Virus record (IMG/VR): IMGVR_UViG_3300033074_000806
Span: 1 to 64,000 of that record
Direction: 5' to 3' (one strand)
DNA: 64,000 bases
DNA from: a virus
Lineage: Duplodnaviria > Caudoviricetes
Shown here: positions 1 through 64,000 of the stretch, one piece after another
Numbering within the stretch: the first letter of the stretch is position 1
How the letters are laid out: each line of letters starts with the position of its first letter
Made by a program: the position numbers and the translations under genes
The notes under the pieces: generated by a model
Told to the model about the DNA's origin: nothing
Database searches by the model: none
What the model saw: only the letters and a program-made list of their open reading frames with translations

Positions 1-251
1 GTAGCAGCAGCTGTGAAGACCAAATCAGTAATGAGTGGGCACTTATGGCAGATTTTCTTAAGCCAGCGTGGCAGCTTAGAAAACAATGTCAATGAACTGA
101 TAGCCATGCACACACCAAGGACAAGTCCAGTGTTAAAAAGACTTCCCAGGGTGAACATGGTAAAAGGAATGACTGCCACAATCAGAATATTGATTGGGTT
201 GTTCCAGTCAGTTGCTTTCAGCTTCTGAAAGATGCTTTCTGGTTGTGCCAT
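1..251 (-). CDS. Hypothetical membrane protein, partial (runs off the window start)
   Basis: Hand translation from ATG at 251 (AGGA upstream): MAQPESIFQKLKATDWNNPINILIVAVIPFTMFTLGSLFNTGLVLGVCMAISSLTLFSKLPRW..., hydrophobic segments, open to position 1; not in the ORF track. Confidence 0.65.
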   Translation of the reverse strand, partial: MAQPESIFQKLKATDWNNPINILIVAVIPFTMFTLGSLFNTGLVLGVCMAISSLTLFSKLPRWLKKICHKCPLITDLVFTAAA

Positions 252-267
252 CGCAGGTTCCTAAAAT

Positions 268-323
268 TGGTGGACCGTCTAGGATAGTGAACCCCAGTCT
301 GCCACACAAGGTGGTCACGGCCC
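268..323 (-). ncRNA. 56-nt tRNA-like mini RNA with G3-U70 acceptor stem and encoded ACCA end
   Basis: Minus strand GGGCCGT-GA-CCAC(CTTGT)GTGG-CAGA-CTGGG(GTTCACTAT)CCTAG-ACGGTCC-ACCA: 7-bp acceptor stem, T-arm-like hairpin, only one internal hairpin. Confidence 0.65.
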
Positions 324-338
324 GAATTCGTCGAAGGG

Positions 339-560
339 CTAGGTCTTAAATAACCTAGCAATTGAAATACAAAATAGCACGGGTAGTATTAAATACCATC
401 CTAGAAAGCTTATGATTAGTGCTGCCATTGTTTCTGAAACTACTTCATCTGAATTAAAGTCTTTTATACTCCATTCGTATTTAACAGCACTAATTACTAA
501 GAGTATTAAAAAACAGACAGCAGCGCCGATTAGATAGAACATAGTTAAAAATGAGACCAA
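339..560 (-). CDS. Small two-TM membrane protein
   Basis: 73 aa with two hydrophobic stretches; start uncertain (ATG at 542 possible). Confidence 0.6.
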   Translation of the reverse strand: MVSFLTMFYLIGAAVCFLILLVISAVKYEWSIKDFNSDEVVSETMAALIISFLGWYLILPVLFCISIARLFKT

Positions 561-1088
561 AGGGATGAAGGGTGTGAACCATTAAACACCCTCTCTGGAC
601 TTTAGCCTCAGTTTGTTCCAGAACCACAAATGCCAGAAGTGACTCAGGTAGCGTCAGAAAATGAAATGTTGTAGCGATGCTTTATAGATGAAGCAAATCC
701 TTAGCGTGTAACTGGTATTATTCAATTACACTACGGATCTGGTCAAGCATCTGATCCCCGTTATCTATAAACAACAGGTCCTACAACAAAATTGATTGTA
801 AAAAAGCGGCCCCGGCAACAGTCTGTATTACTACACACTAAATTGCCAGGGCGGCCCAACTATATTAAATCCTAGTTTGCCTTCTCACCCATGCGTTTCT
901 GTACTTTCTCGATCCAGACAGAACTAGGACAGTCTCTTCCAAAGATGTATATCAAATCTAGTAAGGCAGAGATGGGGGGGGGGTTGGAGGTCAAATCCCT
1001 GGCTTACTAGACAATTTGAAAGCCAACTGAGATCTGAGGTAACTCAGATACGAGCCGTCATAAGGACAGCTCTCTCACCTGGCAATAT

Positions 1089-1166
1089 TGGTGTAGCGTG
1101 ACGGATTTTCACCGTGCTTAGTGGTTGCTGCTTTTACGCAGACCACAGTAATATACCAGACGCCAC
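1089..1166 (-). ncRNA. 78-nt tRNA-like RNA (resembles a tmRNA tRNA-like domain) with G3-U70 and ACCA
   Basis: GTGGCGT/ACGCTAC acceptor + ACCA; T-arm ACGG(TGAAAAT)CCGT; extended central stem GTGGT-CTGC(GTAAAA)GCAG-CA-ACCAC without a canonical anticodon loop. Confidence 0.65.
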
Positions 1167-1299
1167 GAAACTGGGGTTATTTTAACTTAACACGTAGATT
1201 CCTACGATATTAAGAACAAGGACGGGCTAACCTACCACTTAAGCCTTGTTTTTTAAGGTCTTGCAATACCTTTTGTTTTGCTACGGTCAAACTTTTATT

Positions 1300-1372
1300 T
1301 GGTGCTAGGTTAGAATTGATCTAATAGGTTGTAGCACCAGGTTGATCAGACCCTATTATGATCTTTCCTAAC
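1300..1372 (-). tRNA. Degenerate tRNA-like element (possible Ile-GAU remnant)
   Basis: GTTAGG/CCTAGC + ACCA; GGGT(CTGATCA)ACCT 7-nt loop; TTAG(ATCAATT)CTAA T-like arm; D arm not formed, alternative folds possible. Confidence 0.35.
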
Positions 1373-2057
1373 TTATGCTATGGGAACGTCTAGCTCGACC
1401 CATAGTTTTCGCTCACACGTGTCATTTTATTGACACAACGCGCTAGCACTTAAGAGCTGTTTAAACTCAGCTAGCAGGAGTAAATACGGGTTGTCTCAGC
1501 AGGTAATCTATACAACGCAGCCCGTAAGCGTTGTTCCATAGCTGTGTTTTAATTTTAACTAGAGTGTTGAGCACAGAACATACTCTAGCGTGGTAGATTT
1601 AATTTGACCATGAACCATCTACCAGAGAGTCATGGATACTAGCTCCAGTATGTTTCTATACACTAACGCTGAAACACCATTAGTGTTACGGACAACTAGC
1701 AGAGTGCCCGGCATCTAGCTACTAGACTAGTGCTTTTTGATAGCAGGTATGTAGATATATCTAATACCATGAGGTAAGCTTTTCCCTCACTTGCTATCTA
1801 TGAGGAGTTCAAGGCCGCGTTGCCGACCCTGCTCTCCACAAATTCCTGTAACTGTCAAATTAATGACAGCGTCGCATGTGTTATTTTTAATAAAAACTTG
1901 AAACAATCGTTAATTATTTAATAGTATTATGAGTATTAATTAATTATCAATGTAAGTAGTATTATATATAACTAGTTATGTCGCTTCTTGTAGGTTAGTG
2001 CTAACCAAGCCTACCCAGCCTATTACGCACATAAGCCATGAAGGCTAGTAGGTAGTG

Positions 2058-2210
2058 TTATACTCTCTTTAAAACTGCTAGTAATACTAAGGATACTACT
2101 CCTAGAGTCATCATGATTATGATTGATACACTAGCGAATTTGATAGATGCATCTTCCCTTTTTAGGTTGTTAATCCGTCTTTTCTCAAGATAACTTAGAT
2201 AATCGTCCAT
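2058..2210 (-). CDS. 50-aa single-TM protein
   Basis: Hand translation MDDYLSYLEKRRINNLKREDASIKFASVSIIIMMTLGVVSLVLLAVLKRV; palindrome 2211-2228 abuts the ATG. Confidence 0.55.
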   Translation of the reverse strand: MDDYLSYLEKRRINNLKREDASIKFASVSIIIMMTLGVVSLVLLAVLKRV

Positions 2211-2235
2211 GTGTCACTTATTTGACAGATGCGCC

Positions 2236-2448
2236 TTATTCCTCTACTAAATGAGCATTAACAACATAGACTTTATTCTAATACATTGCAACCATTATGC
2301 CACTATTAAGACTAATGGCGTTATACCCACTTGCATTGTCTTCTATTCTCATATAGATGTCATTATCTCCACCAATTCTAAATAGATCACCTGTTTTGAT
2401 TAATGACCAATCTTTCTTGCTACTAATGTTTTTATCTATGATTTTCAT
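2236..2448 (-). pseudogene. Fifth MKI-family paralogue interrupted by in-frame TAG (2278-2280)
   Basis: MKIIDKNISSKKDWSLIKTGDLFRIGGDNDIYMRIEDNASGYNAISLNSGIMVAMY*NKVYVVNAHLVEE; ATGA overlap with upstream gene. Confidence 0.6.
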
Positions 2449-2666
2449 GATTGGCCATTAAGATTTATTGTTGCGTTTGGAAATGTAATTATTTCTGTAT
2501 CTTCGTTGATATGAACTCCAATACCAGTTACAAGATTGACGGCATCTCTATCATAATCAAGTTCTGTTGAAATTTTGATATATGCGTCAGAATCATCTAG
2601 CAACTTGAAACATACTCCTACATTAATTTGCTTGAATCTAACAATTGGAACTTGGGATATCTTCAT
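2445..2666 (-). CDS. MKI-family small protein (paralogue)
   Basis: Shares pattern MKI...GxxF...YxK...AVxLxxG with neighbours. Confidence 0.8.
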   Translation of the reverse strand: MKISQVPIVRFKQINVGVCFKLLDDSDAYIKISTELDYDRDAVNLVTGIGVHINEDTEIITFPNATINLNGQS

Positions 2667-2725
2667 GGCTGTGTCCTTTTGTGGGCTCGAACTATCAGAT
2701 AATTGATAGTGTGCCGCATGTTCGT

Positions 2726-2950
2726 TTAATCAACTACAACAGTAGCTTCAAGAGGAATAACTAATGATGTGTCATCAATAGGAGTTAAAGTTCCATCAGT
2801 AAGGCTTACTGCAGTGAACCATATATCGCAGAATATTGATTCAATCTTCATCAATATTTCAGCATTAGTCACAGCTTTAAAGACCTGGCCACGTGGTAGT
2901 TCTTTAAATGTGACTACTACTTGTTTCGGACTCTTCTGGATGATCTTCAT
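2726..2950 (-). CDS. MKI-family small protein (paralogue)
   Basis: FKELPRGQVF...LMKI...AVSLTDG. Confidence 0.8.
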   Translation of the reverse strand: MKIIQKSPKQVVVTFKELPRGQVFKAVTNAEILMKIESIFCDIWFTAVSLTDGTLTPIDDTSLVIPLEATVVVD

Positions 2951-3135
2951 ATCTGGTTACTGTCAATTAAATGATAGCGCGGCCCTCCATCGTCTAGACT
3001 AATAGCATTAACTTTACTATTAGAGATAGATGTGATTTTGATAAAGATTCTAATTCCACTGAGAAGCGTGAATGTTTCTCCAGGAAGGATCTCTATTAGC
3101 TTTACTGGATTGGGTTGTTTGCGTGCGATCTTCAT
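2947..3135 (-). CDS. MKI-family small protein (paralogue, shortened C-terminus)
   Basis: ILPGETF...FIKI...NAISLDDG; palindrome 2960-2977 lies in its 3' end. Confidence 0.75.
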   Translation of the reverse strand: MKIARKQPNPVKLIEILPGETFTLLSGIRIFIKITSISNSKVNAISLDDGGPRYHLIDSNQI

Positions 3136-3175
3136 ATGACTCTCACTGTCAGTTTTTTGATAGCCCGGCCCTTCC

Positions 3176-3391
3176 CTATTTCTCAGTAAATTCCCCTTCT
3201 ACAAGTATTACTTTAGTAGTTTCTCGTTCACAATCAGGATAGCCATTAAGTATGTTTACTATGTTGAATGGATAATCAGATCGTTTATCTAATTTCATAT
3301 AGATAGTTTCAAAATCTGGTCGTCTGAATAGATCACCAGGCATTAGGTCACGTAGCTGCTTATAGAGTCTTGGTTTTGGATTTATCTTCAT
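3176..3391 (-). CDS. MKI-family small protein (paralogue)
   Basis: LMPGDLF...YMKL...NIVNILNG. Confidence 0.8.
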   Translation of the reverse strand: MKINPKPRLYKQLRDLMPGDLFRRPDFETIYMKLDKRSDYPFNIVNILNGYPDCERETTKVILVEGEFTEK

Positions 3392-3775
3392 CGTAGCTTG
3401 GGGTTTTTCTTTGGTTTGTTCTATGGGTTGTTGGTTATTTAGTATTAAATGTGACTATAGCTATCAATATTTTAATAGCTAATGTGTTTATACTATTAGT
3501 TTTTTGACAGTAAATAATCAGGATAATTTCACATACGCGCGGGTTATTAGAGCTGATTTCCTAATTAAACCTCGAATAATGCATTTATTCCCAGGGAAGA
3601 TTGCAATTTATGGTGTTTTTGGAGTAAAATCACTGTTTTTACCCCTGTTTTCCTGAATAGAGGTCACAGAATCCCTCTAATCCAGGGATTTGAGAGATAC
3701 ACACCTACTACCTACACCCTCGTGCTATCAAATTAATGATAACACTCGGGCTGTCATGACTCATCCTTAAATAGA

Positions 3776-3811
3776 AGGACTAGTAGCCATATTGGTTTAG
3801 CTACTAGCCCT
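3776..3811 (-). terminator. Hairpin downstream of the 3853-4254 gene
   Basis: AGGACTAGTAGC...GCTACTAGCCCT inverted repeat followed on the minus strand by TCTATTT. Confidence 0.4.
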
Positions 3812-3852
3812 CCTAACACCTAGCCTCGTTGTCACACTAACGGCGGTCTTGG

Positions 3853-4254
3853 TTAGGCGGGTGCAGGAGTCAGCTGCACTTCGCCCAGGATTTCCTTGCG
3901 GATGTGCTCGGGGAGATCCTTGAGCTTGGCCACAATGTTGCGGCGCTTGCTATCCATCTCCACGAGGTTGTTGAGGATCTTGGTCTCCTCCTGGTCCAAC
4001 TTCTGGCCCTGCTGTGTCAATTTACTGACACTGCCACGGATCTTGGCCTTTTCGAAGTTGGCGGCGGTCACTTCCAGTCCCAGCTTCAGTCCCTGGAAGA
4101 ATCCTTCTGCGGATCCTGCCAGTTGTGATGCACCAAGGATGGGGTGGCGGATGCCATAGGCGATGCCACCGACAGTCTTGCCGATGAGCACACCAGCAGT
4201 TTGGCCGAATGGGATGTCATTTTTCAGACACTCCCAGTTGATGTCCTTGTTCAT
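3853..4254 (-). CDS. Hypothetical protein (Gly-rich N-terminus, coiled-coil C-terminus)
   Basis: 133-aa ORF, GC-rich codon pattern in line with neighbours. Confidence 0.75.
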   Translation of the reverse strand: MNKDINWECLKNDIPFGQTAGVLIGKTVGGIAYGIRHPILGASQLAGSAEGFFQGLKLGLEVTAANFEKAKIRGSVSKLTQQGQKLDQEETKILNNLVEMDSKRRNIVAKLKDLPEHIRKEILGEVQLTPAPA

Positions 4255-4256
4255 GT

Positions 4257-4487
4257 TCAGATACCTGCCTGCTTGCAGTGGTAGTAGACTGCCACGGTCG
4301 ACACACCGTAACGTTGTGCTTCCAGCTTGACCACGGTTGCTCGTGCAGAGCTGTATCGTGGATAGCGCTGGATGACCTTGAGCATGTCGCGACGATCACG
4401 AACAGGAATCTTGGTGTTGCGTTGGATCTTCATCTGGACTGTCCTGATGGGATGTAGCATCAAAAAATACTCCCACGAGCTATTCAC
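4257..4487 (-). CDS. Small basic protein with HTH-like C-terminus
   Basis: AQRYGVSTVAVYYHCKQAGI resembles an HTH turn and recognition helix; true start may be 4460 or 4433. Confidence 0.55.
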   Translation of the reverse strand: MNSSWEYFLMLHPIRTVQMKIQRNTKIPVRDRRDMLKVIQRYPRYSSARATVVKLEAQRYGVSTVAVYYHCKQAGI

Positions 4488-4514
4488 TCATGAGAGTATT
4501 CTTTGACACCTGGA

Positions 4515-5186
4515 TCAGAACTTGACATCGTCGCCAGGGGCGAGCTCGGCTTCCTGCTCCACCTTGGTGTTGGGGCGCCTGACGTTGTCCTGGGCCTTGA
4601 CCCAGTAGAGGCCCTTGCCAGGCAGGCTGGGAGGTGCGTTGATGAACACCAGCTCCTCCAGGATCGGGATCACCCGGTGGCCCAGCTCGGTCGTGTTCCG
4701 CAGGTTCTCCATCTGCAGGAACTGGTCCAGGACATCGCCATCGATGAGCTTCTCCAGGTGCTCCCCAGACATGATCATCGGCTCGTCTCCGTTCAGCAGG
4801 CCCGGATAGGCCTCGATCAGACGCTGCTCGGCATCACGAGCGTCGTCACCGTTGGGGAACAGCAGGATGAGGCCCTGCTCCTCGTGGGCGTAGCCGATGT
4901 TGGCCGAGTTGGCACGCTTGATCTGCACCGGCTGTCCCTTGTCGTCCTCCGCGATTCGGGAGTAGGTGATGATCTCCGGTCGGTTCAGCTCGATGATGAG
5001 CTTCTCGAACTTGTCGGCGAGCTCGATCCCGAAGTAGGACTTGTCTCGTCGGCTGTAGGCCTGGCGGAACACGCTCATGCCCAGGGTGTTGTCACCCAGC
5101 TTGCGCTCCTTTCGGTTGTATTCGTTGACGCCGTGCTTGAACAGATTCTTGATGTGTGCTTCCATGTGTATCCTCGTTAGGATCAA
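4515..5186 (-). CDS. Hypothetical protein
   Basis: 223-aa ORF downstream of the RNAP gene; likely start ATG 5165 (GAGG upstream). Confidence 0.75.
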   Translation of the reverse strand: MILTRIHMEAHIKNLFKHGVNEYNRKERKLGDNTLGMSVFRQAYSRRDKSYFGIELADKFEKLIIELNRPEIITYSRIAEDDKGQPVQIKRANSANIGYAHEEQGLILLFPNGDDARDAEQRLIEAYPGLLNGDEPMIMSGEHLEKLIDGDVLDQFLQMENLRNTTELGHRVIPILEELVFINAPPSLPGKGLYWVKAQDNVRRPNTKVEQEAELAPGDDVKF

Positions 5187-5245
5187 AACGACTAAACAGA
5201 CATGGAGGATGTGAGCACAATGCCCACAATCCCTCCAAAGATTCC

Positions 5246-7594
5246 TTAGTTTGTCAGGCGAACCAAGGAACCGGAGTAAACAATCCTAGCCTCGTCCAAG
5301 GTCAGGACCTTGCAAACCAGGTTCGGACTGCTGTATTTGGCCAGTGTGCGAGCCAACACAGCCCATGCACCGACCTTCTTGGCTTTGTCCAGCCTGATCT
5401 TGATACGGAGTGCAAGCCGCTCCATCTCAGCCTGTGTCAAAGATTTGACATCTTGCTCAGATAGCGTCTTGTTCTCTTGGTTCTTTCGCAGGATTGTTTT
5501 GAAGCAGTCCTGATAGAACTCAGCCAACTGGCGTGATCTCAGAGACACTGCCATCTTGCAATCTGGGATCTTGATACGCTGTTGATCGATCCCATGCAGA
5601 GGCAGCCAGGTATCTGCTACCTCTTGGGCTACTAGGGCAATCCTTTCATAGATTGTCCCCTTGATGATGGGCGCTTCCCAATCATTTGCCCGGACGTGGT
5701 TGATGGCGAAGTCCATCTTCTCCAGGTTGTGGATTGCAGGCACGTTCACAATGGGCACCTCGTGCTTCTTGCGATCGACCTCAGCTTGCACAGCCCTGGA
5801 TAGCTGTAGCTTCATCTCATAGTCCAATCGGCCCATCTCATAGGCTCTGCGGGCCATGAGGTCCCACTTGCCAATGTTACCTTCAATGGTATACATGGCC
5901 TGCTTGATGCGCTCCTTCCAGCTAGTAGCACCAGTGCGCACCGACTTCTTCTTCTGTGTCAACAAACTGACAGGTGTCTTGTCATACACCTTACCTGGCA
6001 AAATATTGACAGTGTCGCTGGTAACACTGCAATCATCGCCATCGTAATCGCCGCCTTGAACTGTCATCCACGGCTCACTACTGATCTCGCAGTAGTTACC
6101 ATTGGTGTATCCCACGACAGTGTAACGCTGCGTGGAGTTGCCCACAGGCAAGCTGGGATCTCTGGTCACATCCACGAGGTCACCAACCACCCACTCGCAG
6201 AACTTGGGCACCTTGATCTCGAATGGCTCCAGGTCTGGATTGGGTGCAGCCTTGACTCGGATACCATTCATTGCGGCCTTGGTAGCAGCCTCGAATACGA
6301 ACTTCTTGTGGAAGTAGCGCGCCCTATCCAGGTCGATACCATAGCCGAGTGCCATCAGCTTCTCCACACCATGGGCCAGCCCAAAGTGTTTGAAGTCTGT
6401 CATTTTTCTGATCGATGGCACGAACAGCTCTTCGATCAGTTTTTTGATCTCGTCGGTGTTGTAGTTATAGACGAGTGCTTGGATGTTCAGGCATGGAGTC
6501 GGCCTGTAGAGGCTATCCGTGTTGTGGACCAGCATCGTGCTGGGGTTGAGGGTGCCGGTAAGGCAGCCGAATTTCCAGGACTCGGAGTAAACCTCAGGTT
6601 CTTGACCAGGATCGCACTCCATGATCGCGCCCTTGGTTGCGTGACCATTCTCCCTGTCAATGATGGTGATCTGCACCCATTTGGTGCTTTGAGGCATCCC
6701 ATACCAGCAGCGCTTGATCTGGTCCATGGTTTCCCTGGACACTCTGGCCACTAGCCCATCATACTTGGGATTGTCATTGACCTTGGTAGGCCAAGTGATC
6801 ATCTCATGGTGAACAGCCATGCTTCCAGACCGACAGAGCAGTTGCACTGCGTTCTGAAGGTCCTTGAGCCGGTTGTTTTTGATCAGTTGCATGCCGATGA
6901 TCCCACCCATGGCATGGATGATAGCGGGCCCGAATCCCTTGCCCTTGGCAAGCACAGCAGTGGTAGTGTGATCGCCAGCCTTGACTCCCAACAGATGGTA
7001 GTCGCGCCTTTCAGCTCTAATAGCCATCGTCTCCAGCTTCTCCTGGGAGATCTCCTTGGGGAGCTCCACATAGAACAGCCATTCATTGGACAGCCGTTCC
7101 TGATAGAGCTTGTAGTTGTATTTGACGAGTTCCCCAGCCTCCCACCGCCAGGTGGGTTCAGGACGAACTCGGTAGATCGCGCGCTTCACGGCTTGCTGAA
7201 GCTTCTTCACGAGCGCCTCGGAAGTCTCCAACTCCAGGTTGGGATCAACCGCAAGGATCTCGGCGATGTTGGCGATCAGCCCTTTGGCGCGCCTATTCGT
7301 GCCAGTAGCAAGTATCGCTTCTAGGCATTTGGTATTGAGACCTACAGAAGGAGGGAGGGAACGTGTGACGGTTTCCATGTGAACTAGGTGTGTGAACGTG
7401 ACTCGGCAGTTCCTGTAACTGGCTACAGGCCAGATACTTACCTCGGAGCCTGCATGACTGCCATCTGACAAGCTCAAAGAATGGTCGGAGTAGTCACGAT
7501 AGATTACTCCAACCTGGTTCTGATCAGTCAGCCCTCCTGCATACGTTGCAGACAGGCTGATAGCTACCTTCCGGCAGCTGAAAGATCTCACCAC
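5246..7594 (-). CDS. Single-chain double-psi-beta-barrel RNA polymerase, YonO / QDE-1 (cellular RdRP)-like
   Basis: Ordered motifs VQI...TKGAI, VTRDPSL, QGGDYDGDD (6035-6055), NIGKW, QAEVDRKKH; start codon uncertain. Confidence 0.8.
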   Translation of the reverse strand: MVRSFSCRKVAISLSATYAGGLTDQNQVGVIYRDYSDHSLSLSDGSHAGSEVSIWPVASYRNCRVTFTHLVHMETVTRSLPPSVGLNTKCLEAILATGTNRRAKGLIANIAEILAVDPNLELETSEALVKKLQQAVKRAIYRVRPEPTWRWEAGELVKYNYKLYQERLSNEWLFYVELPKEISQEKLETMAIRAERRDYHLLGVKAGDHTTTAVLAKGKGFGPAIIHAMGGIIGMQLIKNNRLKDLQNAVQLLCRSGSMAVHHEMITWPTKVNDNPKYDGLVARVSRETMDQIKRCWYGMPQSTKWVQITIIDRENGHATKGAIMECDPGQEPEVYSESWKFGCLTGTLNPSTMLVHNTDSLYRPTPCLNIQALVYNYNTDEIKKLIEELFVPSIRKMTDFKHFGLAHGVEKLMALGYGIDLDRARYFHKKFVFEAATKAAMNGIRVKAAPNPDLEPFEIKVPKFCEWVVGDLVDVTRDPSLPVGNSTQRYTVVGYTNGNYCEISSEPWMTVQGGDYDGDDCSVTSDTVNILPGKVYDKTPVSLLTQKKKSVRTGATSWKERIKQAMYTIEGNIGKWDLMARRAYEMGRLDYEMKLQLSRAVQAEVDRKKHEVPIVNVPAIHNLEKMDFAINHVRANDWEAPIIKGTIYERIALVAQEVADTWLPLHGIDQQRIKIPDCKMAVSLRSRQLAEFYQDCFKTILRKNQENKTLSEQDVKSLTQAEMERLALRIKIRLDKAKKVGAWAVLARTLAKYSSPNLVCKVLTLDEARIVYSGSLVRLTN

Positions 7595-7616
7595 AGCAAA
7601 CGCAAGCTACGAACAT
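7524..7616 (-). CDS. 30-aa zinc-ribbon micropeptide
   Basis: MFVACVCCGEIFQLPEGSYQPVCNVCRRAD, GGAG 8 nt upstream, just downstream of palindrome 7638. Confidence 0.5.
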   Translation of the reverse strand: MFVACVCCGEIFQLPEGSYQPVCNVCRRAD

Positions 7617-7678
7617 GTGCATGACTCCAACAGAACGCTGTCATTTAATTGATAGGTAGACAGCATCACCTATTTGAC

Positions 7679-8176
7679 TCAGAACTCGGCACTGGCCGTG
7701 TGAGAGTCAGTATCTTGGAAGCTGCCATCCGGGTTGAGAATCCAAGACCCACGAGTCTTCCCAGGGTTGGCAGCACTGATCTTCTGCATGAATCGAGCCA
7801 GCCCACGTTCCAGGGACCTGATGAACAGGCTTGTTTCGTGGTCCATGTTGGTGGCGTTGGGGTTCTTCCTATTGGACAGGAAGAACTTGTAGGACTTGAA
7901 CAGCAGCTTGGCCTTCTCGAACGACGGGTTCCAGACAAACAGGCCGAACTTGCCAGTGATCTTGCCCTTGCTAGCCTCGACCGTCCTGCTGCTGGGCACG
8001 AACTTGAAGACGAACGTGCCGTCGTTGATGGTGAGAAGGGTAAGGGAAGAGGGGTTGCTGGTAGCGGGCGTCTTGAGGCATGCATCACAGACAGCATCCT
8101 CAGGATTGAGCAGCATGAAGTGGGGAAGGTTGGACTTGTAGTCCACACCACAGACGTCACAGCGAACGAGTGTCAT
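7679..8176 (-). CDS. Hypothetical protein with N-terminal CxxC...CxxC zinc finger
   Basis: CDVC...CDAC; AAGGAG RBS. Confidence 0.75.
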   Translation of the reverse strand: MTLVRCDVCGVDYKSNLPHFMLLNPEDAVCDACLKTPATSNPSSLTLLTINDGTFVFKFVPSSRTVEASKGKITGKFGLFVWNPSFEKAKLLFKSYKFFLSNRKNPNATNMDHETSLFIRSLERGLARFMQKISAANPGKTRGSWILNPDGSFQDTDSHTASAEF

Positions 8177-8283
8177 TGCAGATCTCCTTGGTCACAGACC
8201 AATAAGGACACGGAACAGAACGACGATGATCAAAATAATGATCATCCTGGTGCCAGTGGTATTCTGGCAGTGACGGTAGGGTC

Positions 8284-8727
8284 TCACTTGTTGATCTCCT
8301 GGTTGTAGAACTTGGTGACGTTCTTGACCCAGTGCCTGTTGAGGCCTGTTGGATCATTGTCTGCACCCACTGGGCAGTAGCGATTGCCAAGCAGTGGTAT
8401 GAATGTGCCCATGTTACTGGGCCTACCTTGCCGCACCCACTCCTTGTAGACGGTAGCAGCACACCATCCAGCCTGGGTATCCAGGTTGGTATCTATGGCC
8501 CTAGGGTGTAGAACACCGAACTCCCTGCCTGCCCTACCATTCTCAGCCCTCCTAATGGCATACACCACAGGGGACAACAGGGCAATGTGCTCACTAGGTA
8601 TGTTCCTAGTGATAGCAGCATCGATGACAGCACGCTCAGGGTTGTTGCTGTGCTTGAGCTGCTTGACCTTAGTGGTGAGCAGACCAACACACACCACACA
8701 GAGGAAGAAGATGATGAATGCTCTCAT
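8284..8727 (-). CDS. Membrane-anchored lysozyme-fold / glucosaminidase-like murein hydrolase
   Basis: N-terminal hydrophobic helix; AIRRAENG catalytic-Glu-like motif; C-terminal RYCPVGADNDPTGLNRHWVKNV typical of phage glucosaminidase-like domains. Confidence 0.6.
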   Translation of the reverse strand: MRAFIIFFLCVVCVGLLTTKVKQLKHSNNPERAVIDAAITRNIPSEHIALLSPVVYAIRRAENGRAGREFGVLHPRAIDTNLDTQAGWCAATVYKEWVRQGRPSNMGTFIPLLGNRYCPVGADNDPTGLNRHWVKNVTKFYNQEINK

Positions 8728-8876
8728 TGGGCTTGCTCCTTGAGCATGAGCTGCTTGGTGAGCTCATACATGAACTTGAACCACAACAACGTGTTGTAGT
8801 CCATCTTGTTGTTCTTGAACAAGATCTCAGCTTGTCCAAGCTTGATCGCGTAATCAGTGAAGAGGCGAGTAGCCAT
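8724..8876 (-). CDS. 50-aa hypothetical protein, first gene of the leftward arm
   Basis: Hand translation MATRLFTDYAIKLGQAEILFKNNKMDYNTLLWFKFMYELTKQLMLKEQAQ; GGAG RBS; ATGA overlap with next gene. Confidence 0.6.
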   Translation of the reverse strand: MATRLFTDYAIKLGQAEILFKNNKMDYNTLLWFKFMYELTKQLMLKEQAQ

Positions 8877-9102
8877 GGAAATCTCCATTAAAAGAAGACC
8901 GGGTGGGCGTGAAACTCAACATGAGTCTCCTTTACTAAGCACCCAAACCCAACACTATTACCTGTCTATTTAGTGATTAGCTGTCTTTTTATTGATAGAA
9001 TCCCTATTAAATTTACAGCCGGTCTATTTTTAAAAAATTTTACTATAATTTTTTTACACGCGTTAAGGGTTCTCGCTAAACACATACAGAGGGATTTTCT
9101 CT

Positions 9103-9474
9103 ATGGAACACATCGAACAAATAAAAAATTTGATTATTGAAAATCAAGAAATACTATCTCGCTTCATAAAAGAGATACAGGGACATAATGTTTCCTTAGA
9201 GACCTTAGAGCAAGAGATTAACTTCTTAAAAGATTTACATCAGCAGCTGTCGTTATTGGTTAGAGATGACGCAGATAACTCGTTACTAATTAGAATATCC
9301 AGACTAGAGGGATCTGTAGATGAGTTTCGTCTCTACTTAGAAACAAGGGAAGGTCAAGATGATAGTGCTGATAAGAAAGCAGGGCATAATCGGTTGGCGG
9401 TTATTATAGCTTTGATAACTAGTATTACTAGTTTGTTATCCCAATTATTGGAGGCTATATTCGGTAAGCATTAG
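9103..9474 (+). CDS. Coiled-coil protein with C-terminal TM helix (holin-like architecture)
   Basis: Heptad-rich body, LAVIIALITSITSLL tail. Confidence 0.55.
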   Translation: MEHIEQIKNLIIENQEILSRFIKEIQGHNVSLETLEQEINFLKDLHQQLSLLVRDDADNSLLIRISRLEGSVDEFRLYLETREGQDDSADKKAGHNRLAVIIALITSITSLLSQLLEAIFGKH

Positions 9475-9486
9475 ATTTTTTATTAA

Positions 9487-10146
9487 ATGGAAGAGGTGTT
9501 CCCTATGAGAACTTTATTTATGGCAGCTCTTCTAGTTACTAACTCCTGCGGGGTCATTGACTCACCAGTTACATCTACTAGCATTAGGTTTTACTCTGTG
9601 GCGCATGTTACGGTTGATACTACTTTTGGTAAAATATCCGGAACAGCCGCGCCGATTGATCAAAAAACTGACACTGCGTATTTTTTAACATGTGCGCATG
9701 TTGTAGATAAGGCAGCTGGAGAAATTAGATTAAGAATTTTCTCTGATGGTATTCTGCTAGACAATGTTCTAGCTTCAGTAGTAGGCAAGGATGAAAAATT
9801 AGACATTGCGCTTATTACCTGTAAAACGGCTGTAAAGCTTCTATTTCCAGCTATTACCCGCAATCCTATTCAAAATAATGACAGCTGTATAACCCTTAGC
9901 TGTCCTCTTGGGGAAGATCCAGTTTTCACCCAAGGAAGAATTTCTATCCGTAGCGGAGAGACTATTTCTAGTGCCGATGCAGCACCAGGCTCCTCCGGTG
10001 GAGGAATCTATGACGCAAATACTGGAGAGCTACTCGGTATCTCGAAAGCGATATTCAGGGCCGGCCAATATGAATATCACCATATGAACTTGTTTACACC
10101 AGCACCAGCTATATTATCTTGGCTGGAAAGGATTAAAGCAGCATGA
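9487..10146 (+). CDS. Trypsin-like serine protease, probable lipoprotein
   Basis: Catalytic triad motifs TCAHVV, LDIALI, APGSSGGG; signal-like MRTLFMAALLVTNSC. Confidence 0.85.
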   Translation: MEEVFPMRTLFMAALLVTNSCGVIDSPVTSTSIRFYSVAHVTVDTTFGKISGTAAPIDQKTDTAYFLTCAHVVDKAAGEIRLRIFSDGILLDNVLASVVGKDEKLDIALITCKTAVKLLFPAITRNPIQNNDSCITLSCPLGEDPVFTQGRISIRSGETISSADAAPGSSGGGIYDANTGELLGISKAIFRAGQYEYHHMNLFTPAPAILSWLERIKAA

Positions 10147-10331
10147 CGTACAACAAACTTGTTATTTGGACTTGTGATAAGGCTAGTTGTGAACAAGTAA
10201 ATAGACGAGAAATAAAGAGTAACTTTATTATAAATGATGATGTTTGTGATCGGTGTCACAAACCTATACACGAGCCTTTAGTATCAGAAATTATTATAGA
10301 TAAGAAACATGAACAGCGAAGAAAACAATAA
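10143..10331 (+). CDS. Small Cys-rich (zinc-binding) protein
   Basis: CDKASC...CDRC; overlaps both neighbours. Confidence 0.55.
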   Translation: MTYNKLVIWTCDKASCEQVNRREIKSNFIINDDVCDRCHKPIHEPLVSEIIIDKKHEQRRKQ

Positions 10332-10680
10332 AGCGTATGAGAGACCACCAATGCCAGAAGCCGCTCAAGGAACTGGCACATATCTAATCAGAACCAACTT
10401 TGGGTTCCTAGATCAAGAACTGGATCTAGTAGATGATATTTTAGAGGGTGGAAAGAGAACCCGCCGCTTTGGAGCTTGGCTAGGGATCCATGTGGTCCCT
10501 GGCCTAGACAAGGCAACTACAATACGAGGACCGGTTTTACTACCTCAGCCTCCGAATGTTTTTATTGACGCTGATAGTTTGGATCAGTTAAGGGCTCGGT
10601 TGTATTATGAGATAGATACTATGATACAAACGGCCAAGGATATCTTAGCAGATGAAGCGTCAAATAAAAAAGATAATTGA
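10309..10680 (+). CDS. Hypothetical protein
   Basis: 123-aa ORF in tightly packed operon. Confidence 0.7.
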   Translation: MNSEENNKAYERPPMPEAAQGTGTYLIRTNFGFLDQELDLVDDILEGGKRTRRFGAWLGIHVVPGLDKATTIRGPVLLPQPPNVFIDADSLDQLRARLYYEIDTMIQTAKDILADEASNKKDN

Positions 10681-10709
10681 TAACAATAATCAAATTTTGG
10701 ATTATTTAA

Positions 10710-11081
10710 ATGATAACAACTACAGATCAGATTCTAGCAAGAATAGAAAGCTGCCTCACACTCGATCCGAAAGATCCGACAGCTCTAAGGATCCAGATAG
10801 ACAAAATTATTCACTACCTCCACGAATTCCGGATGATAGTTCCTCCGAAGCAGTATGAAGAGTTAGTGAAGAAATTTTTATCAACAAAAGTATTAAATAA
10901 AGCTGCTCTTGGTGATAAAAGGACATTTCCGGCAATCAGTAAAGCATTACTGATAATGGCGAATGATTTGTTAGAACGAGCTGCCAATCAAGAAATAATT
11001 GACATTATGACTGATAAAAGCAGCGCGATAGATAAAGAAGTAGAAAAATATCTTAAAGATAAAAAAGAAAAAGGAGCGTGA
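10710..11081 (+). CDS. Hypothetical protein
   Basis: 123-aa helical ORF in operon. Confidence 0.7.
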   Translation: MITTTDQILARIESCLTLDPKDPTALRIQIDKIIHYLHEFRMIVPPKQYEELVKKFLSTKVLNKAALGDKRTFPAISKALLIMANDLLERAANQEIIDIMTDKSSAIDKEVEKYLKDKKEKGA

Positions 11082-11089
11082 TCTAATTT

Positions 11090-11428
11090 ATGACTAAGGT
11101 TGAAGATTTAAGACAGAAAGCTCAGAAGCTTCGCGAGGAAGCAAAAGTTTTAGATTCACAGGCTGATAAATTAGAAGAGCCTATAGTAAAGCTACAAAAG
11201 AAAGTAGCTGAATTGGAGAAAGAAATTGCTGCTCTAAAGAGTAGACCCTACATGCAAGTCTGGCCGTGGTATGATCATTATCCGTTCTGGACCACGACTA
11301 ATCGGCATACTCTAATAGGCAGTGAGTATGAAGCGTTTAATAATGGGATGTCTCCAGCAAATCAAGTTTTTACTATTTCCAGTGATAGTTATGCTTGGTC
11401 AGACCAGTCACTAGCTAATAGACTATGA
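11090..11428 (+). CDS. Coiled-coil hypothetical protein
   Basis: N-terminal heptad repeats; AGGAG upstream. Confidence 0.7.
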   Translation: MTKVEDLRQKAQKLREEAKVLDSQADKLEEPIVKLQKKVAELEKEIAALKSRPYMQVWPWYDHYPFWTTTNRHTLIGSEYEAFNNGMSPANQVFTISSDSYAWSDQSLANRL

Positions 11429-11712
11429 ACGAAGATATAGAAAATTTTGATAAGCTTTATGCCACCAATCCTCAGGTGGTTAAGCTAACTAGCGACGGCA
11501 ACACAGTTACTATCTCTTGTGATGGAGATGAGCTAGTGGCCAGCGCTGATAACAAATTAATTTGGAATATAGCTAGCATGTTAGCACTACATGCTAATAG
11601 CAGACTAGCAAATATGTTTGATGACAGTAACGGGCAGCATCATGTAGAAATTCTAAATATAGACTTTAATAATGTTGCTCTACAATCAGATATCAAATGG
11701 GAAGCGATTTAA
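11425..11712 (+). CDS. Hypothetical protein
   Basis: ATGA overlap with previous gene. Confidence 0.65.
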   Translation: MNEDIENFDKLYATNPQVVKLTSDGNTVTISCDGDELVASADNKLIWNIASMLALHANSRLANMFDDSNGQHHVEILNIDFNNVALQSDIKWEAI

Positions 11713-11852
11713 CTAGCTTAGTGGCATAATCTACTACAATAAAGAACCATAATTTATAATTAATGGAAATTAGTCGAAAAGACTTAACAAAGATTATCGC
11801 CACTAAACTTTTATGTCACTGGATAAACTAGCGCACCAATTACTAACTAACG

Positions 11853-12692
11853 ATGAATGTAGACGATATATATCCAGAAAATATAAAGACCAATTTGACT
11901 GGTTCGAACGATTCTGTAAACAATCAGGACCAAGCTGCCCCTTCGCGCGAGCTGCCCTCAAGCACATCTATTCCAAAGAATCAGTTGACTGTCAAGAAAG
12001 ATTTCTTTCTTCCCTCGACTCTGGGCGGTGGGACTATACCTGAGATAGCAAACAGTATTACTAACGAAATACTTGGCACAGAGACTGACAATAAAGCTAA
12101 ACAGGTATTAAATAAATTTTTCAATAGAACGGCCCGCGGATTTAGCGCAGGGCTATCTATGATGTGCAAGGGAACGAGATGTCCCTTTATTAAATACTGT
12201 CCTCTACATGAGGCCGCCGTAGCTCTCCCAATAGGACAACAATGTCCTGTTGAAGATGGATTAATACAGATGTGGGTAAATAAACATTTACAAGCACTGT
12301 CAATTATTGATCCTTATGATCCAGAAAATAGCTTTGATATGGATATAGTTTATGAGATTGCTGCGCATGAACTCCTAAAATACAGAGCATCGTTACATCT
12401 ATCTGAAAAGGGCGCCCTCATAGAAGAGAAACAAGTTGGAGGAACACCCACTGGTGATCAGATCTTCCAGGATATACTATCCCCAATTCTTGAGGCACTA
12501 CAATATCACAGTCGTGTTTCGTCTAAATTAAGGGAGTCACTAGTAGCCACGCGCGAAGCGCAAATTAACGCCGGTCGCCAGCTTGCAGATCCCAATGAGA
12601 GAAGTAACGCAATCTTAAATAAGGCTAGAGAAGTATTAAAGAAAAGACTTAAAGACAAGGACATTAAAGACGCTGACTTTGAAGTTAAGTGA
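11853..12692 (+). CDS. Cys-motif protein, candidate terminase small subunit
   Basis: CKGTRCPFIKYCPL...CPVE cluster followed by helical region; upstream of TerL; function inferred from position and architecture. Confidence 0.4.
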   Translation: MNVDDIYPENIKTNLTGSNDSVNNQDQAAPSRELPSSTSIPKNQLTVKKDFFLPSTLGGGTIPEIANSITNEILGTETDNKAKQVLNKFFNRTARGFSAGLSMMCKGTRCPFIKYCPLHEAAVALPIGQQCPVEDGLIQMWVNKHLQALSIIDPYDPENSFDMDIVYEIAAHELLKYRASLHLSEKGALIEEKQVGGTPTGDQIFQDILSPILEALQYHSRVSSKLRESLVATREAQINAGRQLADPNERSNAILNKAREVLKKRLKDKDIKDADFEVK

Positions 12693-13618
12693 TGGATGTT
12701 CTCGAAGCTATAAAAGGCTCGGCGCTAACTGAGAAAATTCTCAGCCATAAGGGTAAACTATTATCCTTAGGTCTTTTAGGAGGTCTTGCTTATGCCCTTT
12801 ATCACTCTAAAGATAATAAGACAGGCTATTTGTCTGCTTCAGCTCTTGGAAAACGCGGCGTAGAGCTTGAGCACTATTTAAGCGGAATAGAAGACTCTGA
12901 TGCTGCTAGCGTAAGCACTCTCGCCTCTGGCGAGACCTTCCATAAGGTGCTACAGAATTTATTTAGTGACACCGTTGGAGCTGAATACGAAGTTCCTGTT
13001 GTTGATAAAGCTTTAAGAATCAAAGGCCGCGTTGATGTGTTATTACCAAATAACATTCCTGTCGAAGTAAAAACTATAAGCAGCACAGGCTTTGAACGCC
13101 TCTCCAAGCCGCTAGAATCCCACGAATCTCAGCTAAATTTCTACCTCCATGCTAGAAAGGCTAGATACGGGTATGTCCTATATGTTGATAGCTCAAACAT
13201 ACAAAATACACGGGCTTTTCAAGTAGGCTATAGTCCGGGTAGGCTTATAGCTGATGTGTATAATGCTAGAGACTATATGGCACTAAATTCAACTAAAGTG
13301 TCAAAAAATGCTTATAGCTGGCTATCAGAAAATTATTCAGCTAATATGCTTAAAGCTCCAGCTATTAGAAATGAGATGGGCGGTCCAGCATCATTTGCCA
13401 GCATATCTCCTTCTGATGAATTCCCAGGGGGTAGAGCAAATAGCTTGAGACAGGCATCAAATTATTATATAGTCCAAAAATCAAAAAATTGCTCTATACC
13501 AACAATGGGGCTGACTATTCGTAATCATGAGACAGCTATAGGCCATAAATCAAGATCAAAAGGCGCTAAAAGAAGTAGACCTACTGTCCTTTACAATGGA
13601 TCTAGAAGATACAGATAA
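12689..13618 (+). CDS. PD-(D/E)XK (Cas4/RecB-like) nuclease with N-terminal hydrophobic segment
   Basis: GETFH, EYEV, KGRVD, VEVKT, QLNFY motifs. Confidence 0.75.
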   Translation: MMDVLEAIKGSALTEKILSHKGKLLSLGLLGGLAYALYHSKDNKTGYLSASALGKRGVELEHYLSGIEDSDAASVSTLASGETFHKVLQNLFSDTVGAEYEVPVVDKALRIKGRVDVLLPNNIPVEVKTISSTGFERLSKPLESHESQLNFYLHARKARYGYVLYVDSSNIQNTRAFQVGYSPGRLIADVYNARDYMALNSTKVSKNAYSWLSENYSANMLKAPAIRNEMGGPASFASISPSDEFPGGRANSLRQASNYYIVQKSKNCSIPTMGLTIRNHETAIGHKSRSKGAKRSRPTVLYNGSRRYR

Positions 13619-14229
13619 TGTCAATAATGTCAAAAATATTGAATAGCACCCTTGGCGGGGCTTTAAAAACTGGTAGTAAGAAAGCTTTTACTACTACTAG
13701 AGGTCGCGGTATCTTAATGGCTGCTGCTGGCTATTACGGTGGCAACTATGCCATGGATAAGGTTAAGCAAGACCTATCAGCTGAATACGGCTCTCAAGTT
13801 TATGACAGTCGTTATTCCACTGGAGAAGGCCTGGCTAGGAATCTATTAGCAGGCGCGTCATTAACTAGTTTCGCTGTCGGTGGTATCTTTGGTAGATCAG
13901 TAGTCGGCACCTTAGCTAAAACAACTGGAAAAATAGCAACTAAGCCATTTCGAAGAAGATTAACAGCCGAATCAAAAATACCTATAACTGAGCACACTAG
14001 AAATTCAGTAAAAACAAAACCATATGCTTCAATAAAGCATAGAAAAAGTTTGATCTTTGCTGGTATGGTTGCTGGTCTTGGGTATGGATATAATAGTTCT
14101 ATTCGAAAACCAGTTGCTTTAGAAGGTCGTAATGTAGAAATATATGGACAGTCCGCCGTATCTAAAATGAATTTTGACACAGCTGGTCTTGTTCAATCAA
14201 TACACAATAATCGCAGAAGGTTAATGTAA
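13618..14229 (+). CDS. Gly/Ala-rich basic protein (possible virion/ejection protein)
   Basis: Several Gly-rich hydrophobic segments; TAATG coupling. Confidence 0.55.
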   Translation: MSIMSKILNSTLGGALKTGSKKAFTTTRGRGILMAAAGYYGGNYAMDKVKQDLSAEYGSQVYDSRYSTGEGLARNLLAGASLTSFAVGGIFGRSVVGTLAKTTGKIATKPFRRRLTAESKIPITEHTRNSVKTKPYASIKHRKSLIFAGMVAGLGYGYNSSIRKPVALEGRNVEIYGQSAVSKMNFDTAGLVQSIHNNRRRLM

Positions 14230-14750
14230 TGGGGATATACGATCAATTAATTGATCCACAAGGGAATAGATCGAGCCGATCTGCAGCTGATTCATATGGC
14301 ATGATAGGCCTAGATTTAGGCCTTGGACTGTTTGGAAATTGGGTAGGAAAAAAGGTTGCTAGATCAACGTTTAGATCAACGATGTCTCAGGCAAAAAAAT
14401 ATGACAACATCATTGGTCCATTATTGCCTGGACATTCTGAAAGACTTAGATCGGGCGCAAAAGCCTCCTACCGCAGTTGGAAAAGAACAGGTAAAAGTTT
14501 GTCTAATCTAGGCTGGTTGGCTGGAACTATATCCTTAATTGATCTCGCGATAGGATTGGGTAGTTCAATGGCTAATCCAATTGTAGGAAGAGACATGTCT
14601 ATCGATCAGGTATACGCTGGTAACGAGCTAATGCTAGATACCCGTACAGCTTACACACAAAGACAGCGCAGCCTAATGGCAATTCACGATAGTCAGTTGT
14701 CAATTGGTAGAGCTTTAATCGGCCAGGAAAGTCAATATTTACATAGGTAG
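14229..14750 (+). CDS. Gly-rich protein (possible virion/ejection protein)
   Basis: Gly-rich hydrophobic segments; TAATG coupling. Confidence 0.55.
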   Translation: MGIYDQLIDPQGNRSSRSAADSYGMIGLDLGLGLFGNWVGKKVARSTFRSTMSQAKKYDNIIGPLLPGHSERLRSGAKASYRSWKRTGKSLSNLGWLAGTISLIDLAIGLGSSMANPIVGRDMSIDQVYAGNELMLDTRTAYTQRQRSLMAIHDSQLSIGRALIGQESQYLHR

Positions 14751-14756
14751 AAAAGA

Positions 14757-16661
14757 ATGTCTGATAATAAAATAATAGAATTGTATAGAAAGGGATTAAG
14801 TAGAAAACTGATAGCTAAAACTCTTGGAATCTCAGAATGGAAAGTTAGATGCGCTATAAGACAGCAGCATACTAAGGCTATTAAAGCAAAAGAGTTTAAG
14901 ACTAATGATTCGATACGATTAAACAAAGTTTCAGTATCAAAAAATCAAAATCTTAGAAAGGCCCTGATTTTATCAGATATACATGTTCCATACCATGATC
15001 AAGCGGCTCTGGCAGTTGCTTTAGCCTATGCTAAAGATTATGGTCCAGATATAATAGTTCTTAATGGGGATATCATTGATTTTTATGGCGCAAGTTCTTA
15101 TCGCCAAGATCCAATAAGAATTGACACTCTACAGGATGAACTTACAGAAGGTAAGGCACTCTTAAAGAAAATAAGAGACGAACATCCAAATGCTGAAATA
15201 TACTATATTGAAGGCAACCATGAGACTCGTCTAAAAAGGTTCTTACTAGATAAAGCACCAGCATTAGCGTGCCTGTCCTGTTTATCTTTTGACGAGCTAA
15301 TAGGCCTAAAAGAGCATGAGATAAAGTTCATAGACTATGGCCAGAGTATACAGCTAGGTGATCTTGAAGTTACGCACGGAGAAATTGTAAGAAAAGGTGC
15401 AGGCATGTCTGCTAAGGCGCACTCTGATAAAAGTGGTGCATCTATCTTAATAGGACACTGTTTTGATGAAAAAACTGAGATCCTTACTAATGAAGGCTGG
15501 AAAAATTATAATCAAATAACAGATACTGAAATAGTAGCTACCTATAATAGGGTGTTAGATAAACTAGAATATCAAAAAATTGATAAACTTTATATCTATT
15601 CAAATTACTCAGAATTATACCATCTAAAATCTAGAGACATCGATTTAATGGTTACGGATAAACATGGACTTTGGGCCACCAAGAGCGGCAGTAACAAATG
15701 GTTTGAAACAACAGCAGAAGACGCGGCTACTAAATCTAGACTATCTTATAAGGCCGGAGCTATTCATAATGAGTGTAAACTAAATGAAAATGATTCATTC
15801 ATTAATCTAATTGCTTGGATTATGGCTGAAGGACATTTTGAAAAACAAAATGGTAAAATATCACAGATAAGAATAGCTCAATCTGATGCTCCTGACGGAA
15901 GATTAGAAAGATTAAAATCAGATATTGCTAACTGTGGAATTAAATATTCTTGCACAAAAAGATATAACGCTGGTTCTATAGAACACGGTCAATATAGAAA
16001 TTATGATGCATACAGAATAAATTTACACGATCCAAAAGGCGACGTAAGAGCCAAAATATTTAATTATCTTGATGAAAACAAGACTCCTACAAGATTATTA
16101 GCCAATATGTCTTCTTCTCAGCTAGAATCTTTTTTAACTACTTATATTTGGGCAGATGGAACCTTTAATAAAGCTTCAAAAAATAGTTATCAAGTTGCTT
16201 CAAATAGGCAAGACCATATAGATTTCTTGCAAGAAATATCTGCAAGATTAGGATACAGAACATCAACATCCCACAATAATGGTATGCGCTATCTTACAAT
16301 AAATACTAGAAACTTAGTGCAAGCAGATAAATCTCATTGGACTAAAGTAAAGTATTCTGGTCATGTTTGGTGTGTGTCTGTTCCAAATGGGACTCTCTTG
16401 GTTAGAAGAGGCGGTCACACTATTATAACTCTTAACACGCACAGAATAGGAAATATTTGTCGCACGAATAAATGGGGAACACATGTGTCTATTGAGAATG
16501 GACACCTTGGTCGTAATGATTTTGAATATGTGAATAACCCAGATTGGCAGCACGGCTTTACACAAGTAGAATTTTTTGATGATGGTCGATTTTTTGCTCG
16601 TAGCCACATCATAAATAATGGTTCATTGGTTGTTGATGGGACACTATATGAAACGAAGTAA
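14757..16661 (+). CDS. Calcineurin-like metallophosphoesterase with N-terminal HTH and an intein
   Basis: SDIH, GDIID, GNHE, THG, GH|TH motifs; LSRKLIAKTLGISEWKV HTH. Confidence 0.85.
   Translation: MSDNKIIELYRKGLSRKLIAKTLGISEWKVRCAIRQQHTKAIKAKEFKTNDSIRLNKVSVSKNQNLRKALILSDIHVPYHDQAALAVALAYAKDYGPDIIVLNGDIIDFYGASSYRQDPIRIDTLQDELTEGKALLKKIRDEHPNAEIYYIEGNHETRLKRFLLDKAPALACLSCLSFDELIGLKEHEIKFIDYGQSIQLGDLEVTHGEIVRKGAGMSAKAHSDKSGASILIGHCFDEKTEILTNEGWKNYNQITDTEIVATYNRVLDKLEYQKIDKLYIYSNYSELYHLKSRDIDLMVTDKHGLWATKSGSNKWFETTAEDAATKSRLSYKAGAIHNECKLNENDSFINLIAWIMAEGHFEKQNGKISQIRIAQSDAPDGRLERLKSDIANCGIKYSCTKRYNAGSIEHGQYRNYDAYRINLHDPKGDVRAKIFNYLDENKTPTRLLANMSSSQLESFLTTYIWADGTFNKASKNSYQVASNRQDHIDFLQEISARLGYRTSTSHNNGMRYLTINTRNLVQADKSHWTKVKYSGHVWCVSVPNGTLLVRRGGHTIITLNTHRIGNICRTNKWGTHVSIENGHLGRNDFEYVNNPDWQHGFTQVEFFDDGRFFARSHIINNGSLVVDGTLYETK
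15459..16436 (+). mobile_element. Intein (326 aa) with LAGLIDADG-type endonuclease in the phosphoesterase
   Basis: Starts CFDEKTEILT, block B VTDKH, WIMAEG and YIWADG, ends VWCVSVPNGTLLVRRGGHTIITLN followed by T. Confidence 0.85.
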
Positions 16662-16763
16662 CTACTATGGAGTTGGAGTTTATGTATCCACAAAATATTA
16701 TGATCGATGCGCTGCTTCTCGGCGAATTAGAAGAGGACGAAGAAATCCTAATAAGGCTTAAAA

Positions 16764-19664
16764 ATGCCAGAATACCTCCCAGAAAGAGATTACGAAGCTA
16801 ATAAGTGGCAGCCAGTTAAGAAAGGCCCAGAGGACCTTTGTGGTTCCTGCGTAAACTATTACGCTGAGTTATATGTCAAAGGTATAACAAAAACACCATT
16901 TCCTCCATCTTGCAGCAAGCACATAACCGATCCAATAAAAGCTCTTAGACTAGAAGACTTTGAGTCAGAAGACGATTTTGAACTAGCTAAAATAGCTCTG
17001 GATCCAGTTGCTTGGGCCATGTATGAGCTTGAGTGGGATCTTAGATGGTATCAGGCTGATGTGCTTAGCTGCACTTCTCAATTCAAAGTATTACGGCAAG
17101 GAAGACGTTGCCTTGCTAAAGGCACTTTAGTTGCTACTCCAACTGGGCCTGTGCCTATTGAATCTTTAAATCCAGGCGATGAAGTATATTCAGAACATGG
17201 ATCTATAATTAAAGTTAAAGAATTATTTGATCAAGGTATGCAAGATGTAGTAGATATTTCACATAGAAATAAAATTCTTGCTACATGCACCCTAGATCAC
17301 GTTTGGGCTACAGTTAAGCAGCATTCTAAAACTAGAAATATTCCACACCCAGGACTAAGAAAAACTTCTCAGTTAGATAAGTATACTTTAATTGATAGAG
17401 TTGAAATTGAAGCTCCATTAGGAACTGTAGATGAGCCATTAGCTTACGTAATTGGAACCTTATTAGGAGATGGTTGCTGCAGAGAACATTATCTTTCCAT
17501 ATCTAGTGCTGAACCAAAATTAGTTGCTAGTGTTGCCGCTCAGTTAGGGGCAACCTATAGAAAAAATAGTCCAACTAACTATACATGGAATATGCCTAAA
17601 GAAAACAAGGCTAAAATCCCTTACTATTTTGATTGGCTTCATAATAAGTATGCACATGAAAAAATAGTTGACTTGAGTGTAATAAAGACTTGGAATAGGC
17701 AGACACTATTGAGGCTAGTAGCCGGGCTTATAGATACTGATGGCAGCGTCTCTCGACATTATGATGCTAATGGCAACATAAAAGAGATAGCTGTTAGTCT
17801 GGGTATGCAGGCTAAATCCGTAATAGAAGCCGCTCAGTATGCTTTCTTAGCACTATGGCAAATAACCACCAATATAGGTATTGATAATAGATCTAAGTAT
17901 AAAAACGGCCCTGTTTGGAATATAACTGTCAAAAATATTCACCAATGTAAGAGGATTTTAAAAGAATTAGATCCTTATATGAATGTTGGATCTAAAAAAT
18001 ATGATACAGCTTATGATTCTCTAGTTCCATATAATTTCAATCCTAAAGGTATGGGCGGGACTTTAAAGAACCCTAGAAAAGAGCAATGCTATGACATACA
18101 TGTGGATTCACCAACAAACTTGTATCTTTTAGCAAATGGACTAGTAACTCATAATTCAGGTAAGTCCAATACCCTTATGGTTGATGCCTTGCATTTTGCG
18201 GTGACCCAACCAGGCAAAACTGTGCTAATATTGGCTCCATTTGAGCCCCAAGTAGAAAAACTATTTGAGGAATTGCACATGTTAATAAATAGAAGCAGGA
18301 CCATAAAGTCTTCTATAGTTAGAGATGTTAAAAAACCTTGCATGATCAGTTTTGCAAATGGCTCTCATATTAAAGGGCTATCGGCTGGATCAAAAAATAC
18401 CACTAATAGATCGGATAAGATTCGTGGACAGGACGCCCACTACATCATTATTGACGAAATCGACTATATTCCTGATGAAGACCTAGTAGCTATTACTGCT
18501 ATTTTGGCTTCTCACAATGATTGTAAGATCGCAGTTTGCTGCACGCCTACAGGCGAGCACTCTAGATTCTTTTCTTATTGTGTTGACAAAGATCAAAAAT
18601 TTAAAGAGTTCCACATAATAGCACAAGAATCACCTGAGTGGAATGCAACTATCGAGGAATTCTTCTTACGTGACTATGGAGGAAAACATACTCCTGCGTG
18701 GGATCACGAAATTCTAGCTGAGTTCGGAAAGCAAGAACATGGCGTCTTTAGTAACGAGCGCATTGATGCATCAGTTCAAAACTATCAAATAGAAACAGCT
18801 GAGCCCCAACCTGGAAGATCTTATATCTGTGGCGTAGATTGGAATAAGACAGCCGGAACCCATATCCTTATAGTAGAAACTACTGGGACATTATTTAAGC
18901 CTGTTAAAAAAATAATAATTCCCAACAGTGATTTCGTCCAAACTTTAGCCGTCGAAACTGTTATAGACTTATTTTATAAGTGGTCACTGAGCCTAATTGT
19001 AGTAGATGTCGGATATGGCTCAACACAGATCGAACTTCTAAAGAAACATGGAATTGCAAATCCTGGCGGTGGATTGCTAAGAAGATTAAAGCCGATTGCT
19101 ATGCAAGAGCATATTGAGCTAAGAGACCCTAAAAATGGTATAATTAGACGCACTCCAACAAAGCCCTTCTTAGTCAACTGCTTAAAAAATGTATTAGATG
19201 AAGGTAATTTAATTCTACCAAAAGCTGAAGATACAATCGAAACTCGTAAAAATGCAATTCATGGTCTTGTTCAGCAAATGAGAAACTTTAAAATTGAGGG
19301 GCACTCAATTTATGGTGTCCCTAAGTATTCTCAAGGCTACGACCATACTATGACGGCGCTAATGCTTGCAATCTCTGGTTACTTATTAGAGCATTCAGAC
19401 TTACAGAAAGTAAACTACTTAACTAGAGCAGCTACAGTTCAAGCAGACACTGGCATCTCTGACGCAGAAAGATTTTCAGAAAAAGAATCTTATAAAAAAG
19501 ATCCATCTATAATTCCAAGTAGACAGCTCAATAAAGGTGCAAGTTTATTTGGTTACACCACAAACAACGGCATGTCTGTTCAAAGACAGCAAAAGCATAT
19601 CAGAACTTTTGGTCCAGGCCGGGCAGATAGTAAGCCAAATACGTTTAAACGAAAGTCATTTTAA
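16764..19664 (+). CDS. terL: Terminase large subunit with intein
   Basis: Spliced Walker A GRR|SGKS, Walker B IIIDE, CTP coupling motif, nuclease GVDW and DHT motifs. Confidence 0.92.
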   Translation: MPEYLPERDYEANKWQPVKKGPEDLCGSCVNYYAELYVKGITKTPFPPSCSKHITDPIKALRLEDFESEDDFELAKIALDPVAWAMYELEWDLRWYQADVLSCTSQFKVLRQGRRCLAKGTLVATPTGPVPIESLNPGDEVYSEHGSIIKVKELFDQGMQDVVDISHRNKILATCTLDHVWATVKQHSKTRNIPHPGLRKTSQLDKYTLIDRVEIEAPLGTVDEPLAYVIGTLLGDGCCREHYLSISSAEPKLVASVAAQLGATYRKNSPTNYTWNMPKENKAKIPYYFDWLHNKYAHEKIVDLSVIKTWNRQTLLRLVAGLIDTDGSVSRHYDANGNIKEIAVSLGMQAKSVIEAAQYAFLALWQITTNIGIDNRSKYKNGPVWNITVKNIHQCKRILKELDPYMNVGSKKYDTAYDSLVPYNFNPKGMGGTLKNPRKEQCYDIHVDSPTNLYLLANGLVTHNSGKSNTLMVDALHFAVTQPGKTVLILAPFEPQVEKLFEELHMLINRSRTIKSSIVRDVKKPCMISFANGSHIKGLSAGSKNTTNRSDKIRGQDAHYIIIDEIDYIPDEDLVAITAILASHNDCKIAVCCTPTGEHSRFFSYCVDKDQKFKEFHIIAQESPEWNATIEEFFLRDYGGKHTPAWDHEILAEFGKQEHGVFSNERIDASVQNYQIETAEPQPGRSYICGVDWNKTAGTHILIVETTGTLFKPVKKIIIPNSDFVQTLAVETVIDLFYKWSLSLIVVDVGYGSTQIELLKKHGIANPGGGLLRRLKPIAMQEHIELRDPKNGIIRRTPTKPFLVNCLKNVLDEGNLILPKAEDTIETRKNAIHGLVQQMRNFKIEGHSIYGVPKYSQGYDHTMTALMLAISGYLLEHSDLQKVNYLTRAATVQADTGISDAERFSEKESYKKDPSIIPSRQLNKGASLFGYTTNNGMSVQRQQKHIRTFGPGRADSKPNTFKRKSF
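17109..18155 (+). mobile_element. Intein (349 aa) with LAGLIDADG endonuclease in the TerL Walker A
   Basis: CLAKGT start, TLDH, LLGDG, AGLIDTDG, ends LVTHN followed by S. Confidence 0.92.
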
Positions 19665-22636
19665 TGCGTAAAGATCTAGATTTTAATGGCATTAATCAAG
19701 AAGCTAAACCAAGAGAGCTATCTGAAACAGTTGGTAATAATATACCAGATCATAGCCAAGATAAGGCCGCTCCACCTGAAACAGATGTTTTAGAAGAAGT
19801 AACCTCTGCTATTTTTACTAACTTAGGAAAAACTTATTTAAAGGGCGAAGTTTTGCGAAAAGGTCTTGGGCTAATGGAGCCTGGCCAATTTATCACTGTG
19901 ACTGAAGATGCAGAGAAAGTATCAGCAGCATGTCGTAGAATCGCTTCTGAACCAACAAAATCCGGTGTAATTATCCCTTATAGTGTCTATACTCGCTGTG
20001 TAGATATACTATCAGATGCACAATGGCAAATTAGACGAGTCTATGAAAATATTGACATCCCACCTGATACAGAGAGTCATTCGAAGTATACAGTAAAGCA
20101 GTATAACAATAAGGGCGGCATATTAAACTTTATACAGCAATTTTTTAATGGAGATGGCATAGCAGGAGCTATTTTAACCGCTTTAGCTATAGCCCCATTT
20201 CAATTGCCTGGATTTTCGGTAATGTCTGTAGAGCAAGGAACAAAAGCCTATTTCATAGCACAAGTTCCACCTGCTATAGCACTATTTATAGAACTTGGGA
20301 TTAAAGCCTATAGACTTAAGGAATTCCTAAAAAACTCTGGAAAATTATCACCAGAAGTAGAAGATCTTATTGATGAACTAGATTCTAATCCAATTGCTAG
20401 AAAAGAAGCTCTTGGTTCAGCAGGAATAGATTATGAGTCATTTATTGATAGTTCACAAACAGATGATGCTAATGTAATAATTCAGTATTGTAATGAGTAT
20501 ATATCTGCAAACGGCTATCTTGGTCCTAAGAACTATGATCATTGGGTCGCCTATGGTTGCGTATCTGCTAGACAAAATATAGTTAGAGCCGCCTTTGATA
20601 GTGCTACGGACTACAGTAAAGACTTTTCAGAAGCCTTTAATCGAAATGTTCCAAATCCTGATTATGGCTCTGGCCCAGTAACCGCCGCATATGGCGTAAA
20701 ACCTACTACAAAAATTAATAATGTTATAGCTAGTCACTTTAATGAACTAGACCAAACTACTAATGATATCTATAATGATATTTTAAACTCGTTTATTTAT
20801 CAGGTTTCTGATAGCGACCTTTGCTGTGTTTCTTTTGATACTAAAATACAGCACAAAAATGGTATAAACAATATTTTAGACCTGGTAGGTAAAGAAATTG
20901 AAGTCTGGAATGGAGAGAAATGGTCGAAAGTCATTCCATTTAAGGCCGCAAGTAATAAAAAACTATTTAGAGTTACGTTAAGTGATGGATCCTATTTAGA
21001 TTGCACAGACGATCATAAATGGTTAGTTTTACCGCCTAAAGCGTCGAAATTTAAACAAGTAGAAACAAAAGATTTAATAATCGGCTCGAAACTTGAAACA
21101 TTTAATATTACTCACCCAATAGAAGGACAACATGAAGAATATGCATATGAATATGGGGCTTTTTGTGGTGATGGCTGCTGTGATAGATCTAGTAGGTGGA
21201 TCTGTATTTGTGGAGATAAAATAAAGCTTACTCAATTAGGGCTTAGAGGAAAATTATCTACTCCTAGAATAGATCCATTGTATAAAGATCCAGTATATAG
21301 GCTACATGTTAATCATATTTTAGATAAAGAAAAAACTAAACAATTAAGAGATATAAATGGATTACCTAACTGGGTGTTTCAGTTGGATAAACAATCTATT
21401 CTACAATTTATTGCAGGGTATATAGAAACAGATGGTAATGTAAGTAGACAATTAAATTCTGATTCCTATAGAATATTTGGATCTGAAGGTAAAATGCGAG
21501 ACTTACAGCTCCTATTAAGAAGAGTTGGAATAAATTTTGCTTCTGTGTATCTATATTCACCAAAAGGTCAAAAAACAAACAAAGGTGAAAGAACTTATAG
21601 TATATACTGCTGTCACATTCCTAGTTTTGAATGTGCATTAATACCTACAAGGTACAAAAAGGCGTCCAGAATTTCTTCTAGGTTCAAGAAAAACAATGCT
21701 CATCAAAAATCTGATTGTATTGATACTGCTAGGAAACAAAAAATCGTAAGTATTAAAGAATTAGAAGGGCTGCACGATACGTTCTGTTTCTCGGAGCCTG
21801 AGAAGCATATGGGTGTGTTTAATAACGTTTTGACCTATCAATGTCTAGTAGAAGTATTTGGATCTTTAGATCCAGAAATTCTAAAACTACTGGCGACAGT
21901 ATTAAGATTAGCAGCTATTGACTTAAATGCTGAATTAGCTAGACTACAAGATGCATTTTTTAGACAGTTAAACAACTTAAGCGCCGCAGCTATATATCAA
22001 ATAATTGAAAGGTTGCGCTCTCTTGAAGACAAGTTTGCTGTCAAAATTTTGAGATCTCTACAAGATGTCTTACCTAGGTTTGAACATTGTCCATCACTAA
22101 AGGACATAAGTTTTGCTATTTCTATGTCTTTAGGATCTTTAAGATCTCAAATTGATAAGCTTTTGATGGATGTTTTATTTGCTATTGATAGGCTCGGTAT
22201 GCCATCTACTTTGTCTTGGCGAGTTCCAGCAGACCGTAGGTTTTTACTTACCATTAGTAAAATACTTGACACCCTAGCTCTAAAACTTGAAGCTGCTGAT
22301 GTTTGCGCTCGCAAAGATATTGATCAGAAGCAATATGATTCTGCTTTGACTGATGCTAAAGATCAAGCCGCATATGAAATAACACATACCTTATTGACCG
22401 AAGGTAGTCCAGCAAGCATACAACTTACAGACGTAGAGATCAAAAAATACTTTCCAGACCTAAAAGCATCCAAGAGTAAAAACTTTAACTTTAACTATGG
22501 TCCAAAAACTATAACTGACTCAAATTACAGAGATGATGCTAAACAAACAAACTGTGAAAAATCAAATAGTAAAGAATATTTAGAAGGATTGAAGTTGGAC
22601 CTTTTAAAATCGATAGAAAAGAATTTTAAGGACTAG
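19664..22636 (+). CDS. Hypothetical (probably virion) protein between TerL and portal, with intein
   Basis: 990 aa; helical exteins with no recognisable catalytic motif. Confidence 0.75.
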   Translation: MRKDLDFNGINQEAKPRELSETVGNNIPDHSQDKAAPPETDVLEEVTSAIFTNLGKTYLKGEVLRKGLGLMEPGQFITVTEDAEKVSAACRRIASEPTKSGVIIPYSVYTRCVDILSDAQWQIRRVYENIDIPPDTESHSKYTVKQYNNKGGILNFIQQFFNGDGIAGAILTALAIAPFQLPGFSVMSVEQGTKAYFIAQVPPAIALFIELGIKAYRLKEFLKNSGKLSPEVEDLIDELDSNPIARKEALGSAGIDYESFIDSSQTDDANVIIQYCNEYISANGYLGPKNYDHWVAYGCVSARQNIVRAAFDSATDYSKDFSEAFNRNVPNPDYGSGPVTAAYGVKPTTKINNVIASHFNELDQTTNDIYNDILNSFIYQVSDSDLCCVSFDTKIQHKNGINNILDLVGKEIEVWNGEKWSKVIPFKAASNKKLFRVTLSDGSYLDCTDDHKWLVLPPKASKFKQVETKDLIIGSKLETFNITHPIEGQHEEYAYEYGAFCGDGCCDRSSRWICICGDKIKLTQLGLRGKLSTPRIDPLYKDPVYRLHVNHILDKEKTKQLRDINGLPNWVFQLDKQSILQFIAGYIETDGNVSRQLNSDSYRIFGSEGKMRDLQLLLRRVGINFASVYLYSPKGQKTNKGERTYSIYCCHIPSFECALIPTRYKKASRISSRFKKNNAHQKSDCIDTARKQKIVSIKELEGLHDTFCFSEPEKHMGVFNNVLTYQCLVEVFGSLDPEILKLLATVLRLAAIDLNAELARLQDAFFRQLNNLSAAAIYQIIERLRSLEDKFAVKILRSLQDVLPRFEHCPSLKDISFAISMSLGSLRSQIDKLLMDVLFAIDRLGMPSTLSWRVPADRRFLLTISKILDTLALKLEAADVCARKDIDQKQYDSALTDAKDQAAYEITHTLLTEGSPASIQLTDVEIKKYFPDLKASKSKNFNFNYGPKTITDSNYRDDAKQTNCEKSNSKEYLEGLKLDLLKSIEKNFKD
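20825..21841 (+). mobile_element. Intein (339 aa) ending in Gln, with LAGLIDADG endonuclease
   Basis: CVSFDTKI start, CTDDHKW, FCGDG, GYIETDG, ends HMGVFNNVLTYQ followed by C. Confidence 0.85.
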
Positions 22637-22638
22637 AG

Positions 22639-25600
22639 ATGACAGATTCTAATATACCTGTAAACGACATAAAACTATCAGTAGGTACTCCTAAAGAACT
22701 TAGTGAGGAGATGCTAAAAGCCCGTAGCAAGATGCTTGCTAAAGGTCTTTCATATGAGGGAAAAGGGACGTATATCCCATCTAGATCTTCTGACGGTAAC
22801 TTTGTCAGCCCCATTTATGATCTCGCAGAGATAGTTAGGTGCGTTGACGTAGAGCCTTATGTTGCCCAATCAATTCGGCGCCATAGAGAACAGATTCTAA
22901 AAGAAGGCTATAGTGTAGAGGGCGAAGATGAAGAAATGGTTGCTTATATAAAACAGCGACTATTTGAGATTTCTTTAGTTTCTGGCATACCAACTTCTAG
23001 CTGGATTAGAGAAGCTATTACCAATATGGTAACTTGCCATACCTCCTACTTAGTCTTTAGACGAGATGAGGATAGGTCTAGTGGATCCATTATCCAAATG
23101 TATGGTAAAACATTGTCTCCAATAGCTGGTATCTATACTGTTGACCCCACTACTATGTCAGTCAAGGTCGATAAGTATGGAACCCCTAAGCAATGGAAAC
23201 AAAAGATAACTGCGGACACTGGATTTGATTCTGGTGATACTGAAAAAACCTTTCCACCTGAAGATGTTGTCTGTATAACAGTCGATAAAAAGAGTGGATT
23301 TACTTTTGGAACACCATATATTTTGCCTGTTCTAGAAGATATTAGAGCATTACGAAAGCTAGAAGAGCTAGCGATGATTATTGCTAGTAAAGAAGCTTTC
23401 CCATTATACCACTACAAAGTAGGAACGCCAGAACAGCCAGCTATGGCTTATGAAGGCGGCGGGTCTGAAGTAGATATAGTTAAATCAGAAGTAGCTAATA
23501 TGCCTACTGGTGGTGCAGTAATAACAACTGAGCGACATGAAATTAATCTAATTAGTCGTCAAGGCGGCGCTCTAGATCTGCATCCATACCTAGAATACTT
23601 TGAGGCTAGAGTTTTGGCTGGTCTTAGACTATCTCCTATGGATCTAGGAAGAGGCGGTTCAGCTAATAGAGCCTGCTATTCCTCAGACACAGAAACTTTA
23701 ACCGATAAGGGCTGGAAGCATTATTGGAACATTGATATAAAGACTGATAAAATCGCTACTGTCGACCCAATAACAGGCGAATTAAAGTATGAGCTGGCCA
23801 ATGACTTATATGTCTACAAATATACAGGAAAAATGATCCACTTTGCTAACAATCTAATTGATTGCTTAGTAACTCCTGATCATGATATGTGGGTTAAAAA
23901 CAATGGCGCATTTAGCAAGATTAAAGCTGAAAAGCTTACAGAACTAGCTTCTAACGACCGCGATGCTTATACCTTTACTAATAAGGTTAATTGGCTAGCT
24001 AAAGATAAGTCTAACAAAGATTTAATAACTTTTGTCGCATACTTTATCCGCTATGGAAAAATAAATAAGTATAGAGAGGAAGTTAAATTTATTGTTAGAA
24101 ATCAAGAAGTTGCAAAAACAATAAAAGATTTCATAACAGGATTAAAACTAGAGTTTAGGTCCTATGATAATGATGGTTATACAAAAATTGTTATATACCA
24201 TCCAGATCTAGTTATCAAGCTATCAAAAGATCTAGGAACTTCAGAATATCCAAAGCGGCTACCGAGATGGATTCTTGATCTTTCTAAAAATGATCTTATC
24301 CATTTCTATTCTAAACTAACACAATTTGACAGCAGTTACGGTGAACTAAAAGTTTTCAGAGATCGTAGTTCAATTATAGTTAGTCAAGTGCAAGAAATAC
24401 TATTAAAAATAGGAATTGCCTCTAAACAAACAGAAACTGGATTATATCTGTTAACTGATGAGGATCCACAAGTAAAGTGGACATGGCAAGATTATGACGC
24501 TGATGTCTACTGCTTTAATGTTCCAAATCATTTATTTATCACCCGCAGAAATGGAATAATAAGTATTCAAGGCAATACTGCTAGCAATATAAATCAAAAT
24601 GTCCAAGATGCAGCTAAAGACTATCAAGAGGTGTTTAGCGATGCTATAACATATGGAATATTTATTCCTTTATTGTTAGAAGGTGGATTTGATATTAATG
24701 TAGAGAATATAGCAAAGCTAAGCTTCCCTATGATAAATAGAGAGGAACTTAGAGCCCACCAAAATCATGGACATCAGCTAATGATGGGAAATGCCATTAC
24801 TGATGATGAATTCCGTAAAGACTACTTGAAAAAGAAGCCTCTATCTGATGAAGAAAGGGCCCTATTGGCTAGACAGCTTGATACTGATTCTGCTAAAGAA
24901 ATAGAAAGTCATGCGGCCTCAGTTGCTCCAACTCAAACAACTGAAGGTCCTGGCGGACCGGAAGTAACGAAAACTATAACTAAGAAGCGTGGAAGTCCAG
25001 AAAATAATACGACTACCAAAAAAGTTATAAAAATGGCCAACAATAAGGGCCAACCAGCTAATCAGTATGGTAAGAAAGCAGCAAAGAGCAGATTTAAGGC
25101 TAACGACTATGCCTCAGCTGTATTAGATAATGTTGAGCAATTAACTAGCCGCCTATCCGAAATTGCAGTTTCAGACTTGGAAGATGTTGAATCTGAAGAT
25201 ATCAAAGACGAGATTGATCAAAATTTTAAAACATTTGTAACTATGTGTGGCCAAGAAGCAACTAAATACCTACCGGCTGAAATTGATAGCGGAGCGACAT
25301 TAGTTCCTGGAGGTCTACAAATTGGTTCTAGAGCTAAAGAGAAATTTTTGACAAACTATGTTCAAAAATCATATTACAAATTCTTAAATCCAATAGCTGA
25401 TAAAATAAAGGGCTGCTTCGAACGAGACATAGACGGAAATATGCCGAACTTCCTAAGTCTAAAAGAACTATCTGGAATCTCAAATTCTATCAATTTTTTG
25501 ATTAATGAGCATAAAGAAGTAGCTAAAAGATTTGGATTTGCTAAAGCTGCAAGAAACTTAGGCTATAATTCAATGATATTAGAAAATATTGAATCTAAAG

Positions 25601-25725
25601 ATCGCAAAACTATTGACCTTCCTTTAAAAGGTCCTATTCCATATCAAAATCTTATAGCTGATAGCAAAAATTACCAGTTGTTACTTGGGAATAAGGTAGG
25701 GAGTGTCACAGAATCAGATGAATAA
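22639..25725 (+). CDS. Portal protein with intein
   Basis: Position before protease/MCP; FGTPYILPVLEDIRALRKLEE and LGRGGSANRA|TA portal-type segments. Confidence 0.8.
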   Translation: MTDSNIPVNDIKLSVGTPKELSEEMLKARSKMLAKGLSYEGKGTYIPSRSSDGNFVSPIYDLAEIVRCVDVEPYVAQSIRRHREQILKEGYSVEGEDEEMVAYIKQRLFEISLVSGIPTSSWIREAITNMVTCHTSYLVFRRDEDRSSGSIIQMYGKTLSPIAGIYTVDPTTMSVKVDKYGTPKQWKQKITADTGFDSGDTEKTFPPEDVVCITVDKKSGFTFGTPYILPVLEDIRALRKLEELAMIIASKEAFPLYHYKVGTPEQPAMAYEGGGSEVDIVKSEVANMPTGGAVITTERHEINLISRQGGALDLHPYLEYFEARVLAGLRLSPMDLGRGGSANRACYSSDTETLTDKGWKHYWNIDIKTDKIATVDPITGELKYELANDLYVYKYTGKMIHFANNLIDCLVTPDHDMWVKNNGAFSKIKAEKLTELASNDRDAYTFTNKVNWLAKDKSNKDLITFVAYFIRYGKINKYREEVKFIVRNQEVAKTIKDFITGLKLEFRSYDNDGYTKIVIYHPDLVIKLSKDLGTSEYPKRLPRWILDLSKNDLIHFYSKLTQFDSSYGELKVFRDRSSIIVSQVQEILLKIGIASKQTETGLYLLTDEDPQVKWTWQDYDADVYCFNVPNHLFITRRNGIISIQGNTASNINQNVQDAAKDYQEVFSDAITYGIFIPLLLEGGFDINVENIAKLSFPMINREELRAHQNHGHQLMMGNAITDDEFRKDYLKKKPLSDEERALLARQLDTDSAKEIESHAASVAPTQTTEGPGGPEVTKTITKKRGSPENNTTTKKVIKMANNKGQPANQYGKKAAKSRFKANDYASAVLDNVEQLTSRLSEIAVSDLEDVESEDIKDEIDQNFKTFVTMCGQEATKYLPAEIDSGATLVPGGLQIGSRAKEKFLTNYVQKSYYKFLNPIADKIKGCFERDIDGNMPNFLSLKELSGISNSINFLINEHKEVAKRFGFAKAARNLGYNSMILENIESKDRKTIDLPLKGPIPYQNLIADSKNYQLLLGNKVGSVTESDE
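23674..24576 (+). mobile_element. Intein (301 aa) with degenerate endonuclease in the portal
   Basis: CYSSDTETLT start, VTPDH, ends VYCFNVPNHLFITRRNGIISIQGN followed by T; first LAGLIDADG motif decayed (YFIRYG). Confidence 0.85.
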
Positions 25726-27331
25726 ACTAAAACTAATTGATAAACTAGAAATCGATCAGCCCATTAAGGCTGAACTAAAAGACGAAGCTTTATCTATAAT
25801 CAGAAAAGATAAAAACGCTGGATTACGTTTAAATGTCCAAATAGATGCTACCCATTCGGGTATATTAGCTAATAATCGTGTCTATCCTGGAAGATATGTA
25901 AGCACCAGCTATAAATCCTACCTTTCTAAGGATCTTGGAGGAACCTCCGAGTTCAGCGTTCCAATTTTAAAGCATCACCGCCACGAGGAAGATGCTGTTG
26001 GTCGCGTAACCAGTGCAGTCTTCATCAAATATAAAGAAGGCCAGGGCTTCGATAAGGATTACGCCAATCCAGATACTGAAGAGACTGGTGGTAAAGGATC
26101 AGGAGTAGTAAAAGTTGGAGCATCTATAACTGACTTAGATACAATTGAAAAGATTGTAGACGCCAGACTTTTATCAGTTTCATCTGGTCAGTCTAGTAAA
26201 TATATGCTTTGCAATATCTGCGGCAAAGATTTATTCGGCCGCCACTCTAAAGATGATGACGAAACATGCCCGCATGTTCCTGGCACCGTATATGAGCTAG
26301 ATGATAGCGATATGCTGTGTTATGCAGTAACAGGGCCATTAGCATATAAGGAGATTAGTTTTGTTAATATACCTGCACAATCTCCTGCTAAAATAACCAA
26401 ATTCGACTGGGATGGGGCTAAACTCTCAGACTCAGAAGATCTAGTAATTTCTACTAGTTCAAGAGGCAAAAAATCAGTGTTCTCTTGTGTAACTCTTGTA
26501 GATTCCAGTATGGAACTAGATCTACTTTCTGGAAAAGATAAGAAGGCTAATAACAAAGTCCTTATATCAGTTTCAGAAGGTTTTCAAACCCGTATTGACT
26601 CACTTTTCGGTGAGTCATCCTCTTTTAAGAGCTCATCTGATTCAGTCGAGCCAGATGACTCCATAAAGCAGGATACTCAGAAATTACCTTCTCCAGACGT
26701 TGGGAAATCTGAAAAAGTCTCCGTTAAATCTGTAGCGAGCGTCAAAAATGTTGCTGATGGCCATTCTAAGACCTCCGATGACAAAGCGAGTGACAAGAAA
26801 GTAAGTGGGCTCGACAAAACTAGTGAAAACTCTAAGGAGAAATTAATGGATTTAGACGCATTAAAAGCTTCTCTAGAGGAAATGACCAAAAAGAATAAAG
26901 AGCTTGAGGACAAACTCAAGACCTTAACTTCTACTGTCGAAGGCAAGGAAAGCGAAATAAAGAAGCTAAATGAGAAGCTAGAAGCTGATAAAGCAGCTAT
27001 AGCCTATGATTATGCTAATATAGTTGCTCACTTTAGACAAATGCTTAACAAGCCCGATACAAAGGTCATCGACTCTGCAGACGCACGTAAGAAGTATACT
27101 GAAAACCTAGCTAAAAGAAGTTTGGAGTCTCTAAAGGACTCTTTAGCGGACATTAAGCTAGAATGGGCCGCAGCTCAAACTGAAGCTGATGCCACGAAAA
27201 CTAAAACAGATGTTGATCTTTCTAAAGATAAATTGACATCGCCGACTCTAGCCAGCAAAAAGGACTCTTCTTTTAAGAAATTAGATGCCTCAGCTGTGCT
27301 ACATCAAACATTTAACGTAGACGGAGAATAA
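25703..27331 (+). CDS. Prohead protease with C-terminal scaffold region
   Basis: ATHSG, PILKHH, VGRV, LSVSSG, CNICG...CPH, EISFVNIPA; low-complexity linker then coiled coil. Confidence 0.8.
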   Translation: MSQNQMNKLKLIDKLEIDQPIKAELKDEALSIIRKDKNAGLRLNVQIDATHSGILANNRVYPGRYVSTSYKSYLSKDLGGTSEFSVPILKHHRHEEDAVGRVTSAVFIKYKEGQGFDKDYANPDTEETGGKGSGVVKVGASITDLDTIEKIVDARLLSVSSGQSSKYMLCNICGKDLFGRHSKDDDETCPHVPGTVYELDDSDMLCYAVTGPLAYKEISFVNIPAQSPAKITKFDWDGAKLSDSEDLVISTSSRGKKSVFSCVTLVDSSMELDLLSGKDKKANNKVLISVSEGFQTRIDSLFGESSSFKSSSDSVEPDDSIKQDTQKLPSPDVGKSEKVSVKSVASVKNVADGHSKTSDDKASDKKVSGLDKTSENSKEKLMDLDALKASLEEMTKKNKELEDKLKTLTSTVEGKESEIKKLNEKLEADKAAIAYDYANIVAHFRQMLNKPDTKVIDSADARKKYTENLAKRSLESLKDSLADIKLEWAAAQTEADATKTKTDVDLSKDKLTSPTLASKKDSSFKKLDASAVLHQTFNVDGE

Positions 27332-27334
27332 TTT

Positions 27335-28261
27335 ATGGCATATCGTATTCCTCGTGGATACAATACCTCCCGTCCAGCTTACCTAGAAATCTGTGAGGGT
27401 GTTAGACCGACCGTATCGGCTCTAGCTCTAGAGGCCTGGACTGGATTAGCACCAACAAGAATTGATGATGTGAACCACGATCCCATCGTTCTCGAACCGG
27501 GAACAATTGTTGGTATAGCAACTGGTGCGACATCTTTCTCAGGAAAGCTGTTGCCTGCAATGTGGGCTACTGGTGGTGCCACTACAATAGCTGGCCACCC
27601 TCAGATGATATTTAATTATCACCACAGCGATGGAGCAACATGGGGCCTTCCCGCTACTACAACTTCAGGAACCTGCGGTGTAGTCAAGCCAATAGGCGTT
27701 GTGTTCCAGCCGGTTTACTCATTTAACCTACAAGCTGCTTTCACTAACTACAAGAAAAACGTAAACGTCGGTATAGTCACCGATTACGTAATTCAAGTTC
27801 CTTGTGTAACTGCTAATGAGCACGCCATTGAAAACGGCGATCTAGTAATGGTGGCACACAATGCTTATGAGCATGGTGTATTTGCCAACATAGGAGCTTC
27901 TTCAGGCTTCACTAACAGCCGCTTAGCCGGCCGTTATCAGAAATATGATCCAACCCTAACAGGAACTGGTTATTTAGCCCACAGTTCTGAAATGGTTGTC
28001 GGTCGTTGCCTAAAGAAGGTTGTGTTCTGCACAGCTTCTGGTTCTTCTTCTGGTGATCTACTCCAGGACAGAATTGTAGCAGGTGCAACAATTACCCTTT
28101 CAACTGAGGCTGCATTAGAGTTTGCTGATCTCTCTAAGGTCCAGACCGTTCCAGGTCTTGTTCTTAGCGGTTCAGGAACCTCAGGCATTCCCGGTCACCT
28201 ACTTGGCGCACGCGCTAATAGCACCGGCTTTGCTTACTTAACCCTATTAATAAGACTATAA
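27335..28261 (+). CDS. Capsid-associated (decoration/stabilising) protein
   Basis: Between protease and MCP; G/T/S-rich beta-type composition. Confidence 0.55.
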   Translation: MAYRIPRGYNTSRPAYLEICEGVRPTVSALALEAWTGLAPTRIDDVNHDPIVLEPGTIVGIATGATSFSGKLLPAMWATGGATTIAGHPQMIFNYHHSDGATWGLPATTTSGTCGVVKPIGVVFQPVYSFNLQAAFTNYKKNVNVGIVTDYVIQVPCVTANEHAIENGDLVMVAHNAYEHGVFANIGASSGFTNSRLAGRYQKYDPTLTGTGYLAHSSEMVVGRCLKKVVFCTASGSSSGDLLQDRIVAGATITLSTEAALEFADLSKVQTVPGLVLSGSGTSGIPGHLLGARANSTGFAYLTLLIRL

Positions 28262-28275
28262 TAGGAGAAATACAC

Positions 28276-29661
28276 ATGGATAATTTTAGTGATTTAACAT
28301 GTTTTGATGCTGAACAAAAGCAAGTGCTTTTAAAGATGCAGAAGAACATGCAGGCTCTTGTTGATAAACAAGTCAAAGAGAAGCTAGAGAGCGCCGGCCT
28401 TTCTGAAGATGCTCTTTCTTTAGGTCCTACTGATAGAAAGCTATTAGAGGATCAGAAGAAGCTTCAGAGTGCTGAGGCTATCTGGAGAAACAATGGTTAC
28501 GTAAAGGGAGCTAGTGGTAGAGTTTCTCTAAGTGATCTAATGAACAAGGATATCGCTCTTACTAAGGTAATGAGAGATAACTTCTCTAGTGATCATCCTC
28601 TACTCATTCCTAGAGTTATATCAAATATAGCTCGTGAGGCAATTGAGCCCAACTTAGTTTTAACTCCTCTTATGCAGAGAGTTAACTATAGCGCTGGAGC
28701 ACAGGTTGTATTCCCTGCCTGGGGTGCAATCCACGCTGCAGATATCGCAGAGGGTTCTGAGTATCCCGAGAGAAGCATGGAATTGGCAGGTCACGTTACT
28801 GCTACAATCGGTAAGTCCGGTGTTGCAATAAAGATCTCCGAGGAAATGGTTCGCTATAGCCAGTTTGATGTAATGTCAATGCACTTCCGCGCTGCAGGCC
28901 GCGCCCTCGCTCGTTGGAAGGAGAAGAAAGTTGCAAACTTAATTCTAGATAACGGTCTTAGCATAATTGATAACACCGGAGCTGGAACTAAGTCTTCAAC
29001 AGGACGCGCTGCTGATGGTTCCTATAACGGAACCCTTTGCCTAGACGATATTTTCTATGCTTACGGCACCATGGTTAACAATGGGTTTACTCCTAATTGC
29101 TTAATCATGCATCCATTTGCATGGAAGATCTTTGCCCAGGAAGGTATTGCTAGAGCCTTCGGCTTTATCAATAACAACAGCTCGATGATGTGGCAGCTAC
29201 CCCAGGGTGCACCTGGTAATGCTCCAAGCTTTGGACCTGGTGGGCAGAATGGGTTGCTAAATAGCACCTATGCCAGCGCTCCATCTCAGCTAGCTACAAC
29301 CTTTACCAATGTCCCCTCTATATTCCCTGCTAACTTCCGTATCATAGTCACTCCATACATGACTTTTGATTTGGCAACAAATAGAACCACAATTGCTCTT
29401 TGCGATGTCAATGAGCTTGGTGTTCTAATTGTTGATGAGGAGCTTAGAACCGAAGAGTGGAACGATCCTAGCAAGGATATAATGAAGGTAAAGTTCCGTG
29501 AGCGTTATGCGCTTGCAGTACTCAACGATGGAAGAGGAATTGGCCTCATGAAGGACATCAGCCTCAACCGTAGCTTTGACTTTAGTGATAAGATTTCTCT
29601 CAACCTCACTGGTCTGGTTCACTCCTTGACTGGTGACGAGTTAGTCAACTCTAACGTCTAA
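28276..29661 (+). CDS. Major capsid protein (HK97 fold)
   Basis: LLIPRVI, IAEGSEYPE, KSGVAIKISEEMV, LIMHP, KFRERY; AGGAG RBS. Confidence 0.9.
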   Translation: MDNFSDLTCFDAEQKQVLLKMQKNMQALVDKQVKEKLESAGLSEDALSLGPTDRKLLEDQKKLQSAEAIWRNNGYVKGASGRVSLSDLMNKDIALTKVMRDNFSSDHPLLIPRVISNIAREAIEPNLVLTPLMQRVNYSAGAQVVFPAWGAIHAADIAEGSEYPERSMELAGHVTATIGKSGVAIKISEEMVRYSQFDVMSMHFRAAGRALARWKEKKVANLILDNGLSIIDNTGAGTKSSTGRAADGSYNGTLCLDDIFYAYGTMVNNGFTPNCLIMHPFAWKIFAQEGIARAFGFINNNSSMMWQLPQGAPGNAPSFGPGGQNGLLNSTYASAPSQLATTFTNVPSIFPANFRIIVTPYMTFDLATNRTTIALCDVNELGVLIVDEELRTEEWNDPSKDIMKVKFRERYALAVLNDGRGIGLMKDISLNRSFDFSDKISLNLTGLVHSLTGDELVNSNV

Positions 29662-29668
29662 GTAGGAA

Positions 29669-29826
29669 CCTTGTGACCGGAGTAGCGAAACGGTCACGAG
29701 GAGATAGATTTCGCCGGGCGAGAGTGTCGTGCCCTCTCCTGGACCGTGCAGACGAGCAGCGTAAGCTGTATCAGAAGCAGACGGGTCAACTGGTTGTTCG
29801 CTACCACCAGTTGGCCCAATTTTTTT
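29669..29826 (+). ncRNA. Structured GC-rich element after MCP with complementary loops
   Basis: Hairpin 29669-29701 loop GTAGCGAA is the exact complement of TTCGCTAC in the loop of hairpin 29783-29817. Confidence 0.65.
29783..29826 (+). terminator. Intrinsic terminator
   Basis: GGGTCAACTGGT/ACCAGTTGGCCC 12-bp stem followed by AATTTTTTT. Confidence 0.75.
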
Positions 29827-29841
29827 AGCTAGGAAAGAACT

Positions 29842-30489
29842 ATGGCAAAACCAAAAAATACTCCAAAGATATTAAATATCCAGTCCCATATAGGACCTAA
29901 AAGTGATATTGCAGGCAAAATAATATCAATTAACCTTAAAAATGCTTCAATGTTTGCAATTGGTGACATAAAATTAACACCAACAAGATATTGGGCAACT
30001 ATAAGTCATGGACAAAGTAAAGAATATTATGAAGTAATCGAGAAGGCATTACAGTTGGGCAATGTTGTTTTAGGAAAGAAGTATATAACGCCTATTGAAA
30101 AAGATACTAAAGTCTTAGAACGATACTGGGACTTAGTTAAGACAAATGGAAAAGCAAAGAATGTTATTGCAGCATTCAAAATTTTAATAAGAGCTGGAAA
30201 AGATGGTAATTTTTCTATCTCAGAGATAGCAAATTACTGTATTGAGCAGGAAACTAAGGCCAGGAATAGAAAGGATGTCATAAACTTCCTAAAAGAAGTT
30301 GCTGCATATGAAGAGGTCAATGAGCTAGCTATACCGGAGCCGTATGATGATGAGGAAGGAAAGACAGAAGTAAAATTTGATCCTATACAAAAAGTTGCTA
30401 TTCCAAAAAATATTCCACCGCCTCCAAAAGATATCGTCGCCGGAAATCTCAACACATCTCAAATTTTAGATGATGTGTTTAAAATCTAA
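29842..30489 (+). CDS. Hypothetical head-region protein
   Basis: 215-aa ORF after MCP. Confidence 0.7.
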   Translation: MAKPKNTPKILNIQSHIGPKSDIAGKIISINLKNASMFAIGDIKLTPTRYWATISHGQSKEYYEVIEKALQLGNVVLGKKYITPIEKDTKVLERYWDLVKTNGKAKNVIAAFKILIRAGKDGNFSISEIANYCIEQETKARNRKDVINFLKEVAAYEEVNELAIPEPYDDEEGKTEVKFDPIQKVAIPKNIPPPPKDIVAGNLNTSQILDDVFKI

Positions 30490-30498
30490 AGCTGAGTA

Positions 30499-33400
30499 AT
30501 GATAAGTGTCCCAGTCTATCTTAGAAATAGATCAAATACGTCAAAAGATGAGATAGTAACTCATGGCGTAAGATTACTTCAAGGACAGTTATCATCTCTT
30601 GCAACTGAATTAAAATTACTTGACGGCGCTGAAGAACGTCAAGTGCAATGGGAACCGTATGGTGAAATATATCCAGACGGATCATACGCCCAAATAGCAG
30701 TTCACTATCCTGCTTCGTTTTCTTCGCTAGAAAAACGAGAAGCTAACATAGTCTTTGGAACTGGTACTGAAGTTCCATTTGCCGTCCATCCATCAGTAAC
30801 TAGCGCTTCATCTACAACTTTTACCTTCACTATAGAGGGTGAGTCGAAGTCTGTTACCTTGGCTACAGTATTAGCTGTTTCGCCAGTAAATGGAGATAAA
30901 GCTGATGGTAAAATTGGTTATGGGACTAACTCATGTATTCGGCGCCATATATTTAGAGAACGTTGGTCTACAGCTACTAATCCACAGCTAAGAGCTATAT
31001 GGTGGGAAGTTACTTACGAATGCAAGTCAAACTTAGACCATGGAAAAGTCTATATAACTTGGGGATATTCATGGGCCGAAACAGGTATTAGATTAGGTAA
31101 TGCCTGGAATGATAAAATTTTGACACTTACAGTTCCTGTAACATTAGTTATTAATGGTGCTAAAAGCTTCTTTTTAGGTGAGAATAAAAAGTTTAATAGC
31201 ATTAGTAGAGCAGGAACTACGGCGACCTATACTCTAATTGATCCTGCTGATTGGCAATCTGGAACTGATTATCTTCATAGAAATCTTGTCCAAGGTATGA
31301 GCCATCATTTAGCAGGAGAACTGCTTTTTGGAACACAGGCTATCCCTACAACTGATGCCCAAAGAGAAGGTGTCGTTGGCATGGCAAGTGACTGGCCATT
31401 AAAAGGAATACCTCCATTTAATGTTGTCCCTGAGCTACCTGCAGGCACCTCTTTAGCGCAGGCTATGGTATGGCTAGAGGAATGGGAAGATGAGCTGTAT
31501 AGCAATGGTCGAGACGAAGATCCATATTTTTGGGGTGATAGCGTTGGTAATGCCAACACTGGGAACACTGGAAATGCAGGAATAGCCCATGGCACTATGC
31601 GGCTGTGGATCCTTTTAAGGACTGGCTACCCAGCAGGTTTAGGCGCGCTACTTAGAGATATCCGTCAAGAGTTCTGCAGGCCTAATAATAATCGCCTACC
31701 TAATAGCTCTGCTGACCTATGGTCCTATTCTAGCTTTCCAGACCTGGCTTTATGGCAGGGAGTGCCGTTTTATATAAGTGAATCAACTAGATCCACAGAT
31801 ATGCTTGGCATCAATGGAGATATAGGTGCTCTAGGAATAGCTGATTGGAACTGTCCTGTAACACAAAGCAACGGCGCCGTATACGGATTTGACCGACAAC
31901 ACGGCATGTTGATGCTTGAAATGACGGTTGCATTAATCACTGCTGATTACTCAGTTCTACAGTATTTTAGAGTTATGGAGCAGGTTTGGTTAGGAAACGC
32001 TGATCCATATAATTATAATGACACCATCAGAGGCAATGAAGCCGGTAGAGCCTTTGGCCGTGGTATAATGCACTGTGCAGTTGATTTATTCTCAGTAAGA
32101 GGCACAACAGGTATTCTAACCTATATGTTAGACAGAGGACAGACTGCATATAGCGGATTAGATTTAAACACAGGATCATCATATCAGCACTCACCAGTAA
32201 GGCCAGGAGTTAGTCCTTACTACGATACGATGGGTGGGTTTGAGACCGCTAATGGCATTCAAGCAGGAAATCTTCAAAATACTGGACATACGTTTACATG
32301 GCAGGATTCTATTGCATCCATAGCTTCCGATGGATGTCAATTATTATTGTCTCGTCGTCCTGAAGGTAGTGGTAGCTATAAGCTTGCAATGTTACAAACA
32401 GTGGCTCGCGACTTAGCTTTACAAACAACTTTATATGGATGGCTAGACTGTAGCCATACAGCTCCCTATTACTATAAGGCGGTAGCAATAAATAATACTA
32501 GCGCCTTATTTTCTCCTGCTTATTCTGGTCAGCTTTTAAATAGAACGGTCAGCGGAACCAGTAGCAATGCTGTAGGAACTATTATTGGACTAATAGAGTT
32601 AGAGAGCGCTTATGGACTGTGGCTAAAAAATGTAACTGGAACGTTTTGCCAAGCTGGCGCTGAATTACTACATATATTTGGCAGTTCCTACACTACCACT
32701 GGACTATATGAATACTCTGGCTTTTTAGCCATGAAGGCTAGGGCCAATACCCCTGACTTTAGCGTCCTAACTGGAACTCAACTTGAAGAAACAGTCTTAA
32801 TCGAAGCTTATCAGCCTCATGGATCTAATCCTGCGATTATGGATGTTGAAAAGAATTCAAATCCACTTGTGACGCTAGTTGCTTCTGGGGATGAACACTT
32901 TTTATACGATAACGCAATTGTTAGAATAAAAAATGATCCAATTTGGACTGGACTTAATGGTGATTGGGTCGTTAGCGTAGTTAATTTATACCAGGTAAGA
33001 TTTAGTGGACTAGACACGTCTAGCTTTCCAGGAGTATATTCTTCTGGTTCAGCTACTGAAATCTATAGACTTGAATGGGGAATGAAAAACTTCAAGACTT
33101 ATAGAGCATATAATATATGGCAAATTGGTTCTGCTGTCATTGCTGAAGACTATGCTAAGTCTGGATACTATTCTGGTAAAAGTTCTGAGGTTCAAACTAA
33201 AGCTAGAAAAATAATAAATTCATTCTCTGGAGAAATAGATGATGTAGGTTCTACATCTCCTAGATGGAATGAAATTGTTGAACATGCGGCAACTAGAGCT
33301 GATGCCTTCAATCCAACTGGAGGATCGCCTCCAGAAGCTCCTATTAGCCCGTCTTTAACAAATTTAAGCTCAACTGAACTTTATTTCACATGGGTTAACG

Positions 33401-35265
33401 TAGCAAGTAACGCCTCTGTATTAAATATACAGTATCGGCCGGCCTCTACCACTGGTTGGTCAGATTATCCTGATGTTAGCCCAAATGTAAACAATACAGT
33501 TATTGCAGGCCTAACGCCAGCAACAACTTATTATGCCAGACTAAGGGCAGCCAATAGCTACGGCCAAAGCAGCTGGACCAGCGAAGTTTCAGCCACTACC
33601 TCGTCTAGCAGCACAATACCAAGCGCTCCAACAAACTTAACCCTTGTAACACTGTCTTCCACTAGACTGCGCGCTCAATGGACTAATACAGCAAATAATG
33701 CTGAACTAATAACTATACAATATAAAGAATCTAGTGCATCCGATTGGATATCATTACCCTCACTAGATCCTTCTACAACTTATACAACTATCTATAATTT
33801 GACGGCTGACACATTCTACGATGTGAGAGTTAGAGCCACAAATATAGCAGGGTCCAGTGATTGGGCCCAAGCACTAGGACAAACTTCAGAAGGTGACGAG
33901 ATGGAACCTACTATTCTAACTAGCGACCCAGCTAATGCAGCCGAAGATGTGTATATCAATAAAAATTTGATAGTTACCTTCGTTAATCCTGTTTTGAGCA
34001 GCTCGGTTACTGAAAATACCGTAATATTAATTGATACTATAACAAATAAGAGATTGCCTCTTACTCTCAGTCTAAATACCTTTAGAACTGTGCTAGTTAT
34101 AGTTCCACATAATCATTTACAAGAAAATACGCCGTATCGATTAATGTTTATTGGCCAAGATTTGGCTGTAAACAATGAATACCTAATTGATAGCGCAAGC
34201 GGACTAGCCCTGTCGACATCAGTTTCAATTGAATTCGAGACTGGCGATGACGCTTATTCTATAGACGCTACGTTGCAAAAGAATTCACAAGCCCTAACAT
34301 TAGAAGGAGATTTAAATCTACCTAATAACGTTAAAGCTTTAGGCTACGATTTTACTATACTTAAGGTAAGGCCAAAGAATTACTCAGCAGGTGTAGCAGT
34401 TAATTTTACCGGCGATAACACTATTTGCTTTACCTTTAATAAAGCTCTACAAACAGGCCAAGATATTGAGACTATTAGCGAGATTACTACATATCCATTA
34501 TTCAATTATGAGTATCTTGCTGTATCAGGAACAATGTCTACTTATAGTATACCAACCTTAACGGGCTACATAACAGGCTCACAATTGGTCTTTGGCTTTA
34601 CAGGTAACATGCCTAATAACGTCGGTATCAATATAAAGCTTAAAGATACGCTATTAGCGGAGGATACGGCTACTTATGGCGGTAATATGGACTATAATAT
34701 AACCACAGCCCTATATCCTGATATACTCCCAACAAACTTAATAAAAACAGAGCTTAAGGCTCTTAGCCCTGAGCTTTATGATACCTACGTAAGCACTATC
34801 TTATTTAAGAATTCCATTGAGCTATGGGAGAAGTTAGGGCGCGCTTTCGCGTTATCAGATATATCGTGGCCTGTCAAAAAATATGTCATGAACGCAGCAG
34901 TATTAGATATAATTGAAGATGCTGATCTAGAGAAGTTCTTAGCGGCTGGAACTAGAAAGCAAGTAGGTGATATGTATATTTCAGTTGATAGCTTAGTCGG
35001 ACGGCTAGCTATGAAAGCTACTCAAGCCACTAAAGACAAAGATCTAGCTTGGGAAAGCTTAAATCAGGGCTGGCAATTTAAAACCACTTTGCGCAGTGCA
35101 GCTGTTGATGCAGCTGAATGGGGTAACAGACTCTGGTATAACGTAAACGGCAACTATGTCTATCCTTATGCCAAATTCTATCAAATGGATATACCTGCAA
35201 GCAATATAGATATCAATAGACAAGCTAAAGCTAATAATCCTACTGATTACGGGTTGTTATTCTAA
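30499..35265 (+). CDS. Large virion protein: lyase-like N-terminus, two FN3 repeats, Ig-like domains, probable head-tail adaptor C-terminus
   Basis: FN3 motifs GLTPATTYYARLRAAN and NLTADTFYDVRVRATN; Big_5-like SDPANAAEDVYINKNLIVTF; position before neck genes. Confidence 0.65.
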   Translation: MISVPVYLRNRSNTSKDEIVTHGVRLLQGQLSSLATELKLLDGAEERQVQWEPYGEIYPDGSYAQIAVHYPASFSSLEKREANIVFGTGTEVPFAVHPSVTSASSTTFTFTIEGESKSVTLATVLAVSPVNGDKADGKIGYGTNSCIRRHIFRERWSTATNPQLRAIWWEVTYECKSNLDHGKVYITWGYSWAETGIRLGNAWNDKILTLTVPVTLVINGAKSFFLGENKKFNSISRAGTTATYTLIDPADWQSGTDYLHRNLVQGMSHHLAGELLFGTQAIPTTDAQREGVVGMASDWPLKGIPPFNVVPELPAGTSLAQAMVWLEEWEDELYSNGRDEDPYFWGDSVGNANTGNTGNAGIAHGTMRLWILLRTGYPAGLGALLRDIRQEFCRPNNNRLPNSSADLWSYSSFPDLALWQGVPFYISESTRSTDMLGINGDIGALGIADWNCPVTQSNGAVYGFDRQHGMLMLEMTVALITADYSVLQYFRVMEQVWLGNADPYNYNDTIRGNEAGRAFGRGIMHCAVDLFSVRGTTGILTYMLDRGQTAYSGLDLNTGSSYQHSPVRPGVSPYYDTMGGFETANGIQAGNLQNTGHTFTWQDSIASIASDGCQLLLSRRPEGSGSYKLAMLQTVARDLALQTTLYGWLDCSHTAPYYYKAVAINNTSALFSPAYSGQLLNRTVSGTSSNAVGTIIGLIELESAYGLWLKNVTGTFCQAGAELLHIFGSSYTTTGLYEYSGFLAMKARANTPDFSVLTGTQLEETVLIEAYQPHGSNPAIMDVEKNSNPLVTLVASGDEHFLYDNAIVRIKNDPIWTGLNGDWVVSVVNLYQVRFSGLDTSSFPGVYSSGSATEIYRLEWGMKNFKTYRAYNIWQIGSAVIAEDYAKSGYYSGKSSEVQTKARKIINSFSGEIDDVGSTSPRWNEIVEHAATRADAFNPTGGSPPEAPISPSLTNLSSTELYFTWVNVASNASVLNIQYRPASTTGWSDYPDVSPNVNNTVIAGLTPATTYYARLRAANSYGQSSWTSEVSATTSSSSTIPSAPTNLTLVTLSSTRLRAQWTNTANNAELITIQYKESSASDWISLPSLDPSTTYTTIYNLTADTFYDVRVRATNIAGSSDWAQALGQTSEGDEMEPTILTSDPANAAEDVYINKNLIVTFVNPVLSSSVTENTVILIDTITNKRLPLTLSLNTFRTVLVIVPHNHLQENTPYRLMFIGQDLAVNNEYLIDSASGLALSTSVSIEFETGDDAYSIDATLQKNSQALTLEGDLNLPNNVKALGYDFTILKVRPKNYSAGVAVNFTGDNTICFTFNKALQTGQDIETISEITTYPLFNYEYLAVSGTMSTYSIPTLTGYITGSQLVFGFTGNMPNNVGINIKLKDTLLAEDTATYGGNMDYNITTALYPDILPTNLIKTELKALSPELYDTYVSTILFKNSIELWEKLGRAFALSDISWPVKKYVMNAAVLDIIEDADLEKFLAAGTRKQVGDMYISVDSLVGRLAMKATQATKDKDLAWESLNQGWQFKTTLRSAAVDAAEWGNRLWYNVNGNYVYPYAKFYQMDIPASNIDINRQAKANNPTDYGLLF

Positions 35266-35801
35266 TGGGATTCGCTGATTTACCAATAAAGTATCTAAAT
35301 TTTGCTCGTGAGCTAGCCAGATTATCTCAAGTCGGCGGTTCGTTTACTTGGGTGGCTCTTAGAACTCCAGATCTGTCAAAAAAATGCTCATGTGGCGGAA
35401 AAGGGATCAAGGATAGTTTACCTGGCTGCAAACGTTGCTTTGATACTGGCTATTTATTTTATGATTGTTTAGTTAAGTGCTATGCCTGGCCCGCTGTTCT
35501 AGGTGTCGAATTTTTCACACCAGCTGGAAAAATTGCAACTCAGAATAAAAATTATATCATTGAGTCTGATAGAATAATCACTACGGAATCATATATTTTA
35601 GAGCTAGACATAGATAAGGCTACTGGTAAGCCTTTACAACCGTTCAAGATAGAAAGAGCCTATAAGATACAAGATTACGCGCTTATAAAGGCAAGGGACG
35701 ATAAGCCAGCCTTTTGGAAAGTTACCGCAGAGCAAAGAAGCCTGTCTAATAGCATAACACCTACCGCTGGCACAGACTATGACCACAATATACTATCATG
35801 A
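35265..35801 (+). CDS. Head closure / neck protein with zinc motif
   Basis: KCSC...CKRCFDTGYL; position in neck module. Confidence 0.6.
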   Translation: MGFADLPIKYLNFARELARLSQVGGSFTWVALRTPDLSKKCSCGGKGIKDSLPGCKRCFDTGYLFYDCLVKCYAWPAVLGVEFFTPAGKIATQNKNYIIESDRIITTESYILELDIDKATGKPLQPFKIERAYKIQDYALIKARDDKPAFWKVTAEQRSLSNSITPTAGTDYDHNILS

Positions 35802-36853
35802 ATGATTTTGGAAATTTTACCGATAAGTATCTAGAAGTTTTTGATCCAAGCTCAAAATCATTAGAACTTAGGTATAAGTCACAAACAGAAGGAAATTTGA
35901 CTATACTTCAGAGCATGGATTTAATTGACACACTATTAAAAAAATATCAGACGGTCTATAAGACTAGCCAGTATGATAAAAATTTGATATTCTTCCCATT
36001 TATGTTTGTTACCCCAAAAGAGGGTGATAAAATTAGAAATGAACACACTGAAGAAATCTATACTGTTGATCAAATAATAAAGAACCCAGAGAACAATCAA
36101 TGGCAGGGCCTTGTAAGATTAGACCTACAAAGTCCTCCTAATAGCTTGGCTGGAGAAAATTTGACACTGATAGATTCTAAGAAATACGTTCGATTTGATC
36201 ATGGCTATAGCCCAGTATCTCCGAACGAAATCACCGCAAATAATTCCGGTGGAGAACGTAATCCACCGCCAATGCATCCAGAAATTACTTGGTTTATACA
36301 GACTAAGGAACCAGCTGCTCTTGGTGGAGCTCCTTTTAGTCCTCGAAAGGACTATAAGTCTCATCTAAGAGATAGAGTAAAGGATCCTGTTGTTGATGGA
36401 TATACCGTAGAAATTTATGGACAATGGTTTGATGTTATAGTTCAGTTTGATATGTGGTATGCTAATAATAGGGCTACTGAAAATCTTACTGACTGGTTTG
36501 AACAATTTATGAGGCATCATACGTGGATGCTAAGGAAGTATGGAGTGAATCAATTGCTTTTTTGGAGGCGGCTAGTTGATGAGACAAAACAACAATGGCG
36601 GCAACCAGTCTGGAAGCGATCGATGCAATACTACTTCCGAACAGAACAGCTTGAAGCTGTTTATCAGCGTGACCTATTGAAGTTGGACGTTAATATTGGA
36701 CTCGCCGAAGGCGGGCGGCTTCCATCTACAGTCGGTAAACGCTACATTGCTGATCAATTAGTGTCTGGCCAGTTATCAGCTAGTGGATATAGGTCTCTAT
36801 TTTACGATCAATCTGGAAACTTCGTATTTGGAAATATTAATATCCTTCAGTAA
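35798..36853 (+). CDS. Neck / tail terminator-like protein
   Basis: Immediately upstream of sheath; GQWFDVIVQFDMW...WFEQFM...YYFRTE. Confidence 0.55.
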   Translation: MNDFGNFTDKYLEVFDPSSKSLELRYKSQTEGNLTILQSMDLIDTLLKKYQTVYKTSQYDKNLIFFPFMFVTPKEGDKIRNEHTEEIYTVDQIIKNPENNQWQGLVRLDLQSPPNSLAGENLTLIDSKKYVRFDHGYSPVSPNEITANNSGGERNPPPMHPEITWFIQTKEPAALGGAPFSPRKDYKSHLRDRVKDPVVDGYTVEIYGQWFDVIVQFDMWYANNRATENLTDWFEQFMRHHTWMLRKYGVNQLLFWRRLVDETKQQWRQPVWKRSMQYYFRTEQLEAVYQRDLLKLDVNIGLAEGGRLPSTVGKRYIADQLVSGQLSASGYRSLFYDQSGNFVFGNINILQ

Positions 36854-36876
36854 ACTAATTTTCGGAGTTTACACAT

Positions 36877-38478
36877 ATGGCGAACAGTGATTTTCTTCCA
36901 TCCGTTGAGCTTACCCTCAACGACCTTGGGCTTAGAATAGCGCCACCACCCGCTGGTCCTAAATTGACTCTATTAGGTATTACTAGTAATACTACTCTAC
37001 CTATACGTGAGCCAATGACGGTCAGCTCAGCTGAAAAAGCAATGAACGCTCTTTATTTCAGCGGTGCATCTGGTCCTACTTTTCCCGGGGAATTAGCTCT
37101 TGCGATCGAAGAGGCAACGGCAGCAGGAGCCCCAAACATTGAAGTAATAATTATCGGGACTTATACTGGTAACCCCTTACTTCAATATATTTGTCCAACT
37201 GGAACTGGCTTACGATATAACGATCTCTCAGGAGCTTATGAGGTTCTTAAGAATAGAGATATAGACGTAGTTGTGCCCGTTGGTGCCTATATCGATGATA
37301 TAAAGACAGGCTTAACTGCTAACACTAACTATGGTGTTCAGTTAGCTAATTTCTTGTATCAATCAACCAAGTCCCAGAACAGCGCAGTTGGTGTAATAGC
37401 TACATCTCCTGTTGTTTACTGGGCAATCCAGCGGTATACAGGGCTATGCCTTGATATAACCGGTGGTGCAGCTAGCAGAGATCCAAGTCTTTTTGCTGAA
37501 ATGACTGGGTTAGCAAACGTAGACGCTTCTGGTTCGATCAGAAATGTTTTCTTCTCGACACCATCGACTACGCTAACCAATGAATGGCTTGCATATCATT
37601 CTTACTACCAGACAGGCTTAACTCCTGCTTCAGTTCTAAGTGGCTATTTTAAGACTTCAGTTTTCAGCGGCGTGTATTACAATACTGCCTACATTTCCTA
37701 TCTACATGGATCATATGACCTATCATTCAATAGATTCGAAAATGCTGCTACCTCAAGTCAATTAGCAGGTGATTATTTTACTTACTGGCAAGCTCGTGGA
37801 TCTGATGGAGCTTTTGCAACTGATGGAAGAGGCGTTAAGGTTGATGCTGGAGCGTATATTAGCGTATTCTGCTCACCAGTTAAAACTGCAACAACTCAAA
37901 CTAGCACTCTTTCAACTGTTTTAGGCGCTTCAATATCCAACTCTTACCATACTACAGCCGGTGCTGCAGCCTATGGTGGGGCGATACTCAGCTTAGCTCC
38001 TCAATCGTCTACTACAAACAAGCCTATTGGTGGATTAATTCCATTGAAGACAATATCAGCTGCTCAAGCTAATATTTTGACAGGGCTAAGACTAGTTACA
38101 ATGTATACTAGATCTAAGGGATTTGTTGTAGCTAGTGGTGTTACTGGAGCTTATAACGTCAATCAATACTTAAGATCTGACTTTGTAAGATTAACTACAG
38201 TAAGAATTGTCCACACCGTGGTAGATCTAATCAGAGCAATAGGTGATAAGTTCCTAGGTGAGCCAAACAACGCTCCTCAAATGAACGCACTTAATGCCGA
38301 GATAGATCAAGTATTACTAAGTATGAAGTCAGCTCAAGCTCTAAATGGATATGACTTCGTTGTATCCTCAACCCCAGAACAACGTGTTCTAGGACAGGCT
38401 GATGTCAGTCTAACTTTAGTTCCAGCTTTTGAAATTACTAAGATCAACTTAACAGTTTCACTTGCTGATTCTATCTAA
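36877..38478 (+). CDS. Tail sheath protein
   Basis: C-terminal SDFVRLTTVRIV...FLGEPN...LTLVPAFEITKINLTV sheath signature. Confidence 0.88.
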   Translation: MANSDFLPSVELTLNDLGLRIAPPPAGPKLTLLGITSNTTLPIREPMTVSSAEKAMNALYFSGASGPTFPGELALAIEEATAAGAPNIEVIIIGTYTGNPLLQYICPTGTGLRYNDLSGAYEVLKNRDIDVVVPVGAYIDDIKTGLTANTNYGVQLANFLYQSTKSQNSAVGVIATSPVVYWAIQRYTGLCLDITGGAASRDPSLFAEMTGLANVDASGSIRNVFFSTPSTTLTNEWLAYHSYYQTGLTPASVLSGYFKTSVFSGVYYNTAYISYLHGSYDLSFNRFENAATSSQLAGDYFTYWQARGSDGAFATDGRGVKVDAGAYISVFCSPVKTATTQTSTLSTVLGASISNSYHTTAGAAAYGGAILSLAPQSSTTNKPIGGLIPLKTISAAQANILTGLRLVTMYTRSKGFVVASGVTGAYNVNQYLRSDFVRLTTVRIVHTVVDLIRAIGDKFLGEPNNAPQMNALNAEIDQVLLSMKSAQALNGYDFVVSSTPEQRVLGQADVSLTLVPAFEITKINLTVSLADSI

Positions 38479-38493
38479 TAGGAGTGATTATTA

Positions 38494-39189
38494 ATGGCTA
38501 GTTCACAAGCTCAAAGAGGAATAGCTCCTTCTGGTGCAGGTAGAAGCGCGGCCTCCTTCCAAAAAACCTATAACTCCTTTTCAGGGGTTGATATGGTTGT
38601 AACGTTTGGAGGTAAAGTTATAGGCGAGTTGCAAGGCCTATCCTATACAATACAACGCGAAAAAGCTCCGATATACACTATGGGTTCAGCTGATGCTAGA
38701 TCTTTCTCTCGTGGAAAGAGAGGTATCGCTGGATCTGTTGTATTCGTAGTTTTGGATCGTTCCGCTCTACTTGAGACCATGAGAGATGTTCCGTATATTG
38801 CTAACAAGTATGATATTCCACTTGGATTTGCAATAAATGATGTAGACATTCCAACTATAGAAATTGGAACAGGTCTAATCGGTTCCGCTAGCGGCTCTGC
38901 AAATATAACTATCTCAAGAATAGTTATAGATAAAGTTCTCGCTAGACCACAATATCTTGACCAGGTTCTACCTTTCGATATAGTCATTACTGCGTCCAAT
39001 GAATATGGAGCATTTGCTAACATGAAAATTCATGGTGTCGAAATTTTGAATACTGGTTCAGGCATGTCTATTGATGATATTACAACAGACGAAGCATGCA
39101 CATTCGTAGCTACTTCTATAACTCCTTGGAGCAACCAAGGATTTATTCGAACCACGAATGGCGGAACTTCAGCTGAGATAATAACCTAA
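38494..39189 (+). CDS. Tail tube protein
   Basis: SFSGVD...GELQGLSYTIQREKAPIYTMG...SRGKRGIAGS...PFDI; follows sheath. Confidence 0.8.
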   Translation: MASSQAQRGIAPSGAGRSAASFQKTYNSFSGVDMVVTFGGKVIGELQGLSYTIQREKAPIYTMGSADARSFSRGKRGIAGSVVFVVLDRSALLETMRDVPYIANKYDIPLGFAINDVDIPTIEIGTGLIGSASGSANITISRIVIDKVLARPQYLDQVLPFDIVITASNEYGAFANMKIHGVEILNTGSGMSIDDITTDEACTFVATSITPWSNQGFIRTTNGGTSAEIIT

Positions 39190-40040
39190 TGGCCAGTAAC
39201 CCAGCGATTATAAAGAATCCAAACCTGCTTCAGCAGCGTCTGAAAGAGGGCACTCTTGGACAAGTCAAAGAATCTTCATACGCTGGGGCTGATATATTAG
39301 CTTATATCAATATTCCACTATTAGATGATCCTACCCAATTATCCTCAAATACACCTAGTGCTAGGATACTTGGTGAAATTCAAACAATCTCGATTTCTTC
39401 TACGAGATCTATATCGCCTGTTAGAACACTTGGGCGATCAAATCCCATTGGGTATACTCGTGGAGGAAGAACCTTTGCTGGCACTCTAGTATTTGCAGCA
39501 TTTGGAAGAGATGTTTTTTCTGATCTATATCGCCCAGACATTGTTGAAAGCTTTATAGATAGCAGCACAAGTCTTTTTGTTGATCAACTCCCACCTTTTT
39601 CTATAATAATTACAGCCTCTAACGAGCTCGGCGGGTTGGCTCAACAGATTATTTCGGGTATTACCCTAGTTAACTATGGTGTCACATACAGTATCGATGA
39701 TATATACACTGAAGTTTCCTACACTTATGTAGCCACTGATGTAACACCGCTATTACCTATTCAAGTTATGAGAGGCCTGGCTAATAGGCCCGCATATAAG
39801 ACTCCCCTAGACATAGGGTTGACAGATCTTCCTAATATTAAAGCATCAGATCGAAATAAATTTGATGGGACCTCTCAACACTTAAAAAGCCCCCAGAATA
39901 TACTACGTAGTTCTGAGGCAATTAATTTAGAACAAGCAAACGGCCTAATACAGGATGAGTTCTTTTGGACTCGTTCTGCTGGTAGAAACACTATACAAAG
40001 AACAGGATCTAGGCAAAGCTTAAGAGATTCACTAAGATAA
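39189..40040 (+). CDS. Tail tube-like paralogue
   Basis: SYAGAD...GEIQTISIS...PVRTLG...TRGGRTFAGT...DQLPPFSI...SIDD, collinear with previous gene. Confidence 0.75.
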   Translation: MASNPAIIKNPNLLQQRLKEGTLGQVKESSYAGADILAYINIPLLDDPTQLSSNTPSARILGEIQTISISSTRSISPVRTLGRSNPIGYTRGGRTFAGTLVFAAFGRDVFSDLYRPDIVESFIDSSTSLFVDQLPPFSIIITASNELGGLAQQIISGITLVNYGVTYSIDDIYTEVSYTYVATDVTPLLPIQVMRGLANRPAYKTPLDIGLTDLPNIKASDRNKFDGTSQHLKSPQNILRSSEAINLEQANGLIQDEFFWTRSAGRNTIQRTGSRQSLRDSLR

Positions 40041-40765
40041 TGTCAAATTATATTATACCTACAGCTAGCACTGTAGCAGTCTTTATTGATGGGATCTATA
40101 TAGATTTGCTCCATAGGCTCGACTATAAAGAAAGCCAACCGAAAATCCCCAGGTATGGCTATAATGATAGATATTTTTCTAATGTAATGAGTGGTCGGCG
40201 CTTAGTTCAGGGGTTCTTAGCGTTAGTATTTGTTGAACCAAATTACTTACTAAGAGTTCTAGAACGTAATAAGGCCCGTCAAGTAAATAATGCAGTAGTC
40301 AATGCAGCTAATAGTCGCATTGAATCATTGCCAAACTACACTACAGATTCTGAAAAACGATCTAGAGCAGAGTATATTGCTAATTTACTATTCCCTCCTG
40401 AGACTTCTGAAGAGCTTGTTTCTGGTGGTGATAAAGGCTTTGAAATGCAATATTCTAAAATACACCAAACGAGCCAGGAGAGTAGAATTTTTTCAGAGAA
40501 ATTGATTAAAAAATTCTCAAGTGGAGAAATTCCTGTAAGTAAAATTACACAAGATGATAGCCATCCCCTAAACAAGGGAGGTGTGGACCTAGATATCTAT
40601 TATCTAGATCCAGAACGTACTACGTGGTATGTCAAATTAGTTAATGTGGAATTTGACGAAATTACACAAACTATTAACAGTTCAGGAGCTGAAGGAAGCT
40701 CTGAGCCATTATATGAAGTATACTCATTTATAGCTAAAGAAAGGAAATTTATAGTAAGAATATGA
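40040..40765 (+). CDS. Third, more divergent tube-like protein
   Basis: VFIDG...PRYGY...GRRLVQG...YSFIAK. Confidence 0.6.
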   Translation: MSNYIIPTASTVAVFIDGIYIDLLHRLDYKESQPKIPRYGYNDRYFSNVMSGRRLVQGFLALVFVEPNYLLRVLERNKARQVNNAVVNAANSRIESLPNYTTDSEKRSRAEYIANLLFPPETSEELVSGGDKGFEMQYSKIHQTSQESRIFSEKLIKKFSSGEIPVSKITQDDSHPLNKGGVDLDIYYLDPERTTWYVKLVNVEFDEITQTINSSGAEGSSEPLYEVYSFIAKERKFIVRI

Positions 40766-41118
40766 AAACTGAAAATTTAGACGCAGAGATTAAGAGGCTA
40801 AAGTCTTTAGGGCAAAGAGTCCAAAAGGCTGATATTGCTGGCATCACCTTTATTTACACATCTTTTTTAAGATCCGACTGGAAGGCCTTTCAAAAGCTTC
40901 TAGCTCAGAGCTCTCAGGAAATAACTGCTAAAGATCCAGACGGGATTGGAGTAAAAGAAGCAGGGGAAGATCTTATTGTATCACACAAACTAATCTCTCC
41001 AACTCCAACACCAGAGTTGATAGCATCACTTGCGCCCGGAGTTATAACAGCACTAGCTGAACTAATACTAAAAGCATCTGGATTTGGTCAAAATGAGCCT
41101 GTAGTAGAAGAACTATAA
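40762..41118 (+). CDS. Tail assembly chaperone
   Basis: Position; PGVITALAELILKASGF. Confidence 0.6.
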   Translation: MKTENLDAEIKRLKSLGQRVQKADIAGITFIYTSFLRSDWKAFQKLLAQSSQEITAKDPDGIGVKEAGEDLIVSHKLISPTPTPELIASLAPGVITALAELILKASGFGQNEPVVEEL

Positions 41119-41128
41119 AGGGTGCCGG

Positions 41129-41761
41129 ATGCGAAGTCCGGAATTAGAACTAGAACTGCTCATGCTCCGTCAAGAACATGAGCATTTGTTTTTTATAGGC
41201 GCTGGAGAATTTGAGTGCATAATACGTCCATTGACGTTGGCCGAGATCAAAATTTTATCATCAACTGGAGCATCTTTAAGAGATGATGATATTAATGATT
41301 GGATAGTCTCTAGATGTTGTCTTTATGCCACTAATGGAAAGCAGAACCTGTTTACTGTGGCACCTGCCGGCGTAGTTGATTTAATCGCAAAAGGCGTAGT
41401 AAGCATATCAAAATTTCAATCTGAAGAAGATGTAATAGAAGGACTTACTAAAGCAAGATCGGTATTAAATAAATTAGAGAATCAAATAATGTTGGTGCTT
41501 TTGTCTACCTTCCGTAACTTAACTCCTAAGGATATAGATGATATGACATTCTATTCACAGATGAAGCACCTTGCTCTAGCCGAAGCTATTTCTGGTAAGC
41601 CACTTCCAATAGGTCAGAAAGTAAAGAAAGGTCAGAAACTTCTCTCTCCAGAAGCAGCCGCAATTCTATCTGAAAGCGTTGCTGATAAGCCAGATATAGA
41701 AGGTGATAATAAGAGTTTATCACAGTTTTTAACTGGCCGAGAGAGATTAAGTCGTGGCTGA
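41129..41761 (+). CDS. Tail assembly chaperone-like protein
   Basis: IIRPLTLAE...PAGVVDLIA; similar to upstream gene; precedes tape-measure-like genes. Confidence 0.55.
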   Translation: MRSPELELELLMLRQEHEHLFFIGAGEFECIIRPLTLAEIKILSSTGASLRDDDINDWIVSRCCLYATNGKQNLFTVAPAGVVDLIAKGVVSISKFQSEEDVIEGLTKARSVLNKLENQIMLVLLSTFRNLTPKDIDDMTFYSQMKHLALAEAISGKPLPIGQKVKKGQKLLSPEAAAILSESVADKPDIEGDNKSLSQFLTGRERLSRG

Positions 41762-44700
41762 TTCGTTTAATCAAGAAGCGAATAATCAAAAAGCTGAGAA
41801 CTCAGGTATACTTACCTCTATTCTCGCCGGCCTTGGGGTTATAGGCCTAGGTCAAATAATTTATGGTCGCGCAGGAAAAGGAAACTTAATTGCTGACCTA
41901 CTGCACTTTACAGGGAATACTCTACGCGGCAAGGGCATAGATCTAAAGTATGCTGCTAACGCTGGAAAGAGCAGGCCTACTAGTGGAGCATCCGCAGGAG
42001 CTCGCACTGTATTAGATACTAGCATTGATGTTAGAACAGGCGCCTTAAGGTTAGATGATCTAAGTATAGTTAAAGATCTAGTCTATCAGGCTAGGGTTAT
42101 TGGAGCAAGTTCGGCATCAGACCAAAGGAGCGCTTTAACAGAGCTCACTAAAAATGCTATTGCTGCTAGGTATAAACAATCTAACGTAGTATCATTTTTT
42201 GGACAAAAGCTAGAACGATTAACTGTTGGCGAAGTCCTAGCAGATCAAAAAAGATTTCAACAGTCTATAGGCAAAAATAGCTGGGAGGTTATTAGATCAG
42301 CAGAAGAGCGTGGAATAATCAAAAAAGATTATATCCTCGATACTAGAATATTTGCTACATCAAAAGGAATAAGAGATACTAGACTAAAACCACTTGGTAA
42401 GTCAATATTAAAAAATGTAGACTTTCTAGGGCTAAGTTCAGTTGTCAAAGCAGTTACAATTGGAGCTGATCAAAGATTTGGTATTCTTCCTGGTTCTGCT
42501 GGTGGACCACTTAAATTCTTTATTGATGGCGATATATACTCTTTCTCAAGAAGCAAGGAAGGAGTATTAAAGACTAATAAAGTTCCAGGCAAGTTTATAC
42601 TTCGAGATGCAAATGATCCTCTACACGTAGCCACAAGACTAAGATCTGGAGAGGCATATGTAGAAGATCCTAAGCCAACTAATCTATATAATAAACTACA
42701 GTCAGCGCTCGGTATAGGAACAGCGTATCGAAATAGAGACTCACTGTTTACTAGTATATTTATTAATCCAATAAAACGGCTTAGAGCTCTAGAAACTGGT
42801 GAGGGTATACTATATAGAAAGCCGTATAAGAAAACAACTTCGGCTGCGGCTGAAGCTGCTTTTGGAGACATTGCCCCAGAAGCGTTTGGAGCTGATAATT
42901 ATGTAAAAACTGCAGGACAGCAAACACCAAAGCTATCTGAACTTAAATTTTTAGATAGGCTAAAAGTAACATTTGGTGTTCATGATGAACTAGCAATAAT
43001 AAAAGCTAGGTCCTATAGAGAAAAACTTCGATTTAATAAAGTCTTAACCAACACAGATTTAGTTGTTCCACGGCCAACTGGTAGAGTAAAAAATGTTGAT
43101 ACATTCTTTGCTAGTAAGCTCAGTGGTCAGGTCATAGACGCTGCTAACTCATATACTGGCGCTGGTGAAGTTACAAATAGACTTAAGTCAAAATTCTATA
43201 CTGCAAGAGCTGGACTCGGTAATAAAGTCCTTGATTTTACCAATTATGCTATTACAAGACTTAACAGTCTTGCAAGTGGCTCGTTAGCTGGTATTGGTTT
43301 CAAGGTTAGTGGCAGTATAAAAACTAATCTATTTAGATTAGCAGGAATACCGCTTGCCTATGAGGGCATAAAAGAAACGGCCGGCTACTTAGATTATCTA
43401 TCAGAGTCTACTATAGGAGTATCTCCTTTAAAATTATTAGGAGATGCCTATGCTACAGCTAGAGTAGCTCAACAGAAGTTTAGGGAAATAACTGGAATTC
43501 AGCAATTAATGAAAACTGCTGAAGAGGATTTTCCAGGAGCCGTTAATAGCGAACTAGGATTCTTTGGTAGAACTGCTGCTGCACCATTTTTAACTTTCAT
43601 GAAGGGAGTTAAATCTGGATTAGGTGTCAAAAAATCTGGTATACTAGCTGGCGTAATGGAGTTTTTATTTGGAGGCTCTTCTCCAGAACAAACATCAGAA
43701 GAATTAAGTAAAGAGTATTCTGGTATAACAAAGGTTCCAGTTAGACGCGGAGCCCTTTGGGGAATGGGATATCAGCCATTTTTCGGAGGCGATATACAGT
43801 ATTATGACTATAGTTGGTATTACAAAATGCAATCCGACTATAAAACTAAATCACTGTATGGTTCTCGTGAAGAATATTATACAAAGCATGCTAATGTCCT
43901 AGGTATACCACTTCCAACCCCTTCAAACCTATTTGGTATACGTAATTTATTTAATAACTATGCTTTAGAAGAGGCCAACTACTATAGAAGACCATATCAG
44001 GAAACTGCTGGTATGTTCGATGAATTCCCTATTTTTGGGCCTATGCTTTCTGCAACTGTTGGTCAGTTAATAAAACCAACTAAGAAGATGCATGTATCCG
44101 AGCTATACGGATTACCAGCTCAAACTGCTAGCCTAGTAGATAGAACATTGCCACTAAACTCTGCTAAGCGCCTAGGAATTACAGATATACCAGTAACAGA
44201 AATGATGCTACAGGACAGTAGCGATCCATTAGTTAGATTGCAGCAACAAGCAGCAATCGCAACAGAGCCTCTAGGTATCTATCAATTTATCCTTACTTAC
44301 CTAGGAGTTAATTTAAAGTATAATCAAGCCAACGATCCAGCTTCTGCTTCTATAATGGGAAGCGCCGGCAGAGAGCTGTATGACTCTAATCTTGGAGGCT
44401 TCTTTGGCCAAACTGAGTTTATTCGTCGCTTCTTCCCATCAGAAAAGTATTTAGCATCAAAACAGCGGCAATTATATAATCCACTTAGAAACCTAATGCC
44501 AACCTGGTTGCCTGGCATAGGCAGTGAAGAAAAATCTGATCAAGACTACTTTATGGATTTTCTACATGGAGATCCATATGCTAAGCTAGAATCTGGCGAC
44601 TCTCGATTACCTGGAGTGGGTTATGAGGCATTAAATCCACTCTACTCTAATATGCCTGGCGTGTATTCAGATGTAGATAGATTTTTGATACTATCAGACG

Positions 44701-46031
44701 TTGCCCCATATAGCACTGCTTATCAAAAATATCTAGCTAAAATTGGGAATCCTGAGAGATATGCTCCGTATTGGCGCGATAAATTAAAAGCAGCAATAAC
44801 TCAAAAGGATACTATTGTTAATCAGTTGTATCAGTATGAAAGAATAAAGCCAGGTATAAATGATTTAAATAGTAAGACTAAAGCTGGCGGATTCTATCAA
44901 ATGCTGCAGAAGGGATGGGATTCGTTAACACACGATGTCTTAGCAGAAATTCCATATTTTGGTAGTAAGTTCGCTCCATTTAGAGATGCTTTAGAAAGAT
45001 ATGAAAAAGAACAGATATATGGAGATAGCTTTGCTGATTGGAATAGACCCTGGGAAACTATAGTTCGGCCAGCTATTTATGATACTGCAAGATCAAATCC
45101 AGTATATGGGGCTGCTAAGGGTGCTATAATCGGCGCCCTAATGAGCAATGCTATTCCAGGAGTAGGCGGTTCATTGTTTAACCCTGTTGTAGGTCTTAGA
45201 AATTCAGCAACTGCTATACCATTCTTTGGAGCTGTTGGCGCAGCTTTAAGCTTAGGTAGATCAGCTATTACCGATCAGCATTTCGTTCCGCCACATAAAC
45301 AAAGCGAAATTGAAGCTCAAGACTATATGGATAGAGTTGTTTACGCAAAGGCTAGATCTTTTGAAATAGCGGCAACAGAGATGGGCGATAAAGAGCTTGC
45401 CAGCGGCTATGCCCGTCTAGCTGGAAAAACACTAGTTGGAGCAACTAGCCAACGTGGAACAAAATCAGCTTTAAACTCCTTTGATAGAAAGTATTTTGAT
45501 ACTTTTGTAAATAGTGAAGAAAGCGGAAGATCGGAATTACTAGCAAGATTGCCACAATATTATGGGCACGCGCTCAATAAAGTCTGGTCTAATGACTATG
45601 GCACAGAGCGTCAGCACGATTTAGAGACATTAGAATACTTTAGCAATAACGCACCACCGTCTACAGATTCATTAATATGGCACCCATCTGTTCCAACTTC
45701 TGCTTTGAAGATTAAAATGATTCAGGGCGGAATTAATGGCGTTAGTGATAACCTACATCGATTTGGATTTTACGAAAGTCAGGGCCTAGAGGCGGCTGAT
45801 AGATTCCCAAATGTCAATTTTATGACTACTAGTAAAATTAGCTCGCCCAATTTTAACTCGCTAAAAAACGATATACAGATTAATTTAAGACGACTAAATC
45901 CATTTGCTAATCCTGAGAATGTAAAGATCAAACAAATACACAATAGCCAATATAATCAAGCTTACGAGATAAGTCAAAAAATTGATAGAAAGCAAGAAAC
46001 CTATAGATACATGAGCGATATAATGAGATGA
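41754..46031 (+). CDS. Large tape-measure / ejection-type virion protein
   Basis: 1425 aa, Gly/Ala-rich hydrophobic patches, position after chaperones. Confidence 0.55.
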   Translation: MADSFNQEANNQKAENSGILTSILAGLGVIGLGQIIYGRAGKGNLIADLLHFTGNTLRGKGIDLKYAANAGKSRPTSGASAGARTVLDTSIDVRTGALRLDDLSIVKDLVYQARVIGASSASDQRSALTELTKNAIAARYKQSNVVSFFGQKLERLTVGEVLADQKRFQQSIGKNSWEVIRSAEERGIIKKDYILDTRIFATSKGIRDTRLKPLGKSILKNVDFLGLSSVVKAVTIGADQRFGILPGSAGGPLKFFIDGDIYSFSRSKEGVLKTNKVPGKFILRDANDPLHVATRLRSGEAYVEDPKPTNLYNKLQSALGIGTAYRNRDSLFTSIFINPIKRLRALETGEGILYRKPYKKTTSAAAEAAFGDIAPEAFGADNYVKTAGQQTPKLSELKFLDRLKVTFGVHDELAIIKARSYREKLRFNKVLTNTDLVVPRPTGRVKNVDTFFASKLSGQVIDAANSYTGAGEVTNRLKSKFYTARAGLGNKVLDFTNYAITRLNSLASGSLAGIGFKVSGSIKTNLFRLAGIPLAYEGIKETAGYLDYLSESTIGVSPLKLLGDAYATARVAQQKFREITGIQQLMKTAEEDFPGAVNSELGFFGRTAAAPFLTFMKGVKSGLGVKKSGILAGVMEFLFGGSSPEQTSEELSKEYSGITKVPVRRGALWGMGYQPFFGGDIQYYDYSWYYKMQSDYKTKSLYGSREEYYTKHANVLGIPLPTPSNLFGIRNLFNNYALEEANYYRRPYQETAGMFDEFPIFGPMLSATVGQLIKPTKKMHVSELYGLPAQTASLVDRTLPLNSAKRLGITDIPVTEMMLQDSSDPLVRLQQQAAIATEPLGIYQFILTYLGVNLKYNQANDPASASIMGSAGRELYDSNLGGFFGQTEFIRRFFPSEKYLASKQRQLYNPLRNLMPTWLPGIGSEEKSDQDYFMDFLHGDPYAKLESGDSRLPGVGYEALNPLYSNMPGVYSDVDRFLILSDVAPYSTAYQKYLAKIGNPERYAPYWRDKLKAAITQKDTIVNQLYQYERIKPGINDLNSKTKAGGFYQMLQKGWDSLTHDVLAEIPYFGSKFAPFRDALERYEKEQIYGDSFADWNRPWETIVRPAIYDTARSNPVYGAAKGAIIGALMSNAIPGVGGSLFNPVVGLRNSATAIPFFGAVGAALSLGRSAITDQHFVPPHKQSEIEAQDYMDRVVYAKARSFEIAATEMGDKELASGYARLAGKTLVGATSQRGTKSALNSFDRKYFDTFVNSEESGRSELLARLPQYYGHALNKVWSNDYGTERQHDLETLEYFSNNAPPSTDSLIWHPSVPTSALKIKMIQGGINGVSDNLHRFGFYESQGLEAADRFPNVNFMTTSKISSPNFNSLKNDIQINLRRLNPFANPENVKIKQIHNSQYNQAYEISQKIDRKQETYRYMSDIMR

Positions 46032-49000
46032 AAGAAATAATTGATAGGTCTCGTCAAACGTTTAATAAACTGTTCGATACTATAGGTAAATTCGGCAGTA
46101 AGTATGATGTTTATAACTTTACTGCATTCGATACTGAAACAAACGCGCTATTAAAGGGCGATGCTAAACTAGGTGCCCAAACAGATATCTTTAAGCAGGG
46201 CGCATCTGGCATAAGAACTATATTTGCTAGAAAGGCAGTTTTTGATAGATTTGGTAATGTAAAGGATGAATCAGCAGTCCATTTATTGATGGGTGGTGGT
46301 AAGATATCTACCCAAGGTGAAAAGTTCTTCAAAGATGTTGGGCTAACAATAGATAGGATTCTTCCTAACTTTGAAACCATCCCCAGTGAATATAGAGAAA
46401 GATTAAGAGGTAAGGCCTTAACTAATAGATCTCTTAACTATTTAGAGGCTGTTCAAAAGAAAACAGGTAAGAAATTATTGACAACTGAGGGCGAGCTAGC
46501 AGATGTTCTAAATAATATGCTAGGACATTCAACTAATACTATGAATGTCGCTATTGGACATAACGCTAGTAGATTCGATTTGATGATGGCCAGAGGTGTT
46601 AAAGGATTTAAGGGTGTAGGCAGCTCTACACATATCCTAGATACTTATGAGCTAACCACTAGAATGTTCCCTGAGCTAGCAGTAGAAAAGACTGGCGCCC
46701 TAGAACTAGATAATCTTATATCTTTAATGATGTATGAGTCTGGTAATAAGACTAAAGCTAAAATAAAAGATCCACTAAGACAGGCGACAGCCACTGAAGT
46801 TGATGCTCTAAAATTCTATGGAATTGATAATGTTCCACAAGAATTTAAAGCAGTATCAAAAATGTTTGGCGGTTCAACTGGAGTTCTTGCTGCCGGCGCA
46901 CATAGTGCCGATGTTGACTCGTTACGGTCTATGGCGATACTACATGCTGCTATGCTAAGAGCAGAAACATCTAAATCAGCATCAGAAATCTTTCATGGTT
47001 ATCTAACTGAGATCGGTGTCAAAGAACATCTATCTGCTATAGATATAATGAGTCGTATTAAGAAATTTGATCCTCAGCAAGTTTCTAGATACATGAATGT
47101 TGGAGGATATAAAGGTAAGATAAAAGACCTATTTGATATACTACAATCAGGACAAACTAGTATAGATGATTTAACTATTTATTCCAGATCTGGAATGAAT
47201 GAGTTATTTTCTGAATTAGGTAATCGATTTGGAAAAGGATTTGTATCCTCGTTTGCCCCAACAGCTAGAGCACTAGCAGAAGGGATGGACGCTGGAGTTT
47301 TCATGCTACGTGGAAACTCTCTTAAGTTTGGTAGGTTGGGAGACGCAGCATCTTTTATTTCCCTACCAACGCAGAACTTTAATAAGTTAGGCAATGGATT
47401 AATAAATATGGGCGATAAGCTTCGCTCAGTGACTAATCTATTAAGCCTAGGAAACAATAAAACAACAGTAGTCCCTTTTAGCCGATTCTTCTATTCTAAT
47501 ATGAATAGAATAATTGGAAGTGGTTTAAATCCTACTGATAGCAATGCTGCATATGCACTGCCAAATATAGTTAGACAAACGCTAGGAACTAAAGTATTTG
47601 GAACTAAATCACTGGGCTCCTTATTAGGATCTCATCCAACAGAGATGGGATTACCGAACTTCTCTGCTATTACAGCAAAAGCTGGAGTCTTACAGGTTAT
47701 AGAAAGTAATGCGCCCATTGTCCAGCATTATAAAAACCTCCAACAAGGAATACAATTAAGAAACCTAAGCATTGGGAATAGCCTTTCTAACTTTAAGAAA
47801 GCTAGAAAAATAATCGAAAGCAGCATCTCTGGTATCAGTTCTGAGCTTAATAGGCTAGGCATCGGCGCACAAGCAGCTTTTTCCAAAGCTGAGTCCCTAT
47901 TAGATGATGGATTAAAGTTAACTGTCGGCAGCTTATTAAGTGATATGACTATTCCAGAGGTCAGAGGCTTTGAAAAAGGTCGGCTAAGAAGACTTGGAAC
48001 AATATCCAATAGCCATACTGCGCGGTTAAGAAAACTTGGCAGACCTGTAGGTCCGTCTGTAATTTCTGAAAAGTGGGAATCAGCTGGCATAAGAAGCTCA
48101 TTCCAAGGCGGCGTATTTGTTGCTGAGTTTGATACGATGTCAAATTTAAGATCTTCATTTGAAGATTCAGCTGTATATGCTAGCAGAACTGGTTTGAATC
48201 TATTAAAGCAAAAAAGATATGCAGGTAGCGTAACTTTAAGAGACTGGTCAGCTAGAGACGTAAGTTTATTAAATCAATATTTAGATCCAACAGGAGCATT
48301 TAATTTAGAGCCTGGTATCGATTTTAGACCAACAGATGAGTCTGGTTATTTTAAAGTTCGTAATAGAAGAATGTTCTCTGATAAACGCAGAGAAATCGCT
48401 GCTGAATTATTTAGTGGAAAATCTAAAATTCAAAGACGTGTATTAGAGCAAATTATACGAGGCAGAGCAGCTTTGTCCCAAGCTGTGTTCACAGAAGATG
48501 CAATACAACTAAAATTTGCCACTAGAGCGTTTACAGGCAGTAGATCAGATAGCATCTTACTGGGCCCGTTGGGATCTCTTAGAGCCACAGTAAATGGATT
48601 TGTTGGCGGACGCATTTCTAAACTGATGCGCTCAATTGGAGCTGACTTCATCATGTCAGCAGAAAACTTAAAAGGTGCAGCCCCAGCTGATTTAATTACA
48701 CAGCATAGAATTTCATTGGTTCAGAGAGAAGGTGCCTTAGATGAGCTAGTTGGTTTCTTTAATTCTCAACGAGATGGATTTAGACTCGCACCGTCTAGTG
48801 TTCCTGGTGTTCGCACTCTAGTAATGCCATCTGGCGTAACAAAAGATGAGGTTCTAAAGTTTACTGAGCTATTCAAAACTCATTTAGTTAAAACTGCCGC
48901 TGAGCATTTGGATAAAGATAGAACACGTAGAACCTTAAAAATAATACGTGGGTATGATGGTATAAGAGCATCAGGCAATGTCATAAGAAAGATAGCTAGC

Positions 49001-51436
49001 ATAGGCATGAAGGGCATAACTTCTGCTTCTAGACTATTCTTGACAGATATACATCTTAGATCCGATGCATCTGATGTTAACAGATTAAATAACGTTAGAT
49101 GGAATGCCAGCCATATAAATCAGTATAAGCAATCCTTAGCAGCTACAGGAATCTCTGGTAACTCTGTATCTAGATTCTTAGAACAAGCTATGGCTAGAGC
49201 GACTGGATTTAGCTTATCAAAGGGCGTATTAAATCCTGGCCGACTAGGCTTTATTGGTCAAGCAATGACTGGCCAATTACCTTCTGATGCCTATATCCTA
49301 CGATTAGGAGCCAATAAGCAATTCTTTGATCAGCATGGAACCGCATATTCATTCCTGCCCAAGGTTGGTTCTGGACACGTATTAACTCCAGAAAGCTTAA
49401 AAGGAACAATCTACGATACTAACTATTCAGATCGTCAATTTTTTATCGATTTTGGACAAGCTGAACGATTCTCAGTTAGAGGAAGAAAAGAAACACAGGT
49501 ATCTACTAGATACTTACCAGTCCCAAATTTAAGAAAAATACTAGGGGTTAAGGTCGGACCAGGAGGTGCTCATGTATCTTCTTCGTCACTGGCTGGTAAA
49601 GTTTTTAGAGCTATAAGAGCTTATTCTAGTGAAGGTAATTTAGATGTAGTTCACACTCTTAAAACTGGTGGCAGATATTCTGTTAGAGACACTATATCGG
49701 CTGCTATGGATAAACTTATATCCAGCATACCAGGTAAGAAAGGACTAGCAAAGTCACTTACAACGTTCTCCATAAAAGAATCTGTAAACGCTAGATTGCT
49801 AGGTAAAGCACCCACTGGAAATTTAACCGACGCGTTTATTGCTGAACTAGATTCGCGGCAATTTGCTGAATGGGCTCATGTAAAATTTGGTAAGGAGAAA
49901 GCTCAGAAGTTTTTAGCAATGGCGGAAAATGATGCCCTTTATGGATTCGTAAGGGCAGATCCTATGCAAAAAGGTGGCCATGCAGCTATCATAAAATATA
50001 AGCTGATAAATCGTGGCAGGAATCCTAATGCAAAAATGGATGTGGCATTAGATCCTTATCTAGTTTCTAGACTAAATAGAGACGTTGATAAGGATGCTGT
50101 CAGATTATTGCTATTCGATCAAATAAGTGCCAAGGATTTGGAGCTTGATTTTAATCAACAAGTTGCTGCCCATGCTGTAGACTTTAATACCTATCTAAAG
50201 AATCTATCTAATACAAAAGCACCATCCATTAATGGCATACTAACCAACTTTATAGAGTCGGCAACTAAGGGTTTTCAACAAAGCTCAGACACACTAACAG
50301 CCCACCTCGGCATGAAGATGAATGCCAGCCTTGGATATACTCTATCTAAGGCTCCAGAAAGTATACTGAATAGGGCTTTAGAAGCTAAGTCTCCTGAAGA
50401 CTTAATTAATATACTAACTAGTAGAGGCGTAGATAGAAATTCAATTAATGATGAGATCATTAAAGCACTTACTGAACAAAGCAAAGATAAGACCGCAGCT
50501 GCTATAGAACTATTCCAGTCCTTTAAGCAGGCTGGAGTTAAGAAGGGTGCAGTTAAGACTGCAATGTATGATTTAATTGAAGAGGTTACTGGACTAATGG
50601 AACGAATTCGTTCTGGTAGCAGTAACTTAAGTGAAGCTATTGATGTTAGCTCTAAGGTATTTACTAACTTTTTTCAGCAGATAGCTGGCGAAGATTTAAT
50701 AAGACCTAGCTCCGCTGCGAAATTTTTGACTGATAATATTCCTGAAAGTGCCGGTAAGCTAGTTGGAGAAACTTATGGTAGAGCTTTTTTTGCTGTCTCC
50801 TCCTTAAGAGGAAAGGTATCTGATGCTTTATCTATGACTAGGGCAAATGCGCCAGATACTAAAGAAATTTTAGGAGCAACATTAGAAGCAGATCAGACTT
50901 CTCTATTAGATGATGTAATGGGTGAGTCAACAGTTGGAGATGAAGTTCTAGAATCATCTACGCAAAAGCTGAGAGCAAGTTTATCATCTAGAGCCGGTGA
51001 GTTTATTGGAACACAACTTGGTAATGCCAGAAACTTCTTGCGTTCTGATGGTGGCAGGTTAGCTCTTTGGGGCGCTGGATTATTAGGAGCGTATAGCTTA
51101 TTCTCTGCTATGACTTCTAATCCTGACGAACTTGCGCCACCTCCGTTACAGCTAAATCAGACTTCTGCGCCATTGCCTCCACCTCCAATGTTGCAGCAAC
51201 CGATGGACTATGGAATACAAAATGTTCCCCAGCTTGATCAAAAAATTGCTAGGATAAGTCCAACACATCCTGCACATATGCCGAGACAATCAAAAATTAG
51301 ACACTATACGCGCCACAGCCCTGGATACCCTTCCGCAAATATCAATGGCCGTATAGAAGATGATACTAGTAGTATGAATAGTGCTATTATCTCTCAGAGG
51401 ATGAAGCACATTGCAAATAGCGATTTCGTGTATTAA
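46028..51436 (+). CDS. Large virion-region protein: N-terminal DEDDh 3'-5' exonuclease + RNA polymerase beta-prime-like catalytic barrel
   Basis: AFDTET, GHNASRFD, ILDT, AHSADVD; FVRADP...ALDPYLVSRLNRDVDKD (50075-50095); C-terminal hydrophobic helix and Pro-rich tail. Confidence 0.65.
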   Translation: MKEIIDRSRQTFNKLFDTIGKFGSKYDVYNFTAFDTETNALLKGDAKLGAQTDIFKQGASGIRTIFARKAVFDRFGNVKDESAVHLLMGGGKISTQGEKFFKDVGLTIDRILPNFETIPSEYRERLRGKALTNRSLNYLEAVQKKTGKKLLTTEGELADVLNNMLGHSTNTMNVAIGHNASRFDLMMARGVKGFKGVGSSTHILDTYELTTRMFPELAVEKTGALELDNLISLMMYESGNKTKAKIKDPLRQATATEVDALKFYGIDNVPQEFKAVSKMFGGSTGVLAAGAHSADVDSLRSMAILHAAMLRAETSKSASEIFHGYLTEIGVKEHLSAIDIMSRIKKFDPQQVSRYMNVGGYKGKIKDLFDILQSGQTSIDDLTIYSRSGMNELFSELGNRFGKGFVSSFAPTARALAEGMDAGVFMLRGNSLKFGRLGDAASFISLPTQNFNKLGNGLINMGDKLRSVTNLLSLGNNKTTVVPFSRFFYSNMNRIIGSGLNPTDSNAAYALPNIVRQTLGTKVFGTKSLGSLLGSHPTEMGLPNFSAITAKAGVLQVIESNAPIVQHYKNLQQGIQLRNLSIGNSLSNFKKARKIIESSISGISSELNRLGIGAQAAFSKAESLLDDGLKLTVGSLLSDMTIPEVRGFEKGRLRRLGTISNSHTARLRKLGRPVGPSVISEKWESAGIRSSFQGGVFVAEFDTMSNLRSSFEDSAVYASRTGLNLLKQKRYAGSVTLRDWSARDVSLLNQYLDPTGAFNLEPGIDFRPTDESGYFKVRNRRMFSDKRREIAAELFSGKSKIQRRVLEQIIRGRAALSQAVFTEDAIQLKFATRAFTGSRSDSILLGPLGSLRATVNGFVGGRISKLMRSIGADFIMSAENLKGAAPADLITQHRISLVQREGALDELVGFFNSQRDGFRLAPSSVPGVRTLVMPSGVTKDEVLKFTELFKTHLVKTAAEHLDKDRTRRTLKIIRGYDGIRASGNVIRKIASIGMKGITSASRLFLTDIHLRSDASDVNRLNNVRWNASHINQYKQSLAATGISGNSVSRFLEQAMARATGFSLSKGVLNPGRLGFIGQAMTGQLPSDAYILRLGANKQFFDQHGTAYSFLPKVGSGHVLTPESLKGTIYDTNYSDRQFFIDFGQAERFSVRGRKETQVSTRYLPVPNLRKILGVKVGPGGAHVSSSSLAGKVFRAIRAYSSEGNLDVVHTLKTGGRYSVRDTISAAMDKLISSIPGKKGLAKSLTTFSIKESVNARLLGKAPTGNLTDAFIAELDSRQFAEWAHVKFGKEKAQKFLAMAENDALYGFVRADPMQKGGHAAIIKYKLINRGRNPNAKMDVALDPYLVSRLNRDVDKDAVRLLLFDQISAKDLELDFNQQVAAHAVDFNTYLKNLSNTKAPSINGILTNFIESATKGFQQSSDTLTAHLGMKMNASLGYTLSKAPESILNRALEAKSPEDLINILTSRGVDRNSINDEIIKALTEQSKDKTAAAIELFQSFKQAGVKKGAVKTAMYDLIEEVTGLMERIRSGSSNLSEAIDVSSKVFTNFFQQIAGEDLIRPSSAAKFLTDNIPESAGKLVGETYGRAFFAVSSLRGKVSDALSMTRANAPDTKEILGATLEADQTSLLDDVMGESTVGDEVLESSTQKLRASLSSRAGEFIGTQLGNARNFLRSDGGRLALWGAGLLGAYSLFSAMTSNPDELAPPPLQLNQTSAPLPPPPMLQQPMDYGIQNVPQLDQKIARISPTHPAHMPRQSKIRHYTRHSPGYPSANINGRIEDDTSSMNSAIISQRMKHIANSDFVY

Positions 51437-51438
51437 AT

Positions 51439-54400
51439 ATGACAAAGCAAAAAATTAATAGCACCGACATAAAGCCTGACTATCTTACTAACGCTATAAC
51501 GTATGGAAATTTGAAGTCATCGTTAGATATTTCTAACGGATGGGCTGGGGATGAACTTAACTCAGCAGAATTTTATCAACGAGCAGTTGATAGGGTTATG
51601 GAATATGATAATTATTTAATAGACCAGGGCCCATCTGATTCCGACTCAGCTTTAGTTATTGGTCCATTAAGATACACCTATTCTGTCCAGTCTATAGAAG
51701 TTGCTGAGCAAAGAGCAATAAGCGCACCAGCCACCACACGTAGTAATAAGCCAGTCCTAGTTGACTCGGGTTCTGCCTACCAAAAGGCCAGTGTTACATT
51801 TACTTTTACAGGCGAAGAAGAGGTAAACAAGCATCTTAGGGCGCTGATAATACTATTTAAAGTATGTCCTATAATCTCTATAGAAAATGAGATGCTATCT
51901 AGGATGTGGTCCCCTAAGAGTGCCAAAATAATTGAAGATGTTAAAAGAAAGCTTTCTACTGTAAATGCTACGTCTGATGACCAAGCTTTAATAAATCAAA
52001 GCTATGAGGATTTTAAAGAAGCAGTAAGAACTGGTAAAAATTTGACAGACTATTTAAAAACAAATAGTAACAAAGCTTTTAACGATAGTGAAGTTAAAGC
52101 CATTATAAATGGTATATTTACAGATAGTATATTCAGTTTAAATGAACTTAATTACATTCCTGTTTGTTTAGAAGATCTATCAATACAGACTATACCTGAA
52201 ATTCCTGGTGCCTTAAATGTTTCTTTAGGCATATCACATATTGACGTATCATCTTCTACTGAGACTGGAGTCATAACTTATCTAGGTGCCAAGCCAGGAA
52301 CATTTGAGGTTAATCCTAGAAGAGCTCATTGGCTTAAAACTTGGATTAGAAAAATACTAAACTCAGAATATAATTCTGCATTCCCTAGGGTAGGGGTGGG
52401 TGGAGATTATGAAGGAGCCTTTAGCTACTTTAAGCTATCTTTTTATGACAAGGCTATTGGTAATCTATTGCCGTTAACTGGAAAGCCCGAGGACTTATCT
52501 ATTAATTCTGATTCACAGTCGAAAATATTGACACAAGCAATCAGTATATCAAATAAATTTGCATATCAAAGAATTGTAGGAAAGGCCCTTCCCTGTGTCC
52601 AGCATTTAGGGCTAACAGCAAACTCATTAACTTTAACCATCCAGTTTAGTGATTCAGAAACATCATTTGATCACTTTATGCAGTTTAAAGAGTTATCTGA
52701 TAAACTTTTTAGATCTGATTCTATAATAGATAGAACTATGGGATGGGCAGTAAGTTCACCTTTAGTTCAGCTATTAGGTCATAAAGGCGCTAACGTGTTC
52801 TTGCCGTTGAATATAAATGTCAACACAACGGAGCTCCCTGGTGTCAAAAATTGCACAATAACCTTATTAGAATCTAACGTTGACTTTAAAGAAAATACTC
52901 AGATCCTATTAGATGGTGGAGGAACTCCTTACAACGACTTAAAAGCCTTTTTACTTGGTGGTCAGGCAATTACAAGATACGACGATCTAACACAAACCAC
53001 TGATAAAAGAATAACAAGCTCGTTTATAGGGCTGTTCAATTATGATCAGACATTTAGAAACAATGTTACACCAACTAATTTAGCTACTTTAATATTAGAA
53101 CGGTCACCCGAATATCAGGCCCATTCAGTCTTATTCCCAAAGGATAGTAATGGATTTGAAGGAATTATAAATAGAGACTCTATAAGAGCTATGCTTTTTA
53201 GCTCTGTCCTAAGTAACTCAGTGGAGTTAAGAGAAGCTCTATTGAAACTTCCACTAGCTACTGGAAAAATATCAAATAGCAATCTTACACTTTCTAGCTT
53301 AGATGCATTCTTAATAGGTTTTTCTGATATTGGACTTTTTGGTCCAGGATCATTAGAAAGCGGCAAAGTAGGAACTCTTAAAGATGTGGCTTCCAAATTA
53401 GCTACAGAGCTATTTGAAATCAGCTCAGTCGAAACCCTTGAAATAACAGAGCTGATATTGCTATCTTTATTCGGTCTTCCAGAGAATGCCATAGCTGCTA
53501 TAAATAAAATAAAAGGATCAAAGTTAAAGCTATCAAACAAATTTAGAGAGGCTATATTTGATGTAATAGCAGCTAGACCATCGCCAATATCTTTGCTGTC
53601 TAAAACATATGATAGAGATGGACTATACATATCATTTAATATACTATATCTTGAGTATATAGCCAGTAAAGATCTTTACCCATCCTTTGATAAGGATGAG
53701 TCATTTAGTTCTGTAAATGATAGTGCATGGCGCCAATCTTGCTATAAAGATATAGAGCTTCCAAGCTATGAAGAACTTTTTGGTGATAGCTGGAGACATT
53801 TCGCTCCTACATATGATGATATTGGAATTAGTTATTATAGCTCTCGCGGAGCTTCTAAGCCTATTAACACTAATGAGAATAAACAAAATAACATTAGTGT
53901 GTCGGCCAAAGATAAAGTCCCGCCCTATGTTTGGTTTTATAACAAACGATTAAAAAATGAACTACGAAAGGGACTAGATTCAAATGCTCAGGGATATCTG
54001 TCTCTAGCAGAAAAAAGATATCTATCTATGAATCTTAGAACTATAAGGCAGTCTGAGCTTTTAAGAAGCCTAGATAAAAATAAATCAGCCGAACTAGAAA
54101 GAATTGCAAATGGTGAATCCTTATCTAACAAGGAAGTTAAAGGCACTGCAACTAGACTTGTAGAAATTATTACTCAAGCGTATTCAGATGACTTAGGAAA
54201 AATAGACATTGGCAGGTTCCAAGAAGATTTGGAATCTACTAGAGATTTAGTTAGACAAGAAGATAAGCTTTCTGCCTATGACTTTAATAACAGTAAGGTT
54301 AGTAAGTATAAAGTTTTCTATCAAGAGTATCTACATCCAAGTTCTCCAAAGAAAATTAACCTATATTTTACTACTACAGGAACACAAGATGATGGACCTT

Positions 54401-57400
54401 GCGGATATGTAAGCAGCAGGTTCCAAGTATCACCAATTGCTGGCGCTGCCTATATTAGGGTAATGCATGAATTAAAATACACTATACAGAAGAATGGATC
54501 TTTAAAGGATGCCTCGCCATTACATGACGAAGCTATGACTACTGTTGGAGCTGGTAACTTAGATGTTCAAAGACGTAATCAACGTGAAACTACACTTGAA
54601 ACTGTTAAAAGTTCTTTGTCTCAAATTCCAGATGACTATAATAGTATGTCAAAATTATGGCCGGCTGCTAAAGTTTATTTCCTAGAACGTAGAGGAAATG
54701 ATCTAATAGCTGACGATGTTTATTTTGCCACAGATAGCATTCTATCTATAGATATTACTGATGATAAAGATGATGCCCCATTGGCTGTTATAAAGATAGC
54801 GGATCCACTAAGGCTAATTCAAAACTCTACATTTGGCACGGGGAATATAGTATCTCAAAAGAATCTAAGTGTAGACGGAGATAAGGTATCTCCCGTCATT
54901 CTTGGAACTAGAAAAGCGAATCAGGAAGGCTTTATAAAGCAGCGTAAAATAGAACAAGGGAGAGCCATACAGATTAGATTAGGCTATGGAGCTAATCCAG
55001 ACCATCTGCCGATAGTGTTTACTGGTAGAATAACAGAGGTCGAGCCAGGTGATGAACTTACTATTGTGGCACAGGGCTGGAAAGCTGAGTTAATAAATAG
55101 ACAAGTCAATTTTTATTCTAACAATAGAAAGGTCTGGGGTGCTAAAGACTTAGTTATACAGACTATTCAGTTAGCAGATCCTGATGGAATGGGCCAGCAT
55201 ATTCCTGAAAAAGAAGCAAACGCAATAATTTCCAAGCTTAGAAATAATCAAGAAGGTGTAGTTGCTAACAGTCTTAATAACGCTGTAGATACTATCCTAG
55301 TAAAGGATTCTCCTAGCATCTTAACAGATATAACAAGGTTATTGCAACTAGATACATTAGACATTTATAATCCTGATGCAAGAAAGCCAGGTATCGATAC
55401 TAGATTTAAAAACATTTGGTATCCAGATATGTCAAAGACTATCAATAATTTCTTTAAATGGAGACAGTTCTTTGGCATACACGGGCCTGATTTTATAAAT
55501 GATTATTGGCTAGTCCCAATACAGCCTGCCTGGGATGTTATAAAAGAAGCCTCTAGGCACACTTGGAACTATATAGCTCAAGTTGTCCCATATGATGGAG
55601 AGTCTACTTTATTCTTTGGGCATCCAGACCAAATGTATTATTACACTAGAGGCCAAAAAACTAAGATAGATGAATGGAAAAAGTATGCTTCTCAGAAGCA
55701 AGAAGAATTATTTGACAAGGTCGTAAGATTAGTTTACGACTTTAAAAAGTGGGATGATAGTTCACCTACTATCACTTTTGAAGATATGCAGGTGCGCGCG
55801 TATATATTGCAAACTGGACATCGAATTAAAATCGGTATAGATTTTGCTGACAAAGTAGCTGATGATATAGTCGCTGGTAAGTTCAAGTATAGTTACAAAG
55901 CTTTTAAGGAAGCAGCTAAAAAGGATCCTCGCGTTATCCAAGCTATAAAATCTTCTGGAGTTACCAAAGCCAATATTGCAGAACTAGATAACATACTCTC
56001 GGCTAATAGCATCCCGTTACTACTTTATCTATTCTATGGTATAAAGCCGAATCGATTATTTTTGTGGCCCAATTATGATAAGGTAATTAGAACCTTACTA
56101 GGTCCACTAAATGACAGCACTATAAATCTATATAATGAAATTAAAAAAGTTGACACCAGGCTATTGGAATTAGTCAATGCGGATGTATTGGCCTCAGGTG
56201 TTTCAAGCTCATCTTTACTTAAGGCCAGGGATGTTCTGGACGAACTTAGATTTCAAATAAACACTACAAAAAGGCATACAATAGATGCTAAGGACTTTCT
56301 AGACCAGCTGAGATTTCATCTAAAGACAACAAGCTCTTCATTGTTAGACTTATTATCTAATCTAGATAAGACTACTAAGCCTAAGACTGTTGGCACTAGG
56401 TTCACAAGAGAGGTCAAAGTATTCTCCGCAAAAGACTTTAGTGCCATAAAAGCCATCAAAGCTTTAACAGCTGCAATTGAATTATCACTGGGTTCAAACA
56501 AAAATGTAGCCTTTACATCTATATACCCTACTCCAGATACCGCTACTATCGAAGAATTGCTAGACCAAAGCGATTATTTATTTAAAGCTTTTGTTGGATA
56601 TTTCCTACAGTTTTTAAAGTCTACCAACCAAAAGGAAATAACCGCAGTTGGCACATCTATAAAAGACTCTACTAACTTTCCTAATATGAAAGTGTTTAGA
56701 GTCCATCATTATATTGATAGTGACAAGGATATTATAGAGAATAATATTGTTGCTACTACAACACAGATGTGGAATACTGTTGTAATAAATAGACCAGCAG
56801 AAAATCCTGCTGATACTACTATTACCGATGGCACGCAACTAAACCAAGGAACCCAAGTAAAAACGACTGTTAACTGGGTCTATTGGCCTAAGCCGGCGAT
56901 CAGTAAAGTTATTGGATTGCAATTCCACCCTGGCATCTCTTTAGCTAATAAGAAGGTTAAATTATGCACAGAACTAAACTGCATAAGTGATGAACTAGCT
57001 GCAAAATTGGCATGTAATAACCTAGCTGAAGGTATCAAAAAAATGTATCGCGGGACTCTATCTATTAGAGGAAGATATGTAAAGCCTTACGATCGCATTG
57101 TATTAAATGATAGGTTTAATGGAATGAAGGGGCCGCTAGAGGTGGAGAGCGTAATCCATCACTTTAATCCTCAAGTAGGCTGGGTAACTAATATTATTCC
57201 TCAAGCTGTGTGCGATTCCAATCCTGGAGCAGCAGTAATTCAAACTGCTATTATAGAAGCTAATTTTGAGCGCGTTATGAATGTAGTAGATACATTTTTT
57301 AATGCAGCATATCTTGGGACTATCTTAGCAGCTCCGGGAGTAGGAACAGCCCTAAAGGCTGTTACTAAAGGCGTTCCGGCTGTATTTAACACTAGCCTAA

Positions 57401-57804
57401 AAGGATCGTTTGGGATTATAACGAATTCTATTAAATCGCTATCATCAAGCCTTGCCAGGTTTAATTACAATCCAATTACGGCAGCCAGCTTCTTAGCTAA
57501 TAGATATCGTGGAACAGCTAAACTATTATTTACCTCGTATCTAATAGAACAAGTAGTAGGATCTATAGCACAACATAGTTCTAATTTTTTGATAGCAACT
57601 TCTTGGGCAGAAGGTGCATCGGATAAGGATAAAACCGCTCAGCTTCCTGTTATATTATCGCCACTGATTTTTAATGGGGCGCCATGGACCGCTGGTCTAG
57701 AAGCTGATGATATCTTATTCAATGTTCCATTTTACGATACATACTATAACTTTCATGATCTAAAAACTGCCTTTAATGATTATATAGGAGCTTTAAATAG
57801 ATGA
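51439..57804 (+). CDS. Large baseplate hub / tail-tip protein
   Basis: IQIRLGYG...VFTGRITEV...IVAQG and MYRGTLSIRG...VKPYD...VESVIHHF hub-type segments. Confidence 0.65.
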   Translation: MTKQKINSTDIKPDYLTNAITYGNLKSSLDISNGWAGDELNSAEFYQRAVDRVMEYDNYLIDQGPSDSDSALVIGPLRYTYSVQSIEVAEQRAISAPATTRSNKPVLVDSGSAYQKASVTFTFTGEEEVNKHLRALIILFKVCPIISIENEMLSRMWSPKSAKIIEDVKRKLSTVNATSDDQALINQSYEDFKEAVRTGKNLTDYLKTNSNKAFNDSEVKAIINGIFTDSIFSLNELNYIPVCLEDLSIQTIPEIPGALNVSLGISHIDVSSSTETGVITYLGAKPGTFEVNPRRAHWLKTWIRKILNSEYNSAFPRVGVGGDYEGAFSYFKLSFYDKAIGNLLPLTGKPEDLSINSDSQSKILTQAISISNKFAYQRIVGKALPCVQHLGLTANSLTLTIQFSDSETSFDHFMQFKELSDKLFRSDSIIDRTMGWAVSSPLVQLLGHKGANVFLPLNINVNTTELPGVKNCTITLLESNVDFKENTQILLDGGGTPYNDLKAFLLGGQAITRYDDLTQTTDKRITSSFIGLFNYDQTFRNNVTPTNLATLILERSPEYQAHSVLFPKDSNGFEGIINRDSIRAMLFSSVLSNSVELREALLKLPLATGKISNSNLTLSSLDAFLIGFSDIGLFGPGSLESGKVGTLKDVASKLATELFEISSVETLEITELILLSLFGLPENAIAAINKIKGSKLKLSNKFREAIFDVIAARPSPISLLSKTYDRDGLYISFNILYLEYIASKDLYPSFDKDESFSSVNDSAWRQSCYKDIELPSYEELFGDSWRHFAPTYDDIGISYYSSRGASKPINTNENKQNNISVSAKDKVPPYVWFYNKRLKNELRKGLDSNAQGYLSLAEKRYLSMNLRTIRQSELLRSLDKNKSAELERIANGESLSNKEVKGTATRLVEIITQAYSDDLGKIDIGRFQEDLESTRDLVRQEDKLSAYDFNNSKVSKYKVFYQEYLHPSSPKKINLYFTTTGTQDDGPCGYVSSRFQVSPIAGAAYIRVMHELKYTIQKNGSLKDASPLHDEAMTTVGAGNLDVQRRNQRETTLETVKSSLSQIPDDYNSMSKLWPAAKVYFLERRGNDLIADDVYFATDSILSIDITDDKDDAPLAVIKIADPLRLIQNSTFGTGNIVSQKNLSVDGDKVSPVILGTRKANQEGFIKQRKIEQGRAIQIRLGYGANPDHLPIVFTGRITEVEPGDELTIVAQGWKAELINRQVNFYSNNRKVWGAKDLVIQTIQLADPDGMGQHIPEKEANAIISKLRNNQEGVVANSLNNAVDTILVKDSPSILTDITRLLQLDTLDIYNPDARKPGIDTRFKNIWYPDMSKTINNFFKWRQFFGIHGPDFINDYWLVPIQPAWDVIKEASRHTWNYIAQVVPYDGESTLFFGHPDQMYYYTRGQKTKIDEWKKYASQKQEELFDKVVRLVYDFKKWDDSSPTITFEDMQVRAYILQTGHRIKIGIDFADKVADDIVAGKFKYSYKAFKEAAKKDPRVIQAIKSSGVTKANIAELDNILSANSIPLLLYLFYGIKPNRLFLWPNYDKVIRTLLGPLNDSTINLYNEIKKVDTRLLELVNADVLASGVSSSSLLKARDVLDELRFQINTTKRHTIDAKDFLDQLRFHLKTTSSSLLDLLSNLDKTTKPKTVGTRFTREVKVFSAKDFSAIKAIKALTAAIELSLGSNKNVAFTSIYPTPDTATIEELLDQSDYLFKAFVGYFLQFLKSTNQKEITAVGTSIKDSTNFPNMKVFRVHHYIDSDKDIIENNIVATTTQMWNTVVINRPAENPADTTITDGTQLNQGTQVKTTVNWVYWPKPAISKVIGLQFHPGISLANKKVKLCTELNCISDELAAKLACNNLAEGIKKMYRGTLSIRGRYVKPYDRIVLNDRFNGMKGPLEVESVIHHFNPQVGWVTNIIPQAVCDSNPGAAVIQTAIIEANFERVMNVVDTFFNAAYLGTILAAPGVGTALKAVTKGVPAVFNTSLKGSFGIITNSIKSLSSSLARFNYNPITAASFLANRYRGTAKLLFTSYLIEQVVGSIAQHSSNFLIATSWAEGASDKDKTAQLPVILSPLIFNGAPWTAGLEADDILFNVPFYDTYYNFHDLKTAFNDYIGALNR

Positions 57805-58352
57805 ACTTAACTAACACAATAAGATCATCTGCAGCTATTGATAGTAGACGAGTAGCTGGTGGAACATACTGTAAAATAATAAACAGTATCAAAATTTTAA
57901 CGCTACTAAAGAAATATAACTGTATCCCAATATACACTAATATTAATCCCTTAACAGGCTATGATGTAAAATCTGGATTAGCATTCGTCGTTCCTAACCA
58001 TTCCTTATTTGCTTTTTCTCAGCTAGATGAAGCTCTGTTAACTTTATCAAGTGAACAACTTCAATTAGTCAAACTACTAAAAGAGAAGAATAAAGATAGT
58101 GAACTTACGGCAGATGATGTGGCTAAGATTAGCGCCACCATACAAGATTCGGAACAAACTATCCTTGAACAATTAAACAGCATGATACTTTTAGTAAGGC
58201 TTCGCTATGATGCTCTACTAGGTATCCCTGATGCCAGACTGCATGATGTATTTATTGAGACTCAAGAAGTTATGCCGCCCGAAGCTTATATAGTAACACG
58301 ATCAAATATTTATCAAGACCCGAATATCAATAAGGAAATTAAGCCAAGATGA
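57801..58352 (+). CDS. Hypothetical baseplate-region protein
   Basis: ATGA-coupled ORF. Confidence 0.65.
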   Translation: MNLTNTIRSSAAIDSRRVAGGTYCKIINSIKILTLLKKYNCIPIYTNINPLTGYDVKSGLAFVVPNHSLFAFSQLDEALLTLSSEQLQLVKLLKEKNKDSELTADDVAKISATIQDSEQTILEQLNSMILLVRLRYDALLGIPDARLHDVFIETQEVMPPEAYIVTRSNIYQDPNINKEIKPR

Positions 58353-58972
58353 ATCCACAATCAATAGCTGGCTCCGCTATAGGAGCAAAAACTGCAGCCC
58401 AGTCTGACCTAGAGTCAAAGGTATTGCTAGAATCAGACTTAGTAGGCTCATACAACGATCAAAATATTGATACTATTAATGCTACAAAGTTTCCTACTGC
58501 CGATAATAGCGTAGCTTATCTGGCGAATGGCACTGTGAGCATATCAAAAGAAGACGGCAGATTTGTGTTTAGCAACAACTCGCCCAGACCTTCACCTGGT
58601 GCTTTAAGACTAGATCAAGGAAAAGGAACCATTACCTCTACAGCTACAGAGATGAAAATTGGTTCAGAGACTATCAAAACTTTGACAGGATTAATAATGA
58701 ATCCTTCATTGGTTATTAGGCCAAGTAGTAATATAACTCCAGAAAAACAATGGCTAAAAAGTCTTTTCCCAATCTTAACAGATAGCGATTATCGTTGTAT
58801 TTTTATGTATAGGCTCATACAGGCCAGCTTATTTGCCGCCCTAAAAGCTCTAGATACTACAAAAAATAAAACAAGTTATCAAGAACATCGATCCTATAAA
58901 GACCTTGGAACTCAGATAATTGAGAACCAAGAACTTGAAAGAAAAATACTCGACGGTAAGATAAAAAATTGA
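58349..58972 (+). CDS. Hypothetical baseplate-region protein (possible spike)
   Basis: ATGA-coupled; beta-strand-like middle; position before gp25-like gene. Confidence 0.5.
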   Translation: MNPQSIAGSAIGAKTAAQSDLESKVLLESDLVGSYNDQNIDTINATKFPTADNSVAYLANGTVSISKEDGRFVFSNNSPRPSPGALRLDQGKGTITSTATEMKIGSETIKTLTGLIMNPSLVIRPSSNITPEKQWLKSLFPILTDSDYRCIFMYRLIQASLFAALKALDTTKNKTSYQEHRSYKDLGTQIIENQELERKILDGKIKN

Positions 58973-59000
58973 CTGTAAAAAATATTCGCTAAAATAACAT

Positions 59001-59441
59001 ATGAATACCTACTTTCTTCAAGATATAGGCGCAACCTTTTCAGGAGATCTAGTCATAGATTCAAAAGGTGATTTAAAGCTAGCGGACTCATACGAAACCC
59101 AAAAATCACTGACAAATTTTTGGCTCCGTACAGATCAAGGTGAGTATGTTCCTAACCCTTCTGTTGGCTGCAACTTAGGATCATTTATCGGTGAACAGAA
59201 CTCAGCCAAGAATCTTGGTCTAATTGAATCCCAAACTTATAATATTTTAGTTAGGAATATTTGGCAGGCTGAGGATATAAAAATTAGAGTTGTCCCATTG
59301 GATCATCAAGAATTAATGATAGCCTTACAGCTTAGAGGTAAGTTTGCTAATTCAAGCGGCAACTTTATTAATATAATTCCTGAAGTAATAGCCTATTCTT
59401 TTCCATATATCACAGCTGAACCAACTCCTATTATAGAATAA
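59001..59441 (+). CDS. Baseplate wedge / sheath initiator (gp25-like)
   Basis: GDLVIDSKGDL...LRTDQGEY..NPSVGCNLGSFIGE. Confidence 0.75.
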   Translation: MNTYFLQDIGATFSGDLVIDSKGDLKLADSYETQKSLTNFWLRTDQGEYVPNPSVGCNLGSFIGEQNSAKNLGLIESQTYNILVRNIWQAEDIKIRVVPLDHQELMIALQLRGKFANSSGNFINIIPEVIAYSFPYITAEPTPIIE

Positions 59442-59445
59442 TCAT

Positions 59446-60600
59446 ATGGGAATAAGACCAAGAACATATAATGAAATGGTATCCGATGCCATAACTTACC
59501 TATCAAATAATACTAATATAACATATCTAGAAGCAGGATCTATTGCCAGAGCATTAGTAGACGCTACTATGCTAGAAGTCGCTAAGCTACAAGATTTCGT
59601 AGTTACTAATTTTGAAAACTCATTTCTTTCAAATGCTAAAGGGCCATATTTAGATATCATTGGTAATAGCTTTGGTATAGCTAGAAAGCTAGAAGGTCGT
59701 GCCAAAGTTTACAAAGAAGATGCTGCCATTAGGTTCTACGTAAGATCTGGAACACTCGGCCAAAGACTTCCACATCCAACGGATAATACAAAAGGACTAA
59801 TTCCAGCAAACACGACTGTAACTAATCCTGACGGAACTGCACAATATTCAGTATCAGAAGACTTGTTGTTTCCAATCAATGCCAAAAGTGTTTATGTAGA
59901 CGCTATAGCCAGCTCAACTGGATCTGCAGGAAACATTGGCGTAAATCAATTAACCGTCAATAGCTTAAACATTTCTGATGTCTACTCTACTAACGATATT
60001 ACTATTACCGTAGGATCAGATCAAGAATCTGATGATGCCTATAGGTATAGAATAAGTAAGGCTTTTACTACCAAGTTTGGTGCTACTTCAGCTTCTATAG
60101 CTACAGCCGCTAATTCAATTGCTGGCGTATCAGTTTCGGAGCTAGTCCCATTTGCTAGAGGAGCTGGAACTTTTGATGTCTTATTAGTTCCTCGTGGCAA
60201 TAGATTAAGTAAATCCACTAAAGATCAGGCTTTGCGCGCAATCGAGTCTGTGACTGCTTATGGCATCTCAGCTAGAATAAAAGAGCCAGAGTATATACCT
60301 ATCTGTTTAACTGTTAAGTTGCGCTTTGCTTCAGGAACTGAGCAGGGTGAACAAACTGCGTTAAGAGATTTAGTCCAGAGTGTTATATTGAACTTCTTAG
60401 GTGGTATAAAAATAGGTGGCGAATTAATTATTAATCAACTAAAAGCTGCCATATTAAACACTAATCAGCAAATTTTAGATGTCAATATATTAGAGCTTTG
60501 CATAGACGGTCGGCCCCGAGGTATACGGGATTATAAACTGGCTAGCGATGAGCTTCTTATACCAGATGAAGACAATAGTGACCCAATACAAGTATTATAG
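59446..60600 (+). CDS. Baseplate J-like protein
   Basis: GSIARAL, AKGPYLDIIG..FGIAR, GSDQESDDAYRYRI, RGAGTFDV. Confidence 0.88.
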   Translation: MGIRPRTYNEMVSDAITYLSNNTNITYLEAGSIARALVDATMLEVAKLQDFVVTNFENSFLSNAKGPYLDIIGNSFGIARKLEGRAKVYKEDAAIRFYVRSGTLGQRLPHPTDNTKGLIPANTTVTNPDGTAQYSVSEDLLFPINAKSVYVDAIASSTGSAGNIGVNQLTVNSLNISDVYSTNDITITVGSDQESDDAYRYRISKAFTTKFGATSASIATAANSIAGVSVSELVPFARGAGTFDVLLVPRGNRLSKSTKDQALRAIESVTAYGISARIKEPEYIPICLTVKLRFASGTEQGEQTALRDLVQSVILNFLGGIKIGGELIINQLKAAILNTNQQILDVNILELCIDGRPRGIRDYKLASDELLIPDEDNSDPIQVL

Positions 60601-60603
60601 TCC

Positions 60604-61071
60604 ATGTTAAACTTTTATAAACCAATCTATAATCCCACTGGCTTAACTGGACTGTGCGGAGGAGCTATAACTACTGGAACTTTTAACGGTGTTATAAATG
60701 AAATATTCACGCACGTTTCAGCTCCACCATCTGGATCTACTGGTGTTTTCTATCAATATAGAAAAGTCTATTTAAAAAACAATTATTTGACATCAGTAAC
60801 GACAGTTGGTTTATATGTGGATGCAATAGAGCATCCAGAACAAATTCAAATTGGTATTGAGACTGGTGCAAATCAGATATGTTCTTCACCAACTGGCGCT
60901 CCTACTGGAGTGTCATTTTCTGAATATACTGGCTACCAATCATCATTACAAATAGGAACTCTAGCGGCAGGCACCTATACCGGCGTTTGGCTGCGACAAA
61001 CTTTATCAGGAATAATCCAATCAGATCCATATGCAACATTTAGGTTGTATGGTGCAGGAGTAGTAAGTTAA
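60604..61071 (+). CDS. TG-rich structural protein
   Basis: QYRKVYLKN...GVWLRQT; in baseplate module. Confidence 0.6.
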   Translation: MLNFYKPIYNPTGLTGLCGGAITTGTFNGVINEIFTHVSAPPSGSTGVFYQYRKVYLKNNYLTSVTTVGLYVDAIEHPEQIQIGIETGANQICSSPTGAPTGVSFSEYTGYQSSLQIGTLAAGTYTGVWLRQTLSGIIQSDPYATFRLYGAGVVS

Positions 61072-62702
61072 TGTATAGTATATCACCAAATTTAAACTGG
61101 AATAGTAGAACTTTATTTTCAAGTGTAGTAAATTCAGATGCCACAGGAAATGATCCAGGATATACAGTAGTTAATCTTGTTGGATCTTTAACGACTCCAA
61201 TTGGATTACAGACTACAGCTGTAGGTCTAGTGGATCAGAATGGTCAATGGACTTTAGCCCCTAAGCCTAGAACATTGCTGCCTGATCTTAGTATCTCTGG
61301 AGTATTTAACTATCCTAACTACTTCTTTTTTACTCAGCCATCTAATGTTGTTCCTATTGCCTATGGACTTGAAGTAGAAAGCTTTAAGTGTAGCACTGGA
61401 ACTTCTGTTCATGAGGCTTATACAGGAGTGGGTAAGGGCGCTTTTATTCCTACAATAGCAAATTATTTCACAGGCAAAGAGATAATAATAACTAGAGGGC
61501 AGCATGTGCCCTATGTGTTAGTAACAACAGCTACAGCTAGCTATGTTCAATCTACTGAAGCAGTTTTAAACTGCGGCTATTTTGGAACTGGAGTAGTTGG
61601 TGATTATGTTTATGTTGAGGCTGGCTCTAATGCAGGAATGGTATATAGAATAACTGGACAAGGAAATTCCTTCCTAGGTATTGAAGGAACAGATCTCTAC
61701 CTTGAGGGGCTTACCGGATCTGCAATATCTGCTGGTGATACTATATCTATTTGGCAAAGTAAACACATTACTGGAGAAAATAGTAACTATTATTACTTAC
61801 GGAATCGTAACCCACTATATCCAAACACTGTTTCTTTAGTAGGAACTCAAGGCTATTGTCCTGGTGGACAGATAGTTGCTGGTAGCTCTATTAATGGATT
61901 TAGAGAATACGTGGTAACATCTTCAGCCATAACAGGACAGAATGGTATTGTTTATGGTTCCAAGTTAAGAGAAGGCGATTACATTGTCTACACTAAGGCT
62001 GGTGGCGCGACATTAGATACAGCACAAATAGCTGGCTATAATAGCGCAGGCGGCATAGATACATTTTTCTTAAAGACAGGTGCAGGCAACGTAGGAATAA
62101 TTGACACCACTAATGCTACTGTATTCCTATTAAGTAATAACTACGTAGTAGCCAATGGCCCATTCCCAGGTGGTAAATATTCAGCCGTCCTAATGTCTGG
62201 CTTTTTACCATATAACAATAGCTTTGTATTACGTCCTGCTCCAACTTATACAGGCACTCAATACACTGGATCATTTAAAACTTTGCACGTAGAGAAAGTC
62301 GCTCAGGATGATATTTCTGTTGAAATCAGCTTTAACGAATATGATAGCAATGTAACTTCGATTGGCTCCAGAGCTCACTTCCATATAGGCCCTATATACT
62401 ATGGTAGCGAAATATTGACAGCCGGTGTATCTGGTTGTAGAGCCACACTCTACTCGCCACAGAGCAGCGCCCTAAACAGCATAAAGACTTGGACTATTCC
62501 AGCTAACTATGGAGTCGCCACAAAGTCTGGTTCAACACAAGACGGATCTTACTACGATTCCACTAGAGGCGTGTTTGTTCTAACCTATAATGCTGGTATA
62601 CAATTTGATCAAGCTAGAACCTATACTCTAGATGTTGAGGTTGTTGTAAATGGCCAGGTAATCAAACGCGTCATACCAGTTCCAACACAGCCTCCAATCT
62701 AA
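61071..62702 (+). CDS. Tail fibre / baseplate-associated structural protein
   Basis: 543 aa rich in G/T/S/Y; position. Confidence 0.55.
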   Translation: MYSISPNLNWNSRTLFSSVVNSDATGNDPGYTVVNLVGSLTTPIGLQTTAVGLVDQNGQWTLAPKPRTLLPDLSISGVFNYPNYFFFTQPSNVVPIAYGLEVESFKCSTGTSVHEAYTGVGKGAFIPTIANYFTGKEIIITRGQHVPYVLVTTATASYVQSTEAVLNCGYFGTGVVGDYVYVEAGSNAGMVYRITGQGNSFLGIEGTDLYLEGLTGSAISAGDTISIWQSKHITGENSNYYYLRNRNPLYPNTVSLVGTQGYCPGGQIVAGSSINGFREYVVTSSAITGQNGIVYGSKLREGDYIVYTKAGGATLDTAQIAGYNSAGGIDTFFLKTGAGNVGIIDTTNATVFLLSNNYVVANGPFPGGKYSAVLMSGFLPYNNSFVLRPAPTYTGTQYTGSFKTLHVEKVAQDDISVEISFNEYDSNVTSIGSRAHFHIGPIYYGSEILTAGVSGCRATLYSPQSSALNSIKTWTIPANYGVATKSGSTQDGSYYDSTRGVFVLTYNAGIQFDQARTYTLDVEVVVNGQVIKRVIPVPTQPPI

Positions 62703-64000
62703 ATGTTAAAGCCATCTAAGTTTGCTAGTAATCGTCCGAGACGTGGTGGTAACCTCCAACACGGTGGATTTTTATATACTCAAAGATCTACAGCGACTTA
62801 TCAAACAGAACTAACACTTACAAATGGTATTGTAAGCTTTACTTTTCAACAAGATAAAGCCACAGGCGTTCGCTTAAAGAGTTGTAAGTATCAAAATAAC
62901 GCTGAGATTTTAAATAGCACTTCATCCTTATGGGTTGTGCATGCAAACGCTGGTGAATTTGATGGAGAGTCATATGGAGTCTATCCCAGTGCCTCCACAT
63001 TCCAGTCTTCTTCTTTTGCTATACAGACGTTTTCTGGTGGCAAAAAAGCAGTATTTGTTTGGCGTAATGTCTATTTAGAACAGGATAAGAATCTATTATT
63101 TGACGCATATTATACTGTCACTTTATTAGACGGCTCTTCTCATCTCGATGCTTCTCTAGAATTAAGAGAGCCAGTAACGATATCTTCTATACCTACTATG
63201 TCTCAAGAGGTGGCTCTTGCAGCAGTATGTGTGTTGAACTTAGCCCTTCTTGATCCTACAGATGATAACAATGATAATTGGATGTTTACAACTCCAATGG
63301 GCTTAGGAGATACTGTAACTAATCCTATCAAAAATTTGAGAACTAACCTGCCTGTTCCAACTGTAAGCACAGATAATGGCAATCTAATTCAGGCTGGTGG
63401 GACTATTCTAGATGAGAACTACTACCCAGTAATTTTTTGGGCTCAGCCGACTCAATCACCAAAAGCCAGCACTTGTAGAATGTCTACAACTCATCCTGGC
63501 TTTATGTATATCCCGATGCTATCATTGGGAAATTCTTCGACTAAGAATGGTCTTTTGATCTATGCAATGGATCCAGATGGTCTTTCAGCAAAGAATTTTC
63601 AATGGTGGTCTGATGGTAGTAAGCTTCGCATACAGATCTGGGATTACTCTAACTATGAGGTAGATCCACACGGCCTAGGAGGAGAGTCTTCTATAGGTAG
63701 TCCTTATTCATTACGTTGGACTGCTAGACTTCGTCCTTTTAAGAGTCCTACAAAGCATGTTGATTTTTATGGACCCATGCTATATAGAACAGAAGCAGTT
63801 CCTAATCAAACCTATATAACTCAGCCATTATGGCAAAGAGCTTTAAGCGGGGAGATTGATCAACGAAGCGCCGAATCTACATTATTTTTACTCACTAGCT
63901 ACTTAAAAACTGGTGATGGCGCAACCTTTATTGATGCATTAACTACCTATCAAAATTTAATAAAGACCGGCTTTATGGTAGATTATACGCCATTAGTATG
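62703..64000 (+). CDS. Large structural / receptor-binding protein, partial (appears to run off the window end)
   Basis: ATG at 62703 right after previous stop; hand translation MLKPSKFASNRPRRGGNLQHGGFLYTQRSTATYQTELTLTNGIVSFTF...; absent from ORF track, consistent with no stop before window end. Confidence 0.7.
   Translation, partial: MLKPSKFASNRPRRGGNLQHGGFLYTQRSTATYQTELTLTNGIVSFTFQQDKATGVRLKSCKYQNNAEILNSTSSLWVVHANAGEFDGESYGVYPSASTFQSSSFAIQTFSGGKKAVFVWRNVYLEQDKNLLFDAYYTVTLLDGSSHLDASLELREPVTISSIPTMSQEVALAAVCVLNLALLDPTDDNNDNWMFTTPMGLGDTVTNPIKNLRTNLPVPTVSTDNGNLIQAGGTILDENYYPVIFWAQPTQSPKASTCRMSTTHPGFMYIPMLSLGNSSTKNGLLIYAMDPDGLSAKNFQWWSDGSKLRIQIWDYSNYEVDPHGLGGESSIGSPYSLRWTARLRPFKSPTKHVDFYGPMLYRTEAVPNQTYITQPLWQRALSGEIDQRSAESTLFLLTSYLKTGDGATFIDALTTYQNLIKTGFMVDYTPLV

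Follow-up and report, generated by a model that had tools for sequence, protein, structure and literature searches.

A candidate virion RNA polymerase with an exonuclease-like domain and a second, early-arm RNA polymerase in a large myovirus

How might a phage that encodes two very different polymerase-like proteins, one (P0001) in a leftward early arm and the other (P0002) in its tail module, organize its own transcription? In this study, we addressed this question with a 64-kb window, that is, the whole stretch of DNA analysed, which forms the left part of a roughly 190-kb genome of an uncultured myovirus represented by a contig of 130.6 kb (∼68% complete). The term left end refers to this ∼68%-complete contig and is not necessarily the true genome end or the end that enters the cell. 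The rightward structural block measures 97 kb.

The early-arm polymerase gene lies in a GC-rich island, which is kept in the relatives L001 and L004; the distant loci L010 and L011 are GC-rich too.

3850-8900, no strand: GC-rich island (50-57% GC vs. ∼38% elsewhere) with the RNA polymerase (RNAP) gene and 6-7 small leftward genes
5246-7594, minus strand: P0001 RNAP gene, longest ORF (782 aa); probable gene 5246-7378, starting at Met73 (7378)
6035-6049, minus strand: codons for residues 516-520 of the 782-aa P0001 ORF, the metal-binding DYDGD motif, invariant in the homolog alignment

Homologs of P0001 are 709-733 aa long and begin near Met73 according to their lengths and the alignment, so the true gene is probably 5246-7378. 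The protein carries TRDPSL...GGDYDGDD, with most of these positions invariant in nine homologs; most invariant alignment columns fall in the TRDPSLPVGNSTQR and GGDYDGDD stretches, and the R-x-P-S-L element of DPBB-A precedes the D-x-D-G-D loop, as the QDE-1/YonO/gp64-phiFa clade requires. Among deposited phages, the sole tblastn match was the RNAP of the Thermus phage phiFa, a relative of P23-45 (E 2e-21, 27% identity, 47% of the query), which Supplementary Data 4 of PMC10770324 lists among two-barrel RNAP families. The Pfam RdRP model PF05183 stayed below its cut-off in P0001 (E 3e-4, 20.1 bits vs. 23.8) and is on record for the homologs P0004 and P0011. The structural model was poor (pLDDT 58 overall, <50 across the catalytic barrel). 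With this low-pLDDT model, the significant Foldseek matches were all of the QDE-1/RDR type (QDE-1 at E 2e-6, RDR2 also among them), followed by gp62 and gp64, and the top three in VIA were gp66 of phi14:2 (a crAss-like phage) as the best structural match (Z 9.3, 267 aa), QDE-1 (Z 8.3) and RDR2 (Z 8.0). P0001 shares its fold class, the DYDGD motif and the weak PF05183 signal with SPbeta YonO and Neurospora QDE-1, and differs from them in being shorter (∼710 aa) and in belonging to a lytic-type early module. Motif, phiFa match and fold matches thus agree with the original prediction that this ORF is polymerase-like, and we firmly regard P0001 as a single-subunit RNAP of the QDE-1/crAss gp66/P23-45 gp64-phiFa clade, with a predicted two-barrel fold and predicted DNA-templated activity.

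The second protein belongs to a contractile-tail module, because sheath and tube-like genes lie upstream of it; its gene sits between tail tube/chaperone genes and Baseplate_J-like baseplate genes. The gene order runs from sheath and tube through three giants to the baseplate, and the synteny of the three giants is kept down to ∼25% identity.

36877-40040, plus strand: tail sheath (36877-38478) and two tube-like genes of the contractile-tail module
41754-46031, plus strand: giant upstream of P0002 (1425 aa) with a transmembrane-like helix at its N-terminus, invariably ahead of P0002-like genes
46028-51436, plus strand: P0002, exonuclease-polymerase fusion and candidate virion RNAP (1802 aa), a tail-module giant
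46028-47017, plus strand: DEDD(h) exonuclease-like N-terminal domain of P0002 (residues ∼1-330, from the alignment)
47945-48637, plus strand: candidate beta-like region of P0002 (residues ∼640-870, from motifs seen by eye)
49067-50224, plus strand: predicted beta-prime-like clamp core and catalytic double-psi beta-barrel of P0002 (residues ∼1014-1400, from the model)
50078-50095, plus strand: codons of the invariant R-D-V-D-K-D catalytic motif of P0002 (residues 1351-1356; DVDKD at 1352-1356)
51050-51436, plus strand: hydrophobic stretch and Pro-rich tail at the C-terminus of P0002; the last residues are the family-conserved NSDF-x-Y
51439-57804, plus strand: giant downstream of P0002 (2121 aa); its C-terminal region is lysin-like (PHROG 20474 'endolysin', E 5e-33)

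Across 15 P0002-family sequences (17-81% identity), R-D-x-D-x-D was invariant down to 17% identity, DPxQ and H were also invariant or nearly so, and Lys, Arg or Gln occupies the site where most RNAPs have Gly. The P0002 model reached pLDDT 71, with values mostly of 80-90 across residues ∼1014-1399, and placed the catalytic loop between helix 564-570 and strand 578-583 (pLDDT 80-90). Foldseek returned >100 matches at E<=1e-3, and the 50 listed were all largest-subunit (beta-prime-type) chains; VIA gave the AR9 beta-prime (Z 10.1 over 266 aa), QDE-1 (Z 10.0) and, at Z 8-9, the largest subunits of Pol I-IV, vaccinia, ASFV, archaea and bacteria. The top matches in both aligners were thus RNAP largest subunits together with QDE-1/RDR polymerases, and the structural matches, ∼230-275 residues long, fall in the N-terminal half of the RNAP largest subunits, with its clamp and barrel. 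On the strength of the model, we firmly predict that P0002 holds this beta-prime-like clamp and catalytic barrel half.

The N-terminus of P0002 contains, in order, the ExoI D-x-E, ExoII H-N-x-x-F-D and ExoIII (H)-x4-D motifs. Residues D35, E37, H178, N179, D184 and D297 were invariant in four sequences, down to 28% identity, and His292 is replaced by Arg in one of the four. PF00929 had no match in P0002 itself and a profile search against the PDB was also empty; the distant homolog P0022 contains RNase_T (PF00929) end to end at the same N-terminal position (residues 62-228, E 2.3e-15). With these invariant DEDD residues and the canonical domain of the homolog, the exonuclease fusion proposed earlier is borne out, and we firmly regard the N-terminus as a DEDD exonuclease fused to the polymerase module, its activity being predicted from sequence.

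P0002 had also been described as a two-barrel RNAP. The beta-prime-like catalytic barrel stands (RDxDxD; AR9, Z 10.1), whereas the second barrel was not demonstrated: none of a six-frame Pfam search, hhalign and a 12-mer test, which also miss the beta-prime similarity, revealed a beta-like barrel in P0002 or its neighbours. The Pfam beta and beta-prime models had no match in the genome in the six-frame search, and P0002 had no sequence-level match to any RNAP family. By eye, family-conserved motifs (KG, F-E/G-D/E-S/G and G-x-x-R-x-T) were seen in residues ∼640-870. These results bear on the possibility, which we judge unlikely, that only P0001 is a working phage RNAP, that host RNAP makes the first transcripts, and that P0002 is a tail or ejection protein of structural function, in which the beta-prime-like module survives as an exapted or inactive relic or has another nucleic-acid-handling role in DNA delivery. 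Such a reading would suit the second barrel missing from the above tests, the lack of a sequence-level RNAP match, the catalytic motif without the usual Gly and the BFVD search, in which the best matches of P0002 were uncharacterized or 'minor tail' giants. Besides, phages can live with an nvRNAP alone, since phiFa and G18 possess a gp64-like RNAP and lack a vRNAP (PMC10770324). However, even among members sharing only 17-25% identity, the Arg, the three Asp that follow it and DPxQ...H do not vary, which speaks for a conserved active site; the DEDD catalytic residues retained in P0002 point to nucleic-acid enzymology; and the early arm was not enriched in promoters resembling the sigma-70 consensus, which may not be that of the host.

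It is quite improbable that P0002 is instead a DNA-synthesising or repair enzyme, namely a DNA polymerase or primase of the PolD-like two-barrel type that proofreads with its exonuclease. An N-terminal DEDD exonuclease fusion is the hallmark of proofreading DNA polymerases, and PolD is also built from two-barrel folds (PMC7281927); nevertheless, the structural matches cover the RNAP largest-subunit half over the length given above, no PolD chain is among the matches listed, and the gene lies in the tail module rather than in a replication module.

The early arm is marked by a recurrent 18-bp inverted repeat.

1852-1869, minus strand: motif site heading the ORF-poor RNA region, not conserved in L001
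2211-3742, minus strand: cluster of motif sites at 2211, 2692, 2960, 3146, 3461, 3493 and 3725
2278-2448, 2445-2666, 2726-2950, 2947-3135 and 3176-3391, minus strand: family of five small early paralogs (56-74 aa), each with MKI at the start
4015-6414, minus strand: motif sites within GC-rich coding DNA (4015, 4215, 5435, 5956, 5995 and 6397)
7575-7685, minus strand: intergenic block upstream of the RNAP gene, holding site 7638-7655; 90% identical to a relative
7638-7655, minus strand: motif site upstream of the RNAP gene, reading C-TATCA-ATTAAA-TGACA-G; site and flanks identical in L001 and L004
8981-8998, minus strand: motif site from the motif scan, in the divergent region heading the leftward arm

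At <=1 mismatch, CTRTCA-N6-TGAYAG matched 18 places in the window (0.67 expected; 0 of 100 shuffles reached 18), 14 of them in the first 9 kb. The whole 130.6-kb contig has 27 sites, and its first 9 kb (7%) holds 14, so the motif is enriched in the early arm and not exclusive to it. The original prediction, which noted the palindrome in this arm only, was therefore right about its reality and concentration but not about its exclusiveness; the two sites it had placed upstream of genes are both present, 7638-7655 for the RNAP gene and 1852-1869 for the ORF-poor RNA region. The early arm of a relative showed 1.6 matches/kb against 0.2/kb in its late-arm part, and the block at 7575-7685, at 90% identity, is better conserved than coding DNA (70%). 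Intergenic sites are directional, with TATCA 5', TGACA 3' and a GC-rich 5' flank, and those at 2211, 2692, 2960 and 3146 end 1-26 nt ahead of the start codon of the next small gene; early mRNAs read from such sites would be leaderless or short-leadered. The six sites inside genes are more symmetric (TGTCA...TGACA), and four of them have counterparts in a relative.

Whether these sites are promoters is a separate matter. We consider it doubtful, though less so than a purely structural role of P0002, that they are operators of a dimeric phage or host regulator that shuts off or times the early arm. The 6-N6-6 inverted-repeat geometry is typical of dimeric-regulator operators, the symmetric versions lie in coding DNA, and some sites overlap start-codon regions, a typical place of repression. 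By contrast, the intergenic sites are directional, several small genes have one site each, as with individual promoters, and no HTH protein was identified in the early arm within a limited sampling; two of the five MKI paralogs were searched against Pfam and had no match. In a variant of the operator reading, the sites would act as RNA hairpins at ribosome-binding sites, against which it counts that AT-rich 6-bp stems are weak as RNA structures.

Taken together, the reading that we favour, at even odds, is that this phage hands transcription over from a virion to a non-virion RNAP in a relay like that of P23-45, built from different parts. In P23-45, the vRNAP reads the left-end pre-early genes, including the nvRNAP gene, the nvRNAP reads early and middle genes, and the host RNAP reads late genes (PMC10770324). 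In the present phage, P0002 would be a new kind of candidate virion enzyme, which we infer to be packaged, alone or with its two giant neighbours, and to be ejected along with the DNA. The ejected protein would start leftward transcription of the early arm at the directional GC-rich/C-TATCA-W6-TGACA-G sites, one of which lies upstream of the P0001 gene, and newly made P0001 may then take over early and middle transcription. The original prediction assigned the rightward late operon to the second RNAP, a role that host RNAP has in P23-45. In the present phage, the capsid gene is followed by an intrinsic-type terminator, which would be compatible with transcription of the rightward structural block by host RNAP. 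As had been expected for relatives, both polymerases co-occur on one 147-kb record (P0006 and P0013), and the motif enrichment and the GC-rich island recur; a single sample yielded the distant homologs P0011 and P0017.

Comparison with known systems shows which parts would be shared. First, in P23-45 (gp96 tape-measure-fused vRNAP, gp64 nvRNAP; Chaban et al., 2024, PMC10770324), too, a polymerase module is housed in a giant protein of the tail module, and a small RNAP of the QDE-1 clade is encoded in a terminal early arm that carries a recurrent AT-rich motif of its own. However, P0002 lacks sequence similarity to gp96, has a DEDD exonuclease and matches gp96 (Z 5.4) less closely in structure than it does the multisubunit beta-prime (Z 8-10), while the phage differs by its contractile tail, its ∼38% GC genome with a GC-rich island as early arm, and a motif that is a directional inverted repeat. 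Second, the virion RNAP gp66 of crAss-like phi14:2 (PDB 6VR4) is a two-barrel RNAP hidden in a virion-module giant, as P0002 may be, with a non-canonical DxDxD motif, and is undetectable by sequence; its match to P0002 is weak (Z 6.0), it has no exonuclease fusion, and a second, QDE-1-type non-virion RNAP in crAss-like phages was not recorded in this analysis. Third, the jumbo-phage multisubunit RNAPs (AR9 and phiKZ nvRNAP/vRNAP beta-prime pieces; PDB 7S00, 7OGP and 8QUE) match the catalytic half of P0002 best in structure and share the logic of a virion plus a non-virion polymerase, but they consist of several recognisable beta/beta-prime fragments without an exonuclease domain, whereas this genome has no Pfam beta/beta-prime matches. 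Coliphage N4 resembles the proposed relay in an injected enzyme, as presumed for P0002, and in early promoters on small inverted repeats near one genome end. Its vRNAP is T7-like, not two-barrel. The promoter hairpins of N4 have 5-7 bp stems and 3-nt loops, whereas the motif here has a 6-nt spacer, and hairpin extrusion is hypothetical.

A bolder idea, to which we give little credence, is that P0002 founds an unrecognised family of virion-delivered RNAPs, in which a single chain in large-myovirus tail giants combines beta-like and beta-prime-like halves with a DEDD 3'-5' exonuclease that resects the non-template strand or proofreads the transcript. Cultured phages, e.g., Acinetobacter phage ME3 and Microcystis phage MaMV-DC, contain structural look-alikes of P0002. 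If the bolder idea holds, resection of the non-template strand of the entering DNA would allow inverted-repeat promoters to fold on the single-stranded template, as in N4; alternatively, proofreading of the transcript would be the first for two-barrel RNAPs.

Beyond the early genes, the left end contains an ORF-poor region with several structured elements.

268-323, minus strand: CCA-ended tRNA-like minihelix (56 nt) with a 7-bp acceptor stem, a 4-bp hairpin, a T-arm-like hairpin and ACCA
1089-1166, minus strand: second CCA-ended stem-closed element, not conserved in L001
1325-1694, minus strand: conserved non-coding block, 78% identical to a relative, with several predicted hairpins
1411-1481, minus strand: Pistol-ribozyme-like element (Rfam RF02679, sub-threshold)

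The minihelix lies 15 nt past the stop codon of a small hydrophobic ORF and is the sole conserved CCA element (93% over 57 nt in a relative). In the 64-kb window, ARAGORN called 0 tRNA genes and Rfam gave 0 matches at the gathering score; the element at 1089-1166 was called by ARAGORN at a relaxed threshold only, with a 2-nt 'anticodon'. A cassette of CCA-ended tRNA-like RNAs, as proposed originally, is thus reduced to two stem-closed NCCA elements, one of them conserved, with no canonical tRNA, and the stem-closed, NCCA-ended criterion alone matches 101 places in the genome. The accompanying suggestion that the RdRP-like P0001 copies these RNAs from an RNA template, like plant-virus tRNA-like structures, found no support and is very improbable. 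QDE-1 relatives are able to use RNA templates (PMC9508822), and one conserved CCA-ended minihelix is present; on the other hand, gp64 and YonO, the closest phage relatives of P0001, are DNA-dependent transcriptases (PMC10770324; PMC5467207), only one CCA element is conserved and stem-plus-NCCA arrangements are common by chance, and the minihelix comes directly after an ORF, as would a structure that processes or stabilises a 3' end. In the proposed relay, the ORF-poor left end would be transcribed as structured RNA, which the Pistol-like element and the tRNA-like 3' structure may process. The RF02679 match at 1411-1481 covers the full model length and does not reach the threshold (27.7 bits vs. 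gathering 34.5, E 0.074). By eye, GCUAGC in its P1 loop can pair with an internal GCUAGC as a 6-bp pseudoknot, and P2 reads GCUC/GAGC here and GGUC/GACC in L001, a compensatory change between two distinct sequences.

The observation behind the original prediction, in which a virion RNA polymerase (RNAP) reads a palindrome-marked early arm that yields a second RNAP, proved largely real, and its interpretation is plausible and in part supported. The 64 kb examined are the left-most part of a 130,587-bp IMG/VR record classed as linear and ∼68% complete by CheckV estimate, and the assembly of a close relative reaches 181 kb. PHROG matches comprised a metallophosphoesterase, large terminase, portal, major head protein, J-like fibre, tail sheath and two tube-like proteins; three giant ORFs (1425, 1802, and 2121 aa) follow the tail genes and are succeeded by baseplate-type genes, where relatives carry Baseplate_J-like genes. 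Because of the sheath and tube matches, the giants and the baseplate-type genes, the phage is a large, contractile-tailed one. A crude gene map showed 58 tightly packed genes in a single rightward block (9.1-106.7 kb) with leftward blocks on both sides (1-8.9 kb and 106.9-130.4 kb). Since the early arm of the relative extends beyond the start of the contig, window position 1 is an assembly break and not a genome end.

P0001, the RNAP-like protein of the early arm, is encoded at 5246-7594 on the minus strand, in DNA that has 50-57% GC against ∼38% for the genome; the actual gene is probably 5246-7378, as homologs begin near Met73. The protein contains GGDYDGDD, with a Pfam RdRP match across the catalytic region below threshold (E 3e-4), and TRDPSLPVGNSTQR...GGDYDGDD is kept in nine metagenomic homologs (29-78% identity). 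No relatives were found in IMG/VR, and 50,697 deposited phage records gave a single match, to the protein annotated as RNA polymerase in Thermus phage phiFa (E 2e-21, 27% identity). The AlphaFold model was poor (pLDDT 58), and its significant Foldseek matches were all QDE-1/RDR-type polymerases, followed by P74-26 gp62 and P23-45 gp64; a second, independent aligner placed crAss gp66 (Z 9.3, 267 residues), QDE-1 (Z 8.3) and RDR2 (Z 8.0) above every unrelated chain. P0001 is thus very probably a single-subunit two-barrel RNAP of the QDE-1/gp66/gp64-phiFa clade. Within this clade, P23-45 has gp64 as its non-virion polymerase (Chaban et al., 2024, PMC10770324), and phiFa has a gp64-related enzyme that the survey in that paper gives as a separate family.

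The RNAP gene lies in a GC-rich island (50-59% GC in genomes of 33-40% GC) that is also present in relatives:
3850-8900 of the window, GC-rich island
9500-13500 of locus L001, GC-rich island
8500-13551 of locus L004, GC-rich island
Loci L010 and L011, GC-rich island
As it persists alongside RNAPs just 33-78% identical, the island has been maintained, not recently acquired. An rRNA or other known RNA gene, or a GC artefact, was rejected as an explanation of the 4-9 kb region, where Rfam gave no match.

P0002, the 1802-aa tail-module giant (46028-51436, plus strand), had no Pfam, PHROG, PDB-sequence or phage-tblastn match. An exhaustive HMMER search with residues 420-1600 returned 12 relatives, and a profile search one more. 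Across 15 family sequences (17-81% identity), G1239, P1312, Q1314 and R1351-D1352-x-D1354-x-D1356 were essentially invariant and H1318 nearly so; the resulting pattern, DPxQxxxH...(∼25 aa)...P......RDxDxD, parallels the R-x-P-x-L-H...NADFDGD element of beta-prime. Lysine at the DVDKD position is not disqualifying, since DVDKD was seen once in the survey of the P23-45 paper, in an uncultured, unrelated myovirus whose protein is of the phiKZ-vRNAP type (PMC10770324). A model of residues 780-1640 reached pLDDT 71 overall and 80-90 over the motif region. In a Foldseek search of the PDB, over 100 matches reached E<=1e-3, and all 50 of the listed ones were beta-prime-type largest-subunit chains, from plastid PEP, the non-virion RNAPs of AR9 and phiKZ, and enzymes of bacteria and archaea. 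A Foldseek-independent aligner gave the following scores.

Matches of the P0002 model in the Foldseek-independent aligner
AR9 beta-prime: Z 10.1, 266 residues
QDE-1: Z 10.0
Largest subunits of Pol I, II, III, IV, vaccinia, ASFV, archaeal and mycobacterial enzymes: Z 8.2-9.0
phiKZ and plastid PEP: Z ∼8
P74-26 gp62: Z 7.0; crAss gp66: Z 6.0; P23-45 gp96: Z 5.4

Because all these alignments cover the same part (model residues ∼235-620, P0002 ∼1014-1400), the catalytic half of P0002 is established as beta-prime-like at the level of predicted structure. Judged from the model, it looks closer to the N-terminal half of multisubunit-type beta-prime than to gp96 or gp66, and P0002 is a candidate new polymerase family.

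A complete two-barrel enzyme requires a beta-like barrel as well. N-terminal of the beta-prime-like part, the family conserves KG (∼652), F-(E/G)-(D/E)-(S/G) (∼706) and G-x-x-R-x-T (∼849-854). The phage genome searched in six frames with Pfam RNA_pol_Rpb2_6 and Rpb1_2 gave no match, hhalign found nothing when the P0002 family was compared with the P0001 family or with E. coli beta/beta-prime, and the best ungapped 12-mer BLOSUM windows between P0002 and E. coli beta/beta-prime fell below shuffled maxima; these negatives are uninformative, because all three approaches also miss the structurally visible beta-prime similarity. The 12-mer comparison offers no validation of by-eye matches such as FEDS. 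The ESM Atlas gave no usable match to residues 330-1070 and, for the 1425-aa neighbour upstream (41754-46031), only sub-0.9 matches in unnamed clusters. A beta-like barrel could lie in P0002 residues ∼400-1010 or in a neighbouring giant. Thus, of the two polymerases first proposed, P0001 stands as a very probable two-barrel RNAP and P0002 as a modelled beta-prime-like half, for which Pfam, hhalign and the 12-mer comparison gave no second barrel.

The exonuclease part of the prediction was borne out at the level of conserved residues. In an alignment of the P0002 N-terminus with three homologs (lowest identity 28%), D35, E37, H178-N179, D184 and D297 were invariant, the DEDD(h) pattern with long insertions that account for the missing Pfam match. 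In P0022, a distant member of the family, residues 62-228 form a complete RNase_T domain (PF00929, E 2.3e-15) similar to DnaQ/epsilon genes of Flavobacterium phages, and P0022 shares the C-terminal RDxDxD module with P0002; having both, it marks the predicted exonuclease-polymerase fusion as a recurrent feature of the family. Profile searches with both polymerase families and the exonuclease domain against PDB sequences gave nothing significant, and no paper found in the literature searches describes a two-barrel RNAP with a fused exonuclease.

Relatives at 77, 26, and ∼25% identity keep the order of sheath, tube, small genes, ∼1430-aa giant, P0002-like giant, ∼2100-2300-aa giant and baseplate. 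Tape-measure and ejection proteins are encoded at such a position in tail modules, and the virion RNAP of P23-45 is hidden at the same kind of position; from the conserved gene position we infer that P0002 is a candidate virion protein. The third giant (2121 aa, 51439-57804) has a lysin-like C-terminal region by PHROG, with no match of this part to PDB sequences. Among predicted viral structures (BFVD), the best matches of the P0002 core were long uncharacterized or 'minor tail' proteins, none annotated as RNAP, among them A0A172Q021 of Acinetobacter phage vB_AbaM_ME3, A0A075BUT7 of Microcystis phage MaMV-DC and A0A8S5SD80 ('minor tail protein'), at E 2.5e-7 to 2.4e-4 over 465-957 aligned columns. 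The next-ranked matches were jumbo-phage and giant-virus beta-prime subunits. These giants of cultured phages may be further hidden members of the P0002 family, a lead only, because their TM-scores are low (0.2-0.3).

The expected co-occurrence of both polymerases was confirmed in a relative, where P0006 and P0013 share a single 147-kb record, with identities of 69% to P0001 and 77% to P0002, respectively. In addition, distant homologs of P0001 (P0011) and P0002 (P0017) occur in one sample, on separate contigs.

The 18-bp motif CTRTCA-N6-TGAYAG has 18 sites in the window against 0.67 expected, 14 of them within the first 9 kb. This strong enrichment upholds the link of the palindrome to the early arm, but not its supposed restriction to it, as the same 9 kb (7% of the genome) hold 14 of 27 sites genome-wide. 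The relative has 1.6 sites per kb in the early arm versus 0.2 per kb in the late-arm part, and exact copies are also found at distant RNAP loci, which are likewise GC-rich. Intergenic copies are directional on the transcribed (minus) strand, with a GC-rich stretch followed by C-TATCA-(A/T)6-TGACA-G, and four of them end 1, 10, 11, and 26 nt 5' of the start codons of small paralogous MKI-starting genes. The copy upstream of the RNAP gene lies within a 111-nt block with 90% identity to the relative, versus 70% for coding DNA. Six more, more symmetric copies fall within GC-rich coding DNA, against about 0.4 expected by our estimate, and four have counterparts in the relative. The main rival reading, operators for a dimeric regulator, is possible though rather doubtful; we prefer promoters for a phage polymerase, which has about an even chance of being correct, because there is one directional site per small gene. 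P0002 is favoured as the polymerase that would use these promoters, since left-end AT-rich motifs serve the virion enzyme in P23-45 (PMC10770324). Sigma-70-like promoters were not enriched in the early arm, and the rightward block's few intergenic gaps had no motif in common.

N4, phiKZ/AR9 and P23-45 all hand transcription from a virion to a non-virion polymerase. Here, the polymerase module in P0002 would initiate transcription of the early arm, and the QDE-1-clade polymerase P0001 encoded there would next take over; such a relay of the P23-45 kind has the best support of the readings considered, and we give it in full an even chance. It would differ substantially from P23-45 in its candidate virion enzyme, which belongs to another, previously unannotated family, nearer multisubunit beta-prime in predicted structure, and carries a DEDD exonuclease, in the conserved GC-rich island that makes up its early arm, and in the directional inverted-repeat form of its recurrent motif. 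Transcription of the rightward late operon by the second RNAP, as first proposed, found no support: late genes of P23-45 are transcribed by host RNAP (PMC10770324), and here a GC-rich intergenic region 3' of the major head (capsid) gene (∼29662-29841) closes with a canonical stem-loop and T-tract terminator.

Each new relay solution has shown unexpected RNAP architecture. If true, the present one extends the gp64/phiFa-type enzyme far past Thermus phages, adds a candidate virion enzyme invisible to sequence methods, and joins a DEDD exonuclease with a two-barrel polymerase. Should the structural look-alikes of cultured phages turn out to be relatives, 'tail' giants may often conceal a polymerase, one open to laboratory tests. 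With its AT-spaced directional repeats, the conserved GC-rich island would also be a compact system for promoter recognition by such enzymes.

At the left end, 560-2050 is nearly devoid of ORFs, and 1325-1694 (78%) and 267-323 (93%) are conserved in the relative. The elements are:
1411-1481, minus strand, Pistol ribozyme-like, full-length match at relaxed threshold (27.7 bits vs gathering 34.5, E 0.074)
339-545, minus strand, small hydrophobic ORF of ∼68 aa, position conserved in the relative, directly upstream of the minihelix
268-323, minus strand, tRNA-like minihelix of 56 nt with 7-bp acceptor stem, 4-bp hairpin, T-arm-like hairpin and ACCA
The Pistol-like core is nearly invariant in both phages, its P1 loop GCUAGC can pair with an internal GCUAGC as in the family's 6-bp pseudoknot, which the covariance model does not score, and P2 shows a compensatory change (GCUC/GAGC here vs GGUC/GACC in the relative). 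The element is therefore rather likely a Pistol ribozyme; a pattern scan of metagenomes for the core found the already known relative and no other. The minihelix lies 15 nt 3' of the stop codon of the conserved hydrophobic ORF. Conservation lends no support to AlaRS charging of it, since the alanine identity pair G3:U70 here is G3:C70 in the relative. The predicted cassette of tRNA-like RNAs was overstated: the conserved 268-323 element holds, but a second CCA-ended element (1089-1166) is not conserved in the relative, and a generic stem plus NCCA, discarded as evidence for tRNA-like genes, matches 101 places genome-wide. The window has no canonical tRNA and no tRNA or Rfam family at threshold; a weak Rfam match to DUF3800-VI RNA at 1024-1081 on the minus strand (24.3 bits vs 35, E 0.22) is probably chance. 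The left-end RNA is fairly described as a structured non-coding transcript that is processed.

The genome's sole canonical tRNA lies 61.6 kb past the window (125607-125683 of the parent record, minus strand; ARAGORN 'SeC(tca)', CCA encoded). Its UCA-type anticodon would therefore read UGA; the window shows no sign of wholesale UGA recoding, because its long ORFs are intact under table 11. Also past the window, a 1.17-kb stretch within the rightward structural block (104893-106060) has no ORF of at least 60 aa in the crude gene map, yet is coding-like. Finally, 14757-16661, 16764-19664, and 22639-25725 of the window probably carry intein or homing-endonuclease insertions. The metallophosphoesterase measures 634 aa here, 633 aa in L004 (with a faint LAGLIDADG match) and 308 aa in L001; the terminase measures 966 aa versus 619 aa in L001, and the portal 1028 aa. 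Internal segments of the metallophosphoesterase and of the portal match the same part of PHROG 85.

Follow-up and report, generated by a model that had tools for sequence, protein, structure and literature searches.

A predicted Pistol ribozyme and putative tandem pseudoknots in a gene-free, modular island of a wastewater phage

We analyzed the first 64 kb (64,000 nucleotides, referred to here as the window) of a 130,587-bp viral record, near the start of which a gene-free interval (the island; Table 1) probably gives rise to a non-coding minus-strand transcript that is cut by a ribozyme into two stable RNAs. The island is modular, it holds the architecture of a Pistol ribozyme with covariation in its helices, and it carries covarying pseudoknots and a covarying terminal hairpin. 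The locus as a whole is the known Pistol family in its usual phage setting; what is new is a double-pseudoknot RNA that has no Rfam match and the overlap of ribozyme stem P3 with a repeated palindrome. The record has 38% G+C and is classed as linear and about 68% complete. Its proteins include a major head protein, a tail sheath and a terminase-like protein, and the phage is therefore a large myophage. The phage is an uncultured one from wastewater, and near-identical DNA was found in activated-sludge and wastewater runs. Wastewater metatranscriptomes also contain the stretch, and some activated-sludge and wastewater assemblies share 25-42% of its sequence words. Every ORF from about 8.7 kb down to position 3 is carried by the minus strand, which places the island inside a leftward cluster of small genes; this cluster is an early, leftward (minus-strand) one. 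ORF 2058-2210 at its upstream edge is missing from relatives, and the neighbouring small genes come and go as cassettes. A blastn search of the INPHARED phage collection with positions 1-4000 of the window gave no match.

Table 1. Features of the gene-free island, listed in the direction of the minus strand; positions are those of the window.
Feature	Position	Strand	Remarks
ORF-free interval	561-2057	-	between minus-strand ORFs 2058-2210 and 339-560
Conserved island M1	1995-2027	-	88% identity to L024/L031; present in L025
AT-rich stretch	1870-1990	-	promoter-like hexamers on both strands; contains conserved island M2 (1876-1905)
Palindrome copy CTGTCA-N6-TGACAG	1852-1869		member of a repeated family
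Hairpin (about 1803-1843) and three-way junction (1739-1798)	1739-1843	-	lineages A and B only; from folds
Hairpin H1	1657-1688	-	11 pairs, 2 compensatory; 100% paired in four lineages
Putative H-type pseudoknot a	1592-1638	-	S1 UAUCCAUGA/UCAUGGUCA; S2 GGUAGAU/AUCUACC; third loop A-rich
Putative H-type pseudoknot b	1542-1589	-	S1 GCUAGAGU/ACUCUAGU; S2 CUGUG/CACAG; third loop UAAAAUUAAAA
Hairpin H4	1512-1534	-	ACAACGC/GCGUUGU; stem invariant and without covariation, loop varies in length and sequence
Predicted Pistol-class ribozyme	1411-1481	-	Rfam RF02679, 27.7 bits; P2 covaries
Pistol stems	P1 1481-1478/1468-1465; P2 1457-1454/1414-1411; P3 1438-1431/1424-1417	-	
Hairpin CUAUGGG/CCCAUAG	1378-1405	-	10 nt past the predicted cut
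Conserved island	1325-1349	-	89% identity in L030; within a block common with L024
Variable structured modules	860-1324	-	lineages A and B only
Terminator-like hairpin M4	800-857	-	13-14 bp stem, 24-nt loop UUUAGUGUG..CAGACUG, then U6
Three-way module of 122 nt	667-788	-	8-bp closing stem; window's own lineage only, absent from L025, L030 and L031
Hairpin of 7 bp	569-592	-	just upstream of ORF 339-560; from sequence and folds of the window alone

Relatives of the island were obtained via the RNAP-like gene and the gene at 3-251, and together with the window they form lineages A (the window's own), B (L025-L028), C (L030) and D (L024, which is the same as L031); lineages B, C and D are all syntenic with the window, and B is 93% identical to it. 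The only parts of the island that the window and these lineages have in common are 2027-1995, 1905-1876, a core of 290 nt (1694-1405), 1349-1325 and the hairpin 857-800, and the remainder is lineage-specific; outside the island, 323-267 is also common to the window and lineages B, C and D. Among relatives 95-99% identical to the window, one (from run X8) is without 1016-1170, and others carry a replaced 934-948. This mosaic sharing of modules argues against one large RNA. M2 precedes a small gene in lineage D, and the AT-rich stretch that contains it may have a promoter role, judging from its hexamers. In IMG/VR, relatives found via the capsid protein were only about 54% identical and had no DNA similarity to the island, while a search with the RNAP protein and exact-pattern scans for conserved core strings gave no match; the contigs reached via a 133-aa neighbouring protein all stop short of the island. 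A fifth lineage is represented by G001, a complete 189.7-kb relative whose capsid identity is only 53%.

An Rfam search run with E-value reporting, the check named in the first-pass annotation of this DNA, returned Pistol as the best match in 200-2300, in a full-length alignment (model positions 1-68), with GOLLD and ROOL absent. At gathering scores Rfam has zero matches in the window; the window's Pistol copy reaches 27.7 bits (E 2.5e-4 for its own genome) and lies below the gathering cut-off of 34.5. The syntenic orthologues score 29.0 (L025, lineage B), 31.0 (L024/L031, lineage D) and 41.8 bits (L030, lineage C), and the copy in G001 scores 42.5 bits; those of L030 and G001 exceed the gathering threshold, and those of the window, L025 and L024/L031 fall below it. 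Stems P1, P2 and P3 stand in the canonical Pistol order, with pairing of 100, 100 and 91%, respectively, across the four lineages. In the Pistol family the P1 loop forms a pseudoknot with the left P2-P3 junction (PMC4604425); here GCUAGC in the P1 loop (1475-1470) can pair over 6 bp with GCUAGC in that junction (1447-1442), and the corresponding pseudoknot has 5 bp in lineages C and D and 5 bp in G001 (UCUGG/CCAGA). The pseudoknot carries no weight in the score of the Rfam model. When residues were mapped in env25 numbering, after PMC6154101 and PMC4604425, the core residues A32 (1450), G33-C41 (1449-1440), G40 (1441) and G42 (1439) were all present, and the predicted cleavage junction G53-U54 fell at 1416|1415, which is GU in all four lineages and GA in G001. 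Five lineages retain every residue with an assigned catalytic role. P2 goes from GCUC/GAGC to GGUC/GACC to GGUU/GACC across lineages with its pairing intact, and P1, P2 and the pseudoknot of G001 all have different sequences and are still paired. The window's copy departs from the family at two residues: A39 is C, a change offset by a G in its pseudoknot partner in the loop, and G52 is U, which places a U.U pair at the base of P3. We classify 1481-1411 as a Pistol-class element, predicted to be self-cleaving. Two other candidates were set aside. One was a pseudoknotted hammerhead (PMC11300833): the CUGANGA core is missing, and the hammerhead families give no match at E<=10. The other, at 1232-1251, was a 20-nt repeat (80%) of the Pistol centre; it has neither P3 nor a model match and is probably due to chance.

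The island might instead yield separate small RNAs, each starting and ending on its own, with a Pistol-like element that is decayed and inactive, or that has a structural or protein-binding role, and with no processing. The sub-threshold score of the window's copy (27.7 against 34.5 bits) and its U52 and C39 would suit such a state, as would a P3 that copies a palindrome probably functional in its own right; in addition, a contig of run X15 (1278-1480) crosses the predicted cut site, although that run is probably DNA. However, every catalysis-assigned residue is conserved in the five lineages, P1, P2 and the pseudoknot vary and yet stay paired, and two orthologues stand above the curated threshold, and we consider the absence of processing unlikely.

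Upstream of the ribozyme, the structure of the conserved core with its pseudoknots was tested on the four-lineage alignment. Over its 65 pairs, 95.7% of cells are paired versus 24-40% after a shift of the partners by 1-3 columns, compensatory changes on both sides are seen in 8 pairs (equalled in 1 of 500 shuffles) and the covariation score is 0.169 versus 0.103 (0 of 500), statistics that are thin and only indicative because there are four lineages, two of them 93% alike. In pseudoknot a, two pairs of S1 covary (A-U, G.U, G-C in one and G-C, A-U in the other) and S2 is maintained, two lineages having G.U there. Pseudoknot b has new sequences in both of its stems in L030 (GGUGUGC/GCACAUC and CCAUG/CAUGG), where all pairs are retained, a rewriting that was masked in the automatic alignment. 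By this comparison the two predicted H-type pseudoknots, arranged in tandem, covary. The double-pseudoknot RNA has no match to an Rfam family, and the preQ1 models of Rfam gave nothing at E<=10 on pseudoknot b, which has the H-type topology alone in common with them. A three-way junction that had been drawn at about 1436-1533 turned out to be a fold of the single sequence; the relatives favour hairpin H4 (1534-1512) together with the Pistol fold. A reading of the core as a tmRNA with a tag ORF was rejected, as the lineages differ by indels of 3 and 2 nt that break any frame and no tmRNA model matches.

Downstream of the predicted cut, a hairpin about 10 nt past it was recognized by eye in G001 and in lineages A, B and D, differing in sequence from one to the next, and lineage C has one with a mismatch. 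The conserved island 1325-1349 makes up the 5' side of a long hairpin, the far end of which varies with the lineage, and the variable modules that follow contain a three-way junction (1022-1083), a tRNA-like shape (1089-1166), a hairpin with a C10 loop (957-1011) and another hairpin (870-929). A DUF3800-VI RNA (RF02915) at 1024-1081 was tried and rejected: the match has 24.3 bits (E 0.05), and PF12686 is absent from the 130.6-kb record, which is 68% complete. The criteria for that family are more than 35 bits and a neighbouring DUF3800 gene (PMC5737381). Hairpin M4 is found in four of four lineages, and across them its stem varies in sequence and keeps its pairing, G.U included, its loop is conserved and a U-rich tail is always present; the predicted M4 stem thus covaries. 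In lineage D a tRNA-Trp lies directly after M4, at the place taken by 667-788 in the window, and this tRNA begins about 10 nt past the ‘terminator’, with which efficient termination at M4 in that lineage fits poorly. Beyond the U-tract hairpin, the 667-788 module and the 569-592 hairpin may be separate units. In G001 the stop of a gene is followed by Pistol, then by about 250 nt free of ORFs of at least 50 aa, and then by a hairpin with a U run and the next gene; the post-Pistol RNA of G001 has no blastn similarity to that of the window. Given that G001 has the same layout, the arrangement of a Pistol, a structured RNA and a U-tract hairpin predates the sequences that now occupy it.

The strength of folding was assessed by z-scores against dinucleotide shuffles for five segments on both strands, as the first-pass annotation had suggested. 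On the minus strand (plus strand in brackets) the values were -3.9 (-1.7) for 1695-2057, -1.7 (-2.8) for 1405-1700, -3.2 (-1.2) for 1175-1388, -4.8 (-2.2) for 860-1180 and -5.5 (-3.6) for 660-795, and 28 coding controls (14 places, both strands) had a mean z of -1.0 (sd 1.3). Four of the five minus-strand segments, at -3.2 to -5.5, are thus far beyond shuffled sequence; the segment with a minus-strand z of only -1.7, 1405-1700, contains the pseudoknots, which lie outside what the fold can score. A sliding window over 1739-1843 gave z of -4 to -5 on the minus strand. The structure exceeds chance, and the minus strand is the better folder; the minus strand is also favoured because the G.U pairs of conserved helices would read as A.C on the plus strand. 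The multibranch domain proposed earlier for 667-788 was recovered exactly as described in the plus-strand fold, and the minus-strand fold of the same module is better (-44.3 kcal/mol, z -5.9, against a plus-strand z of -3.3). The three-way junctions at 1022-1083 and 1739-1798 and the hairpins at 870-929 and 1378-1405 also reappeared in our folds.

The palindromes recorded earlier at 1419 and 1852 are present, at 1419-1436 and 1852-1869. Sites like YTRTCA-N6-TGAYAR occur 15 times in the record versus 1.3 times in shuffles, an excess of about tenfold, and 10 of the 15 fall within 1419-7655; relatives have 8 in 22 kb, 11 in 11 kb and 6 in 7 kb against <0.2 expected, and G001 has 5 copies versus 0 in the control. 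Copies occur inside ORFs too, and one half-site varies independently of the other, so that a DNA site bound by a dimeric protein seems likelier than an mRNA hairpin. Pistol P3 equals a palindrome copy in all five lineages, though P3 is free to vary in the family, and this is the one unusual and new feature of this Pistol. The overlap of P3 with a regulon-wide palindrome suggests a link between the ribozyme and a protein-binding site. In a bolder proposal, which we hold to be distinctly unlikely, the 215-nt double-pseudoknot RNA would be a new class of functional phage RNA in which a built-in Pistol generates the 3' end, and P3 would double as the TRTCA-N6-TGAYA palindrome whose binder, acting on DNA or RNA, couples processing or local transcription to the early programme; if true, this would be a protein-controlled natural Pistol ribozyme.

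Palindromes of this kind could also mean that the stretch acts mainly as DNA, in regulation or replication, through AT-rich sequence and protein-binding palindromes, with the RNA folds being incidental. The promoter-like hexamers on both strands of 1870-1990 and the two palindromes, from a family about tenfold above shuffles, speak for such a role, but the AT-rich part is just about 120 nt, no direct-repeat arrays, iterons or CRISPR were found, the covarying helices have G.U pairs on one strand only and the ribozyme fold is conserved, which leaves a mainly DNA-level function quite improbable.

The first-pass annotation had taken the stretch either for one large ncRNA, of the kind of GOLLD or ROOL, or for a polycistronic precursor of small RNAs punctuated by tRNA-like elements. 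A single large structured RNA that folds as one unit, like GOLLD, ROOL or OLE, would account for the length, the dense structure, the phage setting and the tRNA genes near the locus in relatives. It is nevertheless very unlikely: no Rfam family is matched at threshold in the window, and neither GOLLD nor ROOL appears even at E<=10 in 200-2300; the lineages share only separate modules (290 nt plus one hairpin); near-identical relatives (95-99%) gain or lose whole modules of 155 nt; and a ribozyme and a terminator-like U-tract hairpin lie within the stretch. The polycistronic precursor comes near to our preferred model, with the difference that the punctuation consists of a Pistol element and a U-tract hairpin instead of tRNA-like elements. 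ARAGORN found 0 tRNA genes in the island, and the Rfam tRNA and tmRNA models gave none at E<=10 in 200-2300. The suggested connection to tRNA clusters holds through the relatives only, by the tRNA-Trp of lineage D and by tRNAs 3.5-5 kb further on in lineages B and D, the island itself being without a tRNA.

That the island is non-coding was evident from several observations. The earlier claim that 569-1850 is free of ORFs was borne out, and the empty interval proved wider (561-2057); the longest ORF within it has 40 aa (table 11), and reading TGA, TAG or TAA as sense (table 4, TAG=Q, TAA=Q) opened no ORF >99 aa in it. The window and lineage B (L025-L028) are 92.9% identical over 2053-819, and the 91 substitutions relative to L025 are distributed over the codon phases as 25/36/30 (p 0.37), which is no periodicity, with eight indels in the island, each of 1-2 nt; in the same comparison the two flanking genes have phases of 51/22/11 and 29/2/1 and 0 indels. 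Conservation with codon periodicity, which had been named as a sign of short ORFs, is thus absent in the comparison with L025. Lineages A and B are 97-99% identical over 950-1600 and 1750-2053 versus 79-87% in the flanking genes, and the better conservation of the island therefore points either to RNA constraint or to recent inter-phage exchange. Remnants of decayed protein genes, or a set of short unannotated ORFs, for which the gain and loss of small neighbour genes as cassettes (ORF 2058-2210 included) might be cited, can hardly be entertained given substitutions without codon periodicity, eight indels that are all of 1-2 nt, a higher conservation than that of the real genes adjoining and the failure of any stop-codon reassignment to open a frame.

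RNA from the island is weakly hinted at by an oligo-dT wastewater metatranscriptome, in which the one-mismatch contigs were confined to 849-933 (k-mer depth 42) and 1175-1388 (k-mer depth 51), two pieces of the predicted downstream product; being assembled contigs, these data leave strand, ends and level unreadable and allow for DNA carry-over. Adapter sequence adjoins 849 and 1388, and the two contigs imply opposite read directions. The same metatranscriptome had no contigs on the neighbouring genes of 1-4500, and none on the conserved core, 1500-2057 or 560-800, which is not evidence of absence.

In the model that we prefer, minus-strand transcription of the island would yield one precursor or a few, built from modules that fold independently. 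The Pistol element (1481-1411) would stand at the 3' end of a conserved RNA of about 215 nt that comprises H1, the two tandem H-type pseudoknots and H4, and by its predicted activity the precursor would be cut between G1416 and U1415. Cleavage would leave a 2',3'-cyclic phosphate on the upstream product, which would retain both pseudoknots and the ribozyme; the downstream product, beginning with a 5'-OH and five ribozyme-derived bases, would continue with the hairpin and about 600 nt of lineage-specific modules as far as 857-800, the hairpin at which transcription may terminate. These ends would be expected to protect both RNAs from nucleases. In bacterial RNA decay, such RNA ends should slow exonucleases and 5'-end-dependent decay. 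As a guess, the RNAs might act as decoys in host takeover or as stabilizing ends for an early message.

Ten years after the discovery of Pistol ribozymes, the locus described here offers a clean test case for their natural role, in that a ribozyme at a module boundary has been kept down to 53% capsid identity, flanked on one side by a covarying RNA without an Rfam match and on the other by a variable RNA cargo bounded by a conserved hairpin. It also presents the gene-free ‘tRNA-region’ islands of large phages as swap-shops of RNA modules, where one lineage has a tRNA and another has a different fold at the same place.

Among known RNAs, classical H-type pseudoknots with an A-rich third loop are found in the preQ1-I aptamer and in the pseudoknot domain upstream of the tRNA-like structure in the 3' UTR of tobacco mosaic virus. 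The putative pseudoknots of the island resemble these in having two stems and an A-rich loop crossing stem 1, with two units in tandem here, and differ from them in their larger stems and loops and in that no Rfam riboswitch model matches at E<=10. With GOLLD (RF02032) and ROOL (RF03087) the island has in common that it is phage-associated, long, free of ORFs and near tRNA genes, but it matches neither model and is modular instead of one fold. HDV-like theta ribozymes of gut phages adjoin tRNAs and are thought to process the transcript (PMC10879173), and they are likewise small self-cleaving ribozymes in a phage ncRNA region linked to tRNA genes; they belong, however, to another ribozyme class that cuts at its own 5' end, and the window's island is without a tRNA. 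The closest known system is Pistol itself (RF02679; Weinberg et al., 2015; Harris et al., 2015, PMC4604425), whose structures 5K7C and 5KTJ are reviewed in PMC6154101. The predicted ribozyme shares with it three stems in the same order, a pseudoknot of 5-6 bp, an A-rich linker, the purine at 32, G33-C41, G40, G42, a 2-nt GU junction and the phage setting, and it has orthologues above the curated score. It differs in that the window's copy, with C39 and U52, is sub-threshold, and in that P3, variable in the family consensus, is fixed here and equal to the palindrome repeated across the early region.

The 155-nt segment of the downstream RNA, i.e., the stretch 3′ of the ribozyme, is absent in one relative of 95-99% identity (sequencing run X8), and on this sequence comparison the segment is therefore a dispensable module. 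Its three-way junction is a weak DUF3800-VI look-alike (24.3 bits), and no DUF3800 gene was found in the 130.6-kb record, which is ~68% complete. The length of a G10 run at window 974-983 (C10 in a hairpin loop on the minus strand) also differs between close relatives. In addition, the downstream RNA contains a 20-nt repeat at window 1232-1251 which, with 80% identity to 1443-1462, duplicates the Pistol centre (AAACA..CUUAAGUG.UAG). Since this copy has neither the P3 stem nor a model match, it is probably either a chance similarity or a decayed duplicate.

Upstream of the island, the small ORF 2058-2210 and the palindrome that precedes it form an indel cassette (window 2058-2236), missing in lineage B and in the relatives from runs X3 and X8. 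The neighboring 'MKI' paralogue region (2236-2545) differs from L025, a lineage B member, at 51 positions distributed over the codon phases as 12/20/19; this absence of codon periodicity contrasts with the adjacent genes and suggests diversifying selection or a doubtful coding status. A genome-wide count of the palindrome TRTCA-N6-TGAYA gave 15 copies against 1.3 expected (~tenfold enrichment), 10 of them within the early arm (window 1419-7655), and the enrichment was equal in L024, L025, L032 and the complete distant relative G001. The copies lie directly upstream of start codons and also within ORFs; the one at 5956, within the RNAP-like gene, is conserved in position among relatives. Because the two half-sites vary independently, the pattern suggests a DNA-binding site.

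Coordinates of tRNAs, other RNA elements and modules
Feature	Location	Strand	Details
155-nt segment	window 1016-1170		three-way junction 1022-1083; tRNA-like shape 1089-1166
57-nt element	window 267-323	minus	between two small ORFs
tRNA, anticodon UCA (labelled SeC)	genome 125607-125683, outside window	complement	ARAGORN
tRNAs, weak tmRNA-like or YrlA-like hits	L040 (G001) 11624-12071		
tRNAs, weak tmRNA-like or YrlA-like hits	L025 9091-9315, 11028-11135		
tRNAs, weak tmRNA-like or YrlA-like hits	L024 19681-20945		

The 57-nt element is 92-93% identical across all four lineages, above the identity of the surrounding genes. Its strands GGGCCGU and ACGGUCC form a stem resembling a tRNA acceptor, with ACCA directly after it; the G3.U70 pair of this stem is replaced by G-C in L031 (lineage D). 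Outside the window, the UCA tRNA is a possible suppressor of UGA codons. With translation table 11, the window's late genes have open frames. A region at genome ~110000-110300, likewise outside the window and picked as a coding control, gave fold z-scores of -4.8 and -4.3 on its two strands, and may be the site of another structured element. The window phage's counterpart of the relatives' tRNA region falls past the record end. In those relatives, the tRNAs and weak tmRNA-like or YrlA-like hits lie 3.5-5.5 kb downstream of their own Pistol, and the likeness to YrlA is to a tRNA-like domain.

Follow-up and report, generated by a model that had tools for sequence, protein, structure and literature searches.

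The polymerase gene and its neighbourhood

The window analysed here comprises the first 64,000 nt of a 130.6 kb record, about 68% complete, of a dsDNA myovirus of roughly 190 kb that is distantly related to 0305phi8-36. An ORF with a GTG start and a length of 782 aa lies on the minus strand at 5246..7594. Its true start is almost certainly the ATG at 7378, which defines an RNA polymerase (RNAP) gene at 5246..7378 (-) with a product of 710 aa, in agreement with the alignment of the upstream DNA and with the lengths of the homologs (709-733 aa). The N-termini of the relatives coincide with M73 (782-aa numbering), and the DNA 5' of this codon shows indels, keeps no frame between relatives and includes a conserved micro-ORF in another frame; for these reasons the first 72 codons (7379..7594, -) probably form an untranslated leader. 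An earlier note on this DNA, which gave the protein as "782 aa or less," was right about the ORF and left room for the shorter product, but its upper figure takes in the 72 leading codons.

The five motifs listed in that note are all present, at the following places in the 782-aa numbering: WVQITII...TKGAI (K321 G322), VTRDPSLPVGN (476-486), QGGDYDGDDC (513-522), NIGKW (573-577) and LSRAVQAEVDRKKH (598-611). All of them fall in invariant or near-invariant columns of a 9-sequence family alignment. In a 25-sequence alignment that extends to 18% identity, the residues G208, K249, G250, Q300, G372, R406, P408, W437, G443, D444, D446, G447, D448, G503 and K538 (710-aa numbering, used from here on) are invariant. 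The putative catalytic, Mg2+-binding aspartate triad D444-Y-D446-G-D448 (6035..6049, -) belongs to this set, and no other DxDGD occurs in any of the six reading frames of the record.

The gene is part of a leftward, early-type block, opposite in direction to the structural genes. This GC3-rich block (3853..8888, -) consists of a 54-aa ORF, p147, p165, the micro-ORF, the RNAP gene, p223, p76 and p133, in an order that is conserved among relatives. Its GC content is 0.53-0.60 and its GC3 0.64-0.86, against a genome GC of 0.382 and a GC3 of 0.24-0.42 in the other genes. Searches of Pfam, PHROGs and the Atlas returned nothing usable for the neighbour p223.

Fold and relatives of the polymerase

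The AlphaFold model of the 710-aa protein has a pLDDT of 91.8 and a pTM of 0.88. Its best VIA-align match is P74-26 gp62 (Z 19.6 over 495 residues, model residues 92-707 against chain residues 3-582), with lower values for plant RDR2 (17.6), fungal QDE-1 (15.5), P23-45 gp96 (12.4) and crAss gp66 (11.9), and the largest subunits of cellular RNAPs align to model residues 358-583 with Z about 10-11. Foldseek is topped by QDE-1 (2j7n; 3.3e-14, TM 0.55), with gp62/gp64 at about 1e-12, and a structure search of BFVD returns a 701-aa protein as the top match (3.6e-27) and P23-45 gp64 at 3.9e-12. At full length the model displays a crab-claw architecture with a clamp, for which gp62 is the best match.

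The β-like barrel, DPBB-B (residues about 200-300; 6479..6781, -), carries the invariant K249-G250 of the TKG motif and the likewise invariant K269. Residues 165-310 were also folded in isolation (pLDDT 88.2), and their best matches are the DPBB-B domains of crAss gp66 (Z 8.0), RDR2 (7.0), QDE-1 (5.7), gp62 and gp96, followed in both aligners by second-largest subunits of multisubunit RNAPs and generic DPBB domains; these scores are modest (Z at most 8.0, Foldseek best 2.3e-3). The β'-like barrel, DPBB-A (residues about 367-460; 5999..6280, -), includes R406-x-P408 and the metal-binding loop, and isolated DPBB domains align to model residues 371-458 with Z about 8. Helices 487-536 (5759..5920, -), with the motifs NIGKWD...ARR and AVQAEVDRKKH, make up the predicted bridge-helix/trigger-loop region and correspond to gp64 residues 374-428 in a profile search and to the equivalent region of cellular largest subunits. 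A single rigid superposition onto gp62 takes in 495 residues, including both barrels, with an rmsd of 4.5 Å, and this whole-chain fit would place the DxDGD loop where the two barrels meet. The models support the assignment of the protein as a single-chain two-barrel RNA polymerase in the clade of the QDE-1/RDR enzymes and the phage single-subunit RNAPs.

No known protein is closer in sequence than phiFa gp44, with a BLASTP E of 3e-26 and 26% identity in an alignment of 396 residues that takes in both barrels (residues 180-538). Searched against the PDB, the family profile finds 8f72 (P23-45 gp64) at 8.8e-14 and 8f5m (P74-26 gp62) at 4.7e-12, and by these sequence comparisons with gp44 and 8f72 the motif match is well beyond chance. 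The hhalign probability of 100% against gp44 is inflated because the alignment includes gp44-like sequences, and the pairwise BLASTP value was relied on instead. The family is rare: 1.84 billion representative proteins contain 30 clusters of it at 50% identity. In a quick IQ-TREE phylogeny the protein falls in a sister clade (21 rows) that stands apart from the gp44-like clade with support of 99-100; members of this sister clade come from large AT-rich myoviruses and from phage-like contigs that were binned with Planctomycetota and Gammaproteobacteria. Judged by this tree, the protein is a relative of the gp64/gp44 family outside the Thermus-phage subgroup. Since its nearest studied relatives are gp64 and gp44, the early-gene polymerases of Thermus phages, it adds a branch to a polymerase family described not long ago and does not represent a new kind of enzyme.

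These findings bear unevenly on what had been proposed from the DNA alone. Both of the double-psi barrels on which the earlier note had staked its assignment beforehand are found (AlphaFold, Foldseek and VIA-align), and the comparison with the QDE-1 structure that it suggested bears out the fold (Foldseek 3.3e-14, VIA-align Z 15.5). The Pfam RdRP family that it named (PF05183) scores under its gathering threshold of 23.8 bits, with 20.1 bits for the 782-aa and 20.3 bits for the 710-aa version (E about 2.5e-4); the match covers profile positions 431-556 only, and 9 of 25 family members match the profile, with a best E of 1.5e-5. The label "YonO / eukaryotic RdRP type" is apt in that the QDE-1/RDR fold is shared, but no sequence kinship with YonO is detectable: none of 37 family proteins is matched by YonO in BLASTP at 1e-3, and hhalign returns a probability of 2.8% (E 0.016), with agreement in the order of the R-x-P, DxDGD and IG regions. 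A role in late transcription, drawn from the analogy with YonO, finds no backing in the characterised relative gp64, which reads early and middle genes (PMC10770324). The nearest relatives phiFa gp44, P23-45 gp64 and P74-26 gp62 were absent from that note.

Together with the Thermus-phage RNAPs (phiFa gp44, P23-45 gp64, PDB 8F72, and P74-26 gp62, PDB 8F5M), the polymerase shares the order DPBB-B, connector, DPBB-A, followed by a bridge-helix region and a helical clamp in one chain, the motifs R-x-P, GDxDGD, IG...ARR and Q/A-x-x-D-x-x-K, and a gene that is located in an early-type block close to the left end. Unlike in those relatives, identity is down to 26% with gp44 and about 14% with gp62, the N-terminus is about 90 residues longer than that of gp62, and the virus is an AT-rich myovirus of ~190 kb, whereas the phages of gp44, gp64 and gp62 are long-tailed Thermus siphoviruses. 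A partner virion RNAP fused to a tape measure was not found in the 130.6 kb record.

QDE-1 and RDR2 share the two-barrel fold along most of the chain and have the same DYDGD loop, and their weak sequence likeness runs from DPBB-A to the bridge helix. These eukaryotic enzymes are longer (900-1100 aa), a helix of their DPBB-B is extended, and they have additional domains (head and slab). In silencing pathways, and not as a viral transcriptase, they act on RNA or ssDNA; QDE-1 accepts both DNA and RNA templates. SPbeta YonO is likewise a single-chain two-barrel phage RNAP, and acts on DNA; it is 839 aa long and is the transcriptase of late genes (PMC5467207). A YonO-like ORF has been reported in 0305phi8-36 (PMC2919709), and a search of the 0305phi8-36 record with the family profile and with YonO matched neither. 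Gp66 of phi14:2, a crAss-like phage, and P23-45 gp96 belong to the same superfamily and match in both barrels (Z 11.9 and 12.4), but occur as domains within giant proteins of the virion (2180 and 5002 aa), whereas the polymerase described here stands alone; gp96 is also devoid of the clamp that is present here.

No relatives of cellular RNA polymerase are simpler than the single-chain two-barrel RNAPs, from which the eukaryotic RNAi polymerases presumably arose. To our knowledge few have been characterised, namely YonO, crAss gp66, and P23-45 gp64 and gp96. The sister clade in large AT-rich myoviruses extends the gp64/gp44 lineage beyond the Thermus siphoviruses, and its members still resemble the eukaryotic RdRP profile weakly in sequence. 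With 710 aa and a high-confidence model, the protein is a tractable candidate for biochemistry on template choice and sigma-free promoter recognition.

Proposed role and alternative readings

Homology, fold, the presence of both barrels and the conservation of the active-site residues are established for this RNAP. The reading that we favour, with a probability of roughly 0.8, is that of a catalytically intact single-chain two-barrel enzyme acting as a non-virion, DNA-dependent transcriptase of the phage itself. In this arrangement the β-like DPBB-B would supply K249 and K269, and the β'-like DPBB-A would supply R406-x-P408 and the Mg2+-binding D444-x-D446-G-D448, with the barrels followed by the bridge-helix/trigger-loop region and the helical clamp as in P74-26 gp62 and P23-45 gp64. 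The gene would be expressed early, from the leftward GC-rich operon on the left side of the structural block, under the control of the conserved palindromic site described below. As the searches turned up no virion RNAP, the gene would most likely be read by the RNA polymerase of the host. The phage RNAP may then transcribe phage DNA without the host enzyme, reading either early and middle genes, like gp64, or the long AT-rich rightward block. The record contains no sigma-70, T7-type RNAP, β-like gene or second DxDGD; since it is ~68% complete, a virion RNAP, a sigma factor or a host-RNAP modifier could sit in the missing part.

Preference for a DNA or an RNA template is not readable from sequence, and an enzyme that is mainly RNA-dependent, or dual in its template use like QDE-1, would use RNAs of the phage or the host as templates, such as small RNAs made from the ORF-poor early arm, in place of serving as the phage transcriptase. 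PF05183 is the only Pfam family touched by the protein, QDE-1 and RDR2 rank high in the structure searches, and the early arm from 560 to 2445 contains no ORFs of at least 70 aa. The Pfam score is under gathering, however, and an RNA gene in the early arm is not confirmed, as ARAGORN finds no tRNA there and Rfam yields one sub-threshold match only. The nearest proteins by sequence (gp44, gp64) and by structure (gp62) are DNA-dependent phage RNAPs (PMC10770324), and gp64 extends RNA on an RNA-DNA scaffold and binds phage DNA in ChIP-seq (PMC10770324). Such an RNA-copying role in place of transcription is quite improbable.

Phages that need transcription of their own RNAP gene often carry a virion RNAP. 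The polymerase might accordingly be packaged and injected with the DNA for the first genes, as are crAss gp66 and P23-45 gp96; its own gene needs transcribing, and no other RNAP was found in the 130.6 kb. Such packaging is very improbable for a gene that lies in the leftward early-type block and not among the structural genes, and for a protein whose full clamp and crab-claw shape match the non-virion gp62/gp64 better than the clamp-less virion gp96 (Z 19.6 vs 12.4). The known virion RNAPs of the superfamily are fusions to large virion proteins, and gp64 is not in virions (PMC10770324); the present enzyme is a chain of 710 aa on its own. A second, virion RNAP was also sought in the 1802-aa ORF of the tail module (46028-51436) and is not supported there: hhalign against the RNAP family gives 0.2%, no Pfam family is matched, and phmmer and profile searches of the PDB return chance matches only. 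This ORF has only three close homologs and no Atlas model. The position of the polymerase gene in a compositionally foreign island might, on the other hand, suggest a decaying relic or a non-transcriptional role, such as the priming of DNA replication. There is but the faintest chance of this, given that the catalytic residues are all invariant in the family down to 18% identity, that the gene and its synteny are kept in several independently assembled relatives, and that the phage already encodes its own DnaG-DnaB primase-helicase.

Expression of the polymerase gene

The non-virion transcriptase that we favour poses the question of how a phage RNAP gene is expressed where there is no virion RNAP, a question that the P23-45 study left open for phiFa and G18 (PMC10770324). 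The GC-rich island, a palindromic site and the micro-ORF provide concrete handles on it. The palindrome, TATCA-N6-TGACA, is contained in a 24-nt site (7635..7658) just upstream of the micro-ORF and the RNAP gene. Unexpectedly, the same 24-mer occurs, base for base, at the equivalent place in three relatives (L003, L005 and L006); the RNAPs of these relatives are 69-76% identical. It is one of a family of motifs that cluster in the early arm and are clearly enriched at a spacer of 6; the palindrome scan with a spacer of 7 gave no enrichment. Ten small early ORFs, in which a DNA-binding regulator for the palindromes was sought, contain no Pfam domain.

An unexpected feature is the conserved micro-ORF between the palindromic site and the RNAP gene (7524..7616, -). 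It encodes 30 aa with four cysteines (CxCC-N14-CxxC) and is preceded by GGAG 8 nt upstream, and its orthologs in L003 and L006 keep the frame, the length and the Cys positions despite divergence of the DNA.

Other candidate elements were rejected. A sigma-70-like site at 9066-9037 (-) does not stand out from chance (27 sites found vs 21 expected), and the exact 9-11-mers common to the few intergenic regions include no enriched promoter motif. The conserved leader folds no better than its shuffles (z -0.36), which speaks against a structured RNA, and a Pistol ribozyme at 1411-1481 scores 27.7 bits vs a gathering threshold of 34.5, with one of the palindromes as its main stem.

The GC3-rich operon, the TGTCA-N6-TGACA palindromes of the early arm and the Cys4 micro-protein might together make up a self-contained, compositionally insulated early-transcription cassette, which we consider unlikely. 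Within such a cassette, the RNAP could have the micro-protein as a regulator or as a small zinc-ribbon subunit, and the palindromes as its promoters or operators.

The location of the polymerase within a conserved GC3-rich five-gene island of an otherwise AT-rich genome was also unexpected. A GC contrast around the RNAP gene is seen in the distant family members L010, L011 and L013 too, which hints at either a general property of the family or a cassette moving between phages.

The polymerase, its fold, and its relatives

The RNA polymerase (RNAP) ORF (5246..7594, minus strand, GTG start, 782 aa) is real, and all the motifs that the earlier note had named for a compact single-subunit enzyme are present in the order it gave; they occupy invariant columns when nine family members are aligned. 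Across 25 sequences, down to 18% identity, 15 residues are invariant: G208, K249, G250, Q300, G372, R406, P408, W437, G443, D444, D446, G447, D448, G503, and K538 (numbering of the 710-aa form). Judged by sequence, the catalytic apparatus is complete. The start codon is most likely ATG 7378, giving 710 residues, because homologs are 709–733 aa long with a start matching M73 of the 782-aa form, the upstream DNA of three phages aligned from 7379 to 7523 shows indels and no conserved frame, and the supposed N-terminal extension is overlapped by a conserved 30-aa ORF (7616..7524) in another frame.

The AlphaFold2 model (input, the 25-sequence alignment) has a mean pLDDT of 91.8 and a pTM of 0.88. 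Its best Foldseek match in the PDB is QDE-1 (3.3e-14, TM 0.55), followed by gp62/gp64 (about 1e-12), RDR2, gp96 (5e-7), crAss gp66 (6e-4), and cellular β′ subunits. VIA-align, a structure comparison independent of Foldseek, places gp62 first (Z 19.6, rmsd 4.5 Å, 495 residues aligned, model 92–707 on chain 3–582), then RDR2 (Z 17.6), QDE-1 (15.5), gp96 (12.4), and crAss gp66 (11.9). Residues 358–583 match the largest subunits of cellular and viral multisubunit RNAPs (Z about 10–11), and residues 371–458 match isolated double-psi β-barrel (DPBB) domains (Z about 8). In BFVD the top match is a 701-aa viral protein (3.6e-27), the same size as gp44 of Thermus phage phiFa, and P23-45 gp64 is found at 3.9e-12.

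Since the β′-like barrel (DPBB-A) dominated these whole-model lists, residues 165–310 were folded separately (pLDDT 88.2). VIA-align matched them to the β-like barrel (DPBB-B) regions of crAss gp66 (Z 8.0), RDR2 (7.0), QDE-1 (residues 661–787; 5.7), gp62 (5.5), and gp96 (4.8), and lower down to β-type subunits (phiKZ, vaccinia, AR9, Pol III, bacterial RNAP) and then generic DPBB domains. Foldseek agrees on the order, with a best E-value of only 2.3e-3. Two DPBB domains, on which the earlier note had made its reading depend, are thus both present in the prediction, the second with modest scores; K249 and K269 are invariant within it. The geometry of the barrel interface we infer from the model.

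By sequence, RdRP (PF05183) is the sole Pfam family touched (E = 2.9e-4; 20.1 bits, under the gathering score of 23.8). The match is limited to the part from DPBB-A to the bridge helix, and a similarly weak one occurs in 9 of the 25 family members. A tblastn search of 50,697 GenBank phage records matched a single record, phiFa, whose gp44 gene is annotated "RNA polymerase" and lies inside the 5′ long terminal repeat; in pairwise BLASTP with gp44, 396 residues across both barrels align at 26% identity (E = 3e-26). The family profile matches PDB entries 8f72 (8.8e-14) and 8f5m (4.7e-12), which are the non-virion RNAPs of phages P23-45 (gp64) and P74-26 (gp62) (PMC10770324). The names attached to this family are misleading (phrog_25317 is a "head protein," and the molecules in 8f72 and 8f5m are a "TPR_REGION domain-containing protein" and "Envelope glycoprotein gp62"), and routine annotation would therefore miss gp64-family polymerases.

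The single-subunit interpretation thus holds in kind, while the kinship with YonO that had been proposed is not detectable by sequence: hhalign of YonO (from SPBc2) with the family gives a probability of only 2.8%, though the catalytic motifs align, and BLASTP of YonO finds no match among 37 family proteins. The enzyme instead falls in a new clade, sister to the non-virion gp44/gp64 RNAPs of Thermus phages. A quick IQ-TREE analysis yields two clades (support 99–100), one gp44-like, with phiFa and three IMG/VR contigs, and a sister clade of 21 rows that includes the present RNAP. The family is rare: it forms 10 clusters at 90% identity, and a set of 1.84 billion proteins contains 30 representatives of it at 50% identity. 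It also has members on contigs that were binned into Planctomycetota and Gammaproteobacteria MAGs and on three IMG/VR contigs of roughly 68 kb. As published gp64 homologs come only from P23-45-related Thermus phages (PMC10770324), the sister clade widens their known range. The enzyme class itself is already known (2017–2024), and the novelty is a further member of it; the moderate interest of this is raised somewhat by the unusual host virus, the family's rarity, and a conserved GC island, palindrome, and micro-ORF, the last three of which render the expression problem testable.

The leftward operon and its expression

The gene belongs to a leftward operon (54-aa ORF, p147, p165, micro-ORF, RNAP, p223, p76, p133) that is divergent from the structural block and keeps its order in relatives. 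The nearest characterized relatives of the RNAP act on DNA. Among them, gp64 is monomeric, extends RNA on an RNA-DNA scaffold, and binds phage DNA in ChIP-seq; virions lack detectable gp64, whose targets are early genes and some of the middle ones (PMC10770324). By homology and context, the present enzyme is probably the phage's own non-virion, DNA-dependent transcriptase. Host RNAP would probably be the first to transcribe the operon, since no virion RNAP was found in the 130.6 kb, and the RNAP so produced would then read phage genes. A comparable open situation exists in phiFa and G18, which have the RNAP without a virion RNAP to start expression (PMC10770324).

The whole leftward block (about 3850–8890, minus strand) is a GC3-rich island (GC 0.53–0.60, GC3 0.64–0.86) in a genome of GC 0.382, where other genes have GC3 of 0.24–0.42. 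It is not an assembly chimera, because independently assembled relatives have it too. A maintained regional bias fits the sequences better than a recent transfer: fourfold-degenerate sites of the RNAP gene are only 45–51% identical between relatives (27–29% expected at random), their GC is 0.58–0.63 in all three lineages as against 0.21–0.32 in the adjacent gene, and a similar contrast around the gene is seen in the distant members L010, L011, and L013. Slow amelioration is a possible cause as well.

The palindrome TGTCA-N6-TGACA (AT-rich N6, up to one mismatch) occurs 23 times genome-wide against 5.35 expected, about a fourfold excess. The first 7.7 kb holds 12 of these sites (87, 1420, 1853, 2212, 2961, 3147, 4015, 4215, 5435, 5957, 5996, and 7639), including all six exact ones; weaker copies lie at 3492, 3728, 8980, and 9660. 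Several copies are 12–40 nt upstream of the start codons of small leftward ORFs. Three relatives, with RNAPs 69–76% identical, share all 24 nt of the copy at 7635–7658. The palindrome was not found in the distant RNAP loci. Because the predicted folding of the RNAP leader is no better than that of shuffled sequence, the site more likely acts as DNA, as an operator or promoter, than as RNA. Three exact copies fall within about 1.9 kb (560–2445) without an ORF of 70 aa or more, where ARAGORN finds no tRNA. A sub-threshold Pistol ribozyme match (1411–1481, minus; 27.7 bits, gathering score 34.5) is probably not a ribozyme, as one of the palindromes makes up its main stem.

Between the 7635–7658 copy and the RNAP gene, directly upstream of the latter, lies the conserved 30-aa micro-ORF (7524–7616, minus), which keeps its reading frame, its length, and the positions of its four cysteines (CxCC-N14-CxxC) where the DNA diverges. 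Further upstream, p165 (7679–8176) likewise has an N-terminal CxxC...CxxC zinc-ribbon-like segment.

The rest of the genome

The IMG/VR record (130,587 bp, linear, an estimated ~68% complete), whose first 64 kb make up the window, encodes on the plus strand a PHROGs-annotated terminase, portal, major head protein, tail sheath, and baseplate wedge. The capsid and sheath proteins share about 30–39% identity with their counterparts in Bacillus phage 0305phi8-36, Moorella phage MTATph1, and Acinetobacter phage ME3. The layout is also that of 0305phi8-36, in which the left end carries a leftward block and a long rightward structural block follows. Neither a sigma-70 region 2 nor a β-like gene occurs within the 130.6 kb of this ~68% complete record, nor a second DxDGD in any frame; a search of it for a T7-type RNAP, run without a positive control, was negative. 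A virion RNAP within the 1802-aa tail-module protein (46028–51436, plus), which has only three close homologs, was unsupported by Pfam, by PDB sequence and profile searches, and by hhalign against the RNAP family.

From 9103 to 104892 of the whole record, about 96 kb of plus-strand genes, many above 1000 aa, are co-directional and interrupted by only four intergenic gaps of at least 35 nt, which implies very long transcription units. Intein-like insertions lie in the metallophosphoesterase (14757–16661), terminase large subunit (16764–19664), portal (22639–25725), and primase-helicase (126751–130392 of the record) genes; the first two encode 634 and 966 aa here vs. 308 and 619 aa in the relative L003, and the last has LAGLIDADG and intein-splicing matches. 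This DnaG-DnaB primase-helicase is encoded at the far end of the record, as is a minus-strand cluster (106900–123400 of the record) of sugar-modifying enzymes (DegT aminotransferase, two NAD-dependent epimerase/dehydratases, UDP-GlcNAc 2-epimerase, and glycosyltransferase), which suggests glycan or DNA/virion modification.

Follow-up and report, generated by a model that had tools for sequence, protein, structure and literature searches.

What is a protein of 1802 residues doing in the tape-measure slot of a contractile-tail operon? The window analyzed here is the first 64,000 nucleotides of a tailed-phage record (IMG/VR IMGVR_UViG_3300033074_000806; Duplodnaviria, Caudoviricetes), which runs to ~130 kb and is about 68% complete. 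An earlier note on this DNA had proposed that one of its tail genes hides a virion RNA polymerase (RNAP)-like domain fused to a DEDDh exonuclease. To our knowledge, phage RNAPs enter the host by three routes: as N4-type T7-like enzymes, as phiKZ-type multisubunit enzymes, and as two-barrel enzymes in one chain, the kind found in crAss-like phages and in Thermus phage P23-45. As far as we know, the siphovirus P23-45 is also the sole earlier link between a polymerase and a tail tape measure.

The open reading frame claimed for this gene, 46028..51436 on the forward strand (the strand of all features below unless stated otherwise), is borne out and encodes an 1802-residue protein, here called P0001. 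Every motif quoted from it was located in its place: FTAFDTET at residue 31, IGHNASRFD at 176, ILDTY at 203, GAHSADVD at 290, SDSILLGPLGSLRATV at 840, ADFIMS at 872, GFVRADPMQKGGH at 1306 and DVDKD at 1352. Four parts follow one another along the chain, namely an exonuclease (residues ~25-330), a beta/Rpb2-like module (430-1020), a beta'/Rpb1-like module (1064-1620) and a C-terminal tail (1621-1802). Its homologues, approximately 20 in number, are metagenomic and distant, with 23-37% identity. We predict that P0001 folds as a complete single-chain RNAP of the cellular type with an N-terminal exonuclease, a combination new to description; its core would be a two-barrel nucleotide polymerase in one chain, and among these a DNA-dependent RNA polymerase is the most probable. 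The best reading, which we hold to be fairly probable, is that of a virion-delivered RNAP from a new sequence family, analogous to the tape-measure-fused virion RNAP (vRNAP) of P23-45 and distinguished by a novel exonuclease fusion, with catalysis and packaging extrapolated from motifs, conservation, predicted folds and synteny.

The tail operon and the tape-measure slot

P0001 is translationally coupled to its neighbors: its ATG and the TGA that ends the upstream 1425-residue gene share bases (ATGA), and its stop codon is separated by 2 nt from the start of the downstream gene. The upstream product, P0002 (41754..46031), carries an N-terminal transmembrane helix and is a homologue of gp145 of Bacillus phage 0305phi8-36 and of ME3_35 of Acinetobacter phage ME3, both annotated as virion structural proteins. 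The downstream product, P0003 (2121 residues, 51439..57804), is a homologue of the baseplate hub, 0305phi8-36 gp147/ME3_37. The operon reads in the order sheath, tube, chaperone-like genes, gp145-like virion protein, P0001 and baseplate hub, so that P0001 lies one gene away from the chaperone-like genes. With a gp145 homologue before it and a gp147 homologue after it in a tail operon, P0001 fills the slot annotated as tape measure in 0305phi8-36. The gp145-gp146-gp147 trio recurs in ME3 (ME3_35-36-37), and this tail-module trio is also kept around distant P0001 homologues.

Does the slot itself imply a polymerase? The occupant in 0305phi8-36, gp146, sits as P0001 does between the two flanking homologues and, like gp145, is given in the GenBank record as a virion protein identified by mass spectrometry. 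It is annotated as a 'hypothetical tape measure protein', which fits the earlier warning that a polymerase in this position was likely to be mistaken for a tape measure. Unlike P0001, gp146 has neither a DxDxD motif nor detectable homology to the P0001 family, and the motif was likewise absent when looked for in the positional equivalent from Moorella phage MTATph1. Given these two equivalents, the tail slot alone does not imply a polymerase, and the idea that one is hidden in every phage with the tail-module trio was rejected.

How much of P0001 could act as a tape measure? A tape measure is a long, mostly helical ruler, and residues 430-1620 are instead predicted to be globular and alpha/beta; only the last 180 residues could serve for anchoring of the tape-measure kind. 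This tail (50888..51433), delimited by conservation and hydropathy, contains a conserved, hydrophobic Gly/Ala-rich segment (residues 1676-1695, 51053-51112) and a Pro-rich stretch, and ends in conserved residues that include D1778 and S-D-F-x-Y. We propose that this part attaches P0001 to the tail or hub, or that it inserts into a membrane. Its similarity to the C-termini of the positional equivalents in 0305phi8-36 and MTATph1 is weak and non-significant; in the 0305phi8-36 lineage, the protein in the tape-measure position is conserved solely in its last 60 residues.

Could P0001 be an active RNAP that is never packaged, made late and acting in the cell, for example on late genes, with its place in the tail operon incidental? 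The virion location of P0001 is predicted from genomic context, and many phages are described as encoding two two-barrel RNAPs that divide their labor (PMC10770324). An incidental position, however, is hard to square with tight coupling between genes that have virion-protein homologues, in an arrangement conserved in distant relatives, or with a conserved tail that resembles the sole conserved part of tape-measure-position proteins. Moreover, an enzyme first produced alongside the tail genes would come too late for most transcription. We regard an unpackaged RNAP as quite improbable.

The predicted polymerase core

An AlphaFold2 model covering residues 430-1620 (mean pLDDT 80, pTM 0.73) was compared with 48,161 PDB chains in an unbiased VIA-align structure search. 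Two-barrel RNAPs fill nearly all of the first 20 places. In Foldseek, the best 50 PDB matches are all RNA polymerase chains, nearly throughout of the largest-subunit (beta') type, the first being 7s01_d (E 8.3e-4). Absence of a double-psi beta-barrel (DPBB) fold had been named as fatal to the polymerase proposal; a two-barrel RNAP fold is in fact predicted with good confidence and recovered by the unbiased search. The beta/Rpb2-like module (47315..49087; model 1-590) aligns with the non-virion RNAP (nvRNAP) of AR9 (7s00_C, Z 12.1, rmsd 3.4, 218 aligned), with vaccinia 6rfl_B (Z 11.4, 411 aligned) and with Pol I 4c2m_B (Z 11.4, 415 aligned), and contains the family-invariant residues K620, K650, G651, D713, R1011 and D1016. 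The beta'/Rpb1-like module (49217..50887; model 632-1191) matches 7ob9_A (Z 9.2), 2pmz_A (Z 8.8) and 6edt_D (Z 8.4). It comprises the catalytic barrel and a following helical region, the expected place of bridge helix and trigger loop, where long helices (model 939-1163) follow the barrel and the beta'/Rpb1 alignments continue to model 1136-1191. Single-chain enzymes (QDE-1, P74-26 gp62, P23-45 gp96 and phi14:2 gp66) align over both barrels.

Sequence comparison is silent by comparison. Pfam returned nothing relevant for the whole protein or for three pieces of it at E-values up to 10; PF00623 and PF00562 had no match across the genome, nor did the RNA_pol_Rpb1_2, RNA_pol_Rpb2_6 and RdRP models on P0001. 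PHROGs gave only phrog_37419, of unknown function (E 0.004, residues 1340-1404). Neither phmmer nor a profile hmmsearch against PDB sequences, 8H2M included, gave anything meaningful; among 50,697 phage records, tblastn matched none, the ESM Atlas yielded no usable match for P0001 or P0002, and an IMG/VR related-locus search with query A2 yielded no relatives. The P0001 family profile aligned significantly neither by hhalign with E. coli RpoB, E. coli RpoC, 0305phi8-36 gp146 or P0026 (a second polymerase of this phage, described below) nor with anything in the genome of ME3 or of Ma-LMM01; HMM comparison with ME3_36, gp146 and the proteins of the Moorella phage was likewise non-significant. 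Without a sequence-level link to any known RNAP, the assignment rests on predicted structure. Pfam silence also holds for some accepted members of the two-barrel class: P23-45 gp96 has no detectable sequence similarity to known RNAPs beyond its DFDGD motif (PMC10770324).

Where is the active site? The catalytic barrel, DPBB-A, is placed at residues ~1251-1386 (49778..50185), where isolated DPBB domains (the N-domains of CDC48, VAT and PEX1) match model 822-957 with Z 6.6-7.4 by VIA, and its secondary structure agrees with the layout of beta'. Within it, the putative metal-binding triad D1352/D1354/D1356, in the motif R-D-V-D-K-D (residues 1351-1356, 50078..50095), occupies a loop that joins a short helix to a beta-strand. 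The by-eye alignment with E. coli beta' at NADFDGD, on which the initial proposal drew, is reproducible using the real RpoC sequence. That proposal was also to fall if the triad varied among homologues; it proves invariant even in distant ones. R1351 and all three aspartates are kept in 18 of 18 covering homologues after removal of close relatives, and in 20 of 20 in a second alignment. The upstream DP.Q...H pattern is kept, invariant or nearly so, in ~20 homologues: P1312 is invariant, while Q1314 and H1318 are each found in 16 of the 18. The strand-loop-strand surroundings of these motifs mirror those in beta'.

Could P0001 be no more than a tape measure protein in which a DxDxD happens to occur? 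The genomic position fits, and given the length and composition of P0001, the motif is expected 0.27 times by chance and observed once, so that its occurrence alone is within chance. Its conservation and structural setting exceed chance. The predicted fold and the invariance of the motif speak so strongly to the contrary that this explanation is already contradicted, and we regard it as extremely unlikely.

The second barrel is less clear. A candidate DPBB-B, with approximate boundaries at residues ~815-933 (48470..48826), is drawn from strand pattern and alignments. It contains segment 840-877, the beta-like barrel candidate of the earlier note, which indeed falls inside the part aligning with beta/Rpb2-type subunits (model 1-590). 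In the two-barrel superfamily, this barrel supplies two basic residues to the active site (PMC7824862). The usual lysines had been described as altered, and they are not kept in P0001; R852, conserved in its subgroup, is the single conserved Arg near the expected loop. In relatives lacking the exonuclease, an RR pair precedes the R852 position by a few residues, where cellular beta has two Lys. As judged from sequence, the basic pair is not clearly present in P0001, which counts against the RNAP reading.

Might the fold then be an exapted one, derived from an RNAP, catalytically dead and serving as a structural component of the tail or of ejection, such as a tape measure or channel former? The missing second-barrel lysines would be explained, as would occupation of the tape-measure slot, in which the 0305phi8-36 and Moorella equivalents, lacking the Asp triad, are presumably functional tail proteins; the C-terminal tail, too, is conserved as in tape-measure-position proteins. 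The model, however, is globular alpha/beta with no extended helical ruler. Across relatives of 23-37% identity, little or no change is seen in R-D-x-D-x-D, P1312, Q1314, H1318, K1441, K1506 and further polar residues. Such constancy points to a working active site rather than a scaffold. A dead fold thus appears unlikely, and an active polymerase remains the reading that we favor.

The N-terminal exonuclease

The earlier note had described complete DEDDh motifs at the N-terminus. All are present and in order: Exo I (DxE) as FTAFDTET with D35 and E37 (46118..46141), Exo II (NxxxFD) as IGHNASRFD with H178, N179 and D184 (46553..46579), and Exo III (HxAxxD) as GAHSADVD with H292 and D297 (46895..46918). 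The H-x-A-x-x-D form of Exo III defines the DEDDh subclass. Together they mark a DEDDh (DnaQ-like) 3'-5' exonuclease domain at residues ~25-330 (46100..47017), with insertions between the motifs. Four relatives also bear the domain (P0004, P0005, P0008 and P0009), and D35, E37, H178, N179, F183, D184 and D297 are invariant in all five exonuclease-bearing members; H292 holds its place in all but P0009, where it is offset by one position.

The fold match is weak and very consistent. The model of this region is of low confidence (pLDDT 52), with strands and helices in the order of an RNase H-like exonuclease fold, and DEDD exonucleases make up nearly all of its best 50 matches among 48,161 chains by VIA, led by ExoI (1fxx_A, Z 7.4, rmsd 5.0, 162 aligned). 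The top Foldseek matches are TREX1/2, with non-significant E-values. These comparisons lend moderate support to an RNase H-like exonuclease fold. Pfam RNase_T (PF00929) did not match P0001 even at E 10, likely because of the long insertions between motifs. P0001 shares all three Exo motifs with the DEDDh exonucleases ExoI, RNase T, TREX1/2, Pol III epsilon and ExoX; it differs from them in its long inter-motif insertions, in escaping Pfam, and in its fusion to a two-barrel polymerase. We found no report of an exonuclease fused to a two-barrel RNAP in the literature searched, and a search for shorter, stand-alone relatives of the domain found none. The exonuclease is confined to one subclade, and most members of the P0001 family lack it.

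Does the exonuclease make P0001 a DNA polymerase? Fusions to 3'-5' exonucleases are typical of DNA polymerases, and P0001 might be a two-barrel DNA polymerase/primase, or an RNA-templated polymerase, whose DEDDh domain would genuinely proofread, as happens in PolD plus DP1 and in DNA polymerases of families A and B. The two-barrel fold can make DNA, as PolD shows (PMC6355029), and the best single-chain structural match to P0001 is QDE-1, which takes both DNA and RNA templates (PMC9508822). Furthermore, the 130-kb record yielded no DNA polymerase of family A, B or C. That record, however, is only ~68% complete, and the replication module probably runs on past the contig, as a primase-helicase lies at the record's very end. 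P0001 itself sits in the tail operon, away from the replication genes, and most members of the family have no exonuclease. We therefore give such a polymerase a low probability and continue with P0001 as an RNAP.

Known polymerases and a possible role at infection

Which known enzyme does P0001 most resemble in its setting? P23-45 gp96 (PDB 8H2M/8H2N) and P0001 are both two-barrel RNAPs, in the latter case by prediction, in a tape-measure gene or slot, and both phages carry a second, gp64/YonO-like polymerase in the early region. In P23-45, the tape-measure-fused vRNAP and the gp64 nvRNAP form a two-polymerase cascade shown experimentally (Chaban et al. 2024, PMC10770324). The structures align over both barrels (8h2m_A, Z 6.7, rmsd 5.4, 334 aligned, model 115-1114), with a Z lower than those of the cellular subunits; the sequences themselves are not similar. 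In P23-45, a siphovirus, the RNAP forms the first 1,100-1,200 residues of a 5,002-residue tape measure, whereas the P0001 phage is a myovirus in which polymerase and exonuclease take up ~1,600 of 1,802 residues and leave a 180-residue tail. The catalytic motif is DFDGD in gp96 and RDVDKD in P0001. gp96 is minimal, flat and clamp-less (~800 residues) and has no exonuclease; the P0001 core of ~1,170 residues is closer to cellular beta/Rpb2 (Z 11-12). At most, then, P0001 works like gp96, and it is not a member of the gp96 sequence family.

Other relatives are similarly partial. The crAss-like phi14:2 gp66 (PDB 6VR4) is, like P0001, a large single polypeptide with both barrels and a variant DxDxD (6vr4_B, Z 6.5, rmsd 6.5, 526 aligned), and it is packaged in virions, as P0001 may be from its genomic context. 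It differs in belonging to a short-tailed phage, in lying outside the tape-measure slot, and in lacking both the exonuclease and sequence similarity. The multisubunit RNAPs of the jumbo phages AR9 and phiKZ (7S00/7S01, 7OGP, 8QUE) are the best structural matches to both halves of P0001: 7s00_C (Z 12.1) and 7ogp_C (Z 10.6) for the beta-like half, and 7s01_d (E 8.3e-4) and also 8que_A for the beta' half. Those enzymes consist of four or five polypeptides with recognizable beta/beta' sequence, whereas P0001 is a single chain invisible to Pfam. The QDE-1/YonO/P23-45 gp64 class has, as does P0001, the second barrel followed by the catalytic barrel in one chain (QDE-1 7y7p_A, Z 10.5, 420 aligned; P74-26 gp62 8f5m_A, Z 8.8); P0001 is larger, has added N- and C-terminal parts, and goes undetected by the RdRP Pfam model.

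How might a virion-delivered RNAP of this kind act? The C-terminal tail would serve to incorporate P0001 into the virion, which the protein would leave together with the DNA at infection. It would then transcribe the first-entering genes, including that for P0026, which would take over transcription as in the P23-45 cascade. The exonuclease may act on nucleic acid ends at entry: it could trim the 3' end of the incoming genome and so provide a single-stranded template, or it could degrade host nucleic acid or remove misincorporated 3' nucleotides. Counting against this reading, a folded 200-kDa enzyme has no obvious fit in the lumen of the tail tube.

Why would this arrangement matter? It suggests for large contractile-tailed phages the same polymerase/tape-measure solution as in P23-45, in a family unrecognized by annotation tools and with an architecture nearer than gp96 to cellular beta/beta'. 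A nuclease acting on the transcript would represent a new kind of transcriptional proofreading; one acting on the genome end, a new route to the template at entry. Many proteins annotated as 'tape measure' or 'minor tail protein' in large phages may conceal enzymes. Structure-level relatives of P0001 are found in ME3 and Microcystis phages and hint at a family broader than sequence searches indicate. We tentatively raise a wider possibility, itself doubtful at present: that contractile-tailed phages of the 0305phi8-36/ME3-like kind harbor, in the tape-measure slot, a new family of injected single-chain RNAPs of the cellular type, one subclade of which has its own DEDDh exonuclease, either for preparing a single-stranded DNA template or for exonucleolytic proofreading, as yet not known from a two-barrel RNAP. 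ME3_36 of the cultured Acinetobacter phage ME3, with the motif DHDQD, would be a member accessible to experiment.

The second polymerase of this phage, P0026 (782 residues, 5246..7594 on the reverse strand), was recognized in the early arm by its motif. It is of the YonO/QDE-1/P23-45 gp64 type and contains RDPSLP...GGDYDGD. Its match to Pfam RdRP PF05183 (22.1 bits, E 2.7e-6) just misses the cut-off of 23.8, and its best PDB sequence match, to 8F72 (P23-45 gp64) at the barrel motif, is non-significant alone (E 0.77). P0026 is likely the non-virion RNAP of the same phage. The early arm also carries a palindrome, CTRTCA-N6-TGAYAG, with a 6-nt spacer.

The giant gene trio of the tail module

The gene for P0001, the 1802-aa protein under study, lies at 46028-51436 on the plus strand as the middle member of three giant, tightly coupled genes. 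Its start overlaps the end of the gene for its upstream neighbor, P0002 (1425 aa), in an ATGA, and the gene for its downstream neighbor, P0003 (2121 aa), begins 2 nt past its stop. Upstream of the trio are terminase and portal genes that inteins interrupt, a capsid gene, a tail sheath gene (36877-38478; phrog_16991, E 4e-51), two tube-like paralogues, and three small genes in chaperone position; downstream are baseplate genes, including a gp6/J-like wedge. Given the sheath, tube-like, chaperone-position, and baseplate genes around P0001, the region constitutes a large myovirus tail module. P0002 is homologous to gp145 of Bacillus phage 0305phi8-36 and to ME3_35 of Acinetobacter phage vB_AbaM_ME3, both annotated as virion structural proteins, while P0003 has the baseplate hub proteins gp147 and ME3_37 of the same phages as homologues. 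This places P0001 in the slot that orf146 fills in 0305phi8-36. Both distant homologues examined on their contigs show the same three-gene arrangement.

The two paralogous genes that directly follow the sheath (38494-40040, plus strand) both match phrog_9206, labeled 'major head protein'. They hold the position of the tail tube and tube paralogue (gp140/gp141) of 0305phi8-36, and the label looks misleading.

P0001 has no match in Pfam, even when searched in pieces at E up to 10, nor among PDB sequences or 50,697 phage genomes. Two close relatives (81% and 77% identity) were found among 5.8 billion clustered proteins, and HMMER, run exhaustively over 1.84 billion cluster representatives with residues 620-1802 as the query, recovered 21 proteins, mostly at 23-37% identity.

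Predicted fold and conservation of the putative polymerase core

The earlier note had proposed an RNAP-like domain hidden in the tail operon and fused to a DEDDh exonuclease, and all of the motif strings that it quoted were found where it had placed them. In a MAFFT alignment, conservation across the family peaks in the segment that it singled out. R1351 and the Asp triad (D1352/D1354/D1356) are invariant in every homologue covering them. P1312 does not vary either, Q1314 and H1318 are nearly invariant, and K1441 and K1506, downstream of the triad, are invariant. P0001 contains one DxDxD versus 0.27 expected, which is about chance level, so what counts as evidence is the invariance and structural setting of the motif rather than its occurrence.

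Residues 430-1620 were modeled with AlphaFold2 using a 21-sequence alignment as input. The model (mean pLDDT 80, pTM 0.73) is mixed alpha/beta and not a helical ruler. By Foldseek, its 50 best PDB matches all come from RNA polymerases and are almost exclusively largest-subunit (beta') chains, with AR9 nvRNAP (7s01_d, E 8.3e-4), phiKZ nvRNAP, and bacterial beta' at the top. Using VIA-align, which is independent of Foldseek, against 48,161 representative chains, second-largest-subunit types align with model positions 1-590 (residues 430-1020): AR9 7s00_C (Z 12.1, rmsd 3.4, 218 aligned), vaccinia 6rfl_B (Z 11.4, 411 aligned), and Pol I 4c2m_B (Z 11.4). Largest-subunit types align with model positions 632-1191 (7ob9_A, Z 9.2; 2pmz_A, Z 8.8; 6edt_D, Z 8.4). 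Both halves are spanned by single-chain two-barrel enzymes, namely QDE-1 7y7p_A (Z 10.5, 420 aligned), P74-26 gp62 (Z 8.8), RDR2 (Z 7.7), P23-45 gp96 (Z 6.7), and phi14:2 gp66 (Z 6.5, 526 aligned). The bare DPBB domains CDC48-N, VAT-N, and PEX1-N match model positions 822-957, placing the catalytic barrel at P0001 residues ~1251-1386. Around the Asp triad, the predicted secondary structure reproduces the beta' layout: strand YGFVRA, loop DPMQKGGH, strand AAIIKYKLI, strand MDVAL, a short helix, loop NRDVDKD, and strand AVRLLL follow the order of VLLNR, APTLHRLG, IQAFEPVLI, KAIQLH, helix, NADFDGD, and QMAVHV in beta'. The core model and both sets of matches thus predict a two-barrel (DPBB) RNAP fold. 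This predicted fold contradicts the reading in which P0001 is simply a tape measure whose motif arose by chance; we consider that reading extremely improbable.

The beta-like candidate of the earlier note (840-877) falls inside the beta-like module, on predicted strands. As the note had seen, both lysines of cellular beta are altered at this candidate second barrel; P0001 and its subgroup carry one conserved Arg, R852, and most relatives lacking the exonuclease have an RR pair in the R852 loop region, as placed by alignment.

Could the fold be dead, exapted as a structural tail protein? The active-site-like conservation speaks against this, and we regard it as unlikely. There is a similarly small chance that P0001 is an active enzyme that is not packaged. 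Fold, motif conservation, and genomic logic support the interpretation of the earlier note. P0001 would be a virion or tape-measure-associated two-barrel RNAP, new in its sequence family and its domain fusion. We infer catalysis and packaging, as well as the role of the exonuclease.

The predicted N-terminal exonuclease domain

As the earlier note had read them, the DEDDh motifs at the N-terminus are complete: Exo I (D35/E37), Exo II (H178-N179...F183-D184), and Exo III (H292...D297, H-x-A-x-x-D) are present. These residues are kept in the five domain-bearing members (P0001, P0004, P0005, P0008, and P0009), with H292 shifted one position in P0009; the remaining relatives have a different and shorter N-terminus. 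The domain escapes Pfam RNase_T, long insertions being the probable reason, and a search for stand-alone relatives found none. The AlphaFold2 model of residues 1-430 is poor (pLDDT 52), with strands and helices ordered as expected for an exonuclease fold. In an unbiased VIA search with this model, DEDD exonucleases make up nearly all of the top 50 chains, led by ExoI (Z 7.4) and followed by Pol theta exo-like, TREX1, DinG, RNase T, Nibbler, ExoX, epsilon, ISG20, and RNase D. We therefore assign a predicted DEDDh exonuclease domain to the N-terminus with moderate confidence.

Is P0001 instead a DNA polymerase, or an enzyme of other template or product specificity, whose exonuclease would be a true proofreader? 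The 130,587-bp IMG/VR virus record, whose first 64 kb form the window, encodes no DNA polymerase of family A, B, or C. That record is estimated to be 68% complete, however, and has a DnaG-DnaB primase-helicase at its very end; its replication module thus probably extends past the contig end. Moreover, most family members are missing the exonuclease. We judge this reading improbable and retain RNA polymerase as the most probable assignment.

The tape-measure slot and a probable second polymerase

Among predicted viral structures (BFVD), Foldseek identified full-length look-alikes of P0001. They either carry the annotation 'minor tail protein' (E 3e-16, 1224 columns) or are uncharacterised, the latter coming from Acinetobacter phage ME3 and Microcystis phage MaMV-DC. 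In ME3, the 1603-aa 'hypothetical protein' ME3_36 (13173-17984 in the ME3 sequence) lies between ME3_35 and ME3_37, in the P0001 slot. It has no sequence relative among isolated phages and contains a single DxDxD in a P0001-like layout: SREPAQG, then ~45 residues on GGDHDQD, then a hydrophobic strand. ME3_36 is a candidate cryptic RNA polymerase in a culturable jumbo phage isolate; the literature searched does not mention an RNAP of this kind in ME3. DxDxD is absent from the slot equivalents of 0305phi8-36 and Moorella phage MTATph1; therefore, different proteins fill the slot in different lineages.

The P0001 tail (residues 1621-1802, 50888-51433) gives weak, non-significant matches at the very C-terminal ends of 0305phi8-36 gp146 (hhalign E 0.04) and MTATph1 CDS0031 (hmmsearch E 0.003, four sequences searched), and may be an anchoring module common to tape-measure-slot proteins. 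In the tape-measure-slot region of MTATph1, a transposase gene (10539-12026) has been inserted between CDS0027 and CDS0031 and seems to divide the trio's middle protein.

The probable second polymerase of the phage, P0026 (782 aa; 5246-7594, minus strand; motif RDPSLP...GGDYDGD), is encoded in a stretch with a GC content of 54%, against 38% for the genome. Pfam RdRP (QDE-1/RDR family) scores 22.1 bits on P0026 (E 2.7e-6), just below the cut-off of 23.8; its sole match among 14 control genomes is Bacillus subtilis, presumably explained by the SPbeta prophage gene yonO of strain 168. Among PDB sequences, P0026 matches best to 8F72, the non-virion RNAP gp64 of P23-45; the alignment lies on the barrel motif, and its E of 0.77 is not significant alone. 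P0026 is likely a YonO/gp64-type non-virion RNA polymerase. Counting P0001, the phage would encode a pair of two-barrel polymerases that look unrelated, with the early arm holding one and the tail operon the other.

P23-45 is the only phage for which the literature searched reports a tape-measure-slot polymerase. Its virion RNAP transcribes pre-early genes including gp64, and gp64 in turn transcribes early and middle genes (PMC10770324). The two phages share this two-polymerase logic but differ in tail type, which is contractile in the P0001 phage. The predicted polymerase of P0001 is far larger than that of P23-45 gp96, closer to cellular beta/beta', and without sequence relation to gp96. Unlike its P23-45 counterpart, P0001 is nearly all enzyme, leaving only a 180-aa conserved tail that combines a hydrophobic Gly/Ala segment with a Pro-rich stretch and a conserved end. 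The DEDDh fusion sets it further apart; no two-barrel RNAP fused to a DEDD exonuclease was found in the literature searched.

An 18-bp palindrome, CTRTCA-N6-TGAYAG, occurs 18 times in the window at <=1 mismatch versus 0.67 expected. Fourteen copies lie within the first 9 kb (86-8998, the early arm) and the others at 13791, 20797, 56703, and 58671; the copy at 7638-7655 is ~45 bp upstream of the P0026 start. The palindrome is a candidate early promoter or operator.

Intein and homing-endonuclease signatures (Hint, Intein_splicing, LAGLIDADG) are present in several essential genes, at 14757-25725 of the window and 126751-130392 (minus strand) of the whole record: those for a Metallophos protein, the large terminase, a 990-aa ORF (19664-22636), and the primase-helicase. 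A portal-like gene is interrupted by an inserted segment that matches a PHROG named thymidylate synthase. The intein load of this phage is unusually high. Beyond the window, a sugar-nucleotide gene cluster (108946-123330 of the record, minus strand) encodes an RmlD-like protein, two NAD epimerase/dehydratases, a DegT-type aminotransferase, a UDP-GlcNAc 2-epimerase, and a GT1 glycosyltransferase. Synthesis or modification of a sugar by the phage is possible.
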